Origin: Dehalococcoidia bacterium
Lineage (GTDB): Bacteria; Chloroflexota; Dehalococcoidia; DSTF01; WHTK01
NCBI GenBank assembly: GCA_009377745.1
Contig: WHTK01000016.1
Span: forward strand, 1,328-65,327
Length of the DNA stretch: 64,000 nucleotides
Reading direction: 5' to 3'
Of this stretch, positions 1 to 64,000 are shown piece by piece. Position numbers and translations under genes: made by a program. A model generated the notes under the pieces. The model worked only from the letters and a program-made list of their open reading frames with translations, made no database searches and was not told the DNA's origin. Position 1 is the first letter of the stretch. Each line of letters starts with the position of its first letter.

Positions 1-641
1 GCGATGTAGGCGGCGCGGTTGCCTTTCGGAGACCAAATTACGCGGTCGTCGAGCCGGCGTTTGCCGGATCCGTCAGAGCGCATTAGCCAGTACTCGGCGT
101 TCGGTGCTTCGCCCTCGCTGAAGGCCAGCCAGTCGCCATCGGCAGACCACAGTGGACTGGAGGCTTGTCCACCCGTGGTGATTTGAAGCGGCGTGCCGTC
201 CGGCAGCGCCATCAGCCAGAGGTCGCCATTCTGGATGTAAGCCAGCTTTCCCAGCGCCCCGGGTGCCAGGGCAGCCTCGCGTCTCTCATTCGAGACGAAG
301 ACACCGAGCGCCATTGCCGCAATGATCACGACGGAGCCAACGACAAGCGCGCCGCCGGCGAGATTCGCGAGTGGTGCGCGGAGTGGCCAGGCGAACAACC
401 CCCACGCCGACCAGCGTCTGCGTGACGGTCCGACGGGCTCGCGTTGCCAGGCCGCCGCCTCGACGCGGTTGCGTACTCCGAGCTTCGATAGGATCTCCGA
501 AACGTGGTACTTTACGCCGTTCTCTGAGATACCGAGGCGTGCACCAATCTCGTCATTCTTGAGGCCCTCGCGAATGAGCTCTAGGACCTGCCATTCCCGA
601 GGTGTCAGGATGTCGTCGTGCTTTGGGCGCCCGCGGCTCAT
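1..641 (-). CDS. Membrane-anchored LuxR-family (GerE HTH) transcriptional regulator fused to TM helix and PD40/TolB-type beta-propeller; partial (continues beyond window start)
   Basis: Revcomp from 641 reads MSRGRPKHDDILTPREWQVLELIREGLKNDEIGARLGISENGVKYHVSEILSKLGVRNRVEAAAWQ (LuxR HTH), then hydrophobic helix ALVVGSVVIIAAMALGVFV, then PD40-like repeats (WSADGDWLAF, WSPKG). No stop before position 1. Confidence 0.6.
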   Translation of the reverse strand, partial: MSRGRPKHDDILTPREWQVLELIREGLKNDEIGARLGISENGVKYHVSEILSKLGVRNRVEAAAWQREPVGPSRRRWSAWGLFAWPLRAPLANLAGGALVVGSVVIIAAMALGVFVSNERREAALAPGALGKLAYIQNGDLWLMALPDGTPLQITTGGQASSPLWSADGDWLAFSEGEAPNAEYWLMRSDGSGKRRLDDRVIWSPKGNRAAYI

Positions 642-850
642 GCGGTCAGATTACTCAGGCCGCCGGCGAATTACCCTACTCGAACGCCTTTCTGGCGGAC
701 ACAGATCAGACTCGAGAGCCAACCCAAGCGCCGCAGTATCAACTCGGAGGATCCCTAACACTCGTCATGATTTCAACTCGGGCGGCGGCAACTAGCGAGG
801 GTAGGGTAATCAGCGAGCCGGGTTGGTAGACTCGATTTTCAGCATGGCCT

Positions 851-2389
851 TTGAAAACTTTGGACAGGAAGCGTTTGGGCTGGCGGCGCCAGTTGATGTT
901 TGGAGTCCATGAACCTGTGATCTCCTTGAGTGTTAGAGGCGTTGTTCGAATCAGTCTGGCCCTCGGCGCGCTCCTCGCCATGGCTTGTCAAGGTGACAAC
1001 GCGCCTCAAGACGCGCCAACCGGCAGGTCCGCCGTTGAGCCAACGTTGGCAATCCCTTCCGCACGGGAACTCCTCGAGGCTCCCGTCGCCGAAGTTCAGC
1101 CGCCGGCGCCAAGACCTGTTCCTGCCACGTCCGGTCTCGGCAGGCTCGCTTACATCGGAGATGGCGACCTTTGGGTTAAGGACATCGACAGCGGTGCGGA
1201 GCATCGCCTGACCACGACCGGCGACGTCGTCTTGCCAAGATGGTCCGCTTCGGGGGATTGGCTGCTCTATCAGCGTGACCTGCCAGGGCAGGTGAGCCAG
1301 GCATGGCTGATCAAACATGACGGCACTCTCGAAAGACAGCTTGAAGCAGAGGTGGATAAAGCTCTCCAGTGGACACCGGACGATATTGCCTGGTCGCCCT
1401 TCGATGACGTGGTGGCGTTCGTCTCGGATGCCGACTCACTTGTCATCGAGTCCGCAGACGGCACAACCGGACGTACACTACTACCTCCAATGGCAAATGC
1501 GGGGCTGCCTGCAGGTCGCTCAAATCTGCGCTGGAGCCCCGACGGCGAGTGGATCGCGTTTCGGGAGCACACGGGTCCACCGCGATCGGCGCGCATCAGA
1601 GCCGTGCGAGTTGACACGGGCGACGTAAAGGAGCTGGTCTCCTTGACAGCGTCCCAGGTCGATTGTGTCGATTTGAGGGGATGGTCGGGAGATAGTGCTT
1701 TCGTCCTGTTCTCCGCCCAGACGTGCAGCGCTTCGCTCCGGGCGGACGGCCTGGCGTTGCTCTCTGTACCCCTATTCGCTTCTGATCCGCTACTCCCTTC
1801 AGGCGAGGAACTAGCCCAAGGCCCCGTCACCCTTTTCCATGGTGACTTTGTTGCGCCCGCACCGGACTCATCCGTTATAGCGATCGCGGATGGTGGTGGA
1901 CGTGAGACATGGACATCAAAGTCAGTTTCTTTGCTCGATGCGGCGACCGGCGCCATGAAGACCTTAACTGCGCCTGACACGGCAGCGTTCTCGCCGGGGT
2001 GGTCGCCCGACAGGACGAAGCTCGTCTACGTTGCGGCACCGGATATCGGCCGCGTAGGTGGCGGCGAACCCGCCCGCCTCGGGTCGAATCAACGTCGAAT
2101 CTGGGTGATGCGTGGCGACGGCGGAGGGCAGACGCCGGTTACGTCCGACGACGCGTACCGAGACGAATATCCTGTCTGGACGCTGGATGGATCACAGATT
2201 CTGTTCGCACGCCTCGATTCAGGGAACCAAGCATCAGTTTGGATAGTGAACTCGAGAGGCGGATCGCCGACTAAGATCGCGGACGTTTCGACGCCAGTAG
2301 CCTCATTTGCAATGCCATGGTTCGGCTATTACGGTCATGTCGATTGGAAGTATCTTTACGACTTCTGGCCCGGCCAGACTGCGCCCTGA
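851..2389 (+). CDS. PD40/TolB-like beta-propeller lipoprotein (WD40-like Beta Propeller repeats); true start probably internal (~896, MFGVH...) giving signal peptide + lipobox LAMAC
   Basis: 512-aa ORF; repeated WSPDG/WSPDR motifs, signal peptide with LAMAC lipobox; divergent from the LuxR-PD40 gene. Confidence 0.6.
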   Translation: MKTLDRKRLGWRRQLMFGVHEPVISLSVRGVVRISLALGALLAMACQGDNAPQDAPTGRSAVEPTLAIPSARELLEAPVAEVQPPAPRPVPATSGLGRLAYIGDGDLWVKDIDSGAEHRLTTTGDVVLPRWSASGDWLLYQRDLPGQVSQAWLIKHDGTLERQLEAEVDKALQWTPDDIAWSPFDDVVAFVSDADSLVIESADGTTGRTLLPPMANAGLPAGRSNLRWSPDGEWIAFREHTGPPRSARIRAVRVDTGDVKELVSLTASQVDCVDLRGWSGDSAFVLFSAQTCSASLRADGLALLSVPLFASDPLLPSGEELAQGPVTLFHGDFVAPAPDSSVIAIADGGGRETWTSKSVSLLDAATGAMKTLTAPDTAAFSPGWSPDRTKLVYVAAPDIGRVGGGEPARLGSNQRRIWVMRGDGGGQTPVTSDDAYRDEYPVWTLDGSQILFARLDSGNQASVWIVNSRGGSPTKIADVSTPVASFAMPWFGYYGHVDWKYLYDFWPGQTAP

Positions 2390-2619
2390 TCCAGACAGGA
2401 AATGCGGGCGGGGCTCAGCATCGCGAATGCGTCTCCGCTCTTGTCTGGTCCGGCCAGGCCTCGCCAGAATGTGCTCGCTCGCAGGCTGTCATCCTACACA
2501 CGCGCCCTCGCCAGGGCCTAATTTGTTCACTCGCGCTCTCGCTTCCAGTCATTGGCCAGTTGGTCTCGGGTTGGGAACCACTGGAATCGTTGTCCTGATC
2601 GCCCTCGTATTTCTGTTCT

Positions 2620-3240
2620 TTGGTCCTCTATGACCTCGAAACTGAGCAGGCCAGCGCGGTTGGCACTGAAACTATTCAGCCCGCGCTGTTGCGGGCCACG
2701 CTCGAAGGCGACGCCCAGGCCGTGCGCCGCGCCTGGCCGCAACAGTTGGGCCTTCGCGTCCTTACAAGCGCGCCAGGGCACCAGCTTACCCAGGGCATCC
2801 TCTCGCTACCGGTGATGACGCCTGAACAACGTGAAGAAGGCTGGCTGTTTTTGCGGGGCCTGCCATATATGGCGACCTCTGCCGCGGTCTTCTACGGGCT
2901 GCGCTTCGACCCTGTAGAGATTCGGCTGGACGTCATGTTCTCCAACTTGCATCGGCGCTGGGCAAGCGAGCTCCGCGACCTCGATGGCGACGGACTGCCG
3001 GAGGTCATCATCAACGAAGGCGACGCCTACGCCTTCAGCGGTGCCTCCGGCATCGATGAGCAGTTCATGCGACTGCTTCACTGGCGCGATGGCGATCTTG
3101 TCGAAGTCGAACTCGCGGTCCCATCTGGACTACCCACCGGCGTGGCCGACACAGTGAGCGAAGCACTGAGCTTCGCGGAAGCAGGACTATGGCTCGACGC
3201 AACGATGAGCGCCTCATCCGATCGAACACGAAGCGGATAA
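2620..3240 (+). CDS. Hypothetical protein
   Basis: 206-aa ORF with strongly GC-biased third codon positions. Opposite-strand reading of the same region is Arg-rich nonsense, so this strand is the coding one. Confidence 0.4.
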   Translation: MVLYDLETEQASAVGTETIQPALLRATLEGDAQAVRRAWPQQLGLRVLTSAPGHQLTQGILSLPVMTPEQREEGWLFLRGLPYMATSAAVFYGLRFDPVEIRLDVMFSNLHRRWASELRDLDGDGLPEVIINEGDAYAFSGASGIDEQFMRLLHWRDGDLVEVELAVPSGLPTGVADTVSEALSFAEAGLWLDATMSASSDRTRSG

Positions 3241-4162
3241 GCTCAACCGTTAGAGACTTGCCAACGCCCGTGCCGCCGATAAGACAGCTAACGTGATCGC
3301 TAAACCTGAACTGCTGGCCTTGAAGGAAGCCGCCATTGACCCATAGGCCTTCGATGACATACTCCGGCTCAGGACTTGGATCGGCGACGAAACGCACCCG
3401 CATGTCAGGGTCAAGAAGTGCTTGCTTGATCCCCTGGATCGATATGTCATCCATCTTGAGAAAGCAGAGGCGGGAGCCGATGGAGTCCAGTTGATGAAAT
3501 CCTCCGCCCTCTGCTTCATGACAGTCGGATGACTGAACGCACGGCACGCGTCGGGAATAGCCAGGCATCTTCCCGCCTAGGTACACGTCTCGCTTAGCGG
3601 TATCGGTGATTTCGAATGCCCTAATAGCGCGGCAAGCGTGAATGCGCGCCTTATCCGCGCCCACCTTCACCATACGCATGAACCCCTTCTCACCGTCCAC
3701 GTGCGCGGCTATGGCGACGCCACCCACTTCCTCGACCAGCTTGGCCACTTCGTCCATGTTGCCCGTGGCTAAGGCCGAGTCCTTGCCAAGTTCGGCCTGC
3801 TTGATACCAGCATTCATGAGAAAGCCGTTGATGGTTTCCGATGTCTTGTCCGTCTCGAAGATCGCAAGCAGGTGTCCTTGCCGAGTAGAAATCTCGACGC
3901 CGGGGAACACGTGCAGCGTCGTGCCTTGGGCAGCGTCGATCACCTTGTCGCAATACTCGGCCGTGTTGTGATCCGTTACCGCGATGATGTCGAGTCCCTT
4001 GGCGAGAGCCTGGTTCACGACCTCTTCGGGGCCAAGAGCCTGCCACTTCTTGTCAGTGTCGGGCGAAGCCTGCGTGTGAATGTGCAGATCGGCAGCCAGA
4101 AACCTGGCACCGCTGGATTGTTCCAGTAGAGTCTGAATCTCCTTCATTTCCCTCACCCCCAA
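3241..4162 (-). pseudogene. PHP-domain phosphoesterase fused to N-terminus of an SMC/RecF/OLD-like P-loop ATPase; truncated just after Walker A (GGTGVGKS). Probable start MKEIQ at 4147 preceded by GGTGAGGG RBS.
   Basis: LHIHTQASPD...AVTDHN...AAHVDGE PHP motifs; C-terminal LWVNGGFLQGQQFRFSDHVSCLIGGTGVGKSLTVELIRF is a RecF/SbcC-type N-terminal ATPase segment. Downstream residues are Arg-rich out-of-frame junk overlapping the 2620-3240 gene. Confidence 0.5.
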
Positions 4163-4195
4163 AAAGAAAAACCGCCCAATAGGGCGGTTCGCAAC
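4163..4195 (-). terminator. Rho-independent terminator-like hairpin (9-bp GC stem GAACCGCCC/GGGCGGTTC, followed on minus strand by TTTTTCTTTTT)
   Basis: Sequence aaaaagaaaaaccgcccaatagggcggttc on plus strand; immediately upstream of the PHP gene RBS on minus strand. Confidence 0.4.
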
Positions 4196-4660
4196 GTTTT
4201 GAAGTGGCAGATCGAGCTAGAGGACGACCAGCCAGGCCTACACGTCGCGGGCGTCCGCCCGCGTGATGTTGGCTCTGCGGCATCTCCGGCAATCGGTGTG
4301 CACCAGCAAGGACGCACGAATCGAACACACGTTCATTGCGGAAGATTCTACGTGCCCGACACGGGGATAGCAATAGCGCATAGGACAGATTGTCAAGCCG
4401 ATTGTCTACGGGATGCCTTCGTGCTCGATGTCCTCAAAGACAATCTTCGGAGTCCGGCGGTTTCATTCGGCCTCCCTCTAGGCTCTTTCGACATCCGGCG
4501 CTTCATATTCACGGTGAATGTGTCGGGTTCCTGCGTGGCCTACAGCCGATAGTACCTCCGATGCTCTCTGCGCGGAGCGGAGGATCGGCAGTCAGGGTGA
4601 GCCGTACCACGAAGGCATCTTCGGACCGCTGATCGATGATGCAGCGGTCGCTCTCATTGC

Positions 4661-5719
4661 CTACCCGCGTGGCCTTCTGACCCGCAGGTCGAGGCCGTCG
4701 AGATGATCGTAACTCCGTTCACGCTTCAGGCGTTCGTTCGTTGCCACGTGGCTGTACCTTTCCGTGACACTCGGTTGGGAGTGACCCATGAAGCGTTGCA
4801 GCGTCAGCGTCGGAATGCCGAGTTCGGAACTCCGTGTGCCGTAAGTGTGGCGTAGCAGGTGAGGATGAAGCCTGGCTATCCCCGTCTTCTTCGCTGCCCG
4901 CTTGAACGTCATCTCAAAGCTCGCGACCGTCATAGGGTAGCCGTCCCGGTTAAGGAAGAACTCACCCACGTTCGGCGTCGCCAGCTCGGGCCGATGGAGA
5001 AGGGTGTAGCGTTGGAGGACCCAGCCGACCTTGTGACCGAAGGGTATGGAGCGCTGCTTCTTTCCCTTGCCCCAGACCGTGATGAAGCCCTCGTCGATGT
5101 TCACTGCAGCGGCCTTGAGCCTAAGAATCTCGGCCCGCCGGAGGCCGGTCGAGAGCATGAGCATGAACAGGGCTTTGTCGCGACACTCTCCCGGCTTGAG
5201 CTCCGAGTAGGCGTTGAGCAGTTTGAGCTCCTCTGCGGTCGTCAGAGGTTGCAGCTCCTTTTCCTCCAGCTTGGGCATCTTCAACGATGCCATGATGTTC
5301 ACTGGCACGAGGCCCTCATCAAAGAGCCAGGAGGAGAAGCCTCGGACAGCTCGGTAGAAGCCGTGAATGTGACCGGCTGACGGCGGCTCTTCGGAGGGTC
5401 GCTTGAAGCGGTGGTCGCGGTACTTTCCCTCGGATTGCTTCTCAAGGATGAAGAAGCGAAAGCCGCCGATGTCGAGGTCCGCCAGCGTTGGTTCACGTTC
5501 CAGTCGGCCTTGAAGGTTGCTGACGAAGGGCGTGAGGCGCTGTTTGTACCAGGCGATGGTGTGCGGACTGAGATTACGGGCCCGGTAGGCCGCCTCGAAG
5601 AACTCGAGCGCCTTCCAAAGGCTGATGCGCGCCTGTGGCTGGCGCTCCCACAAAGATGTCGCGGTGTTGTTCATGGCCACCCCAGAATGCTGGTTCACAC
5701 CAAGCGACGTGCTCTTCAC
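4661..5719 (-). CDS. Tyrosine-type site-specific recombinase / phage integrase family
   Basis: 352 aa; C-terminal catalytic motifs ...LLRHTYGTRSSELGIPTLTLQRFMGHSQPSVTERYSHV; N-terminal SAM-like core-binding region (ISLWKALEFFEAAYRARNLSPHTIAWYKQRLTPF). Confidence 0.85.
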   Translation of the reverse strand: MKSTSLGVNQHSGVAMNNTATSLWERQPQARISLWKALEFFEAAYRARNLSPHTIAWYKQRLTPFVSNLQGRLEREPTLADLDIGGFRFFILEKQSEGKYRDHRFKRPSEEPPSAGHIHGFYRAVRGFSSWLFDEGLVPVNIMASLKMPKLEEKELQPLTTAEELKLLNAYSELKPGECRDKALFMLMLSTGLRRAEILRLKAAAVNIDEGFITVWGKGKKQRSIPFGHKVGWVLQRYTLLHRPELATPNVGEFFLNRDGYPMTVASFEMTFKRAAKKTGIARLHPHLLRHTYGTRSSELGIPTLTLQRFMGHSQPSVTERYSHVATNERLKRERSYDHLDGLDLRVRRPRG

Positions 5720-5757
5720 ACCTGCCGGACGTGAACTTCACGGTGGCCAACGCGAGA

Positions 5758-5819
5758 ATAGTCCGTTGGTCTATTTCAGTGAAAACCTCTCACCGAAATG
5801 TAAAATCTACCAACGGCTC
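5758..5819. promoter_or_regulatory. Inverted repeat pair TAGACCAACGG / CCGTTGGTCTA (arm-site or operator-like) between integrase start and tRNA fragment
   Basis: agtCCGTTGGTCTAtttc at 5758-5776 and aatcTACCAACGGctca at 5803-5819. An 18-bp exact copy (GAAATAGACCAACGGACT) recurs in inverse orientation at 50557-50574. Confidence 0.35.
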
Positions 5820-5839
5820 AGATGCAAAATCTGGGTAAA

Positions 5840-5896
5840 TGGTGGGCCCTCTGGGATTCGAACCCAGGACCGACGGATTAAGTGTCCGCTGCTCTA
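5840..5896 (-). tRNA. Partial tRNA-Lys-like 3' fragment (T-arm, acceptor 3' strand, CCA; mutated anticodon loop CACTTAA) - att-type remnant
   Basis: Revcomp gives ...TAGAGCAGCGGACACTTAATCCGTCGGTCCTGGGTTCGAATCCCAGAGGGCCCACCA. The 5' part upstream (GGTTCGCGCGGGATGAC) is not tRNA-like. Shares TAGAGCAGCGGAC..TTAA with the tRNA-Lys 5' half at 50621. Confidence 0.5.
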
Positions 5897-6263
5897 GTCA
5901 TCCCGCGCGAACCTGCCTCAAAGGCTGGCGCACGCGAAACCTTTCGACAGTTCCCGCCCGCACCGATCCGGATCGTCTCGCTGAGCTAGAGGATCGCCTA
6001 GCGAGTGCGAGACCGGTCAAGACCGACTAATTCGCGCGATTGGTAGGGAGGAACGAACCTATCCGAGGACCATCGGATCCGGGCCGGTCCGTCTGGTAAT
6101 CCAGCCGTGGCTGATTCCGATGTGTATGCCGAGTCAGGACGGCTGCCATAGAACTAGGAGTCTGACGGTGTCAGGCCGAGGTTCCCATACGAGTGAGGTC
6201 CCTGAGGCCAGCCCCTTAGTCGCGGGGCCGGTTGGCCGTTCCACCAAGACCCTCGGTGACTCG

Positions 6264-6797
6264 CTACCGCTGAGGTACTAGCTGGACACCTGACCCTGCG
6301 ACGAAGGTGATGCGCTTGTCCACCAGCGGTGCCTTCAAAGTGTCCCACACGCCGAGTCCCTGCTTAACGGATAGCGTTAGGTCGCCATCATCGTCGTTCT
6401 TGCCGGAGGTCGTCTCTGTTATGGGCTTGAACGGGAACCGGTAGAGCACTTCCTTCCTCTCGTCGTCAGTGAGGTCGATGAAGGTGCCGTCTACGATGAC
6501 CTGCGGAATGGTGCCAACCGTTCGAAGTGGTTCAGCGACACTTTCTGCATCGGTCGCACCGACTGGTCTGATGATCTCCAGGATGGCGCGTACCAACGCG
6601 ACCTCCAGGTGCTGAACGTTATTGACGATGGTCGCCTGGTGTACCTGAATATCCTGAAGGCCGTGGAAGATCATGTCGCGGGCGTGATCAAGCTCCTGCC
6701 AGAGTCTGATCGGCCACTCACGACTGCGAGTGCATGTTTCATACCGCCCCTTGCGCCACCATGATCGATGCCAGCCAGGTGGTTGCAGACCGCGCAC
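6264..6797 (-). CDS. Hypothetical protein (no recognisable family)
   Basis: 177-aa ORF; no motifs recognised. Confidence 0.3.
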   Translation of the reverse strand: MRGLQPPGWHRSWWRKGRYETCTRSREWPIRLWQELDHARDMIFHGLQDIQVHQATIVNNVQHLEVALVRAILEIIRPVGATDAESVAEPLRTVGTIPQVIVDGTFIDLTDDERKEVLYRFPFKPITETTSGKNDDDGDLTLSVKQGLGVWDTLKAPLVDKRITFVAGSGVQLVPQR

Positions 6798-6824
6798 GCG
6801 GCACGGTCAAACCTGTGAATCCGG

Positions 6825-7190
6825 TTATGAAGAATGTCGCCTACCGCTTCCGCCCGCCGGAATGCCGATCCCGAAAATCCCTGTGGCGAGACCACCAGCA
6901 AAGGCGAGTGAAGCGAATGTCCCTGTTCCTCCTTCGGCAGCAATCAGGCGGCTGCGGAGAATCCCGACGAACCACACGAAAGCCAGGGAGCCCAGCATGA
7001 ACAGCCAGCCTCCCGATATGACGGCGTCCGTGCTCTCCTGGAAGTGGCCAAGGACCTGCTCCGGGGCTTCTTCTGGCACTCCTCCGGGCAGGCCCACGTG
7101 GCCACCCCCGATAATGGCGACCCCGACGACCCACAGCACGACGGCGAGGACGCCGGCAAGCGCGGAAAAGCGCTCGAACCGATCAGACAT
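6825..7190 (-). CDS. Hypothetical membrane protein (2-3 predicted TM helices); C-terminus looks out-of-frame, possibly one frameshifted gene with 6264-6797
   Basis: MSDRFERFSALAGVLAVVLWVVGVAIIGG... hydrophobic segments. Confidence 0.3.
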   Translation of the reverse strand: MSDRFERFSALAGVLAVVLWVVGVAIIGGGHVGLPGGVPEEAPEQVLGHFQESTDAVISGGWLFMLGSLAFVWFVGILRSRLIAAEGGTGTFASLAFAGGLATGIFGIGIPAGGSGRRHSS

Positions 7191-7201
7191 GCGATTCCTC
7201 C

Positions 7202-9569
7202 TTGGTTTCGTTGGTCGGTACCGATGCTAGGTGCGCGGCGCTGCCGGCGGAGAGCCGGATGGCCGGAGACCGAGCGGGGGCTAGCCTCCGTCCTGGCGGG
7301 CGCTGGCCCGGTTGCGCATTTTGGGCGCGCCGGTGGATCATTTGCCGCGTGACAGGATTCCGGCTGGTTCCAATGCTCGCCGCGGTCTTCGCCCTCGCCG
7401 CGACCGTCGGCGGTCTCGTCCTGCTCGTGAGTGAGGGGATCGCCCTCAGCGATCCTGTCGTCGAAGTCGTCGAGACGGGCTTCAGCACCACTCTCATCGG
7501 GCTGCTTCTGCTTTGGCAGCGGCCGGAGAACCGGATGGGCGGCATACTCATGGCCGCCGGGGTCCTCTTCGGGGTATCCACGCTCGCGGCGGGCGTCCTC
7601 GAGTCATCGGCCGGGCCACGGCTCGCAAGTGAGGCTGCCTTTGCGTGGATCTGGCTCGGCCAGGCCCCGCTCGCCCTGGTCTGGGCGCTGACGATCCTGG
7701 CCCTGCCCGATGGGAAGGTAGGAGGCGGGTTGCGGCGCAGCTTCCTGGCCGCGGCGGGCGTCATCTCGATCGGGCTCGCGACCGTCCAGTACGCCTTCGC
7801 GGGACAGGGACGGGTGCCCGAGTTCCCGCCCGCCCGGGCGCCTGCCGATCTGGCTGGACCGCTCGCCCACCTCGGCGGCTTGGAACCGCTCTATCAGTTG
7901 GGACAGGCCTTCTTCCCCGTGCTTCCCTTACTTGCCCTCCTCGGCCTGATCGCCCGCTTCCGTAGTGCCGACCCGGTCGTCCGCCAGCAGCTCAAGTGGG
8001 TGCTGCTCGCCGCGGCCCTGACCGTCCTCGCAAACGTCCTGCGCGTACTCCTTCACGCCGCCGGCGGTAGCCTCGATACGGCGGGCGCTGCCCTTGGTCT
8101 GGCCGCCTCGCCCCTGCCCGCGCTGGGCATCGCCTTCGCCGTCCTCCGCTACCGCCTGTGGGAGCTCGACCTGCTGGTCTCACGCGCCCTCATCTACGGG
8201 TTGCTCTCGTTGACGCTGGCGGCCGTCTTCCTGGCCGTCGCGCTCGCCGTCGGTCTCCTGGCCGGCGGCTCGGGCGTGCTCGTCCCGGTGGCGCTTGCAC
8301 TGCTTGTCGCGCTTGCGGCACAGCCGCTACGGTTGCGGCTGGAGCGGCTCGTGCGACGGCTCATCTACGGAGAGGAGCCGGCCGGCTACGCGGTCGTGGC
8401 CCGCTTCGGTGAAACCCTCACGGAGGCCGCCCGCGCCGGCGAGCTCGCGCCGCAGATCGCCGAGTCGGCGCGACGAGCGCTGCGGACGTCATGGGCTGGC
8501 GTCTGGCTGCGGGTCGAGTCCGGCGCCGCCGCGGCTCTCCGTCCGGCAGCTGTCGCCGGCGCGGACAATGGCGCGTCGGTACTCCTCGAGAAGGACGTCA
8601 TGGCTTGGCTCGCCTGTCTCTCCGGCCCTCTTCTCGCCAACGATGTCGCGTCCCAAGTGAGAGCTGCACTTGATCCCGTTTGGTGGCTGGAGCCGGCCGC
8701 ACTCGCTCCGCTCTCGGCCGGCAACGAACTGGTGGGCATCTTAATCTGCGGGGAGCGCGACGGCCGGCCGCTTGCCGTGCCTGACCTCGAGCTCATCGCC
8801 GTGCTCGCTCGCTCGGCCGCCCTCGCGCTCCGCAACCTGCGGCTCGAGGCCGAGCTCCGCAGCCGCCTTGAGGAGATCGAAGGGCAGGCGGAGGAGCTGC
8901 GCCGCTCACGGCGGCGACTCGTCACCGCCCAGGACACAGAACGCAGACGGATAGAGCGCGACCTCCACGACGGCATTCAGCAGCAACTCGTCAGTCTGGC
9001 AGCGAAGCTGACGCGCGCCTCTCGTTCCGCCCCCACTGAGGCCCAAGGGTTTCTGCGGGAGGCCGCCGCCGGACGCTGAGGAGTCTGTCTTCGCCCTACA
9101 AGAGCTCGCACGCGGCATCTACCCAAGCCTGCTTGCCGACCAGGGGCTCGCCGCCGCGATCCGCACTCACGCGAACCGGCTGCCGGCCGCGGTCCGGGTC
9201 GAGGTCGAGCCCACGCTCGCCGGACAGCGCTTCGGGCGTGAGGTCGAGGCGGCCTTCTACTTCGTCGCGCTTGAGGCGATGGCTAATGCCCAAAAGTATG
9301 CTGCAGAGGCGAGCCTGACTGTCTCGCTCAGAAGCACCGATGACGGAAGGCGCCTCGTCCTCGAGGTCCATGACGATGGCCCCGGCTTCGACCCGCGCCA
9401 CATCACGCACGGCGCGGGCCTCCAGAACATGGCTGACCGTCTCGCCGCTGTTGGCGGTACACTGACCGTGGATAGCCGGCCGGGGGCGGGCGTCTGGGTC
9501 CGCGCCGAGGCGCCGCTGGAGGCGCAGGTCGTGACCCTCAACGGCCGGGCGACTCCCGCAGGTAGATGA
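7202..9569 (+). CDS. Membrane sensor histidine kinase (multi-TM + GAF-like + HisKA_3 + HATPase_c), apparent +/-1 frameshift near 9070
   Basis: 625-aa ORF ends ...DLHDGIQQQLVSLAAKLTRA (HisKA_3 H-box). Kinase continues in another frame: ESVFALQELARGIYPSLLADQGL ... HATPase_c (LEVHDDGPGFDP...GLQNMADRLAAVGGTLTVDS) in ORF 9279-9569. Confidence 0.7.
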
Positions 9570-10224
9570 GCACGGCTGCCACACGCCGGTTGAGGTCGCT
9601 CTCCGGGGCGAGGCCGAGCTTCGAGAAGATCGTCGCGCTGCGCTTCTCCACCGTTCCGACGGAAACGTACAGCGCCTCGGCGATAAGCTTGTTCCCCAGG
9701 CCCTCAGCCATCAGCCGCAGCACATCGAGCTCTGCCGGTGTGAGCTCCGCGAGTGGCGAGCCGGGTTTGCGGGAGCGCTGGGCGAGGAGCTTGTCGACGA
9801 TACGCGGGTCGAGCACGGAGCCGCCGCTGGCCACCTCGCGAATCGCGCGCACGACCTGGTCGATATCCCCCACCCGCACCTTGTGCAGATAGCCGTAGCC
9901 CGCAACGCCGTGCTCGAGCAGCGCCCATACGTACCCTTCGTCGTCGTGCTGGGTCAGGATGACGATGCCGCTCTCGGGAAGCTCCTGCTTGATCACGTGA
10001 GCCGCCTCGATCCCTTCCATCGAATAGGTGGGCGGCATCTTGACGTCCATGAGGACCACGTCGGGTTTCAGCCGCCGCGCCTCGGCGAGGACGCCCTCGT
10101 AGTCAGAGGCCACGCCGACCACATCGAGGCCGCCGTTCTCCTCGAGCAGGCGCCTGGTGCCTTCGCGCATGAGGTACTGGTCCTCAGCGATCAGCACCCG
10201 CAGGCGAGCGTCATCCCGCTTCAC
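9538..10224 (-). CDS. NarL/FixJ-family response regulator (REC + LuxR HTH)
   Basis: LIAEDQYLMREG...DVVLMDVKMP (REC); C-terminal LTPAELDVLRLMAEGLGNKLIAEALYVSVGTVEKRSATIFSKLG (LuxR HTH). Convergent/overlapping with kinase. Confidence 0.85.
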   Translation of the reverse strand: MKRDDARLRVLIAEDQYLMREGTRRLLEENGGLDVVGVASDYEGVLAEARRLKPDVVLMDVKMPPTYSMEGIEAAHVIKQELPESGIVILTQHDDEGYVWALLEHGVAGYGYLHKVRVGDIDQVVRAIREVASGGSVLDPRIVDKLLAQRSRKPGSPLAELTPAELDVLRLMAEGLGNKLIAEALYVSVGTVEKRSATIFSKLGLAPESDLNRRVAAVLIYLRESPGR

Positions 10225-10357
10225 GTCATTCTCCCCACCGCAGTCTCAGGCGGCTGTCAACAGGAAGCCGCAGTTGCTCTTGCTATCGGCCGTCCGCGGA
10301 GGCTGCCAATTCAAACTGCTGTCTCTAAGATAATAGGGAGATTGATGTCGGCCGCGT

Positions 10358-10783
10358 TCACTGCAGCGGCAGTGGCGGCTGCAGGACCGGCGGATCTCCG
10401 CTTACTTCAACGGACTGAACCCACTTGACCCAGTTGTAGCCGCGCCGTCCCGGCGCGACCAGTCGCGCTGGAAAGCCGTGCACCGGGCTGAGCGGCTCGC
10501 CCGCCACCTGAAGGGCCAAGAGCAGACGATCTGCATCATCGAGCCTAAACCGCCGGTCATAACCAGTGACGGATTTGACTATCAGCGAACGCGCCTCGTC
10601 GAGGACACGCGCCTCGGCCAACAGCGTGGAGATGTGTACGCCTTGCCAGTCCTGCCTCGTAAACCAGCCGCCCGTGCAGTCGAGAAGCGCCCGAGTAACT
10701 GAAGACGGCCGCGAGAGCAGGTCATCGTAAGTGAGAACCAGCTCACGGGCGACGTGCCCGCGTATCTGTAGACGCCATGTCAC
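10358..10783 (-). CDS. Sulfite-oxidase-fold molybdopterin oxidoreductase domain (MsrP/YedY-like); GTG start 5 codons after an in-frame TAG
   Basis: LDCTGGWFTRQDWQGVHISTLL...GEPLSPVHGFPARLVAPGRRGYNWVKWVQSVEV. Confidence 0.6.
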   Translation of the reverse strand: MTWRLQIRGHVARELVLTYDDLLSRPSSVTRALLDCTGGWFTRQDWQGVHISTLLAEARVLDEARSLIVKSVTGYDRRFRLDDADRLLLALQVAGEPLSPVHGFPARLVAPGRRGYNWVKWVQSVEVSGDPPVLQPPLPLQ

Positions 10784-10795
10784 CTGATCGATCCG

Positions 10796-11404
10796 CTAGG
10801 TCTTGTCAAGAAACCAATTAGTCACGGGGTGGGCGTTGCCTGTAAAGCTGCCCTCCTCACGGGACCCGGTGAATCTTCTGTCAGCGCCTGAGAGAGAAGC
10901 TAATGCGCTCAGCCCTTCGCTCGTCTGCCAGATGATTGCTCCCGCGAAAGCGCCGGCGAGCGCGCGCAATGCTTGCCGGCGCGCGAGGAAGTCGTCCTTG
11001 CGTGGCGGGAACCAGCGTAGAACGACGTGAAGTACAAGTGGCATGAGAATGGCCAGCGATAGGATTACGTGCATGGTCAGTCCGGTTATCTCTCCGTAAA
11101 GCGGTATGGCGATGCGCGGCAAGCCCGCCGTTGACCAGAGGATCCCAGAGACGAGGGAACCGAGGAACAGCAGTGAGAGCAGGATAGGCAGCGCGGCCCA
11201 GGCACCCCATCGGCGCCGGGCGAATGACCGCAATGCAATGGCCGTCTTCCACGGCACCAACAAGGCAAGTGTCAGACCGCCGACGGCGTGGACCCAGAAT
11301 ACCCAGCGGCCGTCTGGCGTTCCCACCAGAAAGCCGGCGAAGCCGGATACGAACTCAACAGTGACGAGGACGAGGATGGTCAGGTTGACAGCGCGTGCGC
11401 TCAT
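10796..11404 (-). CDS. Polytopic membrane protein; same frame as 10358-10783, separated only by TAG + 4 codons (possible split fusion or two-subunit enzyme)
   Basis: 202 aa, 5-6 hydrophobic helices; ends GNAHPVTNWFLDKT* and reads into the Mo-domain ORF. Confidence 0.5.
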   Translation of the reverse strand: MSARAVNLTILVLVTVEFVSGFAGFLVGTPDGRWVFWVHAVGGLTLALLVPWKTAIALRSFARRRWGAWAALPILLSLLFLGSLVSGILWSTAGLPRIAIPLYGEITGLTMHVILSLAILMPLVLHVVLRWFPPRKDDFLARRQALRALAGAFAGAIIWQTSEGLSALASLSGADRRFTGSREEGSFTGNAHPVTNWFLDKT

Positions 11405-12010
11405 GGCCTTCTCTGGTCAAAGAATACCGCCGAATACCGAGTCAGTCGGCGGAGGTTGATGACCCTGTCGCCTTGCACCTTATGGACACGTCGCGGTTAG
11501 TGGTCAGGTGGGCACACTTCTAGGAGTGGTGATGACTACCGGGCGAAAGAGCGTCCATAAGGAGAACGGCTGACCCCGCGAGCAAGCTCAGTCCAAGAGT
11601 CAGCGGAACCCCGAGACTGGGCAGAAGGGCGAGCACGAGGATAGTGGCAACAAGGCTCGCCGCGGCGAGGCCCAAGAAACGATAGCATATGCGTCTTGTG
11701 GAGGATCAGTCTCGGGCTTCATCGTGGATCACGTCCACGCTTCCAAAACTTCAGCACAGCGCTCTCGAACCGGATGCGCCACTCGTCTTCGAGCCCCACT
11801 TAACCCAAGCACCCGCTTGAGCCGAAACAAATTTAGTCTAATACTAAGTGTTTGTGCACGGCTAAGTAACTTACGGTGGTCTTCAAGAAGCGGCTGGACA
11901 GGATCGAATTTGGCGTTGGATTCAGATGCCTTCGAGGGCAACCTACTCTCTCATCCAGGCCGCGACTGCGAGATAGTCAGATGGAGTGAAGGCCTAGACG
12001 GAGTGAAGGC

Positions 12011-12466
12011 CTAGACGGAGTCCTCACCCGTTTCGGTTATCCTTTCGGCTGCATTGGCGAACTCTTCCAAGCAATTCGTAAGGGCGTCGACCCGTTCCAG
12101 CCCCAGTGCAGCGAACACGGCTTCTATATAAGCTGTGCCCGCAATCGTGATCTCGTCCAGAATCCGCTGTCCTTCGTTCGTCAGTCGTAGCCGGACGATG
12201 CGACGGTCCTTGCTATCGTGGAAGCGCCTCACTAAGCGCTGCTTGACGAGGCGTTCGGCGATACCGGTCAAAGTCGCAGCCCTAATGTGCATCTCCGTAG
12301 CCAGATCTCCAACCGACGGATCTCCGGACTCCCTAATGAGGTAGATCACACGTAGCTGAGGCATGGTCAGGCCACGGCGATCCCAGAACCGTAGGCGGAT
12401 CGGGTCGGCGACGGTCATGGCACGTACATAGGCTCGCAAAGCGCGTTCGTTAGTGGGGTTCGTCAT
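12011..12466 (-). CDS. MarR-family transcriptional regulator
   Basis: LTMPQLRVIYLIRESGDPSVGDLATEMHIRAATLTGIAERLVKQRLVRRFHDSKDRRIVRLRLTNEG. Confidence 0.8.
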   Translation of the reverse strand: MTNPTNERALRAYVRAMTVADPIRLRFWDRRGLTMPQLRVIYLIRESGDPSVGDLATEMHIRAATLTGIAERLVKQRLVRRFHDSKDRRIVRLRLTNEGQRILDEITIAGTAYIEAVFAALGLERVDALTNCLEEFANAAERITETGEDSV

Positions 12467-12948
12467 GTGCCTCGACTTTGATCAGCTGAGCTGGCCTCGG
12501 TCTCGATTCTCTCGAGTGCGGTCAGGACATCGGATAGGTGGCGGCCGATCGCCAGATCATGCCGGATCACCGAACGAATTGTTCCTTCTTTGTCAATAAC
12601 ATACGTAACTCTTGCGATGAGGGAAAGGAAGCCCTGGGCATCGTAGGCCTTCACTATCTGCTTTCTGGGGTCGGCAATGAGAGGAAATTCAAGCGAGTAC
12701 CTCTCTCGAAAGGATCGATGCGACTCCAGCGAGTCCGGGCTAATACCGACAATCACGGCGTCAAACTGCTTAATCGCTTCGTAGTTCACCTGGAAGCTAC
12801 AGGCCTCACGGGTGCAGCCCGCGGTGAAGTCCTTGGGATAGAAGTACAAGACGACGTTTTTCCTGCCTCTAAGGCTTGCCAGGTGGAAAAGCTGGCCATC
12901 ATCGAGCTCGGACTCGAAGTCCGGCGCTTTCGTGCCCTCCTTTAACAT
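12463..12948 (-). CDS. bcp: Thiol peroxidase, Bcp-type peroxiredoxin (AhpC/TSA family)
   Basis: APDFESELDDGQLFHLASLRGRKNVVLYFYPKDFTAGCTREACSF; 4-bp overlap with MarR gene (operon). Confidence 0.8.
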   Translation of the reverse strand: MLKEGTKAPDFESELDDGQLFHLASLRGRKNVVLYFYPKDFTAGCTREACSFQVNYEAIKQFDAVIVGISPDSLESHRSFRERYSLEFPLIADPRKQIVKAYDAQGFLSLIARVTYVIDKEGTIRSVIRHDLAIGRHLSDVLTALERIETEASSADQSRGT

Positions 12949-13449
12949 ATAGGCCTCCCCTGATTCTCCTCTGAAGGCTGAGCAGCCTGTTTCCGGGCGC
13001 CAATCACGTCAGAAGCCCCGTAACACATGGACAGTACTTAGCCTAACAGAAATAGTTAGTGCTACCCTAAGCACAGCAAGACAGGGATGGTGGAAGCAGC
13101 TGTGAACATTTTTGGTAGCCTCTGGACCCGGCGACAAAAGCAAAGGGAGGCTCCCGCGCCAAAGGCGTGTAATCACACAACCCTGATTCCACGCTGGGAT
13201 CGCGTTGAGGACATGGCCCACAATGAACGCGCTTACTTTTTCATTTGTGATTCCTGCGCCCAGATCTTTTCTCCGGACGGAGCACAGAAGCTGCGAAGCG
13301 GCGGCCAAAGTTCAGCTAGCTGAAGTGGTCTTAATGCGCCTAACAAAACCGCGGCGCGAGTAGGCGAGAAAGCAGGATGGTTGCGAGCCATGGGATCGAG
13401 TCGAAGGAACGCCTGGGCGCCACCGGTTTCTCCGAGGGCGGTGAACGCT

Positions 13450-13620
13450 TCAGAAGAGTTCCTCGGCCAGCGCGACGATGATGCCCGCCGGGCCTCGCAT
13501 GTAGCAGAGTCTGTACATGTCCTCGTACTGGGCCACCTCGCCGACGAGTTCGGCGCCGTTGTCGCGCAGGCGAGCGACAGTGTCGTCGACGCTTTCGACT
13601 GTAAACATGACGCTCCGGAG
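13450..13620 (-). pseudogene. VOC/glyoxalase-family C-terminal fragment
   Basis: MFTVESVDDTVARLRDNGAELVGEVAQYEDMYRLCYMRGPAGIIVALAEELF*; upstream portion of the ORF is out of frame. Confidence 0.4.
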
Positions 13621-13749
13621 GCCCAGCGTGTTCGGCGGTGCGACTGCCGCGCGATCTCGTCGATGCGAGATTCGCGGCCGAAGTGGTTGACAGCGGCGCC
13701 GAGCGATCGGTAGGAGCCGGTTCGCAGCGGGCTCTGCGATACTAGGGAC

Positions 13750-14230
13750 ATGACGATCAAAAGATTGGACCACGTCAGCGTCGTCGTCGACGCCCTTGCA
13801 GCCGCTAGCGCTTTTTTCACCGCGCTCGGGCATGACGCTCGAAGGCGAGACGCCGGTCGAGGGCCCGTGGGTCGATCGCATCAACGCGCTCGAAGATGTC
13901 CAGGTCGACATCGTTATGATGCGGACCCCAGATGGGCACGGGCGGCTTGAGCTGACGAAGTTTCGCAACGAAAGCGTGACAGATCAGCGCTTCCGCAACG
14001 TCCTGGAGAGCGCCGCCCGGCAGTTCGGCTCGACGCCCTCGAAGCCGCAGTCGGGGCGCGGCGTGGATTGTGCCCTCGCCTTCGATGTAGGTAGCTACGG
14101 CGGTGCCTGCTTCAAGCTCGATGTCTCCGGCAGCGAGGTCAACGTCGAGCGCGTTGTGCTGGCGGCCGATTGCGGCCAGATCGTCAACCCCGTCGGCGTC
14201 GAGAACCAGATCGAGGGCGCCATTGAATCA
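13750..14230 (+). pseudogene. Fragment mosaic: VOC/glyoxalase N-terminus (frameshifted) followed by aldehyde-oxidase/xanthine-dehydrogenase Mo-binding C-terminal fragment
   Basis: MTIKRLDHVSVVVDALAAASAFFTALG then, in another frame, VEGPWVDRINALEDVQVDIVMMRTPDGHGRLELTKF. Further on, VERVVLAADCGQIVNPVGVENQIEGA (CoxL/XdhB-like signature). Confidence 0.35.
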
Positions 14231-14956
14231 AACTATCCGTCGAGACGCGGGGGTGCTAAATCAATAGGTAGCACGATGACTTCCATGAGAAGGCTCCAAA
14301 ATAGAAAATTCCCGAGTGGTTCCCCGATTGTCTTGGATGACATAAGTCCAGACCAATCAGATTCAATGGCCTTTAACGGCCTTCCAATGGACTCTTTGAA
14401 GCGTCCCAGTGCGGCCTCATAACGCGAAGGTCAAGACGTTCGGTGACCAACCGTCCACCCAGAGTAATTACGGCCATCCTGGGACGGCCTAGCGACCAAG
14501 AAAGACTCGCCGCGCCCGTATCACGTCTTCTGGCGAGGTCCCTAATCCACAGTGAGCCTGCAAGTTTAATGGGGTTTGACCGGCTGCCGAACTCATAGCG
14601 GCGCTATCTTAGCGACTGACCGCCACTAGCTGGCTCGCGGGCAGCAGGTGAAGCACGTGACGACCTAACCATCCTCCATCCTTCGGCAGCGTCCTCGCAC
14701 AGTTGGACATGAAGGCTTCCTGAAGGTCCTTACCACTTGGGGACGGACTCGAACGTGCGACCAACTACTTGGAAGCAAAGGTTCATCGGGAGTTAGTCTA
14801 GCCTCGAAACCGCCTTCACGAGAACCCAGGGAGCGCGTCGGTTCGCCAAACTTGCCAACCGGCAACATGATGTTCACATGCCCGTCACTTGCCTGAAATA
14901 CGACCAGCCTAGATTCGATGCATTGGCCGTTCCCATAGAGGAGACGAGGTGCTGCA

Positions 14957-15340
14957 TTGAAAGAAGTCACCGCCATCCTGCGCCCGGAGAAGTGGGCCGC
15001 GACTCGCGAAGCCATCCAAGCCATTGGCGTCGAGGAGCTGATCCAGCACCGGGTGATTGGGCGTGGCAAGCAGCGCGGCCTTCGCTACCTCCGGCGCGCA
15101 ACGGACGCGGGGGAAGGGGATATGCCCTACCTGCCGAAGCGCATGGTCGTCTGCCTTGTCGCAGACGAGTCATATACGGCCCTGCTCAACGCAATCATCA
15201 AGGTCAATCAAACCGGCAACGTCGGTGACGGCAAGATATTCATCCGGTCGCTTGGCGTCATTCAAGACATCCAGCCCAAAGCAGACGCCGAGGCCAATGC
15301 CACCGCCGTGGCGCAGATTCCGGCACGAATTAGAACTTGA
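14957..15340 (+). CDS. P-II (GlnB/GlnK) family signal-transduction protein with extended T-loop; TTG start
   Basis: (M)KEVTAILRPEKWAATREAIQAIGVEELIQHRVIGRGKQRG...GDGKIFIRSLGVIQDI; first gene of a co-directional cluster. Confidence 0.55.
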   Translation: MKEVTAILRPEKWAATREAIQAIGVEELIQHRVIGRGKQRGLRYLRRATDAGEGDMPYLPKRMVVCLVADESYTALLNAIIKVNQTGNVGDGKIFIRSLGVIQDIQPKADAEANATAVAQIPARIRT

Positions 15341-15990
15341 CTAAGCGAGAAGGCATCAACTACCCCAAATTCAAAGACCAGTTTGCAGTCATGGACTTCG
15401 ACGCCGAGCCCATGCCCGTCCTCTCGCTCTTTCCCGTGCCTGACATCGCGCCAATCGAGGAATGGCAAGTCACGTTGACTGGGGTCATGGGAGAGCGCGT
15501 CACTCTAGGATGGCCTGATCTAGGCGCACTCCCGCGTGTGAGAGAGAGGGCACCGCTTGTTTGCCAGATCTTCAACTGGTCAGAGGAGCCGATCGTAGAG
15601 GGCGTACGACTCTGTGAGGTAGTCGAACTTGCTGGACTACAGGCTCAGGACCAGGCGTATTGGGGCTTCTACTCGGCCGACGGCTTCTACTTCGAGACTC
15701 TGCCGCGTTCGATGGCGCTCGATCCGCGTGTCTTGCTCGTCTTCGGTCTTAACGACGCCCCGCTTCCGACGCAGTACGGCGGGCCGCTGCGGCTCTGGGT
15801 GCCGTTTCTCCAAGGCTACAAGAGCGTGAAATGGGTGCAAACTGTCCGTGCTTTTCGAAAGGACCCGATCGGCATAAAGCGACTGCTCGGCCAGAGCCGC
15901 ACAGCGGTGCTGGGGAGCGACGGTCAGGAGAAGGCGGGCATCGTCGTCGCGAAGCCTGCTATGGGAGACGAGAGCCTCGCTGACATTTAA
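15337..15990 (+). CDS. Stand-alone sulfite-oxidase-family molybdopterin oxidoreductase domain protein (217 aa)
   Basis: WQVTLTGVMGERVTLGWPDLGALP...LVCQIFNWSEEPIVEGVRLCEVVELAG...YGGPLRLWVPFLQGYKSVKWVQTV; start overlaps P-II stop (ATGA-type coupling). Confidence 0.65.
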   Translation: MTKREGINYPKFKDQFAVMDFDAEPMPVLSLFPVPDIAPIEEWQVTLTGVMGERVTLGWPDLGALPRVRERAPLVCQIFNWSEEPIVEGVRLCEVVELAGLQAQDQAYWGFYSADGFYFETLPRSMALDPRVLLVFGLNDAPLPTQYGGPLRLWVPFLQGYKSVKWVQTVRAFRKDPIGIKRLLGQSRTAVLGSDGQEKAGIVVAKPAMGDESLADI

Positions 15991-16032
15991 GGCCATGCTT
16001 TTCATATCGCCAGCAGGGGAGGCTACCCGGGT

Positions 16033-17292
16033 TTGAACCCACCACTCGCAGCGCAACGCGGACACACGCCAACGCTCATCGCCTCCTTCTTGCATTTCGA
16101 CTTGAGCTTCATGCTTTGGGTCCTTCCCGGAGCTCTCGGCGTATACATCGCCAAGAGCCTGCAATTGACGCAGGCCGAGAAGGGCCTCGTGGTGGCGGTG
16201 CCGATCCTCAGCGGCGCTTTGCTTCGCCTGCCTATGGGGCTGCTCAGCGACCAGATTGGCGCGAAACGCGTCGGCATGGGCATGCTCGCTTTTCTCTTCC
16301 TTCCGTTAGCGCTGGGCTGGCAAGCGGGAAACAGTCTCCAAGCATGGCTCGGCATCGGCCTCTTGCTAGGGACGGCGGGCGCTTCCTTCGCCGTCGCCCT
16401 ACCATTGGCAAGCCGCTGGTACCCGCCGGAACGGCAGGGGCTCGTCATGGGAATAGCCGCAGCGGGCAATAGCGGTACGGTTATCGCTAACCTGCTGGCG
16501 CCCCGGCTGGCGAACCAGGTCGGCTGGCACAACGTCCTGGGCCTGGCGATGCTGCCTCTCGCACTCGTGCTGGTCGTCTTCGTGTTAGCGGCTAAGGACG
16601 CTCCAAAAATCGCAACCAGCCGCGAAGTCCTTCCGTTGCGATTGGTCCTGAGACAAGCAGACCTCTGGTGGTTCTGCCTCCTCTACAGCATCACTTTTGG
16701 CGGCTATGTCGGACTGACCAGCTTCTTCCCATTGTTCCTGCGCGGGCAATACGAGACCAGCCCGGTCACGGCTGGCTACCTAACGGCACTCGTGGCCTTT
16801 GCAGGCAGCGCCGTACGACCCCTCGGCGGATATCTTGCGGATCGATTCGGCGGCACGCAGATGCTTTCCCTGCTCCTGGTAGCGGTAGGCACCATTTACG
16901 CGGCCATTTCCTTTCTGCCGCCGCTCGGAGCCCTAATGCTGCTGGCTACAGTTGGCATCGCTTGTCTGGGCATGGGGAATGGCGCCGTCTTCCAGCTCGT
17001 GCCTCGCCGCTTCCAAGGTGAGATCGGCATTGCGACCGGCGTGGTCGGCGCCTTCGGTGGCATCGGCGGATTCCTCCTGCCCAACCTCCTGGCGAACGTC
17101 AAAGGAATTAGCGGTTCCTACGGCCCAGGCTTTCTTGTACTGACGGCCTGCTGCTTTGGAGTGCTATTTGCTCTGCGGGGATTAGCCCTGCTGAGCAGCG
17201 GCTGGCGCTTGTCCTGGGGAACGACTTTGGTGGGCACAACCTTGAAAACAGGCGCGCCAGAGCGGGTCCAGATGGCGCCATACATGCTATGA
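16033..17292 (+). CDS. MFS transporter, nitrate/nitrite porter (NNP) family-like
   Basis: 12-TM pattern; glycine-rich NNP-like signatures GIAAAGNSGTVIANLLAP and GVVGAFGGIGGFLLPNLL. Confidence 0.65.
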   Translation: MNPPLAAQRGHTPTLIASFLHFDLSFMLWVLPGALGVYIAKSLQLTQAEKGLVVAVPILSGALLRLPMGLLSDQIGAKRVGMGMLAFLFLPLALGWQAGNSLQAWLGIGLLLGTAGASFAVALPLASRWYPPERQGLVMGIAAAGNSGTVIANLLAPRLANQVGWHNVLGLAMLPLALVLVVFVLAAKDAPKIATSREVLPLRLVLRQADLWWFCLLYSITFGGYVGLTSFFPLFLRGQYETSPVTAGYLTALVAFAGSAVRPLGGYLADRFGGTQMLSLLLVAVGTIYAAISFLPPLGALMLLATVGIACLGMGNGAVFQLVPRRFQGEIGIATGVVGAFGGIGGFLLPNLLANVKGISGSYGPGFLVLTACCFGVLFALRGLALLSSGWRLSWGTTLVGTTLKTGAPERVQMAPYML

Positions 17293-17305
17293 GCGGGAGG
17301 GCCTG

Positions 17306-18862
17306 ATGCAGGTAGGAACCAATTCGATCGAGCGTCTCAAGGCGGAGAAGGATGGCCTCGATATCCAGTCGGAAATCGAGGAACTCGCAGCTCAGCATGG
17401 TGGCTGGGAGACGATGGATGCTCCGACCAGGGAACGACTGAAGTGGATCGGCACGTTCTACCGGAAGCCGACGCCGGGCCAGTTCATGATGCGCATCCGC
17501 ATCACGGGCGGTCAGGCGACTTCCGATCAGCTCCGAGCCTTGGCAGCGATCTCTCGCCGGCAGGGCAACGGCATACTCGACATTACTACCCGCCAACAAA
17601 TCGAGCTGCGAGCGATCCAGATCAGCAGCGTTCCAGGAATCCTCGAGGCGATGGAGGGCGTGGATCTCAGTTCCCTCCAAACAGGCATGGACAACGTGCG
17701 CAATGTGAACACTTGCCCGCTGTCCGGCCTGACTAACGCGGAGTTGCTGGACGCGGCTCCGGTGGGGGAAGAGTTGACTCGACTCTTCTTGAACAATAAG
17801 GAGTTCACGAATCTTCCCCGCAAGTTCAACGTGACCATTACCGGCTGCTTGGAGAACTGCACCCATACAGAAACGCAGGACGTAGGCATGACGCCCGCCG
17901 TGAGGCGCTCCGATGGTTTTCCAGGTTTCAACGTTGCCGTGGGCGGCAAGATGGGCTCCGGTGGCATGACCATCGCCCAACCCTTAAATGTTTTTGTCGA
18001 GCCGCACGAGGCCGCCGCTTTAACGGGGGCTATCATCCTTCTCTTCCGAGACGAGGGAAGCCGAGAGCAGCGCAGCCGCGCCCGCTTGGCCTTCTTGGTC
18101 GAGGACTGGGGGATCGAGCGCTTCCGCGCAGAACTCGAACGCCGTTGGGGGAAACCCCTGCAGGCGGCAGGGCGGGATGTTCGTCTCGCGACTCACACGG
18201 ATCACCTTGGCGTGGAAAAGCAACAGCAGTCCGGCCTCTGGTCCGTTGGCCTCTGCGTTCTCACCGGGCGTGTGAATGGTGAGCATCTTGAAGAGCTGGC
18301 CCGGCTGGCTGACACATACGGGTCGGGCCACGTCCGCCTGACTCCCGCGCAAAATGCCGTCCTTGTGAATGTCCCGGAGCAACGGCTACCAACCCTTTTG
18401 GCGGAGCCTTTGTTGAAAGAGCTCTCCCCACAAGCGCACTCCTTTACGAGGGGGATGGTTACCTGCATTGGCACGGATTACTGCAATCTGGCGTTGATTG
18501 AGACTAAAACAACGGGCAGGGATCTCGCCGAGCGGCTGGCCGAGCGCTTCCCCTTGGCGGAGCCATTGACCATGCATTGGTCGGGTTGCCCGGCCGGATG
18601 CGGCAACCATCAGGCGGCTGACATCGGCTTCCAGGGAACCAAAGCGCGCATTGACGGCGAAGTCGTGGACGCGGTCAGCATCTTCGTCGGCGGCCAGACC
18701 GGTCCAAACGCTAGGCCGGCGGAAATGCTCATGGACCTCGTGCCAGTGACAATGCTGGACGATGTGATGCCGCTCCTCATCAGCAACCTGGAGACACTGA
18801 AGAAGGTCCGCAGGGTACCGGAGGCGGAAGAAAGCGTCCTCATGGTGCCGGCCCTGCCCTGA
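17306..18862 (+). CDS. nirA: Ferredoxin-dependent assimilatory nitrite/sulfite reductase (siroheme + 4Fe-4S)
   Basis: Two NIR_SIR repeats; cysteine cluster TCIGTDYCNLALIETK...WSGCPAGCGNHQAADIGFQG. Confidence 0.8.
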   Translation: MQVGTNSIERLKAEKDGLDIQSEIEELAAQHGGWETMDAPTRERLKWIGTFYRKPTPGQFMMRIRITGGQATSDQLRALAAISRRQGNGILDITTRQQIELRAIQISSVPGILEAMEGVDLSSLQTGMDNVRNVNTCPLSGLTNAELLDAAPVGEELTRLFLNNKEFTNLPRKFNVTITGCLENCTHTETQDVGMTPAVRRSDGFPGFNVAVGGKMGSGGMTIAQPLNVFVEPHEAAALTGAIILLFRDEGSREQRSRARLAFLVEDWGIERFRAELERRWGKPLQAAGRDVRLATHTDHLGVEKQQQSGLWSVGLCVLTGRVNGEHLEELARLADTYGSGHVRLTPAQNAVLVNVPEQRLPTLLAEPLLKELSPQAHSFTRGMVTCIGTDYCNLALIETKTTGRDLAERLAERFPLAEPLTMHWSGCPAGCGNHQAADIGFQGTKARIDGEVVDAVSIFVGGQTGPNARPAEMLMDLVPVTMLDDVMPLLISNLETLKKVRRVPEAEESVLMVPALP

Positions 18863-18891
18863 AGAATTTTAGAGAGGGAAATGTAGAAGAA

Positions 18892-19209
18892 ATGAAGATG
18901 ATTCAAGCGGTTCTAAGACCCGATCGTGAGGAACCGGTAGCTGCCGCCCTGGCGAAAGCAAACTTTCCGGCGCTGACTAAGTGGGACGTTGTCGGTCGCG
19001 GCAAACAACAGGGAATCCAGGTTGGTAGCCAGATGTACGACGAGCTGGCGAAGTCCATGATGATTGTCGTTGTCAACGACGATGACGCCGAGCGGGTCGT
19101 CCAGATCATTCGAGAGGCCGCTTACAGCGGCTACACCGGAGACGGGAAGATATTTGTCGCGCCCATCGACGATGCCTACACAATTCGCACCGGAAAGGCG
19201 GAACTTTAA
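18892..19209 (+). CDS. P-II family signal-transduction protein (second copy)
   Basis: MKMIQAVLRPDREEPVAAALAKANFPALTKWDVVGRGKQQGIQVG...YTGDGKIFVAPIDDAYTIRTGKAEL. Confidence 0.6.
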   Translation: MKMIQAVLRPDREEPVAAALAKANFPALTKWDVVGRGKQQGIQVGSQMYDELAKSMMIVVVNDDDAERVVQIIREAAYSGYTGDGKIFVAPIDDAYTIRTGKAEL

Positions 19210-19520
19210 GGCTCGTCATTCTTCGAACCCGACGATGATTCCCCTCTATATGAAAAGATAGGAGGCCCGTAAAGACCTCCTGCAGCATTGCTATTGGATT
19301 GTGTTCTCGCCGATGCCCGTCTTTAAGTAACGCTCCTTGGAAAACTTGGCTGTTGACTAATAACCGGGCCTATGTTTTCTTAGGTGGCGGTCTCCGGCTC
19401 CTTGTCAGGCCCTGCCTCCGGCTGGGCTAGAGCGCTACCTCTTGTGAAATCGGCCACCACTGGACCAACATGGGCATGTTGATGACGTGAACGAAAGTTG
19501 GCCTTGCGCGCGGATTGGCT

Positions 19521-19723
19521 ATTGTCTGCGGGACAATGCCGGTTTTTTGAGCTACGCTTAGCGTCCCAGCAGACTCAAGAATGCTAGAATTTCATTGTCT
19601 CGGGGACAAAGCCCCCGGCGACCTGACTGAATTTCGAGGACGGTTTCGCGGTTTGAGACTAACCCCCGATAACCCTTGCTTCCAAGCAGGCTGTCGCGGG
19701 TTCGAGTCCCGTCCCCCGCTCCA
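19521..19723 (+). repeat. Repeat A1: two ATTGTC-N5/6-GACAA palindromes (19521-19537, 19593-19610) followed by tRNA 3'-end-like core (19673-19723, canonical T-arm + acceptor + CCA)
   Basis: attgtctgcgggacaat ... cattgtctcggggacaaag ... ccttgcttccaagcaggctgtcgcgggttcgagtcccgtcccccgctcca; homologous to 23284-23468 and (3' part) to the tRNA-like gene at 24748. Confidence 0.6.
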
Positions 19724-19888
19724 TTTACCCAGATTTTAGATTGAAACCAGGTCCAGTTTCCGATTGTTTGTGTAGTTTCCCGCTGTTGCCGAACGCGGGT
19801 AAGATGTCAGTTGCCCAGTAGGGCCGACCGTCGAGGAGCGGGTGGAACCACTCCTTCTTCGAGAGGAAAAAACCAAGGCGTCGTCTGG

Positions 19889-21031
19889 TTAGCCAGCGCC
19901 AACTCTCTCGGTAACACCGATGCCGCTATCGCTTTCCTCCCTTGGCTCGCGCGCCCTCCGTGCAATGGCTTTCGCTATCCTCACAGCGTCCCGGCCCACG
20001 CCATGGATCATCGAGGACGAGGCGGCGTACAGGAAGGACAAGCCGACGAAGTACAGACCCGGCTCGTCTGGTACTATGCCACGCTCGTGAATCGGCCCCC
20101 CATCTTTGAAAATTGGGAGGTCAATCCAGGAGAAACCAGGGTAAAACCCCGTGCACCAGACCACATTGGTCACTTCCAAAATGCGGCCGTCCTCGAGCAC
20201 CGGCCTTCCGTCCTGGACGCCGACAGTCCGCGGGACGCGCTCGACCCCGGCCAACGCTAGATCTTTGGGTTTGGTCCGTAGCAGCGGCATGCCGTGAGAG
20301 AGGACCTTGGCGCGGACCTTCCGGCCAATGGGCGTGTCCACTGTTAGCAAGCGGTGGAAAAGCACGCGCAACACCAAGCGTATGAGCAAATAACGCGCCG
20401 CGGTTCCCTCGATGTTGAACGGCACATGGCCTGTGTCGTTACCAGACATCCAGGTGCGGTGACCGCGCGCTGCTTCAAGGGCGATTTCGGACCCGGAGTT
20501 GCCGGCTCCAACGATTAACACAGCGCCATCTCGGAGTTGCGATGGGTTTCGATAATCGCTCGAGTGAAGCTGCACGATACTGGCGTCCAGTTTCCGCGCA
20601 AACTCAGGGATCCTCGGTCGCTGCCAGTTCGACATCGCTACGACCACGTTTTCGGCCTCGAATGTGGACTCGCTTGTCCTGAGGACGAACCGTTCCCGCT
20701 CCCGCGATAGGCCTACTACATTTATTCCGGTTCTTACCGGGAGCTCGAAATGCTCGGCGTACGCCTCGAGGTAGTCCGCCATCTGGTTCTTCGTGGGAAA
20801 CACATGCGTTGGGGAAGGGAAAGGCATACCGGGCAGGGCATCGTAACAAGCGGGCGTAAACAGACGGAGCGAGTCCCAGCGCTGCCGCCACGAATCTCCT
20901 ACCCGCTCATTGCCATCTAGGATGACGAATGGTTGGCCTAGGCGCGCAAGATAGTAGCCAACGGAAAGACCCGCCTGGCCCGCGCCGATCACTATCGTCT
21001 GAAACCTCTCAGGTTGAGTTGTAGCGCTCAC
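19889..21031 (-). CDS. Flavin-containing monooxygenase-like NAD(P)/FAD-binding oxidoreductase (COG2072-type)
   Basis: N-terminal IVIGAGQAGLSVGYYLARLG dinucleotide fold; second GAGNSGSEIALE motif. Confidence 0.75.
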   Translation of the reverse strand: MSATTQPERFQTIVIGAGQAGLSVGYYLARLGQPFVILDGNERVGDSWRQRWDSLRLFTPACYDALPGMPFPSPTHVFPTKNQMADYLEAYAEHFELPVRTGINVVGLSRERERFVLRTSESTFEAENVVVAMSNWQRPRIPEFARKLDASIVQLHSSDYRNPSQLRDGAVLIVGAGNSGSEIALEAARGHRTWMSGNDTGHVPFNIEGTAARYLLIRLVLRVLFHRLLTVDTPIGRKVRAKVLSHGMPLLRTKPKDLALAGVERVPRTVGVQDGRPVLEDGRILEVTNVVWCTGFYPGFSWIDLPIFKDGGPIHERGIVPDEPGLYFVGLSFLYAASSSMIHGVGRDAVRIAKAIARRAREPREESDSGIGVTERVGAG

Positions 21032-21128
21032 TTTGGCCTCCTTGATTCAGAGAGCGGTAGCCGAAGTGGTTAGGGGCGCGCCTTGTGTCGGGGCGCCCCT
21101 AACCACTTCTCGAGGTAGACTTCGCGAC

Positions 21129-21575
21129 TCAGGCCGAAGCAGGCACGGGCGCCTGGATCAGGCCCAGTTGGCGGAAGATGTCGAGCGTGTCACAGATCTC
21201 CCATTCCTCGACGATCTTTCCGCCCTCGACGCGGCAAGCGTTCATCGTCCAGCGGATGTCGATGCTCCGGCCCGTCGGAGGTATCTCCCCGAATGGTCCT
21301 GTGTGCGTGCCCTGCATTCGGACCCTGCTGAAGACACGGTCGCCCTCGCCGAAGATATCCTCGACTGTCACCTTGAGGTCTGGAGCTGCCGTCATGTAGC
21401 GCTGAAGGTGGGCCTTGATGTTCTCCCGGCCCCGGACCTCGCCCTGCGAGTCGTAGTAGACGGCATTCTCGGCGTAGAAGCCGTCAAACGCCGAGAGGTC
21501 GCGCCTGTTCGCCGCCTCCCAGCAGCCAAGCACTACTTTCTTGTTGTCTTCAACCACAGCCTTCCTCCTATTCAT
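21129..21575 (-). CDS. SnoaL-like / NTF2-fold ester-cyclase family protein
   Basis: 148 aa; KVVLGCWEAANRRDLSAFDGFYAENAVYYDSQGE...GKIVEEWEICD pattern. Confidence 0.6.
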   Translation of the reverse strand: MNRRKAVVEDNKKVVLGCWEAANRRDLSAFDGFYAENAVYYDSQGEVRGRENIKAHLQRYMTAAPDLKVTVEDIFGEGDRVFSRVRMQGTHTGPFGEIPPTGRSIDIRWTMNACRVEGGKIVEEWEICDTLDIFRQLGLIQAPVPASA

Positions 21576-21676
21576 TTGCCGGGACCCAGTTCCCGGTTCC
21601 TGAAGGCATTCTCAAAGCAGGAGGAAGGCGGCGCATGGGGCGATCGCCCTAATTTGGAGCAGCTTCTAGGGAAGGG

Positions 21677-23248
21677 TTAGCTGGGGATTGGTTCTGCGAT
21701 CAGCCCGTGTTGGACGGCGAAGAGCGTAGCGCCGACGCGCGTCGATACGCCGATCTTGCTGTAGATGTTCTCGAGGTGATGTCCCACAGTCTTGGGCGCG
21801 AGGAAAAGCGCTTCAGCTATCTGGCGGTTGGAAAGGCCGCGCACTGCAAGGCAAAGAACTTCCACTTCTCGTTCGCTAAGACCGGCAGGCAACGGTCGCT
21901 TATCGCGCTGAGGCTGATGTCCGGCCGCGCTGAGGAGCGCCTCGACTACGTCGCGGTCGAGCTTGCCATGATCGGCCTGTCTGCGCACCTCATCTGCTGC
22001 GAGCTCAGGTGTCATCGCCTCGCGGTGAGGACGCGGCTCGAGCTTGCTCTGGTAAGTATCCGCGGCCGCAAGGATCCGGGCGGTGAGCGGAAGCGAGGTG
22101 GCGGAGAGTCCACGATAGCCGGAACCGTCGAGCTTCTCGTGGTGTAGGCCGGCGAGCGTCCCCAAGTGGCCAAGGGAACTGGAGCGGGCGAGCACAATCT
22201 CAGTGAGCGAAGGATGCCGTTTCATGCGCTCCCACTCCTCGCCACTGAGCGGCTCTGTTTTATTCCAGAAGGAGACAGGTGCGCCCGCACGGCCCAAGTC
22301 ATGCAGCAGGCCTGCGTGTCGAAGTGCCATCGCCTCGCTCGCAGGAACTCCAAGCGCTAGGGCCGCTCGTTCGGCAAGGGAGGCGACCATAGGGGAATGG
22401 CCGACAGTGTACGGCGAACGCATATCGATAAAGTTGGCGACCTTGCAGGCGACCTCATCGAACTGAGCGAAAGAGAGGAGTCGCGGGGGAGCCGGTTCAA
22501 CACTCAGTACAGCATCCCAGGCCGACTCAGACTGGAGCCGATTGAGAAGCGCTGCCCCGACCGCGCTGAATCGCTCGGCGATGCGAGGGTCGTAGATCTT
22601 GCCGGCTCGCTTGCGCACCACTGTGAGGGCAGCGTCGGCGCCACCCAGCCGGTTGAATACCTCGACGTCTTGAGCCAGGATGAAGATCCGTGCGGCGAGG
22701 TGGATTTCCTCCCCCTTGAGCCCCAATACGGGTCCCTTGCCGTTCCAATGCTCGTCGCACTGACCCAGAGCTTCCTTAATTGCGGGGCCGAGGTCGAGCA
22801 AGCCGCCGACGTGCAGCGCAACGTCACGGCATATTGCCTGCGACTGTCTGCCCAAGGACAAGAGCTTGGTGAGGCGTCGCAAAGGGGGGTCACCGGCGCC
22901 TGCATGGCGCAGAAAGAACGCTGCGACCTTTAGCGGCTGCGATGGGTCGAGCATGGCCATCTCTTCGCGTACGGCGATTTCGTCCTTGACGAAGCCCGCG
23001 AAGGCCGAGCCATCCAGCACACAGCCGACGCTGCCGAGGAGAGCGACGTAGTAGGCATCGCTCAGGTCCCGCTGACTGAGGCCAAGCTCCTCGCCCAGCC
23101 AGACTGCCAGCAGTGTGCGCCGCAGGCTATGCTCAAGCGGCTGGCCCTCGGCCAAGTCCGTGGCGAGGGCCAGCGAGGCGATGACATCCGCCATGCGAAC
23201 GGTGGGCGCGGTGGCTTGTCTGTCCGCCATACCGGCTGTTGTTGTCAC
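21677..23248 (-). CDS. HD-GYP-type phosphohydrolase domain fused to C-terminal LuxR HTH regulator
   Basis: HDLGRAG...HHEKLDGSGYRG (HD-GYP) and LSEREVEVLCLAVRGLSNRQIAEALFLAPKTVGHHLENIYSKIGV (LuxR HTH). Confidence 0.7.
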   Translation of the reverse strand: MTTTAGMADRQATAPTVRMADVIASLALATDLAEGQPLEHSLRRTLLAVWLGEELGLSQRDLSDAYYVALLGSVGCVLDGSAFAGFVKDEIAVREEMAMLDPSQPLKVAAFFLRHAGAGDPPLRRLTKLLSLGRQSQAICRDVALHVGGLLDLGPAIKEALGQCDEHWNGKGPVLGLKGEEIHLAARIFILAQDVEVFNRLGGADAALTVVRKRAGKIYDPRIAERFSAVGAALLNRLQSESAWDAVLSVEPAPPRLLSFAQFDEVACKVANFIDMRSPYTVGHSPMVASLAERAALALGVPASEAMALRHAGLLHDLGRAGAPVSFWNKTEPLSGEEWERMKRHPSLTEIVLARSSSLGHLGTLAGLHHEKLDGSGYRGLSATSLPLTARILAAADTYQSKLEPRPHREAMTPELAADEVRRQADHGKLDRDVVEALLSAAGHQPQRDKRPLPAGLSEREVEVLCLAVRGLSNRQIAEALFLAPKTVGHHLENIYSKIGVSTRVGATLFAVQHGLIAEPIPS

Positions 23249-23283
23249 AGCGAGATGCTACCAGAGCAGCCAAGCTCCTGTGT

Positions 23284-23468
23284 GATTGTCTGTCAGACAA
23301 TGCAGAATTTCGCATCTGCTCTAGCTTCGAGCCAGACTCGTTGATGCTAAAATTTCATTGTCTCGGGGACAAAACCCCCGGCGACCTGCCTGAATTTCGA
23401 AAAGGCGCTTTCGCGGTGCAGGAGTGACCCCCGACATCCTTGCTTCCAAGCAGGCTGTCGCGGGTTCG
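23284..23468 (+). repeat. Repeat A2: two ATTGTC-N-GACAA palindromes (23284-23302, 23355-23373) + truncated tRNA 3'-like core (23438-23468)
   Basis: gattgtctgtcagacaatg ... cattgtctcggggacaaaa ... ccttgcttccaagcaggctgtcgcgggttcg then diverges. Confidence 0.6.
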
Positions 23469-23505
23469 TCGGTGATTTTCTTCAAGGTCTCCCAGCCTCC
23501 ACCTG

Positions 23506-23955
23506 TTACGCTAATAGCCGTCGAATTGCTTCTCTCTGTTCATCAACTGCAAACGTTACAAGCCCTCTAAGTGCCTTTTCACTGACAGACCGGGGCATCA
23601 CTGGATCACCTAGCGCCCTAACCTTGTCTTTCACATCCACAGCGAGGCTGAGAAGGGTCAGCGCTTGGGTTACGCGGGCACGGGAGACGCCTAGCTTTCG
23701 CGCGAGGTCAGCCCGTGAGCGCACCTCCCCGGCGACAATCCGTTGCTGCCATTCTTCTGCCAAGATAACGGGATTGCGCTGCTGGCGCTCAGGCTTGGCC
23801 GCCTCCTTAAGAACCAAGACCGGTGAGGCGGAGCTCCTTGTTTCGCTAAACTTAAACTCGTGTGACTGGCGCGCCCCTTGATAGGATGATCGAAGCGTCG
23901 CCAATACGCTAAGCTTCAGGGAAGTTCGGGTTTTCCCCCGGCCTGGGGGAGCCAA
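23506..23955 (-). CDS. ParB-HTH-only protein (central ParB/Spo0J HTH domain, no N-terminal CTP-binding domain) - repeat-module copy 1
   Basis: ...KPERQQRNPVILAEEWQQRIVAGEVRSRADLARKLGVSRARVTQALTLLSL..; conserved N-terminus RTSLKLSVLATLRSSY. Palindromic upstream 23956-23980 and divergent leader ATGACTCGGGACAAAGG at 23987. Confidence 0.6.
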   Translation of the reverse strand: MAPPGRGKTRTSLKLSVLATLRSSYQGARQSHEFKFSETRSSASPVLVLKEAAKPERQQRNPVILAEEWQQRIVAGEVRSRADLARKLGVSRARVTQALTLLSLAVDVKDKVRALGDPVMPRSVSEKALRGLVTFAVDEQREAIRRLLA

Positions 23956-24747
23956 TTTAACACATATGTTCTAGACTGGTGCGATGACTCGGGACAAAGG
24001 TGATCGGTCTCCGAAGGTAGTGCAGCGGCGTGACGCGCTTGAGTAAGGACCCTCTGGAGGTCATAGAGCGCTCTCCTTGCAGAAGCTGGTGAGCGCTCCT
24101 ACCGTTCAGAATGGCTTATGATCAGCATCAGGCGAATTCCGAATGCTGTCACGTGCCTCCGACTCCAGTCGCTGCTAAGACGTAACCTGCAACGGAACCG
24201 CCCTTACATTTAGGGCCTCCCGTGTTCGCGCTTTCTACTGCCCGCAAAGTGCTTCAGGAGCGGCCGTTGGGATCCAATTCGTGCTCTGTGCAGTATTCTC
24301 AATCAGCATTCGGCGTTGGCGCCTGGCGTGAAAGGAGCTTGAGGGAGTTGCTCGATGACCGAGAGGCGAATGTTCGTTGGCCCAACGAATCCGAGTGCAG
24401 AACCTATTTGTACACTTGACCGGGAAACGGCTCTAGCGCGGCAGGAACCGCCGGACAGATTTCTCGACTCAGCCTTTGATCAGAAGGCCATGGCTACAGG
24501 TATAGAGTATCGGTTTCGGCAATCGGACGACCTATGGGACAGGGCGCAGACTTTCATCAAGGAAGAGGCGTTGTGTTGCCCGTTCCTCGGTTTTGAAGTC
24601 GCAGAGCGAGACCAAACGTGGTACTAAGAATCTTTCGGCCGGAGATAAGCGTCGACTAAAGGTTCAACGGTCGGGCGGCCGTCTGGGATGAGCAGCCGGG
24701 TTACAATCCCTTGTTCTTGGAGCCCTTCCGGTCTTCTGCGCTACAAT

Positions 24748-24823
24748 TGCCAAATCTGCGCGGGGGTAGCTCAGTTGGTGGAGTACGTGCCTTCCACGCC
24801 AGGCTGCCGCGAGTTCGAGTATC
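24748..24823 (+). tRNA. tRNA-like gene (canonical 5' half, degenerate 3' half; anticodon arm non-canonical, loop contains TTCCA) - probable tRNA pseudogene or indel-affected tRNA
   Basis: GCGGGGGTAGCTCAGTTGGTGGAGTA... ...GAGTTCGAGTATCGTCCCCGCTCCA. Acceptor pairs but T-stem has a G-A mismatch and the C-run is one nt shorter than in repeat A1. Downstream 13 nt (tttacccagattt) also shared with A1. Confidence 0.45.
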
Positions 24824-24982
24824 GTCCCCGCTCCATTTACCCAGATTTCCGAGTCGAACCACGACACCCTCCGAATAGGTATGTGTCGGTGATTGTTCAG
24901 CCAGCTTCTACCACGAGCAAGCTCTCGCGCGGTACGCCTGGTTAAATTGGTCGTCCGCTAATCGTCCGCTGCTCCAATATCA

Positions 24983-26950
24983 TCATGGTCTCAATTTGTG
25001 TTGGCCAGACGATTTTAGAGTTGGCGGTGGCAGCAACCGTGTTGAGTTAAGAATGAATGTCAACTCGGAAACAACGTGAATGAGAGCTGCCAAGAGCGGT
25101 CCGAGTAGCCCGGATGCAGCTAGCACCATTCCAGCCATATCGACAGCTAAGGTTCCGGCAAAGTTCTGCATGATTACGCCACGTGTGCGACGACTGATCC
25201 GCAGAGTGTCAACGAACTTCGAGAGGTCATTGCCAATTAGGACGACGTGCGCACTCTCGCGCGTTACGTCGGTGCCAGACCCCATCGCCACCCCAACACT
25301 AGCCTCGGCCAAAGCAGAAGCGTCATTGATGCCGTCACCGAGCATTGCGACCGTGTGCCCGCGCGCCATCAGTTCCTGGACGCGCATGCGCTTCTCATCC
25401 GGCAGCATGCCGCCGGCGAATTCGTCAATACCGAGGTGTCGGGACGTTACCTCCGCAACAGCTGGCTGGTCCCCGGTCAAGAGAACGGTTCTCAAGCCCA
25501 TGGCCTTTAGCGCGCAAACGGCTTCGACTGCTTCAGGGCGGAGTGTGTCGGCAAGCAGGATGGAGCCGAGCAGATGACCGTCCCTTGCAACGAGAACTTC
25601 CAATGCTTCGCGGGGCTCTTCTTTCTCGTCAGTTAGCCCGATTCCTCGCTCACTCAGGAAGGCGCGCGTGCCAGCGACAGACTCCCTTCCGGCGAGAAAC
25701 GCGACAACGCCTTTCCCCGGCGAGTATTCAAACGCGTCCGGCTCGGTGACCTCAACGCCTGCTGTCCGCGCGTACGCCATGATGGCGCGGCCCAGGGGAT
25801 GTTCGCTCCGGGCTTCAGCAACGGCGGCCGCCTGGACAACATCCCTAGGAGATGCTCCGTTCGCGGGGATTACGGCCTGGACTGCGGGTGTTCCGAAGGT
25901 GAGTGTGCCGGTCTTGTCCAGGACGACGGTGTCGACTGCCCACAAGGTTTCGAGGTATCTCCCGCCCTTGATGATTGAGCCTTGCCTCGCAGCACGGCCG
26001 ATGCCGCCAAGAATCGCCAAAGGCGTTCCGGCAGCGATACCGCAGGCTCCGGCAACGATCACCACGGAGATCGTCGAGTTCATGTTTCTGGTCAGCAAGA
26101 AGGTCAGCCCTGCGGCGGCGAGCGCAAAGTAGACGAGGTATCCGGATAGCCGGTCCGCGGTCCTTTGAACTGGCGCACGCGAACGTTCGGCGTGCTCTAC
26201 AGCTTCGACGATCTTGCCGAAGGTCGAGTCCCGCCCTAAGCGCTCGGCGCGCAGTTCCAGCGCTCCCGACTGATTAACCGTACCGGCAAATACCTGATCG
26301 CCGGGTCCCTTCTCAGCGGGCATGGCCTCTCCAGTGATCGTCGTCTCGTCAACATAGGAGGAGCCGCTCAGCACCGCACCGTCGACCGGTATGCCGGCGC
26401 CTGGGTTAACCAGCACGATGTCGCCAACCCTCAGCTCTCCTATAAGTACCTCCTGGGTTTCAAGACCGCGCCGCACCAGCGCAGTGCGGGGCAGGTAACG
26501 CAGTAGATCCTCAATGGCGTGGCGCCCACGCGCCACCGTTAGGTTCTCGAGCACTTCGGCGGCCAGGACGAAAGTGGCAATCACGAGTGCTACAAAGACT
26601 TGGTTGATTGCAAGCGCCGCGAGGAGCGCGATGGCCATCGACAGCTCCATCGTCATCCGGCGTTGGAGCAAGTTTTCCGCCGCCTCCTGCAGGATTGGCC
26701 AGCCACCAATGGCAACCACTAGGCCACCGCTTGCGATGAGCAGTCCCGCAGGCACATCCGCGGTGCGAGTCACTATCCAGACGGCCAGGGCGGCGACCGC
26801 AAGGCAGGCGATTCGCGTAAGGTCTACCAGGCGGACGCCGTGCTCTGCCTGGCCGGCCTCGTCAGGCTGTTCCACCGTTCGAAGTTCGGTAGCCACTGGG
26901 CCTCCCAGTTCTGTTCTGTCGATGGCGCTGTTCGTTGTTGGGCCGGTCAT
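24983..26950 (-). CDS. P1B-type heavy-metal-translocating P-type ATPase lacking N-terminal HMA domain; non-canonical TM6 motif (IVAGACG instead of CPC)
   Basis: DKTGTLT, TGDQPAVA, GDGINDASAL, VAMGSGTDV motifs; 655 aa. Confidence 0.8.
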   Translation of the reverse strand: MTGPTTNSAIDRTELGGPVATELRTVEQPDEAGQAEHGVRLVDLTRIACLAVAALAVWIVTRTADVPAGLLIASGGLVVAIGGWPILQEAAENLLQRRMTMELSMAIALLAALAINQVFVALVIATFVLAAEVLENLTVARGRHAIEDLLRYLPRTALVRRGLETQEVLIGELRVGDIVLVNPGAGIPVDGAVLSGSSYVDETTITGEAMPAEKGPGDQVFAGTVNQSGALELRAERLGRDSTFGKIVEAVEHAERSRAPVQRTADRLSGYLVYFALAAAGLTFLLTRNMNSTISVVIVAGACGIAAGTPLAILGGIGRAARQGSIIKGGRYLETLWAVDTVVLDKTGTLTFGTPAVQAVIPANGASPRDVVQAAAVAEARSEHPLGRAIMAYARTAGVEVTEPDAFEYSPGKGVVAFLAGRESVAGTRAFLSERGIGLTDEKEEPREALEVLVARDGHLLGSILLADTLRPEAVEAVCALKAMGLRTVLLTGDQPAVAEVTSRHLGIDEFAGGMLPDEKRMRVQELMARGHTVAMLGDGINDASALAEASVGVAMGSGTDVTRESAHVVLIGNDLSKFVDTLRISRRTRGVIMQNFAGTLAVDMAGMVLAASGLLGPLLAALIHVVSELTFILNSTRLLPPPTLKSSGQHKLRP

Positions 26951-27225
26951 TTCAAGTACGCGCGAACGACATCGACGAGCTGCTCTACGGCCCGCCCATC
27001 CTCTGATTTCGGGTCAAGTGGCCGAGTAACGATAGGGTCTCGAATGAATCCTTCGAGCACTTCGAACATGAGCCCGTTCATCGCGCCCCGGGCTGAGGCG
27101 ATCAGGCGTAGGGTCTCGTCGCAGTCTGCCTCTTGGACCAGCGCGCGTTCGACCGCATCCATCTGCCCGCCGATACGTCGGACCCGGGCAATGAGCTTCT
27201 GTTTGTCCCGAATGAGATGAGCCAC
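26947..27225 (-). CDS. CsoR/RcnR/FrmR-family (DUF156) metal(loid)-sensing repressor, 4-bp overlap with ATPase start
   Basis: MAHLIRDKQKLIARVRRIGGQMDAVERALVQEADCDETLRLIASARGAMNGLMFEVL (RcnR-like N-terminus HxIRDKQK). Confidence 0.75.
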   Translation of the reverse strand: MAHLIRDKQKLIARVRRIGGQMDAVERALVQEADCDETLRLIASARGAMNGLMFEVLEGFIRDPIVTRPLDPKSEDGRAVEQLVDVVRAYLK

Positions 27226-27395
27226 AACTCGCCCTCCACAGTTCGATACCTAGGGGGACTATAGTACATTCGGCGGCCCGGGCCATATGCCAAGGCTGAA
27301 TAATGGCGGAATTGGACGCAAGATGAAATCCTCGGAGCCATACTGGATTGGCCGAACATCTAGAATGTTACGGCCGTAACATCTAACATCCTTGC

Positions 27396-27965
27396 ATGGG
27401 TAAGCGTGCGTGGCTCCTGTTGACCTATAAGGTTCCGCCCGAACCAGCGCGTCACCGTATCGCACTCTGGCGCCGGCTGAAGGGCCTGGGCGCCGTTTAC
27501 CTCCAGAACGGGGCCTGCCTCCTGCCGAACAGCGATGAGCACCTTCGCCGGCTGAAGATTCTTGAAAATGACATCATCGAAATGCGCGGTGAGGCCGTTC
27601 TGCTCGAGGCGGCGGGGCTGGACGCTCACCAGGAAGAACGTGTTGTCCAGCGTTTCAATGCAGAACGCGATGAGCAATACCAGGAGTTCCTCGGCCGTTG
27701 CGCCGACTTCCACGCTGAAATCCTGCGCGAGACCGAAAGCAATCACTTCTCGTATGCGGAGCTCGAAGAGAACGACGAGGACCTGAAGAAGCTGCAGGCC
27801 TGGCTACCGAAGATCCGCAAGCTTGACTTCTACGCCGCGCCGCTCGCGACGGCGGCCGAGCAGGCACTGAAGGACTGCGAAGGGGAGCTGGACACCTTTT
27901 CCCGCCTCGTCTTCGAGGCTTATGAGGAGAATCGGGCCACCGGCGAACGGACGTCTCCAGCGTGA
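27396..27965 (+). CDS. ChrB-N-terminal-domain-like protein (chromate-resistance regulator-like), paralog of 29896-30423
   Basis: WLLLTYKVPPEPARHRIALWRRLKGLGAVYLQNGACLLP motif; family assignment from memory, moderate-low certainty. Confidence 0.4.
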   Translation: MGKRAWLLLTYKVPPEPARHRIALWRRLKGLGAVYLQNGACLLPNSDEHLRRLKILENDIIEMRGEAVLLEAAGLDAHQEERVVQRFNAERDEQYQEFLGRCADFHAEILRETESNHFSYAELEENDEDLKKLQAWLPKIRKLDFYAAPLATAAEQALKDCEGELDTFSRLVFEAYEENRATGERTSPA

Positions 27966-28933
27966 TCTGGGCTCTCTGGGTCGTCGTCCTGGTAGCTGGC
28001 GTCGCGTTAATTGTCTGGGGCGCCGAAACGTTCGCGGAGCATCTCGGCAGGGCGGCTACGCGTCTCGGCGTTGGCGCCTTCGCGCTGGCACTGCTCCTGG
28101 CGGGCGCCGAGCCGGAGGAGCTCGCCACGGTGGTAACGGCATCCCTTCGCGGAGCGCCCGGTATCGCCTTTGGCGACATCATCGGCACAAACATTGCCAT
28201 GTGCACTGTCGCCCTTGGCCTCGGCGCCGTGATCGCCACTCTTCCTTTCAGTCCGCGCGTCTTCCTGTACGCGGTCGCTGCTCTGCCGGTTGGCGCATTC
28301 GGCGTTGTCCTTGTCTGGGACGGCGAGCTCTCCAGGCTGGAGGGCGCAATCCTTGTCCTGCTCTACGTCGTGTATGTCGCGGTCATCTGGAGGCTCGAGA
28401 GGGCGCCGCCTCTGCTTGGCGAAGTGGAAGAGTTGGCCGAGGCAGAGGAAGAAATGGCGGTCCGGCCGGCGGTTGCGAGCCAAAGGCGCGTCGGAATCGA
28501 GCTGGGCCTGGTGCTCGCAGGCTTGGCGGCGATGGTCGTTGGCTCCACCGCCCTGGTCGAAGCGGTCCGCCAGATCACGAGCATCGAAGCGACGCAGACC
28601 AAGCTGGGCCTGACCCTCGTCGGATTCGCAACGGCATTCGAGCTGGTGATGCTCGTCTGGTCCGCCTCCCGGCGTGGTGCGACCGACGTGGCGCTTGCGG
28701 GAGTGGTCGGCTCCTTCGGCTACAACATGACGATGAGCCTGGGCGCTGGCGCCCTGGTGAAGCCACTCGCGCTCACGGACGCGACTATTCTGCGCGCGCC
28801 CGCTGTGGGCATGATCGTCCTGCTCGTGGCAGTTCTCGCCCTCGCGCTGCCGACCAGGCGCCTCGGGCCGCTCGCCGGCCTGGGACTGCTCGCCACCTAT
28901 CCAGTCTTCGTCCTACTCGTCGTGCTGCTCTAG
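27962..28933 (+). CDS. Ca2+/Na+ antiporter (CaCA) family membrane protein
   Basis: Two alpha-repeat regions: GAETFAEHLG...GAEPEELATVVTA and ATQTKLGLTLVGFATAFELVMLV; about 10 TM. Confidence 0.7.
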   Translation: MIWALWVVVLVAGVALIVWGAETFAEHLGRAATRLGVGAFALALLLAGAEPEELATVVTASLRGAPGIAFGDIIGTNIAMCTVALGLGAVIATLPFSPRVFLYAVAALPVGAFGVVLVWDGELSRLEGAILVLLYVVYVAVIWRLERAPPLLGEVEELAEAEEEMAVRPAVASQRRVGIELGLVLAGLAAMVVGSTALVEAVRQITSIEATQTKLGLTLVGFATAFELVMLVWSASRRGATDVALAGVVGSFGYNMTMSLGAGALVKPLALTDATILRAPAVGMIVLLVAVLALALPTRRLGPLAGLGLLATYPVFVLLVVLL

Positions 28934-28954
28934 CCTTCAGTGGCGCAGTACGAC

Positions 28955-29803
28955 CTACGGCGACCAGGGCCGAGCCGGATTCGTGAATGCGCCGCGCCCA
29001 ATGAAGGAGCCTTTACTTGCAAGCTCTTCCTCGATCTCAAGCAAGCGGTTGTACTTGGCTGTACGTTCACCCCTCGCCGGGGAACCGGACTTGATCTGCG
29101 CGGCGCCAGTAGCGACGGCGAAGTCGGCTATGAATGCGTCGTCCGTCTCGCCTGAGCGGTGGCTGATGACACAGTTCCAGTCGGCCTCGTGACTGAGATT
29201 TACTGCCTCTAACGTCTCTGTGAGCGTACCGATCTGATTCAGCTTGATGAGACTGCTGTTGCATGCCCTCAGTTCTATCGCCTTCCGAATCCTTTGCGGG
29301 TTCGTTACGAGCAGGCCATCGCCGACGATCTGGCACTGCGCGCCCAGGCGTGACGTAAGGGAACTCCAGCCCTGCCAATCGTCCTGAGCTAGGCCGTCCT
29401 CGATTGAGCAGATCGGGAATCGTCTCGACCAGTCCCACCAGAAGGCAATCATGTCGTTGGTGTCGAGGACGGAACCTTCCTTCTTGAGGCTGTAGCTGCC
29501 ATCCTCGTGCAGTTCGTCCGTGGCCGGATCAAGCGCTATCACGATGTCTTCTCCGGGCCGATAACCGGCCCGCTCGATCGCAACGAGGACTGCCTCGATC
29601 GCCGCCTCATTATTGGGCAAAGACGGTGCGAAGCCGCCTTCATCGCCGACTCCACCTCTGATGCCCCGTTCGTGCAGCAGATTACTCGGCTGGGGCTGCC
29701 AGTTCCCTATGACCCAAACCTGCTCATCGAAGCCGTGCGCGATCTCGTGAACCTTGGCATGGCATGGGTAGAAGAGGAAGGACCGGAGCGGAAGATTTAC
29801 CAC
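28955..29803 (-). pseudogene. Enolase (phosphopyruvate hydratase) lacking the N-terminal ~140 residues - truncated copy
   Basis: GGVGDEGGFAP...SLIKLNQIGTLTETLEAV...SHRSGETDDAFIADFAVATGAAQIKSGSPARGERTAKYNRLLEIEEEL are enolase C-terminal barrel motifs; the ORF N-terminus is non-enolase sequence. Confidence 0.65.
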
Positions 29804-29895
29804 GGCCCGGATCGACCCATACCCAACGGTCTGCCGGTCGAACGATTGGCGGCTTTAACACGCGTTAATTGAGAACGATGCGGTGGTCCATGCGC

Positions 29896-30423
29896 TCAAC
29901 CTTCGAGAGATGCCCTCTCCTCAAATTGGGCGAGCGCCTTCTCACAGTCCTTCAGGCAGTCTTCAACCTGCTGGCGTTCCGGGACGCCCAGCACGTCCCT
30001 TGCAACGACCTGGGATAACCAACGACGGCGCTTTTCGAGGTCTTCCTCCAGCTCTTCCACTTGCACGAACCTGAAGTCTCCCGCCTCGGTCACGCGCTTG
30101 ACGTGATCGAGAAATCGTTGACAGATCTGGAGCAGGTCGACGTACTCCTCGCGTCGCACGCCGTTAAACGCGGTGCGCAGTTCCTCCTCCTGACCAGCAG
30201 GCAGATCCCCGACATAAAAAGCATTCGCCTTGCCGCCTAGCGTTTTGATTTCATCGACAAGCTTCTCGACCGAGGGCGTCAGCGAGGGCAGGTGCGGAAG
30301 TAACCAGACACCAGACTCGATGTGTACGGCGCCCAGCTTTCGCAGGTGCCGCCAAACCAGCACTCGTTTCCGCGAGGGCCCGGCAGGAAGGCTATAAGAG
30401 AGGAGGAGCCAATGGCTATCCAA
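29896..30423 (-). CDS. ChrB-N-terminal-domain-like protein (second paralog)
   Basis: WLLLSYSLPAGPSRKRVLVWRHLRKLGAVHIESGVWLLP. Confidence 0.4.
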   Translation of the reverse strand: MDSHWLLLSYSLPAGPSRKRVLVWRHLRKLGAVHIESGVWLLPHLPSLTPSVEKLVDEIKTLGGKANAFYVGDLPAGQEEELRTAFNGVRREEYVDLLQICQRFLDHVKRVTEAGDFRFVQVEELEEDLEKRRRWLSQVVARDVLGVPERQQVEDCLKDCEKALAQFEERASLEG

Positions 30424-30509
30424 TAGACTTGACCTCTTTCGCGCCCCTGACTAACATGCAGGCGAGATGTAATACCTATTACATTTTAACCGGACCAGGA
30501 GCGCCAGGT

Positions 30510-31274
30510 GGCATGAAAGACATTCTATTAGTCGCAGCGTCTTTTTTGGCCTGCAGCGTGGAGATGGTCGAGGCAATGACCATCGTCCTGGCGGTTGGCG
30601 TCACCCGCGGCTGGAAGGCGGCACTGGCCGGAGTCGGCGCCGGCTTTCTAGCGTTAGGCGTAGTCGTCGCCGCGCTCGGTCCAACACTCGTAAATGTGGT
30701 CCCTTTGGATGTCCTCCAGATCGTGGTCGGCACGCTTCTGCTGATATTTGGCATGCAGTGGCTCCGGAAGGCAATCCAGCGCGCCGCCGGCGTGAGGGCA
30801 AAGCACAACGAAGACCAGATCTTTCGTGACGAAGTATCCGAGCTCGAAGGCGAAGCATCGGTCGCCACGGCCGGCCTCGATTGGACGGGCTTCGTCGTCT
30901 CATTCAAGGGCGTATTCCTGGAGGGGCTCGAGGTGGCATTCATCGTCCTTACGTTTGGAGCCAACGAAGGTAGCTTTACGCTCAGCGCAATCGGCGCACT
31001 GGTTGCCTTTGTGGTGTTCACGAGTCTCGGTCTGGTGCTTCATCGCCCTCTCAGCCGCGTGCCCGAGAACTCAATCAAGTTCACGGTCGGGATCATGCTC
31101 GTCGCCTTCGGTACTTTCTGGGGCGGTGAGGGCATCGGCGTCGATTGGAAACTTGGAGACGTGACAATTCTCGTTGCCGTTGCTATCTACAGCGCGGTCG
31201 CCTTCCTACTGGTTGAAGCCATGAAACGGCGCTATAGAGCGCGTCTGGAGCCGAATCTGGAGGTGGCCCGGTGA
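30510..31274 (+). CDS. Polytopic membrane protein of unknown family (ORF opens at 30429; MKDILL start more likely)
   Basis: About 6 hydrophobic helices, internal duplication (EMVEAMTIVLAVG / LEGLEVAFIVLTFG). Confidence 0.4.
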   Translation, partial: GMKDILLVAASFLACSVEMVEAMTIVLAVGVTRGWKAALAGVGAGFLALGVVVAALGPTLVNVVPLDVLQIVVGTLLLIFGMQWLRKAIQRAAGVRAKHNEDQIFRDEVSELEGEASVATAGLDWTGFVVSFKGVFLEGLEVAFIVLTFGANEGSFTLSAIGALVAFVVFTSLGLVLHRPLSRVPENSIKFTVGIMLVAFGTFWGGEGIGVDWKLGDVTILVAVAIYSAVAFLLVEAMKRRYRARLEPNLEVAR

Positions 31275-31462
31275 AATACATCAAGGGATTTGGCTACTTC
31301 TGGTATGACTTCATCGTTGGAGACTCGATCCTCCTGGCGATCGGTGGCGTAGGAGCCCTTGCCCTTGCCTACATTGCGGTCGCTGCCGGGGGAGCTGCGG
31401 CCGCCGAGGTCGTCCTGCCCCTGGTGGTCATCGGCACGATCGTCGCTAGCCTTATCCACTAA
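31271..31462 (+). CDS. Small membrane protein (63 aa), GTG start overlapping previous stop
   Basis: (M)KYIKGFGYFWYDFIVGDSILLAIGGVGALALAYIAVAAGG. Confidence 0.3.
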   Translation: MKYIKGFGYFWYDFIVGDSILLAIGGVGALALAYIAVAAGGAAAAEVVLPLVVIGTIVASLIH

Positions 31463-31499
31463 CGGCTTACGTAGCCCAGAAAGAAGACGCTTGATGACT

Positions 31500-32290
31500 G
31501 AGATGCCCTTAAACGGTGGTGCTGCCAGACGCCGCTCACGGTGTCAAGTTCACCGACACCCTGGAGATCGACCAGGAGGCCCACCGGCTCTATGCCGGTG
31601 ACACCTGAGGCGCGCTTCCTGAAGACGGTGCGCATGCGGGCAGCCTCTTTGGCATCTGCGTTGCGAAGAATGTCAATAAGGTCTTCGTCGGGCTTTCAGG
31701 CAGTGGCCTCGCCATCATCGATATCGATCCGGCGTCGGCGACGGCCGATACGATTATCGCGCGCATCAGTACGGTGGTACCGGTAACGCCGGCCTCATCG
31801 ACTACGCCGCGGACCTCAGGAAGGTCTACATCGCCAACCGTAACGAGGGCTTCATGGCCGTGGTCGATGCGGTTAACAACGTCCTGTTAAAGAAGATCGA
31901 GGGCCTTGGCGGGGGTCTTGAGCAGCCGCGCTTCAACCCGTCGGACGGCATGGTTTACCTCGCCGGCAATACCGACGACGTCCTCTACTAGATCGACGCC
32001 TCGACTGACGAGCTCGTAGCCACCTACCCGCTGGACGAGGACTGTCACCCCAACGGCATGGCGATAAACCCGGACACGGGCGAGGTCCTCCTCGCCTGCG
32101 CCAATCGCCAGCGGCCGCATACCGTCATCTTCGACCTCAAGGATAAGAAGATTGCATCCGTGATCGGCGAATCGGGGGCCGGTGACGGCGCCGTCTACGA
32201 CCCCGTCGCTGGGCGATTCTTTTTCGCGGCATCCGGGTGGCATGACGCACCGGCCCGTGTCGGAGTCACCCGAATTGGCAAAGGGCGTTT
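31500..32290 (+). pseudogene. Decayed YVTN-type beta-propeller repeat protein gene (frameshifts + in-frame TAG)
   Basis: Fragments VKFTDTLEIDQEAHRLYAGDT, VYIANRNEGFMAVVDAVNNVLLKKIEGLGGGLEQPRFNPSDGMVYLAGNTDDVLY*IDASTDELVATYPLDEDCHPNGMAINPDTGEVLLAC across three frames. Confidence 0.5.
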
Positions 32291-33318
32291 TTATGGTCTA
32301 CAAGGCGAAGAAGAGGTAGGGCCAGCCCAGACCGAGCGCGACGAGGATCGCCACGAGCGGGACTGTCCGGAGGCTGCGCAGTAGAACAGGCGACGCGAGA
32401 AGCATCGCCGCACCGAGAAGAATTAGCACCCAACCGACATCCGTAAAGGCGGCGAGCCAGCCGCCAGCGATGAACAACGGTCCGAACGCGAGCGCCAGTA
32501 TGCCATAGAACCGGCGATCTTCCGCCTTCATCGTTCTACTCCTGCCGGTTCGGCTCTTGGAACTCCTCGAAACTGCGCAACATCCCCAACCTAATCTTAC
32601 CGCCGTTCTCTTGCGAAGACAGCCGCATCAGCACGACTGAATCTCGCAAGCGGTCCAATAAGAGTCAGGCCAAACTAGCGCTGAATTCTTTTTTGGCAAG
32701 ATCGAAGGTTGGACTGGAGTTGGAGCTGAGCAAGCTCGTTGTGGACTGTTTGGACCGGATTTGTGGACTGGATTTGGACTGACGCACGTCACAGTACTTT
32801 CAGGTCGCTCGAAATGGATCTCTGTCCTATCGCGCTGTAGAGGCGGGGGGTCGTCCTCATTCGCGAGCCGCGACGCGGGGGTCACTGCCAGGTCCCCTTC
32901 TCAAGCCTCGGCACTCTCACAAGCCGACTGGCCACTCGCTTGGCTTGCGCCAGTTTGAATGTCATTGCCCTCATAATCATGCCAGCTTCAAACGGACCAT
33001 CACCGCTTAGGATCCACATCGCCGGAATGGTCCTCGCGCATCTTCATAATTAACGTCGACTGTTCTATCAGCGTAACGCAGAACTTACGCAAACGAATCT
33101 ATTCCCTACCGTGGAGCGGTCGGCATCAGCTTAGAACTAATGTTTCTATCTGTCAATGCGCTGAGGGATACGACGGTGGCCTGTAAATGAATTTTGTGGC
33201 TGGATAAGCGATGCCTGGGAGGCTGGCTATCGTACTTGGACCTTCAACCAGCCGGCCGAATAGGCAATTAGCCTCATCCCTGGAAGCCTCATCTGTTCGC
33301 CTGTGTCGGCCCTGACGG

Positions 33319-33591
33319 TTGCTCCAGTGTCGTGGTACGATGAGTGCCATGAGGACTACCATAGACAAAGCCGGACGCTTGGTGATTCCCCGTGCCTTGC
33401 GCAATCGCATCGGTTTGGCTGGAGGCGGAGAGGTCGAAATCGAGGTCGACGGCGCTGCAATCCGCATCGAGCCGGTCGTTGGCGGCGAGCTCCGAGAGGA
33501 TAGCGGCCTGCTGCTCATTCCGGCGACCGGGAGGTCAATCGACGACACCCTAGTGCGCGAGCTAATCGATGTCGACCGACACAGACGTTGA
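33319..33591 (+). CDS. vapB: AbrB/MazE/SpoVT-family antitoxin (VapB-like)
   Basis: MRTTIDKAGRLVIPRALRNRIGLAGGGEVEIEVDGAAIRIEP. Confidence 0.7.
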   Translation: MLQCRGTMSAMRTTIDKAGRLVIPRALRNRIGLAGGGEVEIEVDGAAIRIEPVVGGELREDSGLLLIPATGRSIDDTLVRELIDVDRHRR

Positions 33592-34006
33592 CGGACGTCA
33601 AGTTGTCCTGCTCGACACTAGCACCGCCGTAGCTCTGGTCCTCGAAGATCATGAGGCCCACGACTCCACGCTCGACGCTGTTCGAGGCCGCCGGTTGGGT
33701 CTGGCCGGGCACGCCTGGTTTGAGACGTACTCGGTCCTGACGCGCCTGCCGGCTGGACTGCGTCGTTCGCCAGCCGATGCCCTGCGTATCCTGGCTCGCA
33801 ACTTTCCTGCCTCGGAATTTCTCGGTGCGGCAGAGGCGGCCGATCTTGTCAGAGAGCTTGCGCGGCTCGGCATCTCCGGTGGTGCAGTCTACGACGCGCT
33901 GGTTGGCGCGGCAGCGAGGCAGCACCGACGGTCGCTCGCTTCCCGCGACGCACGCGCGCGACCCGTCTACGAAGCGCTCGGAGTAGAGACCGAGGTCATT
34001 TCTTAG
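33569..34006 (+). CDS. vapC: PIN-domain toxin VapC
   Basis: VVLLDTSTAVALVLEDHEAH...FETYSVLTRL...GGAVYDALVGAAA; overlaps antitoxin stop. Confidence 0.75.
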   Translation: MSTDTDVDGRQVVLLDTSTAVALVLEDHEAHDSTLDAVRGRRLGLAGHAWFETYSVLTRLPAGLRRSPADALRILARNFPASEFLGAAEAADLVRELARLGISGGAVYDALVGAAARQHRRSLASRDARARPVYEALGVETEVIS

Positions 34007-34096
34007 TCGCGAGCGCGATGACGGCGTGGCGAACGGCACGCATTCATCGCCATCACTCCTTGAACCTTAGCTGTAAGGTGACTTGAGTCTGGACTA

Positions 34097-34576
34097 CTAT
34101 TTGGACTCTTCACTGCATCGGTCGCCTTGAATGCCTCCCAACATGCCGCGCAGAAGACCTTCGGTCGCTAGCCATTGTTGATTCGGTGGCAGTGCCACGA
34201 GTAGCCGGAGGGCTCGTTCGCCAACTGCCGGTGACACCAATGGGTCGCCGAGTGATCTCACTGTGTCGACAACGCGGGGCGTTAGCTGGAGGAGGCCCAG
34301 CACCTGCGTAACCCTAGCTCGGGAAACGCCAAGCTCGCGCGCTAGAGCCGCCCTCGAGCTTACCTCCCCATCAACCAGTCGCTGCTGCCACGCTTCGGCA
34401 ACAACGATGGGGTTACGCTGTTCACGCTTGGGCTTGGCTGGCTCTGCGACAAAGAGCAACGGTCTAATGCCGATCCGAGCTTCGCCAAACTCGAAGTTTG
34501 GTGCTGAGCTAGAGTGCTTGTAGAATGACCGAAGCGTTGCGAATACGCTAAGCTTCAGCGGAGTTCGGGTGTTCAC
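34097..34576 (-). CDS. ParB-HTH-only protein - repeat-module copy 2
   Basis: VNTRTPLKLSVFATLRSFYK...KPKREQRNPIVVAEAWQQRLVDGEVSSRAALARELGVSRARVTQVLGLLQLTPRVVDTVRSLGDP; conserved upstream ggctccgcgagccgggtgaacac + palindrome aacatatatgtt (34585-34600). Confidence 0.6.
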   Translation of the reverse strand: MNTRTPLKLSVFATLRSFYKHSSSAPNFEFGEARIGIRPLLFVAEPAKPKREQRNPIVVAEAWQQRLVDGEVSSRAALARELGVSRARVTQVLGLLQLTPRVVDTVRSLGDPLVSPAVGERALRLLVALPPNQQWLATEGLLRGMLGGIQGDRCSEESK

Positions 34577-34723
34577 CCGGCTCGCGGAGCCAACTTAACA
34601 TATATGTTCTGGCGGGCCGCGTTCGTCCATGGCGCGGTGGCCTTCAAAGCCGATCTTAGCGGAAGTTGCAAGCCGAACGCTGCAGCGTCCTATGATTGAG
34701 TTGAGTCCAAGAGACCTGCCGGG

Positions 34724-35500
34724 CTATGTCGTTTGCCCGCCGTCGATGACCAGGGCGTGCCCGACAACGAACGACGCCGCGTCTGAGCACAGCCAGAGGA
34801 CCGCGGCGGCGATCTCTTCTGGGGTTCCCAGCCGCCCAATTGGCTCCTGCGCGATCACGCGTTCGCGGCCTTCGGGAGTGCCGCCGCTGAAGCGCTGCAT
34901 CATGGCGGTGTCGGTGATCCCAGGGCAGATGGCGTTGATCCGGATGTTGGACGCCGCGTAGTCCAGCGCGGCTGACTTACTGAGGCCGACCACGCCGAAC
35001 TTGGAGGCCGCGTAGGCGACGCCACCGCCGAAACCTTTTACTCCGGCGCCGAGGAGGTATTGACGATCGCGCCGCCGCCCTGCTTGAGCATGAGCGGGCC
35101 CTCGTACTGGAGGCACAAGAACACGCCACGCAGGTTGATGGCGATGATACGGTCCCACTCCTCCTCTGTGGTCTCCGCCGCGGGCTTGGGTCTCCTGCTC
35201 AACGCCGGCGTTGTTGAAGGCGAAGTCGAGGCGTCCGAACGCGCCGATGGCCCTCTGGAGCGCCGCCTGCACATCCTCCGAGCGGCTCACGTCGCACCGG
35301 ACGGCGACCGCGCGCACGCCGCTCTGCTCAATCAAGCTGGCCGTTTCCCGGTTGGCCTCCTCCGCGAGGTCGGCGACTACGACGCCGGCGCCAGCGCGCG
35401 CGAACGCTAGCGCCGCGGCGCGGCCGATACCGCTCGCCGCACCCGTCACGAACGCCACCTTGCCCGCGAAGCTCCTGTCCTGGTTCATTGCAACCACCAC
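34724..35500 (-). CDS. Short-chain dehydrogenase/reductase (SDR), two compensating frameshifts in the middle
   Basis: [31 protein letters not shown] ... (other frame, ORF 35038-35274: [43 protein letters not shown]) ... [20 protein letters not shown]. Confidence 0.65.
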
Positions 35501-35965
35501 CTTCCTCTCGTTGCACCGCTACAAGCGTTCACGGGTGCAGGAGCACCTTGATCGCTTGCCGCTGATCCATTGCCTGGTAGCCGGCGTAGCTGGCGGCCGC
35601 GTCTTAGGACGGTTACGGGACGACGGTGAACGCGGCGATAAGGGAGCGAGAACGCATTCTGCGAGATGAAGTGTTGGATGAGTTGCGCCAAGTGCTCGAG
35701 ATGGACGCGGCCGTGCAGCCGGGGCCGGCCGAGGTCGAACAAGTGCGACATGTGGCCACGATGCACCTCGACGCCTTCAACCGCCGATGCTGAGGGTGAC
35801 CGTTTCGCCACGCCCTGTTATGGCAGGTCGATAGGCTATTGGCACAACGGGAGGCTTTTGCAATCCCCGCCCTCTTTGCGGGAGATCTTCAGCTCTAGCT
35901 AAACTCTCTTAGACCTCGCCAAGTGGATTAACACCCTAATGCCTGGCAGCTAGGAGAATCTCTCA

Positions 35966-38011
35966 ATGGTGCGAAGCAGGGAGCGAGGACGAAGCAAGGA
36001 GCTGGCCTCGCGGGTAGACGAAGTGTTACTCACCGAACAATTGGGCTCGCGGCCGGCCAGACAGCGGAATTACATCGCCGAGCACTCTGCCTTCGTCACG
36101 CTGGCGCGCGAGATGTCGGCGTCGTCCAGTTCGTTCACCCAGTGCCTGTGTGATTTGGCCCTGGAACTCTGCAATGCAGGCAGCGCCGGCATTAGTCTTC
36201 TTAGCAGGGAAGATGGCACGGAAGCGTTGCGCTGGATAGCCCTGTCTGGGGCTTATGCTACCTACGTTGACGGGACCACTCCGCGCGATTTCAGTCCGTG
36301 CGGAACCTGTCTCGATCGCGGCAGCCCTCAGTTATTCTCCTATCCAGAGCGCTATTTCACGTACTTTGCGAAGGTGGAGCCGCCTATTGTTGAGGGGCTG
36401 GTCGTTCCTTTCCGCGCCCATGGCTTGGACTTGGGCACAATTTGGGTTGTTTCCCACGACGACAGCCATAGAGGATTCGATGCCGAGGACGCGAGAGTCC
36501 TAGAGAGCTTCGGAAATTTCGCTGCCGCTGCTCTCCAGCAGGTGCATCTCCGAGAGAACATCAGCGAAAGCGAGCTCGGTCTGCGTCGAATGCTGGATGC
36601 TTTCGGCCTCCCCGTGTACGCCACCGATGCCGAAGGTCTCATTCTCCAGTACAACGAACAAGCTGCGGCCTTGTGGGGGCGAAGGCCGGAAGTCGGCAAG
36701 GATATGTGGTGCGGCTCCTGGAGAATCTTCTCGACCGAAGGGGCGCCGGTCCCGCTTGATGCTTGCCCGATGGCGATTACTTTGCGAGAGAACCGGCCAA
36801 TTCACGATGAGGAGATCATCGTCGAGCGGCCTGATGGCTCGCGCCGCAGGATCCGGCCATACCCGTCTCCGCTCAGGGACGAGTCGGGCAAGCTGGTTGG
36901 CGCTGTCAACATTCTCCTGGATGTGACAGACCAGCGGCGGGGCGAAGAGGCCCTGGCCCGCCTGGCAGCGATCGTTACGTCCTCACAGGACGCAATTGTC
37001 GCGAAAGACCTCAATGGCATTGTTACCGCGTGGAATAGCGGCGCGGAGAGTATGTTCGGCTATTCAGCGGCAGAGGCCGTGGGACAGTCCATCCGTCTCA
37101 TCATTCCGAATTACCGCCAGGACGAGGAGGACCGAGTACTCGAGAGCATCCGCCGTGGCGAGCGAGTAGAACACTTCGAGACCGTGAGGCGCAGGAAAGA
37201 CGGGACGGAGATCCCAATTTCGCTCACCGTTTCGCCCGTAAAGACAGCCTCCGGCCAAATCATTGGTGCATCAAAAATTGCGCGAGACATCAGTGAACGG
37301 AAGAAGGCAGAGGCCGCGCTCAGGCAAGCTCAGGAAATGAAAGACCACTTTCTTAGCCTCATTTCACACGAGCTACGCAACCCGCTGTCGACGATTCTGG
37401 GCAATGGCATCTTGCTGCGCCGTCGAGCCCAGCAACAAGATGAGGCGGACGTGATTCAGGGATTGGACGACATTGTCTCGTCCGCCAGGAAGCTAGATAG
37501 CTATGTCGAAAACCTGCTCATTTTTCAGAGGCTTGAGTCCGGCCAGCTCGAACTAGACCTCTTGTCCCTTCCAGCACTTGCCGTAAAAGGCATTCAGACA
37601 TTCCAGACAGAGAACCCGGCACGCACTATTCGCTTCAACTCTCCGGAGGACGTCAAGCCGTGCTTCGGCCAAGAAGCCTTGGTGTCCTTGGTCATTCAGA
37701 ACCTGCTAGCCAACGCAAATAAATACAGTCCGCCCGAGACTGAAATCGATGTCAGTGTCGTGGCAAATGATAACGGCGACCCGGAGCTCCATGTGATCGA
37801 CCGTGGCATTGGTTTGAACAAAGAAGACATGGCCAGCATATTTACGCCGTTCTACCGCTCCAAGAAAGCGAGGGCTCAAGCCAGCGGTATGGGCCTTGGT
37901 CTGGCAGTGTGTAAGCGGGCCATGGAAGCTCTAGGCGGCTACATTCGCGTCCAAAGTCGCGTGGAAGGCTCCGACTTCTATGTCTGCCTCAAGGCTGCAG
38001 AAGCTGATTAG
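35966..38011 (+). CDS. Cytoplasmic sensor histidine kinase: GAF + 2xPAS + HisKA + HATPase_c
   Basis: 681 aa; H-box LISHELRNPLSTILG; G-boxes IDRGIGL, GMGLGLAVCKRAMEALGG. Confidence 0.8.
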   Translation: MVRSRERGRSKELASRVDEVLLTEQLGSRPARQRNYIAEHSAFVTLAREMSASSSSFTQCLCDLALELCNAGSAGISLLSREDGTEALRWIALSGAYATYVDGTTPRDFSPCGTCLDRGSPQLFSYPERYFTYFAKVEPPIVEGLVVPFRAHGLDLGTIWVVSHDDSHRGFDAEDARVLESFGNFAAAALQQVHLRENISESELGLRRMLDAFGLPVYATDAEGLILQYNEQAAALWGRRPEVGKDMWCGSWRIFSTEGAPVPLDACPMAITLRENRPIHDEEIIVERPDGSRRRIRPYPSPLRDESGKLVGAVNILLDVTDQRRGEEALARLAAIVTSSQDAIVAKDLNGIVTAWNSGAESMFGYSAAEAVGQSIRLIIPNYRQDEEDRVLESIRRGERVEHFETVRRRKDGTEIPISLTVSPVKTASGQIIGASKIARDISERKKAEAALRQAQEMKDHFLSLISHELRNPLSTILGNGILLRRRAQQQDEADVIQGLDDIVSSARKLDSYVENLLIFQRLESGQLELDLLSLPALAVKGIQTFQTENPARTIRFNSPEDVKPCFGQEALVSLVIQNLLANANKYSPPETEIDVSVVANDNGDPELHVIDRGIGLNKEDMASIFTPFYRSKKARAQASGMGLGLAVCKRAMEALGGYIRVQSRVEGSDFYVCLKAAEAD

Positions 38012-38069
38012 GCGATGTCTCATCTCTTGCACAAGACCCTGCCGTAGGCTACCTCTAAGGCAACACCTC

Positions 38070-38310
38070 TGAGCGCCGGCTTCTGGACGAGATCCAGGTC
38101 AATCTAGCCCACCGCTGGTTCCTTGGCTACGGCCTGGACGAGCCAGTGCCCGACCACGGCGTGCTCTCCAAAGCACGAGTCCGATTCAGCATGCAGGTCT
38201 TCGAAGCCTTCGTTATAAGACCGTCGACCTCTGCAAAGCAGCCAGCCTAGTCAACGGTGAGACGACTTTCGTCAATTCGACGTTCATGTGAGCCAACATT
38301 GCTATGTCCT
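38070..38310 (+). mobile_element. IS5/IS1182-family transposase internal fragment (frameshifted, about 80 aa)
   Basis: ERRLLDEIQVNLAHRWFLGYGLDEPVPDHGVLSKARVRF... then VDLCKAASLVNGETTFVNSTFM in the next frame. Confidence 0.5.
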
Positions 38311-38530
38311 CTCTCGAGCCCGCTGCCAGCCACGAGCCACCAGTACCGCGGCGCCAATACGACCTCTGCCGATGCAGTTGCTTAATCAAGTGAGAGCGTG
38401 AGCGAGAGAACCTACCAGCCGCGGACATCCTCAACCTGGTGTGAGGATTGTCCGCGCCAACGAGTGGAACGGCCATCGAGTCGGTGACCATCCGCCCGGT
38501 TCGCCCGAGTGCCAATTCGCTGCGAACGGT

Positions 38531-39220
38531 TCAGAAGATCGAGTAGCCGATCGGCTTGAAGCGCCAGTTGTTCGACTGCTCTGCCGAGCACGCGGTCAGC
38601 CCCACGATAAGGTCTATTTCTGCCCGCACGGCAAAGTGATCTCCCGCCTTCGAGATCGGCGGGCGTACGTCCACGCGGCCGTCGGCCGCCATCTCGATGT
38701 TCATGAAAACGTTGAAGGTCGTAGGTATGCGGTCGGAATCGATGCCGTGCTGGGCGAGCGCGCTGGCCAGATTGCTGAAGCAGCTAGGATGGCCACGATC
38801 GAAGCCGTAGAGGCGCTCGAACATTTCCGCGCTACAGGGCGAGAAAAGGAAATCGTGTCGCGCGACCGTGTCTTCGACAATCGTGAGCATGGCGGTGCTG
38901 CGGTTGGAGTAGAGGACATGGCCGGTGGTGAAGTTGATCGTGCCGGCGTAATCGATTGACCGGCCGGAGGAAAGCCATTCGGCACTATCGGCTAGAGAGA
39001 ACGCAATCAGGTCCGCCACCTGCTCACCCTCCAGGTCCGTGATGCGCAGCGTTCGGCCACGCTCCAAGCTGAAGGCGACGCCGGTCTGCGGTTCGATGCG
39101 GTTCTCCAGAACGGCCTTCATGGGGCGCTCCTCCACATAGAAAAAAACGGGGTTAATCGAAGTGTACCGGGCATTTCCAGGCCTCGCCGACGTTTCGGCC
39201 GGAGTATTGGCGAGCCTCAC
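38531..39220 (-). CDS. DUF1989 (urea-carboxylase-associated) family protein
   Basis: MKAVLENRIEPQTGVAFSLERGRTLRITDLEGEQVADLIAF... family call from memory of the conserved N-terminal pattern. Confidence 0.5.
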   Translation of the reverse strand: MRLANTPAETSARPGNARYTSINPVFFYVEERPMKAVLENRIEPQTGVAFSLERGRTLRITDLEGEQVADLIAFSLADSAEWLSSGRSIDYAGTINFTTGHVLYSNRSTAMLTIVEDTVARHDFLFSPCSAEMFERLYGFDRGHPSCFSNLASALAQHGIDSDRIPTTFNVFMNIEMAADGRVDVRPPISKAGDHFAVRAEIDLIVGLTACSAEQSNNWRFKPIGYSIF

Positions 39221-39914
39221 TATGGTTGCCGTAATCGGCCATCATCGGGTTGACGTCGCCGTGGAGGGTCTGGTCGCGCTCCCGGATCGTGTCGCGGATG
39301 CGTTCGAACTGCTGGTTGGCGCGCAGCCGTTCGAATTGGAAGTGGTCGTTGAACACGAGCGTCGGCCAGGGGAAGCGCCGCGCCCAGCGTTTGCTCGCCG
39401 GTGACAACCCCACGACGAAATAAGCACCACCGGCGAAGCTAAACGAAAAGCTCGTATCCTCCGGATCGTTCGACACGGCAGGGTTCCATGCGAAGTGCTC
39501 CCGGTCCAGCGCATGCAGCGCGCCGAGCTGGCGCCAGAGCAGCGTTTCGAAGGCCTTCATGGTGCGCAGCTTGGGCTCAGCAAAGCTGGCGATAAAGCTC
39601 GTGAATTCGCCAGGAATGCGCTGGCGCTCCTCGGCGAAACGGAAGAGATCGAGCGCCAGGCCGGCTGTCGAATCCGTCGTCGCCAGCTCATCGTGGAGCG
39701 CGAAGCGGTAGCTTGCCTGGTTGACCACGGATTTGGCGCCGACGCAGGGGAAATCGGGATCGTGGAGCACGGCCCGCAGCGCCGCGTGCACGTCCGCCGT
39801 CCTCCGCGATGGCGTCCTGCCGTCACGGAGGATCAGCTGGGTGCCGTTCCAGCGCCCGTAGTTGCTGTTGGCGTAGCCCGCCGGCGTGTCAAAGGGATTG
39901 ATGACGGCAGTCAT
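39153..39914 (-). CDS. YqcI/YcgG-family protein
   Basis: DFPCVGAKSVVNQASYRF ... FVVGLSPASKRWARRFPWPTLVFN motifs. Confidence 0.5.
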   Translation of the reverse strand: MTAVINPFDTPAGYANSNYGRWNGTQLILRDGRTPSRRTADVHAALRAVLHDPDFPCVGAKSVVNQASYRFALHDELATTDSTAGLALDLFRFAEERQRIPGEFTSFIASFAEPKLRTMKAFETLLWRQLGALHALDREHFAWNPAVSNDPEDTSFSFSFAGGAYFVVGLSPASKRWARRFPWPTLVFNDHFQFERLRANQQFERIRDTIRERDQTLHGDVNPMMADYGNHSEARQYSGRNVGEAWKCPVHFD

Positions 39915-40883
39915 GTCGGCCCCACCGCCTCGGCCAGGCGCCTCTCAAGCTCCCGGGGCGAAGTTGCAGCGCTTGCGATCACGCGGCCGTGATAAGTGAC
40001 GCCGCCGTGGACTACGCGAGACGCGAGCGCTAGCCAACTGCAGACGGCACGCTCGAGCAGCCAGGCAGGTGCGAAAAGGACTGTCGTCGCAGGGAACACC
40101 TGCGATGCAACTTCGCGCTGCCGTCCCATCTCAGCCGCCAAGATTGATATCGCGCCGAGTACCGGGAGGAGGCGCGGCTGCTTCAGTGCAATTGCCACGA
40201 TGGAAGGCAAGAGTGCCAGCTGCCAGAGCAGGCGCCCGGGTCGGGCGAATTCGTCGTACGCCTGGCGGACGCGCTGCGAGAGGAAATGCCGCGCCGCGGG
40301 CGGCCGCCGCGCGACGAACACGTCAGACGCTACAAGCTCACGTCCGCCCGCGGCACGTACCGTCCGCACAAGCTCCAGGTTCTCGAACAAGCAGTCGCCG
40401 TTGTAGCCTCCCGTGGCAAGAAGGACGGAGCGTCGCACGCCGAGCGTCCCGGGCCAGTCCCCGCCGAGCATGCGGTTGAGCAGGCTGCGGACGCTGTCCC
40501 ATTTCGCGTGCCACGGCATCGGCTGGAAGTAATTCTGGGGCCGCAAGACCTCGCAATCGTCCAGCAGCGCTACAACGCGCTGAAGCGATACGTCGTCATA
40601 CCGCACGTCGTCGGCGGCGATCACGAGACGCTCATCCGCCGCCAGGGCAACGCCGGTGAGCACGCCCGCCACTTTGCCGTTCGCGTACTGGAAGGCAGGA
40701 GACACCGGCCCGTGGTCAATGCCCTTCCAGGCGGCCGTCGTGGTAATCGAAGATATCTTCCGGCGAGCCGTCGACAACGATGAGGTGGATGCGTTCGTCC
40801 AGCCAGCGCAGGTAGCCGGTCAGCTCGTCGATGTCACCGGCAGTGCGGAAGCGCAGCGGAAGGATGTAAGTGGCATCGAGCAT
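39911..40883 (-). CDS. Family-2 glycosyltransferase (glucosyl-3-phosphoglycerate-synthase-like), frameshift near 40720-40780 splitting N-terminal and C-terminal ORFs
   Basis: N-terminal ORF MLDATYILPLRFRTAGDIDELTGYLRWLDERIHLIVVDGSPEDIF; C-terminal ORF ANGKVAGVLTGVALAADERLVIAADDVRYD...GGYNGDCLFENLELV. Confidence 0.55.
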
Positions 40884-41716
40884 CAGGCCGCGCCTCCCGG
40901 TACCACGCCGACGGCCAGTACCTGCACCTCGCAGCCGTAGAAGTCGGCCTGAGACACGAACGGCACACCGCCGTCCTTCGCGATGCTCTGCCACTCCGGT
41001 ATGTCAGCCGCGGGGATATCGCGCTGCATAGCGAGGGCCGCGAGGTAGCTCAGCCAACCGGCCCACAGCTCGGATTCTGCCGGGGTAAGCGGCGCCCAGC
41101 GCTCGATCAGGACCGAGTGCTGCTCAACCGCGACGAAGCCCGCTCCCTCGAGCAGCCGCCGGAGATCACGCCCGCGAAGCGAGCCGGCCGACTCGGGCGG
41201 GGCATCGGGCGCGCGGAAGCAGGCCTCGGCAAGGTGACTGAAGAGAAACGGATCGGCCGGGCTGGCCTTGAACACCAGCATGTCAACGTCCTTGATCGCC
41301 ATCCGGCCGCCGGGTCGAATGATCCGCCTCTGGTACTGGAGCGCACTGGCAAGCTGGGCATCCGTGAGGTACTGAGCCGTGTTCGACGTCCAGACGGCGT
41401 CGAAGCTGCCGGTTGCGAACGGCAGCTCCACGAGCGTCGCGACCGCCACATCGCCTGTGCCCAACTTCGCGGCCGAGCGGTAGCAGTTCTCGATGGCCAT
41501 GTCGAGGCAGACGATACGTCCTTCCGGGCCAACCGCTTCGCGCAGCCAGGGGATAAAGCTGCCGCTACCGCTGCCGATATCGAGAACGGACCAGCCGCGC
41601 TCGAAGCCTGCTTGGCGGACGAATTCACGATACTCGGGAGCACAGGCAGCCGAATGCACATCCAGCCACCGTTCATCGCTTAGCACATGGCCCGCTGAGG
41701 TCTGTAACGCTGTCAC
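40883..41716 (-). CDS. Class I SAM-dependent methyltransferase
   Basis: VLDIGSGSGSFIPWLREAVGPEGRIVCLDMA...IRPGGRMAI. Confidence 0.7.
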   Translation of the reverse strand: MTALQTSAGHVLSDERWLDVHSAACAPEYREFVRQAGFERGWSVLDIGSGSGSFIPWLREAVGPEGRIVCLDMAIENCYRSAAKLGTGDVAVATLVELPFATGSFDAVWTSNTAQYLTDAQLASALQYQRRIIRPGGRMAIKDVDMLVFKASPADPFLFSHLAEACFRAPDAPPESAGSLRGRDLRRLLEGAGFVAVEQHSVLIERWAPLTPAESELWAGWLSYLAALAMQRDIPAADIPEWQSIAKDGGVPFVSQADFYGCEVQVLAVGVVPGGAA

Positions 41717-42015
41717 CGTAGGCAGCTTCGCCGACGCGGCAGAATGCCGGCGTGAAGCTGGACGCGTGAAGCCTTAATAAGCCGTTGCACTTACGGCCGC
41801 ACCTCAGCTTCGGTTCGATCTGGCCCAATCTTCTCGATGGCCCCAACTACCTTCTGGTTGGCCCTGATCGCGCTTACCCCAACTGGAGCTGGCGGCGAGG
41901 ATTTCGAGTGCCGGACCACGCATGCGGTGAAGCCGGCCTGTACCACATGGCTACGATGGCTCCCGCGTCATCTACGACGGCGCCGTAATTCGGTGCCCAG
42001 CGACCCGCCTGCAGC

Positions 42016-42600
42016 TCAGTCGGCGCTAAGGCCAGGTCTAGGTTCGGATTTTCGAGCGAGATACCAGCCCCCCACCAGAAACAACGCGCCCCATGCGAGG
42101 AAGCCCAGGTCCCATTCAATTGGACCGCCCAGATCGTCCCGGACATGGTGGATGCCAAGAATTTGGTGATTGACTAGGCCCTCAACAACGTTGAAGCCGC
42201 CCCATCCCATGAGAATCACCCCGAGCAAAGGAAGGGACCAGCGAACGTCGTACTGTCGCTCCAGTCGCCAAAGCATAGCTGAACCGATCGCTAGTGCTGT
42301 CCAGCAAACGATGTGAAATAGACCGTCCCAGAATGTGTTGGTTTCTAGCCCTGGTATGGTGGTCATAGGAAAGCGACCGTCGTCGTGCGCAGTGAGCATG
42401 TGGTGCCACTGCAGTAGCTGGTGAAAGATGATTCCGTCGAAGAACCCACCGAAGCCAATGCCGAGAAGGATGCCAGACGTCAGAAGCGGACGGCGTTGCA
42501 CAGTATGAAGGATGCCTACCTTTGCCAAGGCTCTCAAATCGGCCATTGCAAGTGACTCCACTCCAATTCGCGATCCATGGCAGGTTCCTTGTGAGCGCAA
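42016..42600 (-). CDS. DUF2243 family membrane protein
   Basis: GFFDGIIFHQLLQWHHM and second HQILGIHHV repeat. Confidence 0.55.
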   Translation of the reverse strand: MRSQGTCHGSRIGVESLAMADLRALAKVGILHTVQRRPLLTSGILLGIGFGGFFDGIIFHQLLQWHHMLTAHDDGRFPMTTIPGLETNTFWDGLFHIVCWTALAIGSAMLWRLERQYDVRWSLPLLGVILMGWGGFNVVEGLVNHQILGIHHVRDDLGGPIEWDLGFLAWGALFLVGGWYLARKSEPRPGLSAD

Positions 42601-42901
42601 GAAGCAACGGATTGTTACCCTTGGCCCCAGCGTATTTGGCCAGTACGGAGCATCTGGACGTTCAAGTCACCATGGAGAATGGGCAGTCTGAGTTTCAGTT
42701 GCTCTCGTCGCGTTCACCAGCTTCTTCACCTGGCATGGCTGCCCAGCCCGAGTTTGACGGATCACATGTTTCATGGCACTGGGACTAAGCGCCCGACTGG
42801 AGATGCCGTCGATGGAGCCGTGGTGATTGGTGGCGTATCGGTAGGCGCGAAGAGAGGGAGCCGAGTCTTGCTCCCTCTCTATGATGAATGAATGAGACTG
42901 T

Positions 42902-44326
42902 CTATTTCTTCGGCCTGGTGCCCGGCCTGGGTGTGGCGTCCGCCGCAGCCTGAACCTTGCGCTCGTTGGTTGACTTGCCGTTAGCACCGTTCGTCGGCAG
43001 ATGGTAATCATCTACCTCCATCGCCAAAGGGCCGAGCCGCACGACCTCCTCCTCGATTGGCGTGGGTAAGCGGTCATATCCCCGCACCGTGTTGAGGGCA
43101 TCGGAGCCGTCGAGGGTCATCTCGCGTACACGTCCGGCTTCCTGTGCCATCGCCTTGTCGCCGGTGCGTACCAACTCCGCGCCTGCCGCGCCGATGCGCA
43201 TCGCCACGACGGCCTCGGATGGGGCGCCATCCTTGTTCTCGGCCTCCTGGTAGCGGTGGCTGGGCCAGTTGTTCGGTAGCTCCGGGACATGGACCCATTC
43301 GCCGCCGTCGACTAGGCGGAGCGTGGCCGTCTCTTTCAGAACCTGGGTGACGTACTCACGGTTCGTCTCGAAAGTGGCCGGCGTGGGCAAGTCGACACCG
43401 CACAGCTCCTGCGGATCCCTGTTCTCGAGGCGCTTGAGGTGCTCAGCCGCAATGCGGAGCTGCTCAATCTCGAAGCTGAGGAATTGCTCCCAGATGCGCT
43501 TGATGCGAGGGTCGACCTCGGTCATGTAGCAGGTGTAATAGTTGGCGCACTCGTTAAACTCGTGCATCACCCACTTCTCGAGCATCGTCTCTGTTGGGTC
43601 TATGAGCGACTCGTACTGGCTGACGTGCTCTTCCTCAACGGCCGAGATCTCGGCGTAAAGCTGCCGCACTTCCGGTGAGCCGTACGTGTTGCCGACGTTC
43701 TTGTAGTAGTTCCACGTCTGCTGCTCGCCGGCCATCAATGTGAGGGCGTGTGCTTTCGTGATCGGGCTCGCGGTCGCCTTGTCGTAATTCTTGAGGATGC
43801 GCAGGGCAGGATCGTTGTGATGGTCTTGCGTCGGCCGTGCCGGGAAGACATCCGTGCGGCCCTGGAGGATTTCGTTCGGGTCTTTGCCGTGAATGAGGTC
43901 CAGCATCTGACTGTAGCGGTATAGGTGATCGAAGTCCTCTAGCAGGCCAAAGTCGAAGGCCATCTTCACGTAGGGGTCAGGCTCGTGGCGGGCCAGGTAG
44001 GCGGTCAACTCGATTGCCACCTGCTCGAAGGCGATCGTGGTTTCGAGGACGCTCTGATCTGCCGGGTTCAGCCAGTTGATCGTGTTCTGCTGCTGGTGCT
44101 CGATCAGGCGCAGGCGGGCGAGGGTCTGCTTGAGGTCTCGGTCATGGGAGACACGGGCGAAGCTGTGGGAGAACACGCCCGCCTCGACTTCAATGCCGTT
44201 CATGAGGATGACGCGGCAGCGTGTGAACGCGTCCACCTCCTGCTTGAGGAAGGGGGTTTGAGCGACTTCTTTCCAGCTGCGCACCTGGCTCTCTAGAGGA
44301 GTGCCTTTTTCTTTGAAGGGGTTCAT
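42902..44326 (-). CDS. Hypothetical 474-aa protein, possibly ferritin-like/diiron fold (weak)
   Basis: EEEH and E..H-type pairs (ISAVEEEHVSQYESL; ELTAYLARHEP); no firm family. Confidence 0.4.
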   Translation of the reverse strand: MNPFKEKGTPLESQVRSWKEVAQTPFLKQEVDAFTRCRVILMNGIEVEAGVFSHSFARVSHDRDLKQTLARLRLIEHQQQNTINWLNPADQSVLETTIAFEQVAIELTAYLARHEPDPYVKMAFDFGLLEDFDHLYRYSQMLDLIHGKDPNEILQGRTDVFPARPTQDHHNDPALRILKNYDKATASPITKAHALTLMAGEQQTWNYYKNVGNTYGSPEVRQLYAEISAVEEEHVSQYESLIDPTETMLEKWVMHEFNECANYYTCYMTEVDPRIKRIWEQFLSFEIEQLRIAAEHLKRLENRDPQELCGVDLPTPATFETNREYVTQVLKETATLRLVDGGEWVHVPELPNNWPSHRYQEAENKDGAPSEAVVAMRIGAAGAELVRTGDKAMAQEAGRVREMTLDGSDALNTVRGYDRLPTPIEEEVVRLGPLAMEVDDYHLPTNGANGKSTNERKVQAAADATPRPGTRPKK

Positions 44327-44543
44327 TGTGAAACTCCTGGGTTGTAGTGAACTCAGGGTACGCGTGGGCTCCGATCAGGCTTATCGTTTCCCTCTTTCTA
44401 AGCATCAACGCGTGCTTACAATCATGCTGCCGGGAAACGATGATGCTCGTACATGCCGATGTCGGCGTAGACGAAGGCCAGAGTCCCACGTTCGAACACT
44501 GGAAGTCGGTGGTTTTCAAATCGCAGTCGACTTCTATGTCAAA

Positions 44544-45020
44544 TCACCACCGTGAAAGCCGACCGCGCTCCCTTCCGAGAAGCTTCTGCACTGCTTGCCA
44601 TCGTTCCGTAGGGGGCAATTCCAGCAGTCGTCGCAGGTCGCGCTCGCCCACCGTCGGTGAAGTCAACGGATCTCCCAAGCACCTCACAGCGTTGATGACC
44701 TCCGGAGTGAGGTGCAGGAGGGCGAGTACCTGCGTAACCCTGGCGCGGGAAACGCCGAGTGCTCGCGCAAGCTCAGCCCTTGATTTCACTTCCCCGCCGA
44801 TGATTCGGTCCTGCCACTCCTCGGCCAGAACAATGGGGTTACGCCGCTCGGGTTTGGGCTTGCTCGGCTCCGCAAGACGCAGCCGAGAAACCGTAGCGGC
44901 AGCATGGTCCTCAAACTCGAAATGCATTCCAGACTTGGAACGCTTGTAGAATGACCGGAGCGTTGCGAATACGCTTAGCTTCAGGAGAGTTCGGGTGTTC
45001 ACCCGGCTCGCGGAGCCACA
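44544..45020 (-). CDS. ParB-HTH-only protein - repeat-module copy 3 (long ORF runs to 45278; likely GTG start near 45015)
   Basis: VNTRTLLKLSVFATLRSFYKRSKS...KPERRNPIVLAEEWQDRIIGGEVKSRAELARALGVSRARVTQVLALLHLTPEVINAVRCLGDP. Upstream palindrome + divergent leader ATGACTCAGGACAAAGG at 45048. Confidence 0.6.
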   Translation of the reverse strand, partial: CGSASRVNTRTLLKLSVFATLRSFYKRSKSGMHFEFEDHAAATVSRLRLAEPSKPKPERRNPIVLAEEWQDRIIGGEVKSRAELARALGVSRARVTQVLALLHLTPEVINAVRCLGDPLTSPTVGERDLRRLLELPPTERWQAVQKLLGRERGRLSRW

Positions 45021-45445
45021 TAATACATATGTTCTAACAGGCAGGGAATGACTCAGGACAAAGGTCGTCGCTCTCCGAAGATGGCGCTGCGGATGGTATT
45101 GCCGGTTCTCGATCCTCCTCTGTCCAGAACCATCCTTGATGAACGGCAAGAGAAGCAGCCCCCTTTCGAAATCCGACAAACTCCAGGGCAGCGAAGACAA
45201 GAACAAGAAGCGAGCAGCTCCGTAATTTGACTCTGCCCCTTGGGTTGCCCTCGAAAGCGGAAGCCTTCGCCAAGACATAGTGACCTAATCAGCTTTTCGT
45301 TATATGTTCTCCGATGCCCTGCCTCTCACGGCCCTTGGGAGAATCGCGCTGGGCTGATCATCGCGGCAAGGCCGGTAGGGGTAACGACCGACCGGCTGGT
45401 CGTCACCCCTACCGGCCAACGGAAGGACGATCCCCGGGCGATCGG

Positions 45446-48400
45446 TCAGGGCGGCCCGCCCTGTACCGCCACGATAAGAGTGTCCTCGTTGTTAGAGAGG
45501 TCCGGATCGTCCGTCGAGCTGGAGACCGTCGCAGTGTTGGGTACGTCTCCGAATGCACCCTTCACCTTGATGAAGATAAAGAACTCCGTGCTCTCTCCCG
45601 CCTCCAGTACACCGAGGTCACAGGTCAAAGTCCTCGGCGCCTCGAAGATGCAGCCGCCCGTGTCCGACTCGTAGACCATCTTCTTGTCATCGAGCAGCTG
45701 ATCCACTAGTAAGACGTTCTGAGCATCCGAAGACCCCAGGTTGGTGACCGTCACCCTGTAGGTGATGGTTGTGTTCGGTTTGTACGTCGCGGCGTCTGAC
45801 GTCTTGACGACCTCTAGGTCAGCTTCCGCCTCCACGTCGACCGGCACGCTGTCGTTGTTGTTGCTGTTGTCCGGGTCACCCGTGTCGGAAGAGACGCGCG
45901 CCTGGTTGAACAAGATCGTTCCGTCAGGGGTATCGGCCCTAACGTCTGCCACGACGGTGATGACTTCTACGTCGCCGCTGGCCAGGTTGCCCATGTTGCA
46001 CGTGAGCGGCAGCAGCGGGTCACCGGGCACGCCAGCGTTGCATGTGTTGCCGGGTGAGCTCACAGATACGTTCGTCAGCTCGGCCGGCAAGTCATCGCGA
46101 ACCTCCACGGCCTGTGCGGTCGAAGGACCGTCGTTGGTGACGGTGATCGTATAGGTGAGCTCCTCACCGGCGGTGACAGGATCGGGCGATGCCGTCTTGT
46201 CCAGGCTCAGGTCAGCCCCAGCAGCGAAGGTCACTCGGCCGATAGCAATGTTGTTGGAGTTGTCCGGGTCAGGCGTTTCGCTCGAAACGGTGGCCGTGTC
46301 GTCCACGTCGCCGGGCTCATCCGCCGTGAACGTGACCGTAATGGTGTCGCGCGCGCCTGCCGGCAGGACATCGTCCTCACAGGTGATCGTGATCTCGGTG
46401 TCCGGGCCGATCGGCGTCGCCGGAGAACAGCTCGCCGCTGGGCCCTCGGTCGAGCTCGACGTGATGCCCGTGACCGTTATCGGGGTCGTGCTGATAATCT
46501 GGTCAGTTATGACTACGTCGCGAGCGTCTGATGGGCCAAGGTTGTCGACGTAAATGTCACAGAACGTCTCGGTCCCAGCGGGCGCCGCGTTGGGCTGGTC
46601 AGGCTTACACTCCTTGGTAATCCGCAAGTCTGCGGATTCGATGACGTTCGTGCTGATGGTGACGGAGTTGTCCTCCGGGTTTGCGTCCTCCTGATCGGAG
46701 TCAACGCTGGCGGTATTGCCGATGCTGGTTGTGGCGACGTCCAGATTGGCCAGCAGGCTGGCGTCAACGCGCACCTGGATCGTGAAGGACGTGTTGCCGC
46801 CGCCAGCTAGGTTGCCGATGCTACACGTGAGCGTCAGAGCCGGGGCTTCAACACAGCTGTCGGAGTCGGCGATGTAGGTGACACCGGACGGCAATGTGTC
46901 GGTAACAACGGCGTTGGTGGCGGTGTTACCACCGTTATTGGTCACGTCGACTGTGTAGGTAAGGATTTCGCCCGCAACCACCGGGTCGGGCGAGTCCGTC
47001 TTATTGATCGACAGGTCCACCTGGTTGCACGAGGGGAAGCGGAAAGCGCCGATGCGAGTACCCCAGGCGCCACCGGTAGGCTGCCCGACCAGCGGGTTGT
47101 TGGTTATGTACTGGTTGACGTACCAGAAGGTGCAATTGTCCACGGGGTCCACGCGCATCGCCGAGTAGTCACCCCAGCGGCTTCCATTCACGATCTGGGA
47201 GTCCTGGCCGTTCACGAGCACGAACTCGCCGTTGGGCGGGGCGCCCTGAGGCATGAGGCCGAGGGGGTCGCCTGCCAGACGACCAACGTAGGCGACGCCT
47301 GGGAAGATCGTGTTGCCATCGGAGATGCTGTAGCCGAGCGCCATGTTGCCTGCCTTGTCCATGGCGATGCTACCCATCCAGCGGTGAGGGTCGTCGGCGA
47401 AGCCGGGGTTACCGGCGTCTGGTGAATGGGTCGCCTGCTGGCGAATGAACCAACCCGCGCCCTCATCACGCAACTCGTACCAGCGAACGCCGGCGTGGTC
47501 GGCGCCGTCGACATCGACGGTGTGGTTGAAGACAAGCGTCGCGTAATCGCCGAAATCCCGGTACTGAAGCGGTCCCATCGCCCAGTGGGTCAGCGTCTCC
47601 AGGAGCACGCCACCCGTGGGCTGAGGTACGCAGTTGTTGAACAGGTTGGTGCCGTTGCACAAATCGGAGTCGAAGGCTGCCGTGGCAAGTGAGGGCAGCG
47701 GGGTGAAGGAGGAGTTGGTCGGGTCGCCCCAGTCGACGCTAAAGGCCCTCAGGTCTACCCGGTCGGCACCGCCCCAAAGGTCGCCGTCGACGTGTCGGGC
47801 GAAGATGTTTGGCGTTCCGGGAGGCGGCGCCGGGCCGTCCAGGTCGCTCGGCAGCCAGATCAGGGCAGGCGACCCGCTGGTGAACGCCTGGAAAGTCGCC
47901 GGGTTACCATTGAGCATGTTGGCCCGGTCGAAAACGACGGCGTTGAGGCTGCCGCCGGAGAAGCCCTGCTGGGAGCTCATGTAGTATCCGTCCGGCCAAA
48001 GGCCGATCTTCGGATAATCGTGCCCGAAGTTGAAAACGAACTCGTATAGATACCAGCCGCCGTTCACTGGATCTGCGGTCTGGGAGATGGCGATACACTG
48101 AGCAGTCGGCGGTGTAGCGAAGCCATTCGGAACCGCGAACTGGCTCATCAGCCAACGGTCTGCTAGATGGTCATATACGACGTATGGATCGCCATTGTTG
48201 TTGTTCAAGCAAAGGTTGCCGACGCCAGCGTTGACCCATAGCGAATTGATGTTGAAGGGACCGGCTGCATTGCCACCCTGCTTATCAAAAATCTGGAACT
48301 GCGAGTTTACCATCTCGATGTAGTGATTGGGACCCACGTCACCTACCGGGTCCGGTGGCACGAATCCCGTGTAGGGGATGCCGTCGAAGTTCGGGTTGGC

Positions 48401-48727
48401 GTTGGCAAATTCCGCAGGCGTCACCGCCGCGCCGTCGAGAGTAGTCGGCGCGAGGGCTCCGTCTCCGGTCGGACCTGGGGAGGGTCTGTCCACGGTACCA
48501 GGCAAGATCCCCTGCGTTCTCTGGATACCGGGAGTCTGCCTGTCAACGACCACAGGTGGGAGCACATGGACGTTGCCGTCGAACATCCCAGGCGTTACCG
48601 GATCGCTAACGAAAGGCCCTGGTTGCTGCGCCCGCGCCTCAGGAGCGCCATCAGTCAGAAATGAGGCGCAGATGATAAAGAGCAGAATGAGACCGATTTG
48701 ACCGGAGAAAGATCGCAAAGGCTTCAT
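45446..48727 (-). CDS. Giant secreted protein with N-terminal globular region and multiple C-terminal DUF11 (conserved-repeat) domains
   Basis: Signal peptide MKPLRSFSGQIGLILLFIICASF; at least 4 repeats of ...DKT(D/A)SPDPV.AGE.LTYT(V/I)(D/T)VTN.G...A. Confidence 0.75.
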   Translation of the reverse strand: MKPLRSFSGQIGLILLFIICASFLTDGAPEARAQQPGPFVSDPVTPGMFDGNVHVLPPVVVDRQTPGIQRTQGILPGTVDRPSPGPTGDGALAPTTLDGAAVTPAEFANANPNFDGIPYTGFVPPDPVGDVGPNHYIEMVNSQFQIFDKQGGNAAGPFNINSLWVNAGVGNLCLNNNNGDPYVVYDHLADRWLMSQFAVPNGFATPPTAQCIAISQTADPVNGGWYLYEFVFNFGHDYPKIGLWPDGYYMSSQQGFSGGSLNAVVFDRANMLNGNPATFQAFTSGSPALIWLPSDLDGPAPPPGTPNIFARHVDGDLWGGADRVDLRAFSVDWGDPTNSSFTPLPSLATAAFDSDLCNGTNLFNNCVPQPTGGVLLETLTHWAMGPLQYRDFGDYATLVFNHTVDVDGADHAGVRWYELRDEGAGWFIRQQATHSPDAGNPGFADDPHRWMGSIAMDKAGNMALGYSISDGNTIFPGVAYVGRLAGDPLGLMPQGAPPNGEFVLVNGQDSQIVNGSRWGDYSAMRVDPVDNCTFWYVNQYITNNPLVGQPTGGAWGTRIGAFRFPSCNQVDLSINKTDSPDPVVAGEILTYTVDVTNNGGNTATNAVVTDTLPSGVTYIADSDSCVEAPALTLTCSIGNLAGGGNTSFTIQVRVDASLLANLDVATTSIGNTASVDSDQEDANPEDNSVTISTNVIESADLRITKECKPDQPNAAPAGTETFCDIYVDNLGPSDARDVVITDQIISTTPITVTGITSSSTEGPAASCSPATPIGPDTEITITCEDDVLPAGARDTITVTFTADEPGDVDDTATVSSETPDPDNSNNIAIGRVTFAAGADLSLDKTASPDPVTAGEELTYTITVTNDGPSTAQAVEVRDDLPAELTNVSVSSPGNTCNAGVPGDPLLPLTCNMGNLASGDVEVITVVADVRADTPDGTILFNQARVSSDTGDPDNSNNNDSVPVDVEAEADLEVVKTSDAATYKPNTTITYRVTVTNLGSSDAQNVLLVDQLLDDKKMVYESDTGGCIFEAPRTLTCDLGVLEAGESTEFFIFIKVKGAFGDVPNTATVSSSTDDPDLSNNEDTLIVAVQGGPP

Positions 48728-48995
48728 CGATCACTCCTTTGATTGGCGCGAGGCGCCTCTACGGGATAATTCCCAATGCATGGACGAGCACGATCCGGAC
48801 TATAATCGCTCTACCAGATCTATTCAAGAAGCGTTGAGAGGAGACGAAAAAGTATCTCATTTTTGTAACGCAATCGAAGAGGCGTAAGCCCGGGGTCGGC
48901 CATAAGGTGCGGAGGCTTAGCCTCGGTCGCGGCAGGTGACACGGGAAGTCGACCGGAGGATAACGCCGGTGGGTAGTCAGGAGGAAGCCAAAGCC

Positions 48996-49745
48996 TTATT
49001 GGTCAATAATCACGAACTCGTCGGACAGGATGCTGACGACCTGGTCTGAAGTCTCAAAGATGACCTCTATCCGATAGGTGCCAGCACTTATGGGAGCGTC
49101 CAGCAGGCTGAAGGGGACACCGCCTTCTGACCGAGGAGAATCCTCAGGGAGTATCCCCTGGGGTACCTCCGTCGCAGGCAAGCGTGCGGCAGGTGGCTCA
49201 GTGGGGATAGTGCGCAAATCCTGGTCGAACTTTCCAGCGCTGGACGGGCCGCCCAGGATCGGTTGGGGGACCCCGATGAAGCCCGTGAGGGTCCCATCAG
49301 GAGCGATGAAGTAAGGCGATAGAACGCCCGGCGAAGTACACTCCAACTCGGTCCAACCGCTACCATCCTGGCGCCAGATTTTGGCGACAACGCACTGACT
49401 TCCTTCCCCGGGAACACGGATGGCCTCCGCTAGTTCATTGCGGATTGTCACCTTGATCTCTTCACCTTCCTGATATTGCTGCTTGTCCAGCAAAACGCTG
49501 ACAGGACTGGCTACCGGTTGCGAGGCGCTCGTTGTCGGTCCGGGTGTGCCCGCTGGGAGCAGTGGAATGCTGGTTGCCTTCGGCGTCGCGGTCGCTATGC
49601 TCTCGAGAGTGGGTCTGTCAGTCTCGCCTTCAGGCTCACTCTCTCCCAGAGCAGAGGAGCATGCGAACGCCATTGCTACGGATAGCAGAAGGATAGCAAG
49701 CTGTAGCTGTCTCATCTCCGATGCCTCCTCCTTCACGTCTAGCAT
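48996..49745 (-). CDS. Secreted hypothetical protein
   Basis: Signal peptide MRQLQLAILLLSVAMAFACSSALG (lipobox-like). Confidence 0.45.
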   Translation of the reverse strand: MLDVKEEASEMRQLQLAILLLSVAMAFACSSALGESEPEGETDRPTLESIATATPKATSIPLLPAGTPGPTTSASQPVASPVSVLLDKQQYQEGEEIKVTIRNELAEAIRVPGEGSQCVVAKIWRQDGSGWTELECTSPGVLSPYFIAPDGTLTGFIGVPQPILGGPSSAGKFDQDLRTIPTEPPAARLPATEVPQGILPEDSPRSEGGVPFSLLDAPISAGTYRIEVIFETSDQVVSILSDEFVIIDQ

Positions 49746-49924
49746 ATCGCAGCCGGTTCGAAATCATCGCGGCCGCCGGGCGCTCGAGATCCTAATCTAG
49801 AGACGTAGAATCCTTGTCGAAGGTTCCCAGACGCAGATGGCAGGCCGCGTGGACAAACGCAACCTCTCGGCGGCAGGGTGGGTCCGCGAAACCGCATTTT
49901 TCGCGTACCAAGGCAGGTCGCAGA

Positions 49925-50412
49925 GTTCATGGCCTTGAGACATGGGATTCCTTCTTCTCTCTGCTCATCAACTGCGAACGATGCAAGCCCTCTAAGCGCC
50001 TTTTCACTAACAGACCGGGCATCGGATCGCCTAGCGCCCTAACCTTGTCATTCACATCCACAGCGAGGTGAGCAGGGTCAGCGTTTGGGTCACGCGGGCA
50101 CGGGAGACGCCGAGCGTTCGGGCGAGATCAGCCTTTGAGCGCACCCCGCCGTCGGCGAGGCCGTCGCTGCCACTCCTCGGCCAGGACGATGGGGTTACGC
50201 TGCTCGCGCTTGGGCTTGACCGGCTCCCTGAGAACAAGCCGTGGTGCCGTACGTGCGGCGAGATCGCCAAACTCGAACTGCGGTGATGACTTGGAGCGCT
50301 TGTAGAATGACCTGAGCGTCGCGAATACGCTAACCTTCAGGAGAGTTCGGGGTTTCACTCGGCTCGGGGAGCCAATATAACACAGATGTTCTAAAATGAC
50401 CGCGATGCTCAA
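49925..50412 (-). pseudogene. ParB-HTH-only gene - repeat-module copy 4, frameshifted
   Basis: ORF 50128-50412 gives VKPRTLLKVSVFATLRSFYKRSKSSPQFEFGD...KPKREQRNPIVLAEEWQRR then garbage. ORF 50052-50270 in another frame gives ...KADLARTLGVSRARVTQTLTLL. The 3' region is about 90% identical at nt level to 23506-23700. Confidence 0.5.
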
Positions 50413-50556
50413 GAACCTTGATGATCAGCAACCTCATGGGAAGACACGTCAAGACCAGGCGCACGCGGTCGCGCCGTCAGTTGCCGGGGGAGTCGTCTCG
50501 CTAGCGTCTGCCTGACCAACGGCCGCAAACGGTTGTAAACTCTCCAGAGAGCGGCC

Positions 50557-50574
50557 GAAATAGACCAACGGACT
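50557..50574 (+). repeat. 18-bp box GAAATAGACCAACGGACT, exact inverted copy of 5758-5775
   Basis: Direct comparison of both loci; both lie next to tRNA-Lys-like fragments. Confidence 0.6.
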
Positions 50575-50620
50575 TACGTCGAAGTCCCACGGTGGCGCGG
50601 CCGTCTCAGATTCAAAACAG

Positions 50621-50657
50621 GGGCCTCTAGCTCAGCGGTAGAGCAGCGGACTTTTAA
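50621..50657 (+). tRNA. 5' half of a tRNA-Lys(UUU) gene (acceptor 5' strand, D-arm, anticodon stem 5' strand and loop CTTTTAA); 3' half absent locally
   Basis: GGGCCTCTAGCTCAGCGGTAGAGCAGCGGACTTTTAA then non-tRNA sequence. Combining with the 3' fragment at 5840-5896 reconstitutes a nearly canonical cloverleaf (one C-A mismatch in acceptor). Confidence 0.55.
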
Positions 50658-50681
50658 CCTCCTGGTGCGGCAGGCAATCAA

Positions 50682-50716
50682 GTCCCCCGGTCCCAAAGCC
50701 TTTGGGACCGGGGGAC
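50682..50716. other. Perfect 17-bp GC-rich hairpin (GTCCCCCGGTCCCAAAG C CTTTGGGACCGGGGGAC)
   Basis: Checked base by base; every position pairs around a single central C. Confidence 0.6.
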
Positions 50717-50782
50717 CCCAGTCGGATGCCACTCTATGGCTTTCTCCGCCCTCACCTGTGGGGCGCATTCACTCCAGGCTGG

Positions 50783-52139
50783 TTACTCAACGCGATATCC
50801 CGCTGATTGCCAAGCTCCCACTCCGCCATCGAGATTGATCAAGTCGCGGAACCCGGCGGACTCAAGCAATGAGATGCCCGTCGATGAGCGCTCTCCATGG
50901 CCGCAGTAAACGACTACGGGCCGGTCCCGAGGGATGGTGGCGGCCTTCGCCGCCAAGCTCCCCAGTGGTATGTGTATTGCACCCTCGATATGACCGGCTT
51001 GGTACTCTGAGACTTCCCTGACATCAAGACTGACTGCGCCCTCAAGGAGGCGTTTCCTGGCCGTCGAGGCATCAGCAAGCTCGACGTGTCGCAGCTCTCG
51101 TCCTTGCGATTGCCAGGCTTCGATGCCTCCGCTGAGCCAACCGCCGAAGTTCTCATAGCCCACCAGTAGCGACTCTTCAAGGATTCGAACCAGTGGCGTG
51201 CCATCGGTTACGAAGAGCAGCAGTGAGTTCTCAAGTACCAGCCAGCCTAACCAGATCGGGTAGACGTCTCTGAAAGTGTCGCTCAACGAACCAGGGAGAT
51301 GCCCGTTGGCATAGTCCTCCTTGGACCGGACATCGACCACCACTGCTCGCGCTCGCAACGCCTCGAACTCCTCGGGGTCGAGCGCACGCGGCGGCGCAAT
51401 TTCTCGCACCAGGCGTGGGCCGCTTTGGTTCACTGCACGCAACCGAAAGAAGTAGTCGGGGACGGCCGGAAACGTGGTGGGCAGCCAGTTCGTGAAGGTC
51501 TCTTCATCTTCGATGGCCAGCACCAAGTTTTCGCGGCGTTCCCGTCCCAGAGTTGATGTGCGCTCTCCTCCGCTGCCCACCGAGCAGAAGGAACCACCAC
51601 CGTGAGTCGGGTAGAGGATGGTTTCGTCAGGCAGGTGGGAGAACGCGTGGTGCAGGGTCCGATACTGGGCTCGCGTCAAGGCTTCTGTAAGGTTTGGCGA
51701 AATGAGGTCTGTGCGCGCTGCGCCACCGACAATTAGGGAACCGCCACTGAAGAGCAATGGCGGGCCCGATGCTGAGCGAACCACGTAACTCAAGTGCTCG
51801 GGTGTGTGACCCGGCGAAGCTAACGCGGTGACCTCACATCCCTGCAAGTCAACGGACTCTGCGCCCCGTAGACCTCGATGCGGCAACTTGAGCTCCGCCT
51901 CACTGGGCGCGAAGATCGGTACGCCCGTCTGCGACGCAAGCTCATTGGCGCCGGAAACGAAGTCCGCGTGCAGATGCGTCTCGAAAACGCCGGCCGGCTT
52001 CAACCTGTTCGATGTCAAGGCATGCAAATAGCGCTCCCACGGTCCGGTCCGGGTCAATCAAGACAGCGGCACCGTTACCGAGGTCCACGACGTAGGAACT
52101 GTTGCCCAGGCCCTCGTGCACGAATTGAATTGCTCTCAT
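50783..52139 (-). CDS. Persulfide dioxygenase (MBL fold, ETHE1-like) fused to two rhodanese domains (CstB/Blh-like); frameshift near 52050
   Basis: N-terminal ORF MRAIQFVHEGLGNSSYVVDLGNGAAVLIDPDRT; main ORF HLHADFVSG...SPGHTPEH; C-terminal rhodanese CGHGERSSTGISLL. Confidence 0.7.
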
Positions 52140-53407
52140 GGCACCACCTTACTTGTTTGAAGTTCATGAGGTTTGCGGCCGGCGACGGTGAAAGCCGCCA
52201 CTACTCCCGAAAGGATCGTTATCGCCGCCACGGTTTGAATCGCAATGGAGAAGCCGAGGGCGTCGGCCAGGATGCCGCCAAGCAGAGCGCCCGCAATGGC
52301 CCCAGCATCCCGCCAGAAGCGATAAACGCCCAATGTCGAAGCACGATGCTGCGGATGAACCGCGTCGCCGATGGCTGCAAGCAGCGTTGGGTAGACCATC
52401 GCCGTACCGATGCCTACCAGGGCGACAGCGAGCATCCACAAAGCGTAGGAATCGGCCGCCGAAGCCAGCCAGATGGCAAGTCCCTGGAGGAGCATCCCAC
52501 CTACGATCAACGGTCTACGTCCGGCCACGTCGCTTAGCCAGCCGGTTAGTAGCTGAAGCGCGCCCCACATCAAGGGATAGAGAGACGCCAGGATGGCAAT
52601 GCGCTCGATACTCAAGCCCTTGCTGGCGAAGAACAGCGGGAAGATGCCCCAAATCAGGCCGTCGTTGAGGTTGTTGACCAAGCCCGCCTGAGAGATGCCC
52701 CAGAGCCGAGGCCGCCGCCAGCTTGCCTCCGCGAATGTCGTTCTCAGGGGCTGTTGCACGGTCGGCGGACGCTGCGTGGCTTCCAACGCTACGAATGCGC
52801 CGGTGTCCTTGACCAGCAAGGTGCTTAACGCAAGGCCACAAGCGACAAACACCACACCCAGGTAGAAGGGCTCCGGTCTGAGTCCGTAGTGTTGAGCAAT
52901 CACACCGGTCATATATGCGGCAGCGGCCACCGCCATGTAGCCCGCTGCCTCGTTGATGCCGAGAGCGAGGCCACGCTGTCGAGGACCCACGAGGTCTACT
53001 TTCATGTTCACGGTCATCGACCACGTCAAACCCTGGTTGATACCTAGCAATAGGTTAGCCGCCACTATCCAGCCCCAGGCGGGCGCCCACATCAAGACGA
53101 AGGGCACAGGTAGGCCAACCAGCCAGCCTGCGACAAGAAGCCTCTTACGGCTGAACCGTCCGGATGCGTGGCCCGCGAAGAGGTTGGTAAGCGCCTTAGC
53201 CAGGCCAAAGGTCGAAATGAATGAGACGGCCGCCGTCTTGGACGTGATGCCGAACTCGCTCTCGGCGAGCAGGGGCAAGATGGTGCGCTCCAGGCCGACC
53301 ATGCCACCAACGCAAGCATTCACAGCGACCAGGAGGGCGAACTGATGCCAGTTCGCCCTCAGGCCGAGCTTCATTGCTCCGGAGACCTGTTCACCGGAAG
53401 TGTTCAA
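52136..53407 (-). CDS. MFS transporter
   Basis: 12 TM; MFS motifs GHASGRFSRKRLLVAGW, LSDVAGRRPLIV. Confidence 0.75.
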   Translation of the reverse strand: MNTSGEQVSGAMKLGLRANWHQFALLVAVNACVGGMVGLERTILPLLAESEFGITSKTAAVSFISTFGLAKALTNLFAGHASGRFSRKRLLVAGWLVGLPVPFVLMWAPAWGWIVAANLLLGINQGLTWSMTVNMKVDLVGPRQRGLALGINEAAGYMAVAAAAYMTGVIAQHYGLRPEPFYLGVVFVACGLALSTLLVKDTGAFVALEATQRPPTVQQPLRTTFAEASWRRPRLWGISQAGLVNNLNDGLIWGIFPLFFASKGLSIERIAILASLYPLMWGALQLLTGWLSDVAGRRPLIVGGMLLQGLAIWLASAADSYALWMLAVALVGIGTAMVYPTLLAAIGDAVHPQHRASTLGVYRFWRDAGAIAGALLGGILADALGFSIAIQTVAAITILSGVVAAFTVAGRKPHELQTSKVVP

Positions 53408-53447
53408 AGGGCAGGCTCCGCCTCATTCGACTTCCCGAATGGCATCC

Positions 53448-54070
53448 TTAGACTTCGGTCAAACGCAGATATGGCTTCTCCTGCCGGTAGCCCTGTGGGA
53501 AGAGCTTGTCTGCTTCTTCGTTAGAGACGGCGGGGAGTATGACGACCTCGTCGCCGTGTTGCCAGTTGGCGGGAGTCGCGACGCGGTGGGAGTCGGTAAG
53601 CTGCAGCGAGTCGATCACTCGGAGCAATTCGTCGAAGTTCCGGCCGGTCGAAGCCGGGTAAATCAGCGACAGCCGGACGATTCCCTTTGGGTCGATAACG
53701 AAGACTGACCGGACGGTGGCCGTTGCGCTCGCCTGTGGATCGAGCATGTCGTAGAGCTGGGCGACCCGGTCGGAATCCGCGAGCAAGGGAAATTCAGGGC
53801 ACTCTTCTGCGTCTCTTCAATGTCCAGAGCCCACTTGGAGTGTGATTCGAGCGGATCAACGCTGAGGCCAATTACCTTAACGTTGCGCTTCTCGAACTCG
53901 GGCTTGAGCCGCGCCACCATGCCGAGCTCAGTCGTGCAGACCGGCGTGAAGTCCGCCGGGTGCGAGAAGAGTACCGCCCAGCTGTCTCCCTGCCATTCAC
54001 GGAAGTGAATGGTCCCTTCAGTTGATTCCTGAACGAAGTCAGGCGCGTCACTACCGAGTCGTATCGTCAT
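53448..54070 (-). CDS. 1-Cys peroxiredoxin (Prx6-like), frameshift near 53790
   Basis: MTIRLGSDAPDFVQESTEGTIHFREWQGDSWAVLFSHPADFTPVCTTELG ... then second ORF ...SVFVIDPKGIVRLSLIYPASTGRNFDELLRVIDSLQL. Confidence 0.65.
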
Positions 54071-54331
54071 TTTGATCCTCCTACTGTTGCTTGAGCTAAC
54101 AGCCGTACCAAGACGCCGAAGAGTCTGTTGAAATCCCTGGCCGAGTTTCTACGAGGAACCCTCCGGGCGCTTGTACGCACTAAACGTGATCCCACGTGTC
54201 TCGAATTCTGCAGCGTCTGACTCGTGCTTTGAGCCTGAAAAGACGTCTACTTCCTGACCCCAGCGGACGTTGCTAAAGCCCGTGTGGTCCAGTACCCACT
54301 GCCACTCTGCATACTGCAGAGCGCCCGCGAT

Positions 54332-54960
54332 TCAACCAGACCAGAGCTCGATGTCGTCTCTGGCGCTCTGTGGCACGGGCAAGTGGACGATGATATCGGC
54401 GATTCGGAACCGGCCGCCGGGCTTGAGCACTCGCCAGACCTCGCGCATGGCCTGCACTTTGTCAGGGGTTAGGTTGATGACACCGTTGCTGATGACGACG
54501 TCGATGCATGAGTCCTCAACCGGTAGCGTCTCCAGGTAGCCAAGGCGCGCCTCGACATTCTTCAGGCCCAAGTCCTGGGCACCACGAAGCGTCTTGTCGA
54601 GCATCGCTGGCGTCATGTCTACGGAGATCACGCGGCCTGTATCGCCCACCTGACGAGCCGCAATGAGGGAGTCGAAGCCAGCACCGCAGCCGAGGTCAAG
54701 AACCACTTCACCGCGCTTGAGCTTACCCATCAGGAACGGATTACCCGTGCCGGCGAAGGAGTCTACCGTGCCCTGAGGTAACGCATCGACCTCGGCATCC
54801 GCATAGCCAGCATTCGAGCCAGCGAGCGTCCCGTGTGGAAGTGAAAGCCATGGCCTGGGTCTAGCGCCACGTCCGTGTACTTGGCCTGGATCTGCTGACG
54901 CAGGTCGTCTCGATCTACGGCTGCTGGCTGGACCCCGCGTTCTGTGTCCGTCATCTGCAT
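54332..54960 (-). CDS. ArsM-like arsenite/SAM methyltransferase, frameshifted (N-terminal ORF 54763-54960, core 54332-54730, C-terminus in a third frame)
   Basis: VLDLGCGAGFDSLIAARQVGDTGRVISVDMTPAMLDK...DVVISNGVINLTPDKVQAMREVWRVLKPGGRFRIADI. Confidence 0.5.
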
Positions 54961-54963
54961 CTC

Positions 54964-55221
54964 CTATTGGGATCTTTCAAATACAGGGCTCGGTTCGTCG
55001 ACTTGTTGGTGTTCACCCGGCCCTTGATTGCTGACGACCTCACGCCTGCGGATGTGCTGTCGCAGTGTGCCGTAGAGCTCATGGCCGAAGCCCTTGAGGT
55101 TGTAATGAATGCCGATATGGTCTGCCAGTTGTTCGACTACCTGCTCAATCGTGTCGGCCTCCGCCGAGAAGCTGCAGTCCTGCCACCCTACGTCTCGGCA
55201 ATCGATGTAGTACTTGCTCAT
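54964..55221 (-). CDS. DUF1059 small metal-binding-like protein
   Basis: MSKYYIDCRDVGWQDCSFSAEADTIEQVVEQLADHIGIH. Confidence 0.5.
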   Translation of the reverse strand: MSKYYIDCRDVGWQDCSFSAEADTIEQVVEQLADHIGIHYNLKGFGHELYGTLRQHIRRREVVSNQGPGEHQQVDEPSPVFERSQ

Positions 55222-55394
55222 GTCTCTGTTCGGCCCTCCTTCTAGAGGATTCGCAACAACAAGGTCCCGCCAAGACGGCGACAGCAGAGATTTTCCTAAC
55301 GTCCGGGAATGAACACTGAAGCTCCTAGCCCTTTCGAGACGAGGACAGAGGCGCCGGAGATGTCGCTCGCGGCGCCGCCATCCGCGCGATTGCT

Positions 55395-56252
55395 CTAGCG
55401 CGATACCGTGACCCGCAAGAAGGTCGCAGGAATGGACGTCGTGTTTGGGCTGGTGCTTCTGTTCTGTTCCTTGAACAGGTCCTCGAGCTCCGTTTGTAAC
55501 TCGTCTGCCCGTCCGTCCTTTTCTGCAGCCTCGAACGCATTCATCGTCGGGCCGTAGAAAGTCCGGAAGGCGGCGACGAAGTCGGCGGGCGAGCTGGGGT
55601 AGTTGAACGTGTAGGTGTCTCTCTCACAGGAGATCTGCTCCTTCGAGATACCCGCAGCGCCAAAGCGCTCGACTACGTTGCTTTCCACGCCCCAGGTCAT
55701 CGGGCTGATGGTGCCTTCCGGCGGTGGTGGCGAATAGGAGGAGCTGATCCTCAGGATCTGTGCGACCAGCGTCGGGTCGTTGGGGATCCAGTTTCCCATG
55801 ACAATGCGGCCGCCTGGCCGGGTCACGCGTACCATCTCCCTGGCCACGTCGAACGGCTTGGGCGCGAACATGGCGCCGAAGATGCTCACAACGAGGTCAA
55901 AGGAATCGTCTTGCAGGTCCCGCAAGTCTGTCGCGTCGCCTTGCTGGAACCTGCAATTCGTGAGGCCCATTGCCTCGGCGCGCTTGTTGCCGGCCTCGAC
56001 GAGGTTCCTCGCGATGTCGACCCCCAAAACAGCCGCGCCGAGCTTTGCTTCGGGGAAGGCAGTCGTCCCGTCTCCACTGCCGAGATCGAGGACCCGAAGC
56101 CCCTTCGTGATGCTGAGGCCCTGCACGAGCGCTTCGCCGCTCTCGCGCATGCTCTCCGCTATGCGTGTGAAGTCGCCCTTCTCCCAGAGGGCCTGGTTAG
56201 CGTTGATCTGGTTCGTTGTCATTGACGTACTCGCTTTCAAGTTGCTAGGCAC
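55395..56252 (-). CDS. Class I SAM-dependent methyltransferase
   Basis: VLDLGSGDGTTAFPEAKLGAAVLGVDIARNLVE...TRPGGRIVMGNW. Confidence 0.65.
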   Translation of the reverse strand: MPSNLKASTSMTTNQINANQALWEKGDFTRIAESMRESGEALVQGLSITKGLRVLDLGSGDGTTAFPEAKLGAAVLGVDIARNLVEAGNKRAEAMGLTNCRFQQGDATDLRDLQDDSFDLVVSIFGAMFAPKPFDVAREMVRVTRPGGRIVMGNWIPNDPTLVAQILRISSSYSPPPPEGTISPMTWGVESNVVERFGAAGISKEQISCERDTYTFNYPSSPADFVAAFRTFYGPTMNAFEAAEKDGRADELQTELEDLFKEQNRSTSPNTTSIPATFLRVTVSR

Positions 56253-56699
56253 TTTGTCGTCTGTTCGGGATGCTCTACCCGGCGCTCTGTGTGGGTCATC
56301 TGCACCTCACGCAACCGAGGATGCTGGATCCGCCAGCGGGATTTGCCGGCATTCTGGATTCGCTGCTTCATCCTCGAATATTGACTCTGCGGTCAATGCT
56401 TTCAGGTATAAGGCTCCTGCTGGTCAGCTCTTAGCGCTGCTCTTTCTCTTAAGGACGAAGCAGGTCGCCGCGAGAAGGACGACGGTAAAGGCAGTCATAA
56501 TCAGCCAGGTCTCGATTACTGGGCGTGAGAAGCTATCGCCGTACTGAGCAAGCAATGGCGGCCCCAAGGGCGAAGCGCCATTCGCGAAAAACTCATTTAG
56601 ACCGACGCTGTGACCCAGGGATTCAAAGGACCAGCGGTCGGACATGAGGACGCTCGTCGCCTTGCCAATGAACGCCATGATCGGGACCGGCAGGATGGC

Positions 56700-56875
56700 A
56701 CCGGAGAAGAGCGCTTAAATTGGTGTGCCGAACGAGAGCGCCTCTCGAATGACCGAAGCGTCGCCAATACGCTAAGCTGCAGAAGAGTTCGGGTCTTCCC
56801 CCGGCTCGCGGAGCCAACATAACATATTTGTGCTAATCGCAGACGATGCCTAAGAACCTTTGAGATAATCAGCAT
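56700..56875 (-). pseudogene. ParB-HTH-only gene - repeat-module copy 5, 5' fragment only
   Basis: GKTRTLLQLSVLATLRSFERRSRSAHQFK then non-homologous. Upstream palindromic region (56805-56830) and divergent leader homologous to copy 4 (gatgcctaagaaccttt vs gatgctcaagaaccttg). Confidence 0.45.
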
Positions 56876-57397
56876 CGAAAGAACGCCCCAGCGACTGGGC
56901 TGGAAGTGACCTGGGCCCGTCTACACGCGAATCATCACTGGTGGTCAGGAGATCGCAGGAGCCAGCCCAATTCCGTTCCGCGAGAGGCTAGAACCTGAGC
57001 GGAGGCTGGAGCCTTCTCACTCAGCTCGATGTTCGCGCACCAGCGACCGAATTTGAATTTGATCGCCACCAGTCTGGGAAAAAGACTTGACTTCCAGCCA
57101 ATCTGTCACATGTTGCGGCCATCTTTGGTCGATGCAGCCGCAAGCCTTCTACAGGATCGAAGGGATGTCCGGTCAATTTGCTTCGGGACCCGATTCAGCC
57201 TTTGGCGAATGCCACCGCTGCGAACTCCATCTTGCGCAGGACTCACATCCATCCTGCAAAATAGGACGATCAAGTTAGGAGTTTCCGCTGACGGCTGCTT
57301 GGCTAGATGTAATTCCCACGAAGGTTGTTGACAGGAGGAGAGCAGAGCCTGCTGGCTGATAGGTGTCAGCCAGATCAACAGCAGGAGGCTCTCCCCC

Positions 57398-57820
57398 GTG
57401 ACTCATCGTAACGCTCGGCTCACCGTCTACGGACGGCATCTCATTGTTCAGCGCCTGGAGCAGGGCTATACGCAGGCGGCAGCGGCCGCCGCAGCGAGTG
57501 TCTCACGTAGCACCGTAGCCAAGTGGGCCAAGCGCTACCAGACTGAGGGGGGTCGCCGGCCTCCAGGACCGCCTGAGCCGGCTCACGCACTGCCGACATG
57601 CGCTGCCCGAGCACGTCGTCGCTGCGATCGTCCGCCTCCGGGGCGAGCTCGGCTGCGGGCCTCATCGCATTGCCTAGCAGCTCGGCCCCCTGCCTCCACG
57701 GTTTATGGGGTCTTGCGTCGGGCCGGTCTGAGCGTCCACGTCGACGCTCCTGCAGAAGCCGTCGCAACGCTGGAGCTCGAAGCGAGCCACCTGTCGACCC
57801 AGCACAAAGCAGTGCCGTGA
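57398..57820 (+). mobile_element. IS481-family transposase N-terminal (HTH) remnant, frameshifted and lacking the DDE domain; preceded by imperfect about 30-bp inverted repeat (57325-57385)
   Basis: MTHRNARLTVYGRHLIVQRLEQGYTQAAAAAAASVSRSTVAKWAKRYQTEG...; later TVYGVLRRAGLS. Confidence 0.55.
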
Positions 57821-57934
57821 GTGCTTCTGTGAGACCCCTCGAAGCCGGCGCTGCGCATTCCGTGCATCTGAACAGGCTACAGCCGGTTCAATGCCGTGAG
57901 GCAATTGGCCTCCATAAATGGAGGTCGCAAAACC

Positions 57935-58525
57935 TTATGAACTTGCATTTGGCGTAACACGCGGCCTAGGCTTGGCCGCCGCCGCGACAGGGTGCGTCTG
58001 ATGAGATTGGCGCTCAGTCGCGCAGTACGGACAGGCAACCCAGTTTGTCCGTATAGGACGCGAGCAGTTCCTGCAAGGCTCGCGGAGGGGGATTCTGCAA
58101 TGAGGGCAGACATTAAAATCTTGATCGACGCACGCGTAGCAACTGTGGCAGGCGTTCGAATCGACTTGGATCTCATGGAGGATGGCTTCGGTCTGGAGCC
58201 ATCGCTCATGGGCCTCGGCGAAAGTTTCCTGGGGCCGTGTCACTAAATAGATGACCAGGCCGGGTAGATTAAAGAGGCCGACTAAGAGCACGGCGACAGC
58301 CCGCGAGAGTGAGTCGCCCGTACGAGTGCGCACATCACGATAGGTCCATACGACGGCGCTGACCCAGAGGACGCCTGTGTAGGCGGCGAGCAGCACTCCA
58401 ATGAGCTTGAGCGCGGCTTCCAGATTGCCGCCTAGTCCAGTGATGAGGAGATCATGCATTCCCATTGCTTCATCTCTAACCGGCCGAGCACCCTGTTCCA
58501 TTGCCCGCATCCAGAAAGACTGCAA
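57935..58525 (-). CDS. Membrane protein with C-terminal double zinc-ribbon (CxxC x4)
   Basis: CHSCYACVDQDFNVCPHCRIPLREPCRNCSRPIRTNWVACPYC. Confidence 0.45.
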   Translation of the reverse strand: MQSFWMRAMEQGARPVRDEAMGMHDLLITGLGGNLEAALKLIGVLLAAYTGVLWVSAVVWTYRDVRTRTGDSLSRAVAVLLVGLFNLPGLVIYLVTRPQETFAEAHERWLQTEAILHEIQVDSNACHSCYACVDQDFNVCPHCRIPLREPCRNCSRPIRTNWVACPYCATERQSHQTHPVAAAAKPRPRVTPNASS

Positions 58526-58782
58526 TCATGTCTGGCGACCGAGTTCATGCAGGAGACCTTCAGACGGCCATTAGATCCGGCGATAGCAGTCGGCATCATC
58601 GTGGTGGCGTTCTGGACGCCTAAGATTCGCCTGCCCGGTCGGCTAGCTCGTCCCTCTATAGCGATCCACACTTCGGATCGGCGCTCGGCAGCCAAGGACG
58701 GCGCTACGAAGCAAGCTCGCATTGACATGCCGCCGGATCCCAAGGTGAGCACGGGGAACGGATCCCTCGTCGTCCAGCATCC

Positions 58783-59532
58783 TTAGGTCGATTCAGCCGG
58801 AGCACTTATAGGCGGCGCTTCGACTACATCTGAAGAAAAGAGCCACATGTAGGCGACGCCTCCAACGACGGCACCGAGGATTGGAGCCAGCCAGAAGAGC
58901 CAAACCTGCTCTAGGGCTTCTCCACCCACGAAGAGCGCTGGACCCAGGCTACGCGCTGGGTTGACGGAGACGTTGGTAACAGGAATCGCGATCAAGTGAA
59001 TGAGAGTCAACCCAAGGCCTATAGCTAGGGGCGCAAAGCCGGAAGGTGCGCGCTTATCGGTCGCCCCCATAATGATGGCCAGGAAGAAGAAGGTCAGAGC
59101 AAACTCCGCCACGAACGCCGCTAAGAGCGAATAACCTCCTGGAGAGAGATTATCGTAACCGTTCACAGCGAGGCCGTTCGGTGCCAAATCAAATCCTGGT
59201 CTGCCTTCGGCGATAACCAGGATGAGACCCGCCGCGAGTATGGCTCCTCCCACCTGACACACGATGTACGGGGCCAGATCTGAGGCAGGGAAGCGCCTTC
59301 CAACCCACAGGCCAATAGAAACGGCGGGGTTTAGATGGCAGCCAGAGATGTGGCCAATAGCATAAGCCATCGTCATCACTGTCAGGCCGAATGCCAGCGC
59401 TACTCCCAGAAGACCGATCCCTAGGGTGTTCGCCTCATCAGGGAAAGACGCCGCTAAAACAGCCGCTCCCACACCGCCAAAAACAAGCCAGAAAGTGCCG
59501 ATAAATTCTGCGGCGCATCTCTTTGTCAGCAT
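58783..59532 (-). CDS. aqpZ: Aquaporin Z / MIP-family channel
   Basis: [10 protein letters not shown] and second NPAR motif ([12 protein letters not shown]). Confidence 0.85.
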
Positions 59533-60035
59533 CTGTCACCTCTCCTTTCTCATGCCAGGACTTGCCTATGCCCCAATGCTCGCCATAATCACACAGCAGA
59601 CTTCACTGATACCTTTCCGGGACTTAAGTCATACGTTGCTTGTCCAGTCAACTCGTTTCTGGTAGCGCACAGTCTTCAAGATCAGCACCTCCTTGAATTA
59701 GTTAGTTACAGGACCGTCTAGCTCCTCTTTTATAAAGATCCAACCATCTTCCGTTCGTGGATCTTTGTGGCCGGCCTTCGCCTCCACTCTGCCACATTGT
59801 GAACATATTCTGATGAAGACCACGGCGTTCAAGCGTTCCTCAAAACCACGCAGTCGATCCCACGTGTGAGGGCAAGTATTCTCCGAAGATCGTTCTTCAA
59901 CCAAGATGACACCTGTTTTTCCTTCACAGAGGTGACGCCCTCATGTAAAGGAAGTTCCACTAGATCTGCAGATTGATCAACTCTTACTGGTTCAGTCTGT
60001 TTCTTTCGATTTAGTGGGGCACTCTATTGAACGAT

Positions 60036-60449
60036 CTATTTCTGGAATGCTTGCTCCGGAGCGCACCAAGGGACACCCTGATGTCCTTCTACGGATAGCA
60101 GGCGGTACTGTCTCTGGGCCAGGTCGCCGGCCAAGAATTCTTCGGATTTCCTTCTCCAGGCGGAAGAGCTGACGCCTTCTTTGAAGGAACACTGGCATTC
60201 ATCTCCTTTCTCGATTACTTCTGCAAAGGCGTACGCTAGTAGAATTGGCTGTACCTTCCCTGTGTCGTGGTACGCAACTTTGCAACAAAAGGCCTCCATA
60301 ACCGCCGACTTGACCTTGGGTTCGAGCCATTCGTAAGGAGTTGACGTTGCATTGCCAGAACTGTGTGAAGGCCATGATTTCGGTTTTGGTGATCCGTGCT
60401 CGGAGAGCCTTGGAGGCCCGCTTGTACGTAGCACTTGACCTCCTGACAC
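60036..60449 (-). CDS. Hypothetical protein in low-GC patch (only C-terminal about 85 aa look like real coding)
   Basis: MEAFCCKVAYHDTGKVQPILLAYAFAEVIEKGDECQCSFKEGVSS...; local GC visibly lower than surroundings. Confidence 0.3.
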   Translation of the reverse strand: MSGGQVLRTSGPPRLSEHGSPKPKSWPSHSSGNATSTPYEWLEPKVKSAVMEAFCCKVAYHDTGKVQPILLAYAFAEVIEKGDECQCSFKEGVSSSAWRRKSEEFLAGDLAQRQYRLLSVEGHQGVPWCAPEQAFQK

Positions 60450-60614
60450 GCCGTCGACGCATTATCGGAGGCAGCGTGTCAAGGCCTGGCCGATGGCTTA
60501 GGATTATTTTTCGCCAGAATAGTCGACGCTTTAGAAGTAACGTTTGCATCCTATTTCCTGTCTCCTAGGTGGCTTTCTTGAGGATCTCTGGAGCCACGTG
60601 ACTGTACGCGTGTA

Positions 60615-63380
60615 TCAGGGAGTTTGAGGCGGCACCGTCGGTACGCCAGGCCCGTTATTGCCGTTCACCTGTACAATCACGCTTGCTGTGAACTGGCCAC
60701 GCGCGACGTCTTCGACGACCAGCCGTAGCGTGTAAACCCCCGGCACAAGCCCCAGCGTATTCCAAACACCGAGCGTTCCGGACTGGACCGGCAACTCCGC
60801 CTGGAGGACCTGAGACCAGGAGCGGGGGGCGGCGCCGCTGGCATACTCGAGGCGGTAGTATTTGAAGTCCTGAGAGATGGCTCGGCCAGTGATTTGCACC
60901 AGGCCTGAGAGGCTCTCTTCGGCACTGGGAGAGACGATAATTGCTGGCAGGTCGGTGGATGCACCGCCCAACGCAGGGCTTCCGAGCTTACTAGTCTCGG
61001 TCGGCGCTAGCGGTAGATTAAGGGCGCTGGCCATTTCCAGAGCGCGCCGTTTATCTTCCTCTGTCTGCATCAGATCAAAGGGCAATACGAGCATCACTTT
61101 CTCTTCGACGAACTGGTCAGGCGTGTTCGCGCTCGCGAGGAGACCGTTGCGCATATCGATCCGTAAGGGCTGCCACCAGGTGTCCATCTCCACGGGCACT
61201 CGGTCCTTGACGAAGAGGTCCTTGCTCTTGCGGCCGCAGTGCTCCGTAGGAAGGCGACCGGACGGCAGGCAAATCTCCACCTCTACCACGTCCGCCGGCC
61301 GATCGAAGCTCGTCGCTTCGATGCCCCGATGGGCGTACCTGAAAGCATCGCGCATCGCACGGTATGCGATGGATGTGCTGACGATGTCAACGATGCAGTC
61401 GTTATCAGCGTTGCCCGCCCAGATGCCCACGACGAGGTCGGGTGAGTAACCGAAGGCCCAGGTCTCGCCGATTTTGCCGGCGCAGCGATCGTCCCTATCA
61501 AACGGCTCGCTGGTGCCGGTCTTCACACCGGCCTTATAGCCACTGATAGAGATGGCGCCACAGGCGCCGAATGTCACGCAATGGGCGTTCGGATCGGAGA
61601 GGATGTCCCAAACCAGATAAGCATAGGCGGAGTCAACCACACGCTGCTCGGCGCGATGCTCCTCGATGTCAAAGCGGGTGACATCGTTGCTGTCGACGAT
61701 CTTGAGGACCGAGATGGCGTCTACCAGGCGACCGTTGTCCGTTATAGGCACCTGGCCGCGCATCATGCCGCCGTTTGCCAGCACGCCGTAGCCGTACATC
61801 ATTTCTTCCAGCGTCACGTCCACGCCACCGGTGGCGATGGCGGGGCCATAGCCACCGCCGGCGGAGCAGCGGCTGAAGGTGTCAACAAAGCCCAGCTTGC
61901 GCGTGAGATTCACGATGCTTTGCGCGCCCACGGCCGCCGCCGTCTTATTGGCGGGAACGTTAAGCGAATTGCCCAGAGCGAAGCGGAGCGTTACGGGGCC
62001 GCGGAAGTTACGACCGGGATTGGTGGGGATGAAAGCGCGGCCCAGATCGTCCACGTAGGTGACCGGAGTGTCCAGGATCAACGTGCCCGGTCCCCAGCCA
62101 AGCTCCAGAAACGAGGTCAGGTAGGCGAAGGGCTTGAAGGACGAGCCCGGAGAGTTGCAGGCTAGGACGTTGTTAACCGAGCCGTCGATGTCATCCCGGA
62201 AGTAATCGCGGCTGCCGATCATCACCAGGATCTCTCCCGATTTGGGATCTATGAGCATCATGGAGCCGTTGTGGCTGTTCGAAACCGCCTCGAACTCGAG
62301 AATCCAGCCCTCCATGATCTGCTGGATCTCTTTCTGCAGCTCGAGGTCCAGAGTCGTGGTGACTACCAGGCCATCCGTGAACAGGGAGGGGCAGCCTTCG
62401 CCGGGTCTTCGTAGCGGGGGCTCACGCTTGCCATCGATCACCTCTTGATACAGCTGTGTGAGCTGAGGGCAGTCCAGAAGCGTGCGGAGCTGCGGCTCGA
62501 TGTAGGTCAGCACCCAGTGCGGCGCCTCGATCGGGAAGCGGCGCACCCTTGCCTCGATAGGTTCAGCGCGGGCTTGGGCGAACGCCTCCGGCGTCACCTC
62601 ATAGGACTCCTTCTCGCCGATCTGAATGCGGCCCTGGCGTACCATGAGGTCGAGGATCTCATTTCGACGTGCCTCCGCCTCCTCGGGTCGGGTCACCGGG
62701 TCATAGGCGAGCGGCGACTGAGGAATGCCAGCGACGAGAGCCGCCTCCGCCAGAGTCAGGTCCTTGGCCGGCTTACCGAAGTAGCCTCGTGCGGCGGCCT
62801 CCACGCCGTAGTAGACGCCGCCGTAGCTGATCTCATTGACGTACCATTCCAAGATGCGCTCCTTGCTGTAGCGTTGCGTGAGCTCTAGAGCGTAGAACGT
62901 CTCCTTGATCTTGCGGTTGATCCCGTCCGTGCTCCACCGCTCCTGGCGGGACTCTTCGTCGATGTAGACGTTCTTCACCAGCTGCTGCGTGATCGAACTG
63001 CCGCCTGAGCCCGAGAATAGCTCGGTGCCGCTGAAGGGGCTGTTCTCCCAGGCTGCACGCAAGAGGCCCTTTACGTTGACGCCCGGGTTGGTGAAGAAGC
63101 TGTTGTCCTCGGTAGCAATGGTGGCAGCGAGGAAGGCCTCGGACACGTCTTCCAACTTGATAGGGCGACGCAGACCGGCCTCGTCGTCAACGTATTCGTA
63201 AAGCTCCCTACCGTTCCGGTCGAGGATCCGTGCCCCATAGGACGGTTGGTTGATCGCTAGCACTTCTGGTGCGACGAAGTCTTCCGCATATCTGTCATAC
63301 GTAATGATGACCGCCACGGCGAGCACGACCAGGCCACTGACGCCAAAGGCAGCAAAGGTAGCGACGAGGCAAAGCGGCAC
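60615..63380 (-). CDS. Class A penicillin-binding protein (PBP1A: transglycosylase GT51 + transpeptidase) with C-terminal extension
   Basis: N-terminal TM; GT51 motifs EDNSFFTNPGVN, GSSITQQLVKN, RKIKETFYALELTQRYSKERILEWYVNEISYGGVYYGVEAAA; TPase SxxK-region, SGN, KTG(T). Confidence 0.85.
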   Translation of the reverse strand: MPLCLVATFAAFGVSGLVVLAVAVIITYDRYAEDFVAPEVLAINQPSYGARILDRNGRELYEYVDDEAGLRRPIKLEDVSEAFLAATIATEDNSFFTNPGVNVKGLLRAAWENSPFSGTELFSGSGGSSITQQLVKNVYIDEESRQERWSTDGINRKIKETFYALELTQRYSKERILEWYVNEISYGGVYYGVEAAARGYFGKPAKDLTLAEAALVAGIPQSPLAYDPVTRPEEAEARRNEILDLMVRQGRIQIGEKESYEVTPEAFAQARAEPIEARVRRFPIEAPHWVLTYIEPQLRTLLDCPQLTQLYQEVIDGKREPPLRRPGEGCPSLFTDGLVVTTTLDLELQKEIQQIMEGWILEFEAVSNSHNGSMMLIDPKSGEILVMIGSRDYFRDDIDGSVNNVLACNSPGSSFKPFAYLTSFLELGWGPGTLILDTPVTYVDDLGRAFIPTNPGRNFRGPVTLRFALGNSLNVPANKTAAAVGAQSIVNLTRKLGFVDTFSRCSAGGGYGPAIATGGVDVTLEEMMYGYGVLANGGMMRGQVPITDNGRLVDAISVLKIVDSNDVTRFDIEEHRAEQRVVDSAYAYLVWDILSDPNAHCVTFGACGAISISGYKAGVKTGTSEPFDRDDRCAGKIGETWAFGYSPDLVVGIWAGNADNDCIVDIVSTSIAYRAMRDAFRYAHRGIEATSFDRPADVVEVEICLPSGRLPTEHCGRKSKDLFVKDRVPVEMDTWWQPLRIDMRNGLLASANTPDQFVEEKVMLVLPFDLMQTEEDKRRALEMASALNLPLAPTETSKLGSPALGGASTDLPAIIVSPSAEESLSGLVQITGRAISQDFKYYRLEYASGAAPRSWSQVLQAELPVQSGTLGVWNTLGLVPGVYTLRLVVEDVARGQFTASVIVQVNGNNGPGVPTVPPQTP

Positions 63381-63592
63381 ACTGGTCGCGCGATTCCCTT
63401 TGCGACGCGCCAGGATGCGGCGTACGTGACGCCGGTAGGTGCTAGAGATGTTAGCCTTGTGGGCGATATGTAGGTCGCGACCCGTCTTCGTGTCAGTTCC
63501 TCCAGTAAATCCGAGCAGGTTCGCCGCCCGCTCTATTTCAACCTAAGAGGGGGCGGGTGAGGACATCCTCTCCCACCCCCTCTTAATCGGCC

Positions 63593-64000
63593 TTAAGGCT
63601 TTACAGCCTTTGCCCGCCAATGCAGTGCGGCGAGCATCAAGAGAGCCGCGAGCAGGCCCGCACCTTCCCATGACGACTCGTCGTGGCGAGCAGGGTCTGC
63701 GAGACCACCCTCACCAGCACGAGGCGGGACAAAACCATTGCCGGGCGGTGTTCGCGGGATTTCCACCGGGCTAGACGGCGGTAGCGGCACCCCAACCTGG
63801 GATACGGGCGGTCGAGGCGCTGTCGGCTGAGGCGACACCGGAGCGGGTTGCGGTGTCGGCGGCTGGATGATGATGACGGTGGGCCCGCTATTCCCATGCC
63901 CATCGTCGTCACCACCGTTTCCGCCGTTACCTCCGTCACCACCGTCCGTTGGACCAGTCGGCGTGACCAGCACAAGCACCGTCGCCGTGGCCGTGAGGCC
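63593..64000 (-). CDS. Proline-rich, C-terminally membrane-anchored protein (partial, continues past window end)
   Basis: Minus strand shows an open frame to the window edge; ...PPTPQPAPVSPQPTAPRPPVSQVGVPLPP... then hydrophobic tail AGLLAALLMLAALHW. Confidence 0.4.
   Translation of the reverse strand, partial: GLTATATVLVLVTPTGPTDGGDGGNGGNGGDDDGHGNSGPTVIIIQPPTPQPAPVSPQPTAPRPPVSQVGVPLPPSSPVEIPRTPPGNGFVPPRAGEGGLADPARHDESSWEGAGLLAALLMLAALHWRAKAVKP

Follow-up and report, generated by a model that had tools for sequence, protein, structure and literature searches.

Candidate stacked islands at the 3' end of tRNA-Asn: a five-fold repeated junction module in a Dehalococcoidia contig

Five repeats punctuate the 64-kb stretch of Dehalococcoidia DNA analysed here (the window). 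We consider it likely that they are the distal ends of site-specific integrative islands targeting the 3' end of tRNA-Asn(GTT), stacked one behind another and belonging to a family that is linked to large serine recombinases (LSRs) and is recombinase-free in the window. Most likely, at least four and probably five islands of this tRNA-Asn-specific family have accreted in tandem in the window, each resembling an integrase-less cis-mobilisable element. That the blocks of the window arrived by site-specific integration, and that they were themselves mobile, we infer from sequence comparisons. Read in this way, the five-fold repeat becomes a map of where acquired blocks start and end and of their probable order of arrival. 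The fusion of a tRNA-Asn 3'-end copy to a small ParB-HTH gene would also serve as a simple sequence signature of island boundaries, of use in little-studied phyla (Chloroflexota, Planctomycetota, Fermentibacterota and others), in which the lack of an integrase defeats most island finders.

The repeated junction module

Searches of the 64-kb window with tblastn and blastn recovered exactly five copies of a ParB-HTH-only gene of about 150 aa, all on the minus strand: three intact, one frameshifted and one reduced to a 5' stub. Copy 1 (23506-23955) encodes 149 aa, and its first ~90 nt constitute the island-side arm of the att region. Copy 2 (34097-34576) encodes 159 aa from a GTG start, and copy 3 (44544-45002) encodes 152 aa counted from GTG, the listed open reading frame reaching upstream to 45278 only for want of an intervening stop codon. 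Copy 4 (49955-50358) is a pseudogene of the copy 1 type that is split over several frames, and copy 5 (56714-56805) retains only the island-side arm and about 30 codons, the stub (56714-56836) being joined to the C-terminal tail of a hydrophobic ORF that is unrelated to it. Repeat analysis agrees with these searches, in that repeat family D1 consists of five copies of 110 nt (23862-23971, 34501-34610, 44927-45036, 50283-50392 and 56725-56834) whose copy-to-copy spacings are 10639, 10426, 5356 and 6442 nt. The number, strand and spacing of the copies (5.4-10.6 kb by the present measurement) and the decay of copies 4 and 5 had all been described in an earlier note on this DNA, and they stand.

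The copies form a mosaic of sub-families, again as previously described. Gene bodies are common to copies 1 and 4 at 86-96% (repeats D4, D5 and D7) and to copies 2 and 3 at 70% (repeat D3), while the upstream sequences pair copy 1 with copy 3 (~45 nt) and copy 4 with copy 5 (~25-30 nt). The conserved N-terminal peptide RTLLKLSVFATLRSFYKRS and the HTH block agree with those quoted earlier. The most conserved part of the module is its first ~70 nt rather than the HTH: nucleotide identity among copies is highest at +8 to +67 (0.84-0.87), compared with 0.72-0.76 in the HTH core.

This conserved 5' segment opens with TGGCTCC(G/C)CGA, the reverse complement of the tRNA-Asn(GTT) 3' end, TCG(C/G)GGAGCCA. 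On the plus strand, the att-type core reads TCGCGGAGCCA at junctions 2 (34582-34592), 3 (45008-45018) and 5 (56806-56816, the distal end of the array), and there matches exactly the 11 terminal nucleotides of the tRNA-Asn gene at L091, one of the related loci elsewhere to which we give L numbers. At junction 4 (50364-50374) it reads TCGGGGAGCCA, as do the final 11 nt of the tRNA-Asn genes at L001, and junction 1 (23943-23954) carries a degenerate copy, CTGGGGGAGCCA. Both acceptor variants present in the window (G and C) occur in real Chloroflexota tRNA-Asn genes, and the repeat variant agrees with the local tRNA in L091, L001 and L086. Identity to the tRNA spans 11 nt only, similarity further on (T-loop GTTCG) being weak. 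Core and arm together encode the first codons of the ParB-HTH gene, GS(A/P)SR..., and in L080 and L122 homology to the window copies begins precisely at the TGG that corresponds to the CCA end of the tRNA-like core. ARAGORN called no tRNA-Asn gene, nor any other tRNA gene, in the 64-kb window; Rfam was also empty, and the window contains no tmRNA.

Beyond the core, an inner flank of about 20 nt (ATTTAACACATATGTTCTAG on the plus strand) is conserved at all five junctions (23955-23974, 34593-34612, 45019-45037, 50375-50394 and 56817-56836) and in L081, and is absent from L080 and L122. It holds a palindrome and, on the minus strand, an extended -10-like TGnTAwrTT. Nucleotide similarity had been said to continue through the start codon, and it does so into ~20 nt upstream (TAGAACATATGTGTTAtrT), where it stops abruptly. 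A simple island model does not predict such conservation past the core at all five junctions; the explanation would be either a longer repeat in this lineage or kinship between the neighbouring ends. Further out, two flank types can be distinguished. Type 1 (the 'MTRDKG..' leader; 23975-24015 and 45038-45085) is common to junctions 1 and 3 and L081, and type 2 (the 'M.KNL' leader; 50395-50430 and 56837-56870) to junctions 4 and 5. These flanks had been taken for divergent mini-ORFs, a reading that we abandon: the lengths are inconsistent (18 aa at copy 1, 60 aa at copy 3 and 5 aa at copy 5), and GTG replaces ATG in L081. The 'mini-ORFs' are best seen as conserved flank rather than genes, and outer flank type 1 is most likely part of a neighbouring island.

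As to the protein, Pfam returns only a borderline HTH_ParB match (E 2.4e-5 to 1e-3; 19.6-24.8 bits, cut-off 22.6) and no ParBc/CTPase domain in the ParB-HTH copies, in keeping with the earlier observation that no copy has an N-terminal CTP-binding domain. In an AlphaFold model the DNA-binding domain comprises residues 55-145 and the N-terminus is of low confidence; the model matches the DNA-binding domain of ParB/Noc/Spo0J/KorB over ~90 residues (rmsd 2.4-2.9 A, Foldseek probability 1.0). The family of small proteins to which it belongs is large, comprising about 1,300 clusters in a profile search.

Related loci and the associated recombinases

Real tRNA-Asn genes are found 1.4-6.2 kb away, in direct-repeat orientation, at six related loci (L001, L011, L052, L069, L086 and L091) distributed over three phyla, Chloroflexota, Fermentibacterota and Planctomycetota. 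At these loci the motif and the tRNA-Asn gene bound an island of 1.4-6.2 kb in which ParB-HTH is the last gene inside, and none of the six islands contains a recombinase. The direct repeats were verified at L011 (10 nt, with two junctions and three ParB-HTH copies beside one tRNA-Asn) and at L052 (9 nt); L069 carries the same core, mismatched to its own tRNA. Across 120 related loci, tRNA-Asn accounts for 7 of the 12 tRNA genes found, a result with an estimated chance of ~1e-7 if tRNA-Asn is assumed to make up ~4% of tRNA genes. All seven lie on the strand opposite the motif and the ParB-HTH gene, on the downstream side of that gene.

The motif itself extends well beyond these loci. The pattern GCTCC[CG]CN[AG] occurs at the expected 5' position in 58 of 100 ParB-HTH family matches across phyla, whereas each of two controls gave 4 of 100, and a 29-nt motif pattern was found in 39 metagenome contigs, some of them AT-rich and without a ParB-HTH gene. 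Three loci (L096, L104 and L119) have one left flank in common and three different right flanks that start at the motif. Contigs with the closest homologues are short and end at or near the motif, as a multi-copy repeat would be expected to cause. Other tandem arrays exist, for example at L011 and L060. The earlier note's suggestion that the module is the end of small integrative cassettes accreted in tandem is supported by the tRNA-Asn att-type repeat, the six tRNA-bounded islands and the arrays elsewhere.

Which enzyme would integrate such islands? Of 79 genome loci, 10 contain LSR genes (Resolvase + Recombinase + Zn_ribbon_recom), and no other Pfam family is as frequent as LSR among the ORFs on the far side of the junctions (5 of 92). 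In L047, L055, L072 and L077 the 3' end of the LSR gene abuts the repeat; most junctions have no recombinase nearby. The attP of an LSR is a site of ~40-60 bp, beside the recombinase gene, in which imperfect inverted arms flank a central crossover. L007 has an arrangement that looks like attP: just past a remnant similar to the C-terminus of an LSR (hhalign P = 8e-4), two perfect inverted arms of 14 nt are separated by 27 nt and centred on the core. The inverted arms at L118 are 11 nt long and 58 nt apart. Arms of this kind are found at none of the window junctions, and the 64-kb window contains neither an LSR gene nor a remnant of one. On balance, we lean towards an LSR as the cognate integrase of the tRNA-Asn islands.

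Perhaps the tRNA-Asn islands are real but their recombinase is a tyrosine integrase, the nearby serine recombinases belonging to other elements. Most tRNA-gene islands use tyrosine integrases, according to the Islander paper (PMC4383910); 2 of the 92 far-side neighbours are Phage_integrase; the conserved arm of ~70-90 nt exceeds the typical 40-50-bp serine-integrase site; and the window does contain a tyrosine integrase (4661-5719). However, that gene, the sole integrase of the window, lies outside the array, 18 kb from copy 1, and adjoins a tRNA-Lys(CTT)-like fragment rather than a tRNA-Asn core. Considering also that LSRs outnumber tyrosine integrases at the junctions, with 3' ends directly abutting the repeat, and that the attP-like arms of L007 lie beside an apparent LSR remnant, we regard a tyrosine integrase as unlikely.

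A more radical alternative treats the copies as dispersed paralogues of the ordinary kind, encoding a small autoregulated transcription factor, with the upstream sequence as its promoter/operator, the tRNA match as a coincidence and the array as a product of duplication or homologous recombination. The -10-like sequence and palindrome just upstream of every copy would fit, as would the lack of a recombinase in the array and of tRNA-Asn in the window, and the codon-position pattern of the N-terminal segment resembles coding sequence by eye. Yet paralogy fails on the linkage and orientation of tRNA-Asn at six loci in three phyla, on the motif without a ParB-HTH gene in AT-rich contigs, on the single left flank with three right flanks, on the onset of homology exactly at the CCA position and on the LSR enrichment; already disfavoured, it strikes us as very improbable. 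Least probable of all is an RNA-level role, in which the ParB-HTH transcript has a 5' end that base-pairs with the tRNA-Asn 3' end as a primer-binding-site-like or tRNA-sensing leader and is conserved for that rather than for recombination: the motif does read TGG and then acceptor-stem complement, as in a retroelement primer-binding site, at or near the predicted transcript 5' end, but neither a reverse transcriptase nor a matching Rfam family was seen, the small hairpin of the motif shows by eye no compensatory changes among copies, and integration accounts for the direct-repeat geometry with real tRNA genes.

Blocks of the window and a model for their accumulation

Four blocks of the window each lie between two cores in the same orientation and are without a recombinase, none appearing among their Pfam annotations. 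Block 2 (23955-34592, 10.6 kb) carries a pseudo-tRNA-Gly, a P-type ATPase with CsoR, two ChrB_N proteins, a truncated enolase, an OFeT-like permease, small ORFs and copy 2. Block 3 (34593-45018, 10.4 kb) contains an SDR, a GAF-PAS histidine kinase, DUF1989, YqcI, a methyltransferase, DUF2243, a 474-aa protein of no assigned family and copy 3. The 5.4-kb block 4 (45019-50374) consists of a 1093-aa DUF11 protein, a 249-aa secreted protein and copy 4, and the 6.4-kb block 5 (50375-56816) of the 5' half of a tRNA-Lys(TTT)-like sequence, an MBL-rhodanese, an MFS protein, an AhpC fragment, two methyltransferases and the copy 5 stub. Pfam annotation therefore agrees that unrelated genes fill the intervals between copies, but the toxin-antitoxin pair that had been listed among them was not confirmed. 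The copies decay towards the distal end, 1 to 3 being intact, 4 frameshifted and 5 a stub, and housekeeping-type genes (aquaporin, class A PBP) follow copy 5 at 58.8-63.4 kb.

In the stacked-island model, an island end would have three parts: the 11-nt copy of the tRNA-Asn 3' terminus, TCG(C/G)GGAGCCA, acting as the att core; the island-side arm of ~70-90 nt, the most strongly conserved DNA of the module; and the ParB-HTH-only gene, whose transcription runs inwards from the junction. Successive integrations would have piled up at least four islands, probably five, and at each junction the arm and ParB-HTH gene of one island would meet the opposite end of the next. Independent assortment of leader and gene-body types would follow, since each junction joins two different neighbouring islands. 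The islands of the window would be remnants or passengers resembling cis-mobilisable elements, and copy 5, beside the housekeeping-type genes, would be the oldest and most decayed.

The role of the ParB-HTH protein can be addressed only tentatively: it might be an element-encoded, site-specific DNA-binding accessory factor or regulator acting at the junction, such as a directionality factor or repressor. Should it turn out to act as a cofactor for the serine recombinases associated with the islands, enzymes of a kind widely used in genome engineering would gain a new type of directionality or accessory factor. A bolder scheme, which we think improbable, would make the family a serine-recombinase cassette platform at tRNA-Asn across several phyla. 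Integrase-less blocks, with nothing but an att arm and a ParB-HTH gene, would be caught and released in trans in an integron-like manner, and LSRs would have in the ParB-HTH protein a new class of accessory or directionality factor; recombination would join the gene to, or part it from, an upstream promoter or the recombinase operon, such that the state of integration sets expression.

Comparison with known systems

The protein resembles ParB/Spo0J/Noc/KorB proteins in the fold of its HTH DNA-binding domain and in its Pfam HTH_ParB match, but is without their CTP-binding ParB/Srx domain, C-terminal dimerisation domain, ParA partner and parS. A canonical ParB or ParABS partition system was rejected, since the HTH domain alone was detected and no ParA is present among the annotated neighbours in the window.

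Integron cassette arrays likewise consist of recombinase-free cargo blocks that all face the same way and each terminate in a repeat resembling a recombination site, and in both cases the blocks may move in trans. Here, however, there is no IntI, attI or attC, the repeat being a tRNA 3' end plus a protein-coding gene, and no attC-like R''/R' boxes were seen by eye in the motif. An integron was rejected on the grounds that no integrase adjoins the array and that the blocks are 5-10 kb long, with several genes on both strands.

Asparagine tRNA genes are also occupied by the Yersinia HPI and the pks island. Compared by description, the asn tDNA islands of Enterobacteria involve the same tRNA species and several different islands, sometimes in tandem, but their integrases are tyrosine enzymes of the P4-like type, their hosts are unrelated taxa and their att sites lack a ParB-HTH gene. 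The asn tDNAs are integration hot spots in Enterobacteria such as Klebsiella (PMC4891358).

For tDNA islands in general, the Islander/TIGER work (PMC4383910) and the IME review (PMC5704250) describe an integration that restores the tRNA gene while a displaced 3' fragment marks the far end; repeated use of one tRNA gene produces tandem arrays, whose integrase-less members keep their att sites. The window has the displaced tRNA 3' fragment as a direct repeat at the other end, and has neither an intact target tRNA gene nor an integrase gene inside an island; an intact target gene stands at the island end in L001, L011, L052, L069, L086 and L091. The tandem blocks of the window, with flanking att-type repeats and no integrase of their own, have the arrangement of CIMEs in an accretion array. 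The usual enzyme of tDNA islands is a tyrosine integrase encoded beside the tRNA, whereas the recombinases associated here are LSRs, and the one gene common to all the present islands encodes a DNA-binding protein and overlaps the distal att site.

The closest described analogue is the set of ssrA genomic islands of Dehalococcoides, also Chloroflexota, which lie in tandem downstream of ssrA and are bounded by a 20 bp direct repeat of its 3' end (McMurdie et al. 2011, PMC3146451). About half of them are without an integration module and were read as cis-mobilisable elements joined by accretion; the module itself comprises the DsiB/DsiA serine recombinase and a ParBc protein (PF02195), with the integrase DsiB at attL (PMC3146451). 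Both families are thus found in Chloroflexota, in tandem past a small stable-RNA gene, with a short 3'-end repeat that lies inside a conserved element gene, a serine-recombinase association and a ParB-related protein in the conserved module. They differ in target, tRNA-Asn here and ssrA there, and in the gene at the repeat, which here encodes a ParB HTH-only protein of ~150 aa far from the RNA gene and there is DsiB at attL. The ParBc domain of their ParB protein has no counterpart here, and no DsiA, RecF or Mom module was seen. Membership in the ssrA islands was rejected, as the repeat matches tRNA-Asn and the window has no tmRNA, serine recombinase or ParBc. The earlier note did not recognise a described type of element, but the kind is well known, namely tandem tRNA-gene-targeting genomic islands with integrase-less members. 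What is new is a family within this well-known kind of mobile element, one that, in contrast to the ssrA islands, spans several phyla.

Five copies of a ParB-HTH-only gene

A repeat search of the window recovered five 110-nt copies of one repeat family, at 23862-23971, 34501-34610, 44927-45036, 50283-50392 and 56725-56834 (copies 1 to 5, with successive spacings of 10639, 10426, 5356 and 6442 nt). Longer repeats, shared pairwise, extend over the gene bodies, and sensitive tblastn and blastn searches of the 64 kb found the same five and no sixth. The earlier note had described five recurring ParB-HTH-only genes, the fourth frameshifted and the fifth a 5' stub, and this description is borne out by the repeat and homology searches, the ORFs, Pfam and a structural model. 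Copies 1-3 are intact ORFs of about 150 aa on the minus strand, the reading frame of copy 4 is broken and spread over several frames, and copy 5 keeps its first ~110 nt and then continues into the C-terminal end of a hydrophobic ORF unrelated to it. In the Pfam search proposed in that note, the proteins matched HTH_ParB at a borderline level, and ParBc was absent. An AlphaFold model of a window protein (mean pLDDT 72.8, with residues ~55-145 as the confident part) matches the DNA-binding domains of Noc, Spo0J, ParB, SopB and KorB over ~90 residues, at an rmsd of 2.4-2.9 A. Because Pfam shows HTH_ParB without ParBc and the predicted fold fits these DNA-binding domains, the label 'ParB HTH only' is correct. 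The family is large, since 1319 clusters match its profile at E <= 1e-10; protein length is 69-262 aa in all of the best 150 of these 1319 clusters.

The crossed sub-families of the earlier note likewise hold in the alignment and in the repeat identities. By gene body, copies 1 and 4 group together (86-96% identity), as do copies 2 and 3 (70%). In a five-way alignment, similarity begins abruptly ~20 nt upstream of TGGCTCC; a further ~45 nt upstream is common to copies 1 and 3, and a different ~25-30 nt to copies 4 and 5. A palindrome, AACATATGTGTT, lies upstream of the gene. In copies 2-4, a six-codon upstream frame opens in the TGG of the junction core and its stop codon overlaps the GTG start of the main ORF as GTGA, and in copy 1 an upstream TTG is brought in frame by a 1-nt insertion. 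These features are read directly from the sequence, and the assignment of the true start codon is tentative. The N-terminal segment is probably translated, since its length differences among relatives of the L001 type amount to whole residues in in-frame translations; the exception is locus L109, which is out of frame.

Short 3' ends of tRNA-Asn at the junctions

ARAGORN found tRNA-Asn(GTT) genes in three loci with the conserved motif, with 3' ends TCGGGGAGCCA (L001), TCGGGGAGC (L086, CCA not encoded) and TCGCGGAGCCA (L091). The motif opens with the exact reverse complement of the tRNA-Asn 3' end, TGGCTCCCCGA or TGGCTCCGCGA, and the variant agrees with the local tRNA. On the plus strand of the window, TCGCGGAGCCA cores lie at 34582, 45008 and 56806, a TCGGGGAGCCA core at 50364 and a degenerate core, CTGGGGGAGCCA, at 23943-23954; neither ARAGORN nor Rfam found a tRNA-Asn gene in the window. 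In two other loci, L080 and L122, homology to the window copies starts exactly at the TGG that corresponds to the CCA end. The pattern GCTCC[CG]CN[AG] stands at the expected position in 58 of 100 ParB-HTH genome hits, versus 4 of 100 in each control.

Local ARAGORN runs on 120 loci found 12 tRNA genes, seven of them tRNA-Asn; most of the rest belong to the same tRNA cluster. The tRNA-Asn gene always lies on the strand opposite the motif or ParB-HTH gene, downstream of it and 1.4-6.2 kb away. This is the classic order of tRNA gene, island and displaced copy of the tRNA 3' end, with the ParB-HTH gene as the final gene within the island, reading inward from the repeat. L011 (Fermentibacterota) and L052 (Planctomycetota) have verified direct repeats with tRNA-Asn, and in L069 (Planctomycetota) the same core is present but mismatched to its own tRNA. 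In L011, three ParB-HTH genes spaced 2.2-3.3 kb apart lie after a single tRNA-Asn, with a 10-nt repeat before two of the three, an array that resembles that of the window at small scale. The sequence beyond the core in four loci (L090, L094, L115 and L118) was at first read as a natural tRNA trailer. An element-borne arm seems to fit better, because the same sequence follows the real tRNA in L086, where a second motif lies 1.4 kb away. Locus L001 has two nearly identical tRNA-Asn genes on the same strand, 6 kb apart (13926-14000 and 20011-20085), the second within a Leu-Gln-Asn tRNA cluster, and the intervening 6 kb may be an island carrying a whole tRNA-Asn copy.

The cores divide the window into block 2 (23955-34592), block 3 (34593-45018), block 4 (45019-50374) and block 5 (50375-56816), and a further block that closes with copy 1 ends at 23954. 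In the orientation of the tRNA (plus strand), each block ends with a minus-strand ParB-HTH gene and then a core. At each junction, the DNA to the right of the core would belong to the next block, and the arm and ParB-HTH gene to its left would belong to the previous one. Such an arrangement would explain the uncoupling of leader type (1/3 against 4/5) from gene-body type (1/4 against 2/3). To the right of copy 5 lie an IS481-like HTH fragment, a zinc-ribbon protein, an aquaporin and a class A penicillin-binding protein; these are read as chromosomal backbone, and copy 5 is therefore the distal end of the array. Decay rises toward this end (a stub, then a frameshifted copy, then three intact ones), a gradient consistent with later islands having inserted on the tRNA side. 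With the five-copy observation confirmed, the earlier interpretation of the module as the conserved end of tandemly accreted integrative cassettes is supported and made specific by the tRNA-Asn 3'-end cores and by the island layout of related loci. Exact-sequence look-ups of two window proteins returned no record of the same region in other samples.

Several other features of the window deserve mention. The IS481-type fragment just past the distal junction (57398-57820, plus strand; HTH_23, LZ_Tnp_IS481) is an isolated transposase N-terminus, and no catalytic domain was seen in it. Block 2 contains two ChrB_N paralogues, at 27396-27965 (plus) and 29896-30423 (minus). Between them are a high-GC ORF with no Pfam match (27922-28986) and an N-terminally truncated enolase (28955-29803, minus) whose match begins at profile position 62, a stretch that suggests pseudogenes and rearrangement. 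The region to the left, 1-23 kb, is also mosaic: a tyrosine integrase lies beside a tRNA-Lys-like fragment, and there are several tRNA-Gly-like fragments. The integrase (4661-5719, minus; Phage_integrase E 1e-35) is directly downstream of a tRNA-Lys(CTT)-like 3' fragment (~5840-5900, minus). The trailer after that fragment, TTTACCCAGATTTT, recurs after tRNA-Gly-like fragments at 19725 and 24837, and therefore one trailer is common to different tRNA-like ends. A second repeat system (19559-19724, 23322-23465 and 24760-24836, plus; ~14730-14800, minus) consists of a 79-nt repeat, 85% identical, with a promoter-like TAGAAT and a hairpin. After it comes a tRNA-Gly(TCC)-like sequence reduced to its 3' two-thirds (19640-19724; shortened further at 23400-23465), and a degenerate full-length version lies at 24760-24832 (Rfam tRNA score 22.7 bits against a cut-off of 29). 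A different island family appears to have left these pieces as att remnants. Just within block 5 (50620-50740, plus), a tRNA-Lys(TTT)-like sequence, GGGGCCTCTAGCTCAGCGGTAGAGCAGCGGACTTTTAACC, is represented by its 5' half, which stops past the anticodon loop; a long GC-rich hairpin, GTCCCCCGGTCCCAAAGCCTTTGGGACCGGGGGAC, follows.

The conserved 5' segment and the candidate recombinase

Among the window copies and two metagenomic relatives, nucleotide identity peaks at +8 to +67 after TGGCTCC (0.84-0.87, versus 0.72-0.76 in the HTH). A 29-nt pattern drawn from this segment, GCTCCSCGAGNNGRGKGAANNNCCGAACT, matched 39 metagenome contigs and no viral contig. A ParB-HTH ORF follows the motif in about one-third of the 39, and only short ORFs follow it in the rest, many of which are AT-rich; for this reason the motif is taken to be kept as DNA, independently of the gene. 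Three contigs (L096, L104 and L119) have one common left flank, with a TIR-like and a HicB-like gene identified by eye, and three different right-hand parts that begin at the motif. Many matches are at contig ends, and the contigs of the closest protein homologues end at or near the motif, as would be expected of a multi-copy repeat.

Eight AT-rich contigs (L098, L101, L102 at ~890-1110, L106, L110, L111, L115 and L118) have a tRNA-Asn-type motif followed by ~100 conserved nt and no ParB-HTH gene. 'ORFs' of 33 codons recur in this segment (GSPSRGKIRTFFTISLIISLPIGKQ... is one of them), which may act as an arm-type site or as an RNA, or may encode a small peptide; L102 contains a tandem pair of these units ~110 nt apart.

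Could the 5' segment be something other than an island end? A structured RNA was rejected: Rfam gave no match at gathering or E-value thresholds in the window or in 13 motif loci, and by eye the small hairpin CCCCGAGCCGGGG is disrupted in the window copies without compensatory change. A miniature transposon was rejected because terminal inverted repeats and target duplications were not seen, and the variable 3' end of homology between copy pairs also counts against it. An integron-like attC fails on its boxes, which do not match, and on the lack of IntI.

For the island-end reading, a serine recombinase is the best candidate enzyme, although it is not proven. Genes for large serine recombinases (LSRs; Resolvase, Recombinase and Zn_ribbon_recom domains) were found by neighbour clustering and Pfam in 10 of 79 genome loci, and in four loci (L047, L055, L072 and L077) the 3' end of the gene abuts the repeat, in the order recombinase, core, ParB-HTH. 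Of the 92 ORFs that lie closest on the far side of 55 junctions, five are LSRs, more than of any other family, and two are Phage_integrase. In L007, among the closest Chloroflexota relatives, a fragment resembling an LSR C-terminus stops 37 nt before the core (hhalign P = 8e-4, modest support; no match in a protein search against plasmids). There the core is flanked at equal distances by perfect 14-nt inverted arms, 27 nt apart; a serine-integrase attP would have this shape, and so would a junction of two tandem elements. It is this enrichment at junctions, the abutting 3' ends and the attP-like arms that favour an LSR. The six islands that touch tRNA-Asn contain cargo and no recombinase (an LRR lipoprotein, HerA/NurA, a Schlafen-like protein, AbiEi, beta-propeller proteins, APH and a methyltransferase).

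Within the array, Pfam annotation of the blocks found no recombinase, and LSR searches of the window by tblastn, and by blastp of translated junction flanks, gave chance matches only. The stretch DFERGLLLLP upstream of copy 3 was dropped as an LSR remnant because neither hhalign (P = 0.18) nor tblastn (E = 2.9) gave a significant match. Because the array has no recombinase, the blocks are best described as integrase-less islands that resemble cis-mobilisable elements. The ParB-HTH gene is the sole gene common to all islands and overlaps the att region. No second conserved module gene was found, as the genes after copies 2, 3 and 4 are mutually unrelated and the gene after the homologue P0003 in L121 is unrelated to that after copy 3. 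Perhaps the protein binds DNA site-specifically at the junction and serves there as a repressor, or assists the recombinase as an accessory or directionality factor, a proposal that we make with low confidence. Known directionality factors for serine integrases vary in structure, which makes such a role plausible.

In L080 (531-2507), two paralogous maltose-O-acetyltransferase-like genes (Mac/Hexapep) flank the close ParB-HTH homologue P0005, which gives the impression of two similar cargo blocks fused at the junction. In Planctomycetota (L028, L056, L040, L051, L068 and others), small ParB-HTH genes often adjoin pairs of ECF sigma factor and FecR-like genes, and also DUF1501 / PSCyt (DUF1549/DUF1553) pairs; these large planctomycete paralogue families may spread as cargo of such islands.

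Relation to known islands

Islands that enter the 3' end of tRNA or tmRNA genes are a known kind, and so are the tandem arrays that arise when one site is used again and again, and the members without an integrase that are maintained by accretion (PMC4383910, PMC5704250). Our literature searches found no description of the tRNA-Asn/ParB-HTH family; literature coverage was limited, so that 'undescribed' is provisional. The nearest described system is that of the ssrA islands of Dehalococcoides, which lie in tandem and have a 20-bp repeat from the ssrA 3' end at their boundaries (PMC3146451). They have a serine-recombinase module with a ParBc protein, the repeat is embedded in a module gene, and about half of the islands are without the module (PMC3146451). 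The target differs, however, being tRNA-Asn in the present family rather than ssrA, and so does the conserved gene, which lies at the distal end and encodes a protein with the ParB HTH only. Unlike the ssrA islands, the present family lacks the ParBc domain and spans several phyla.
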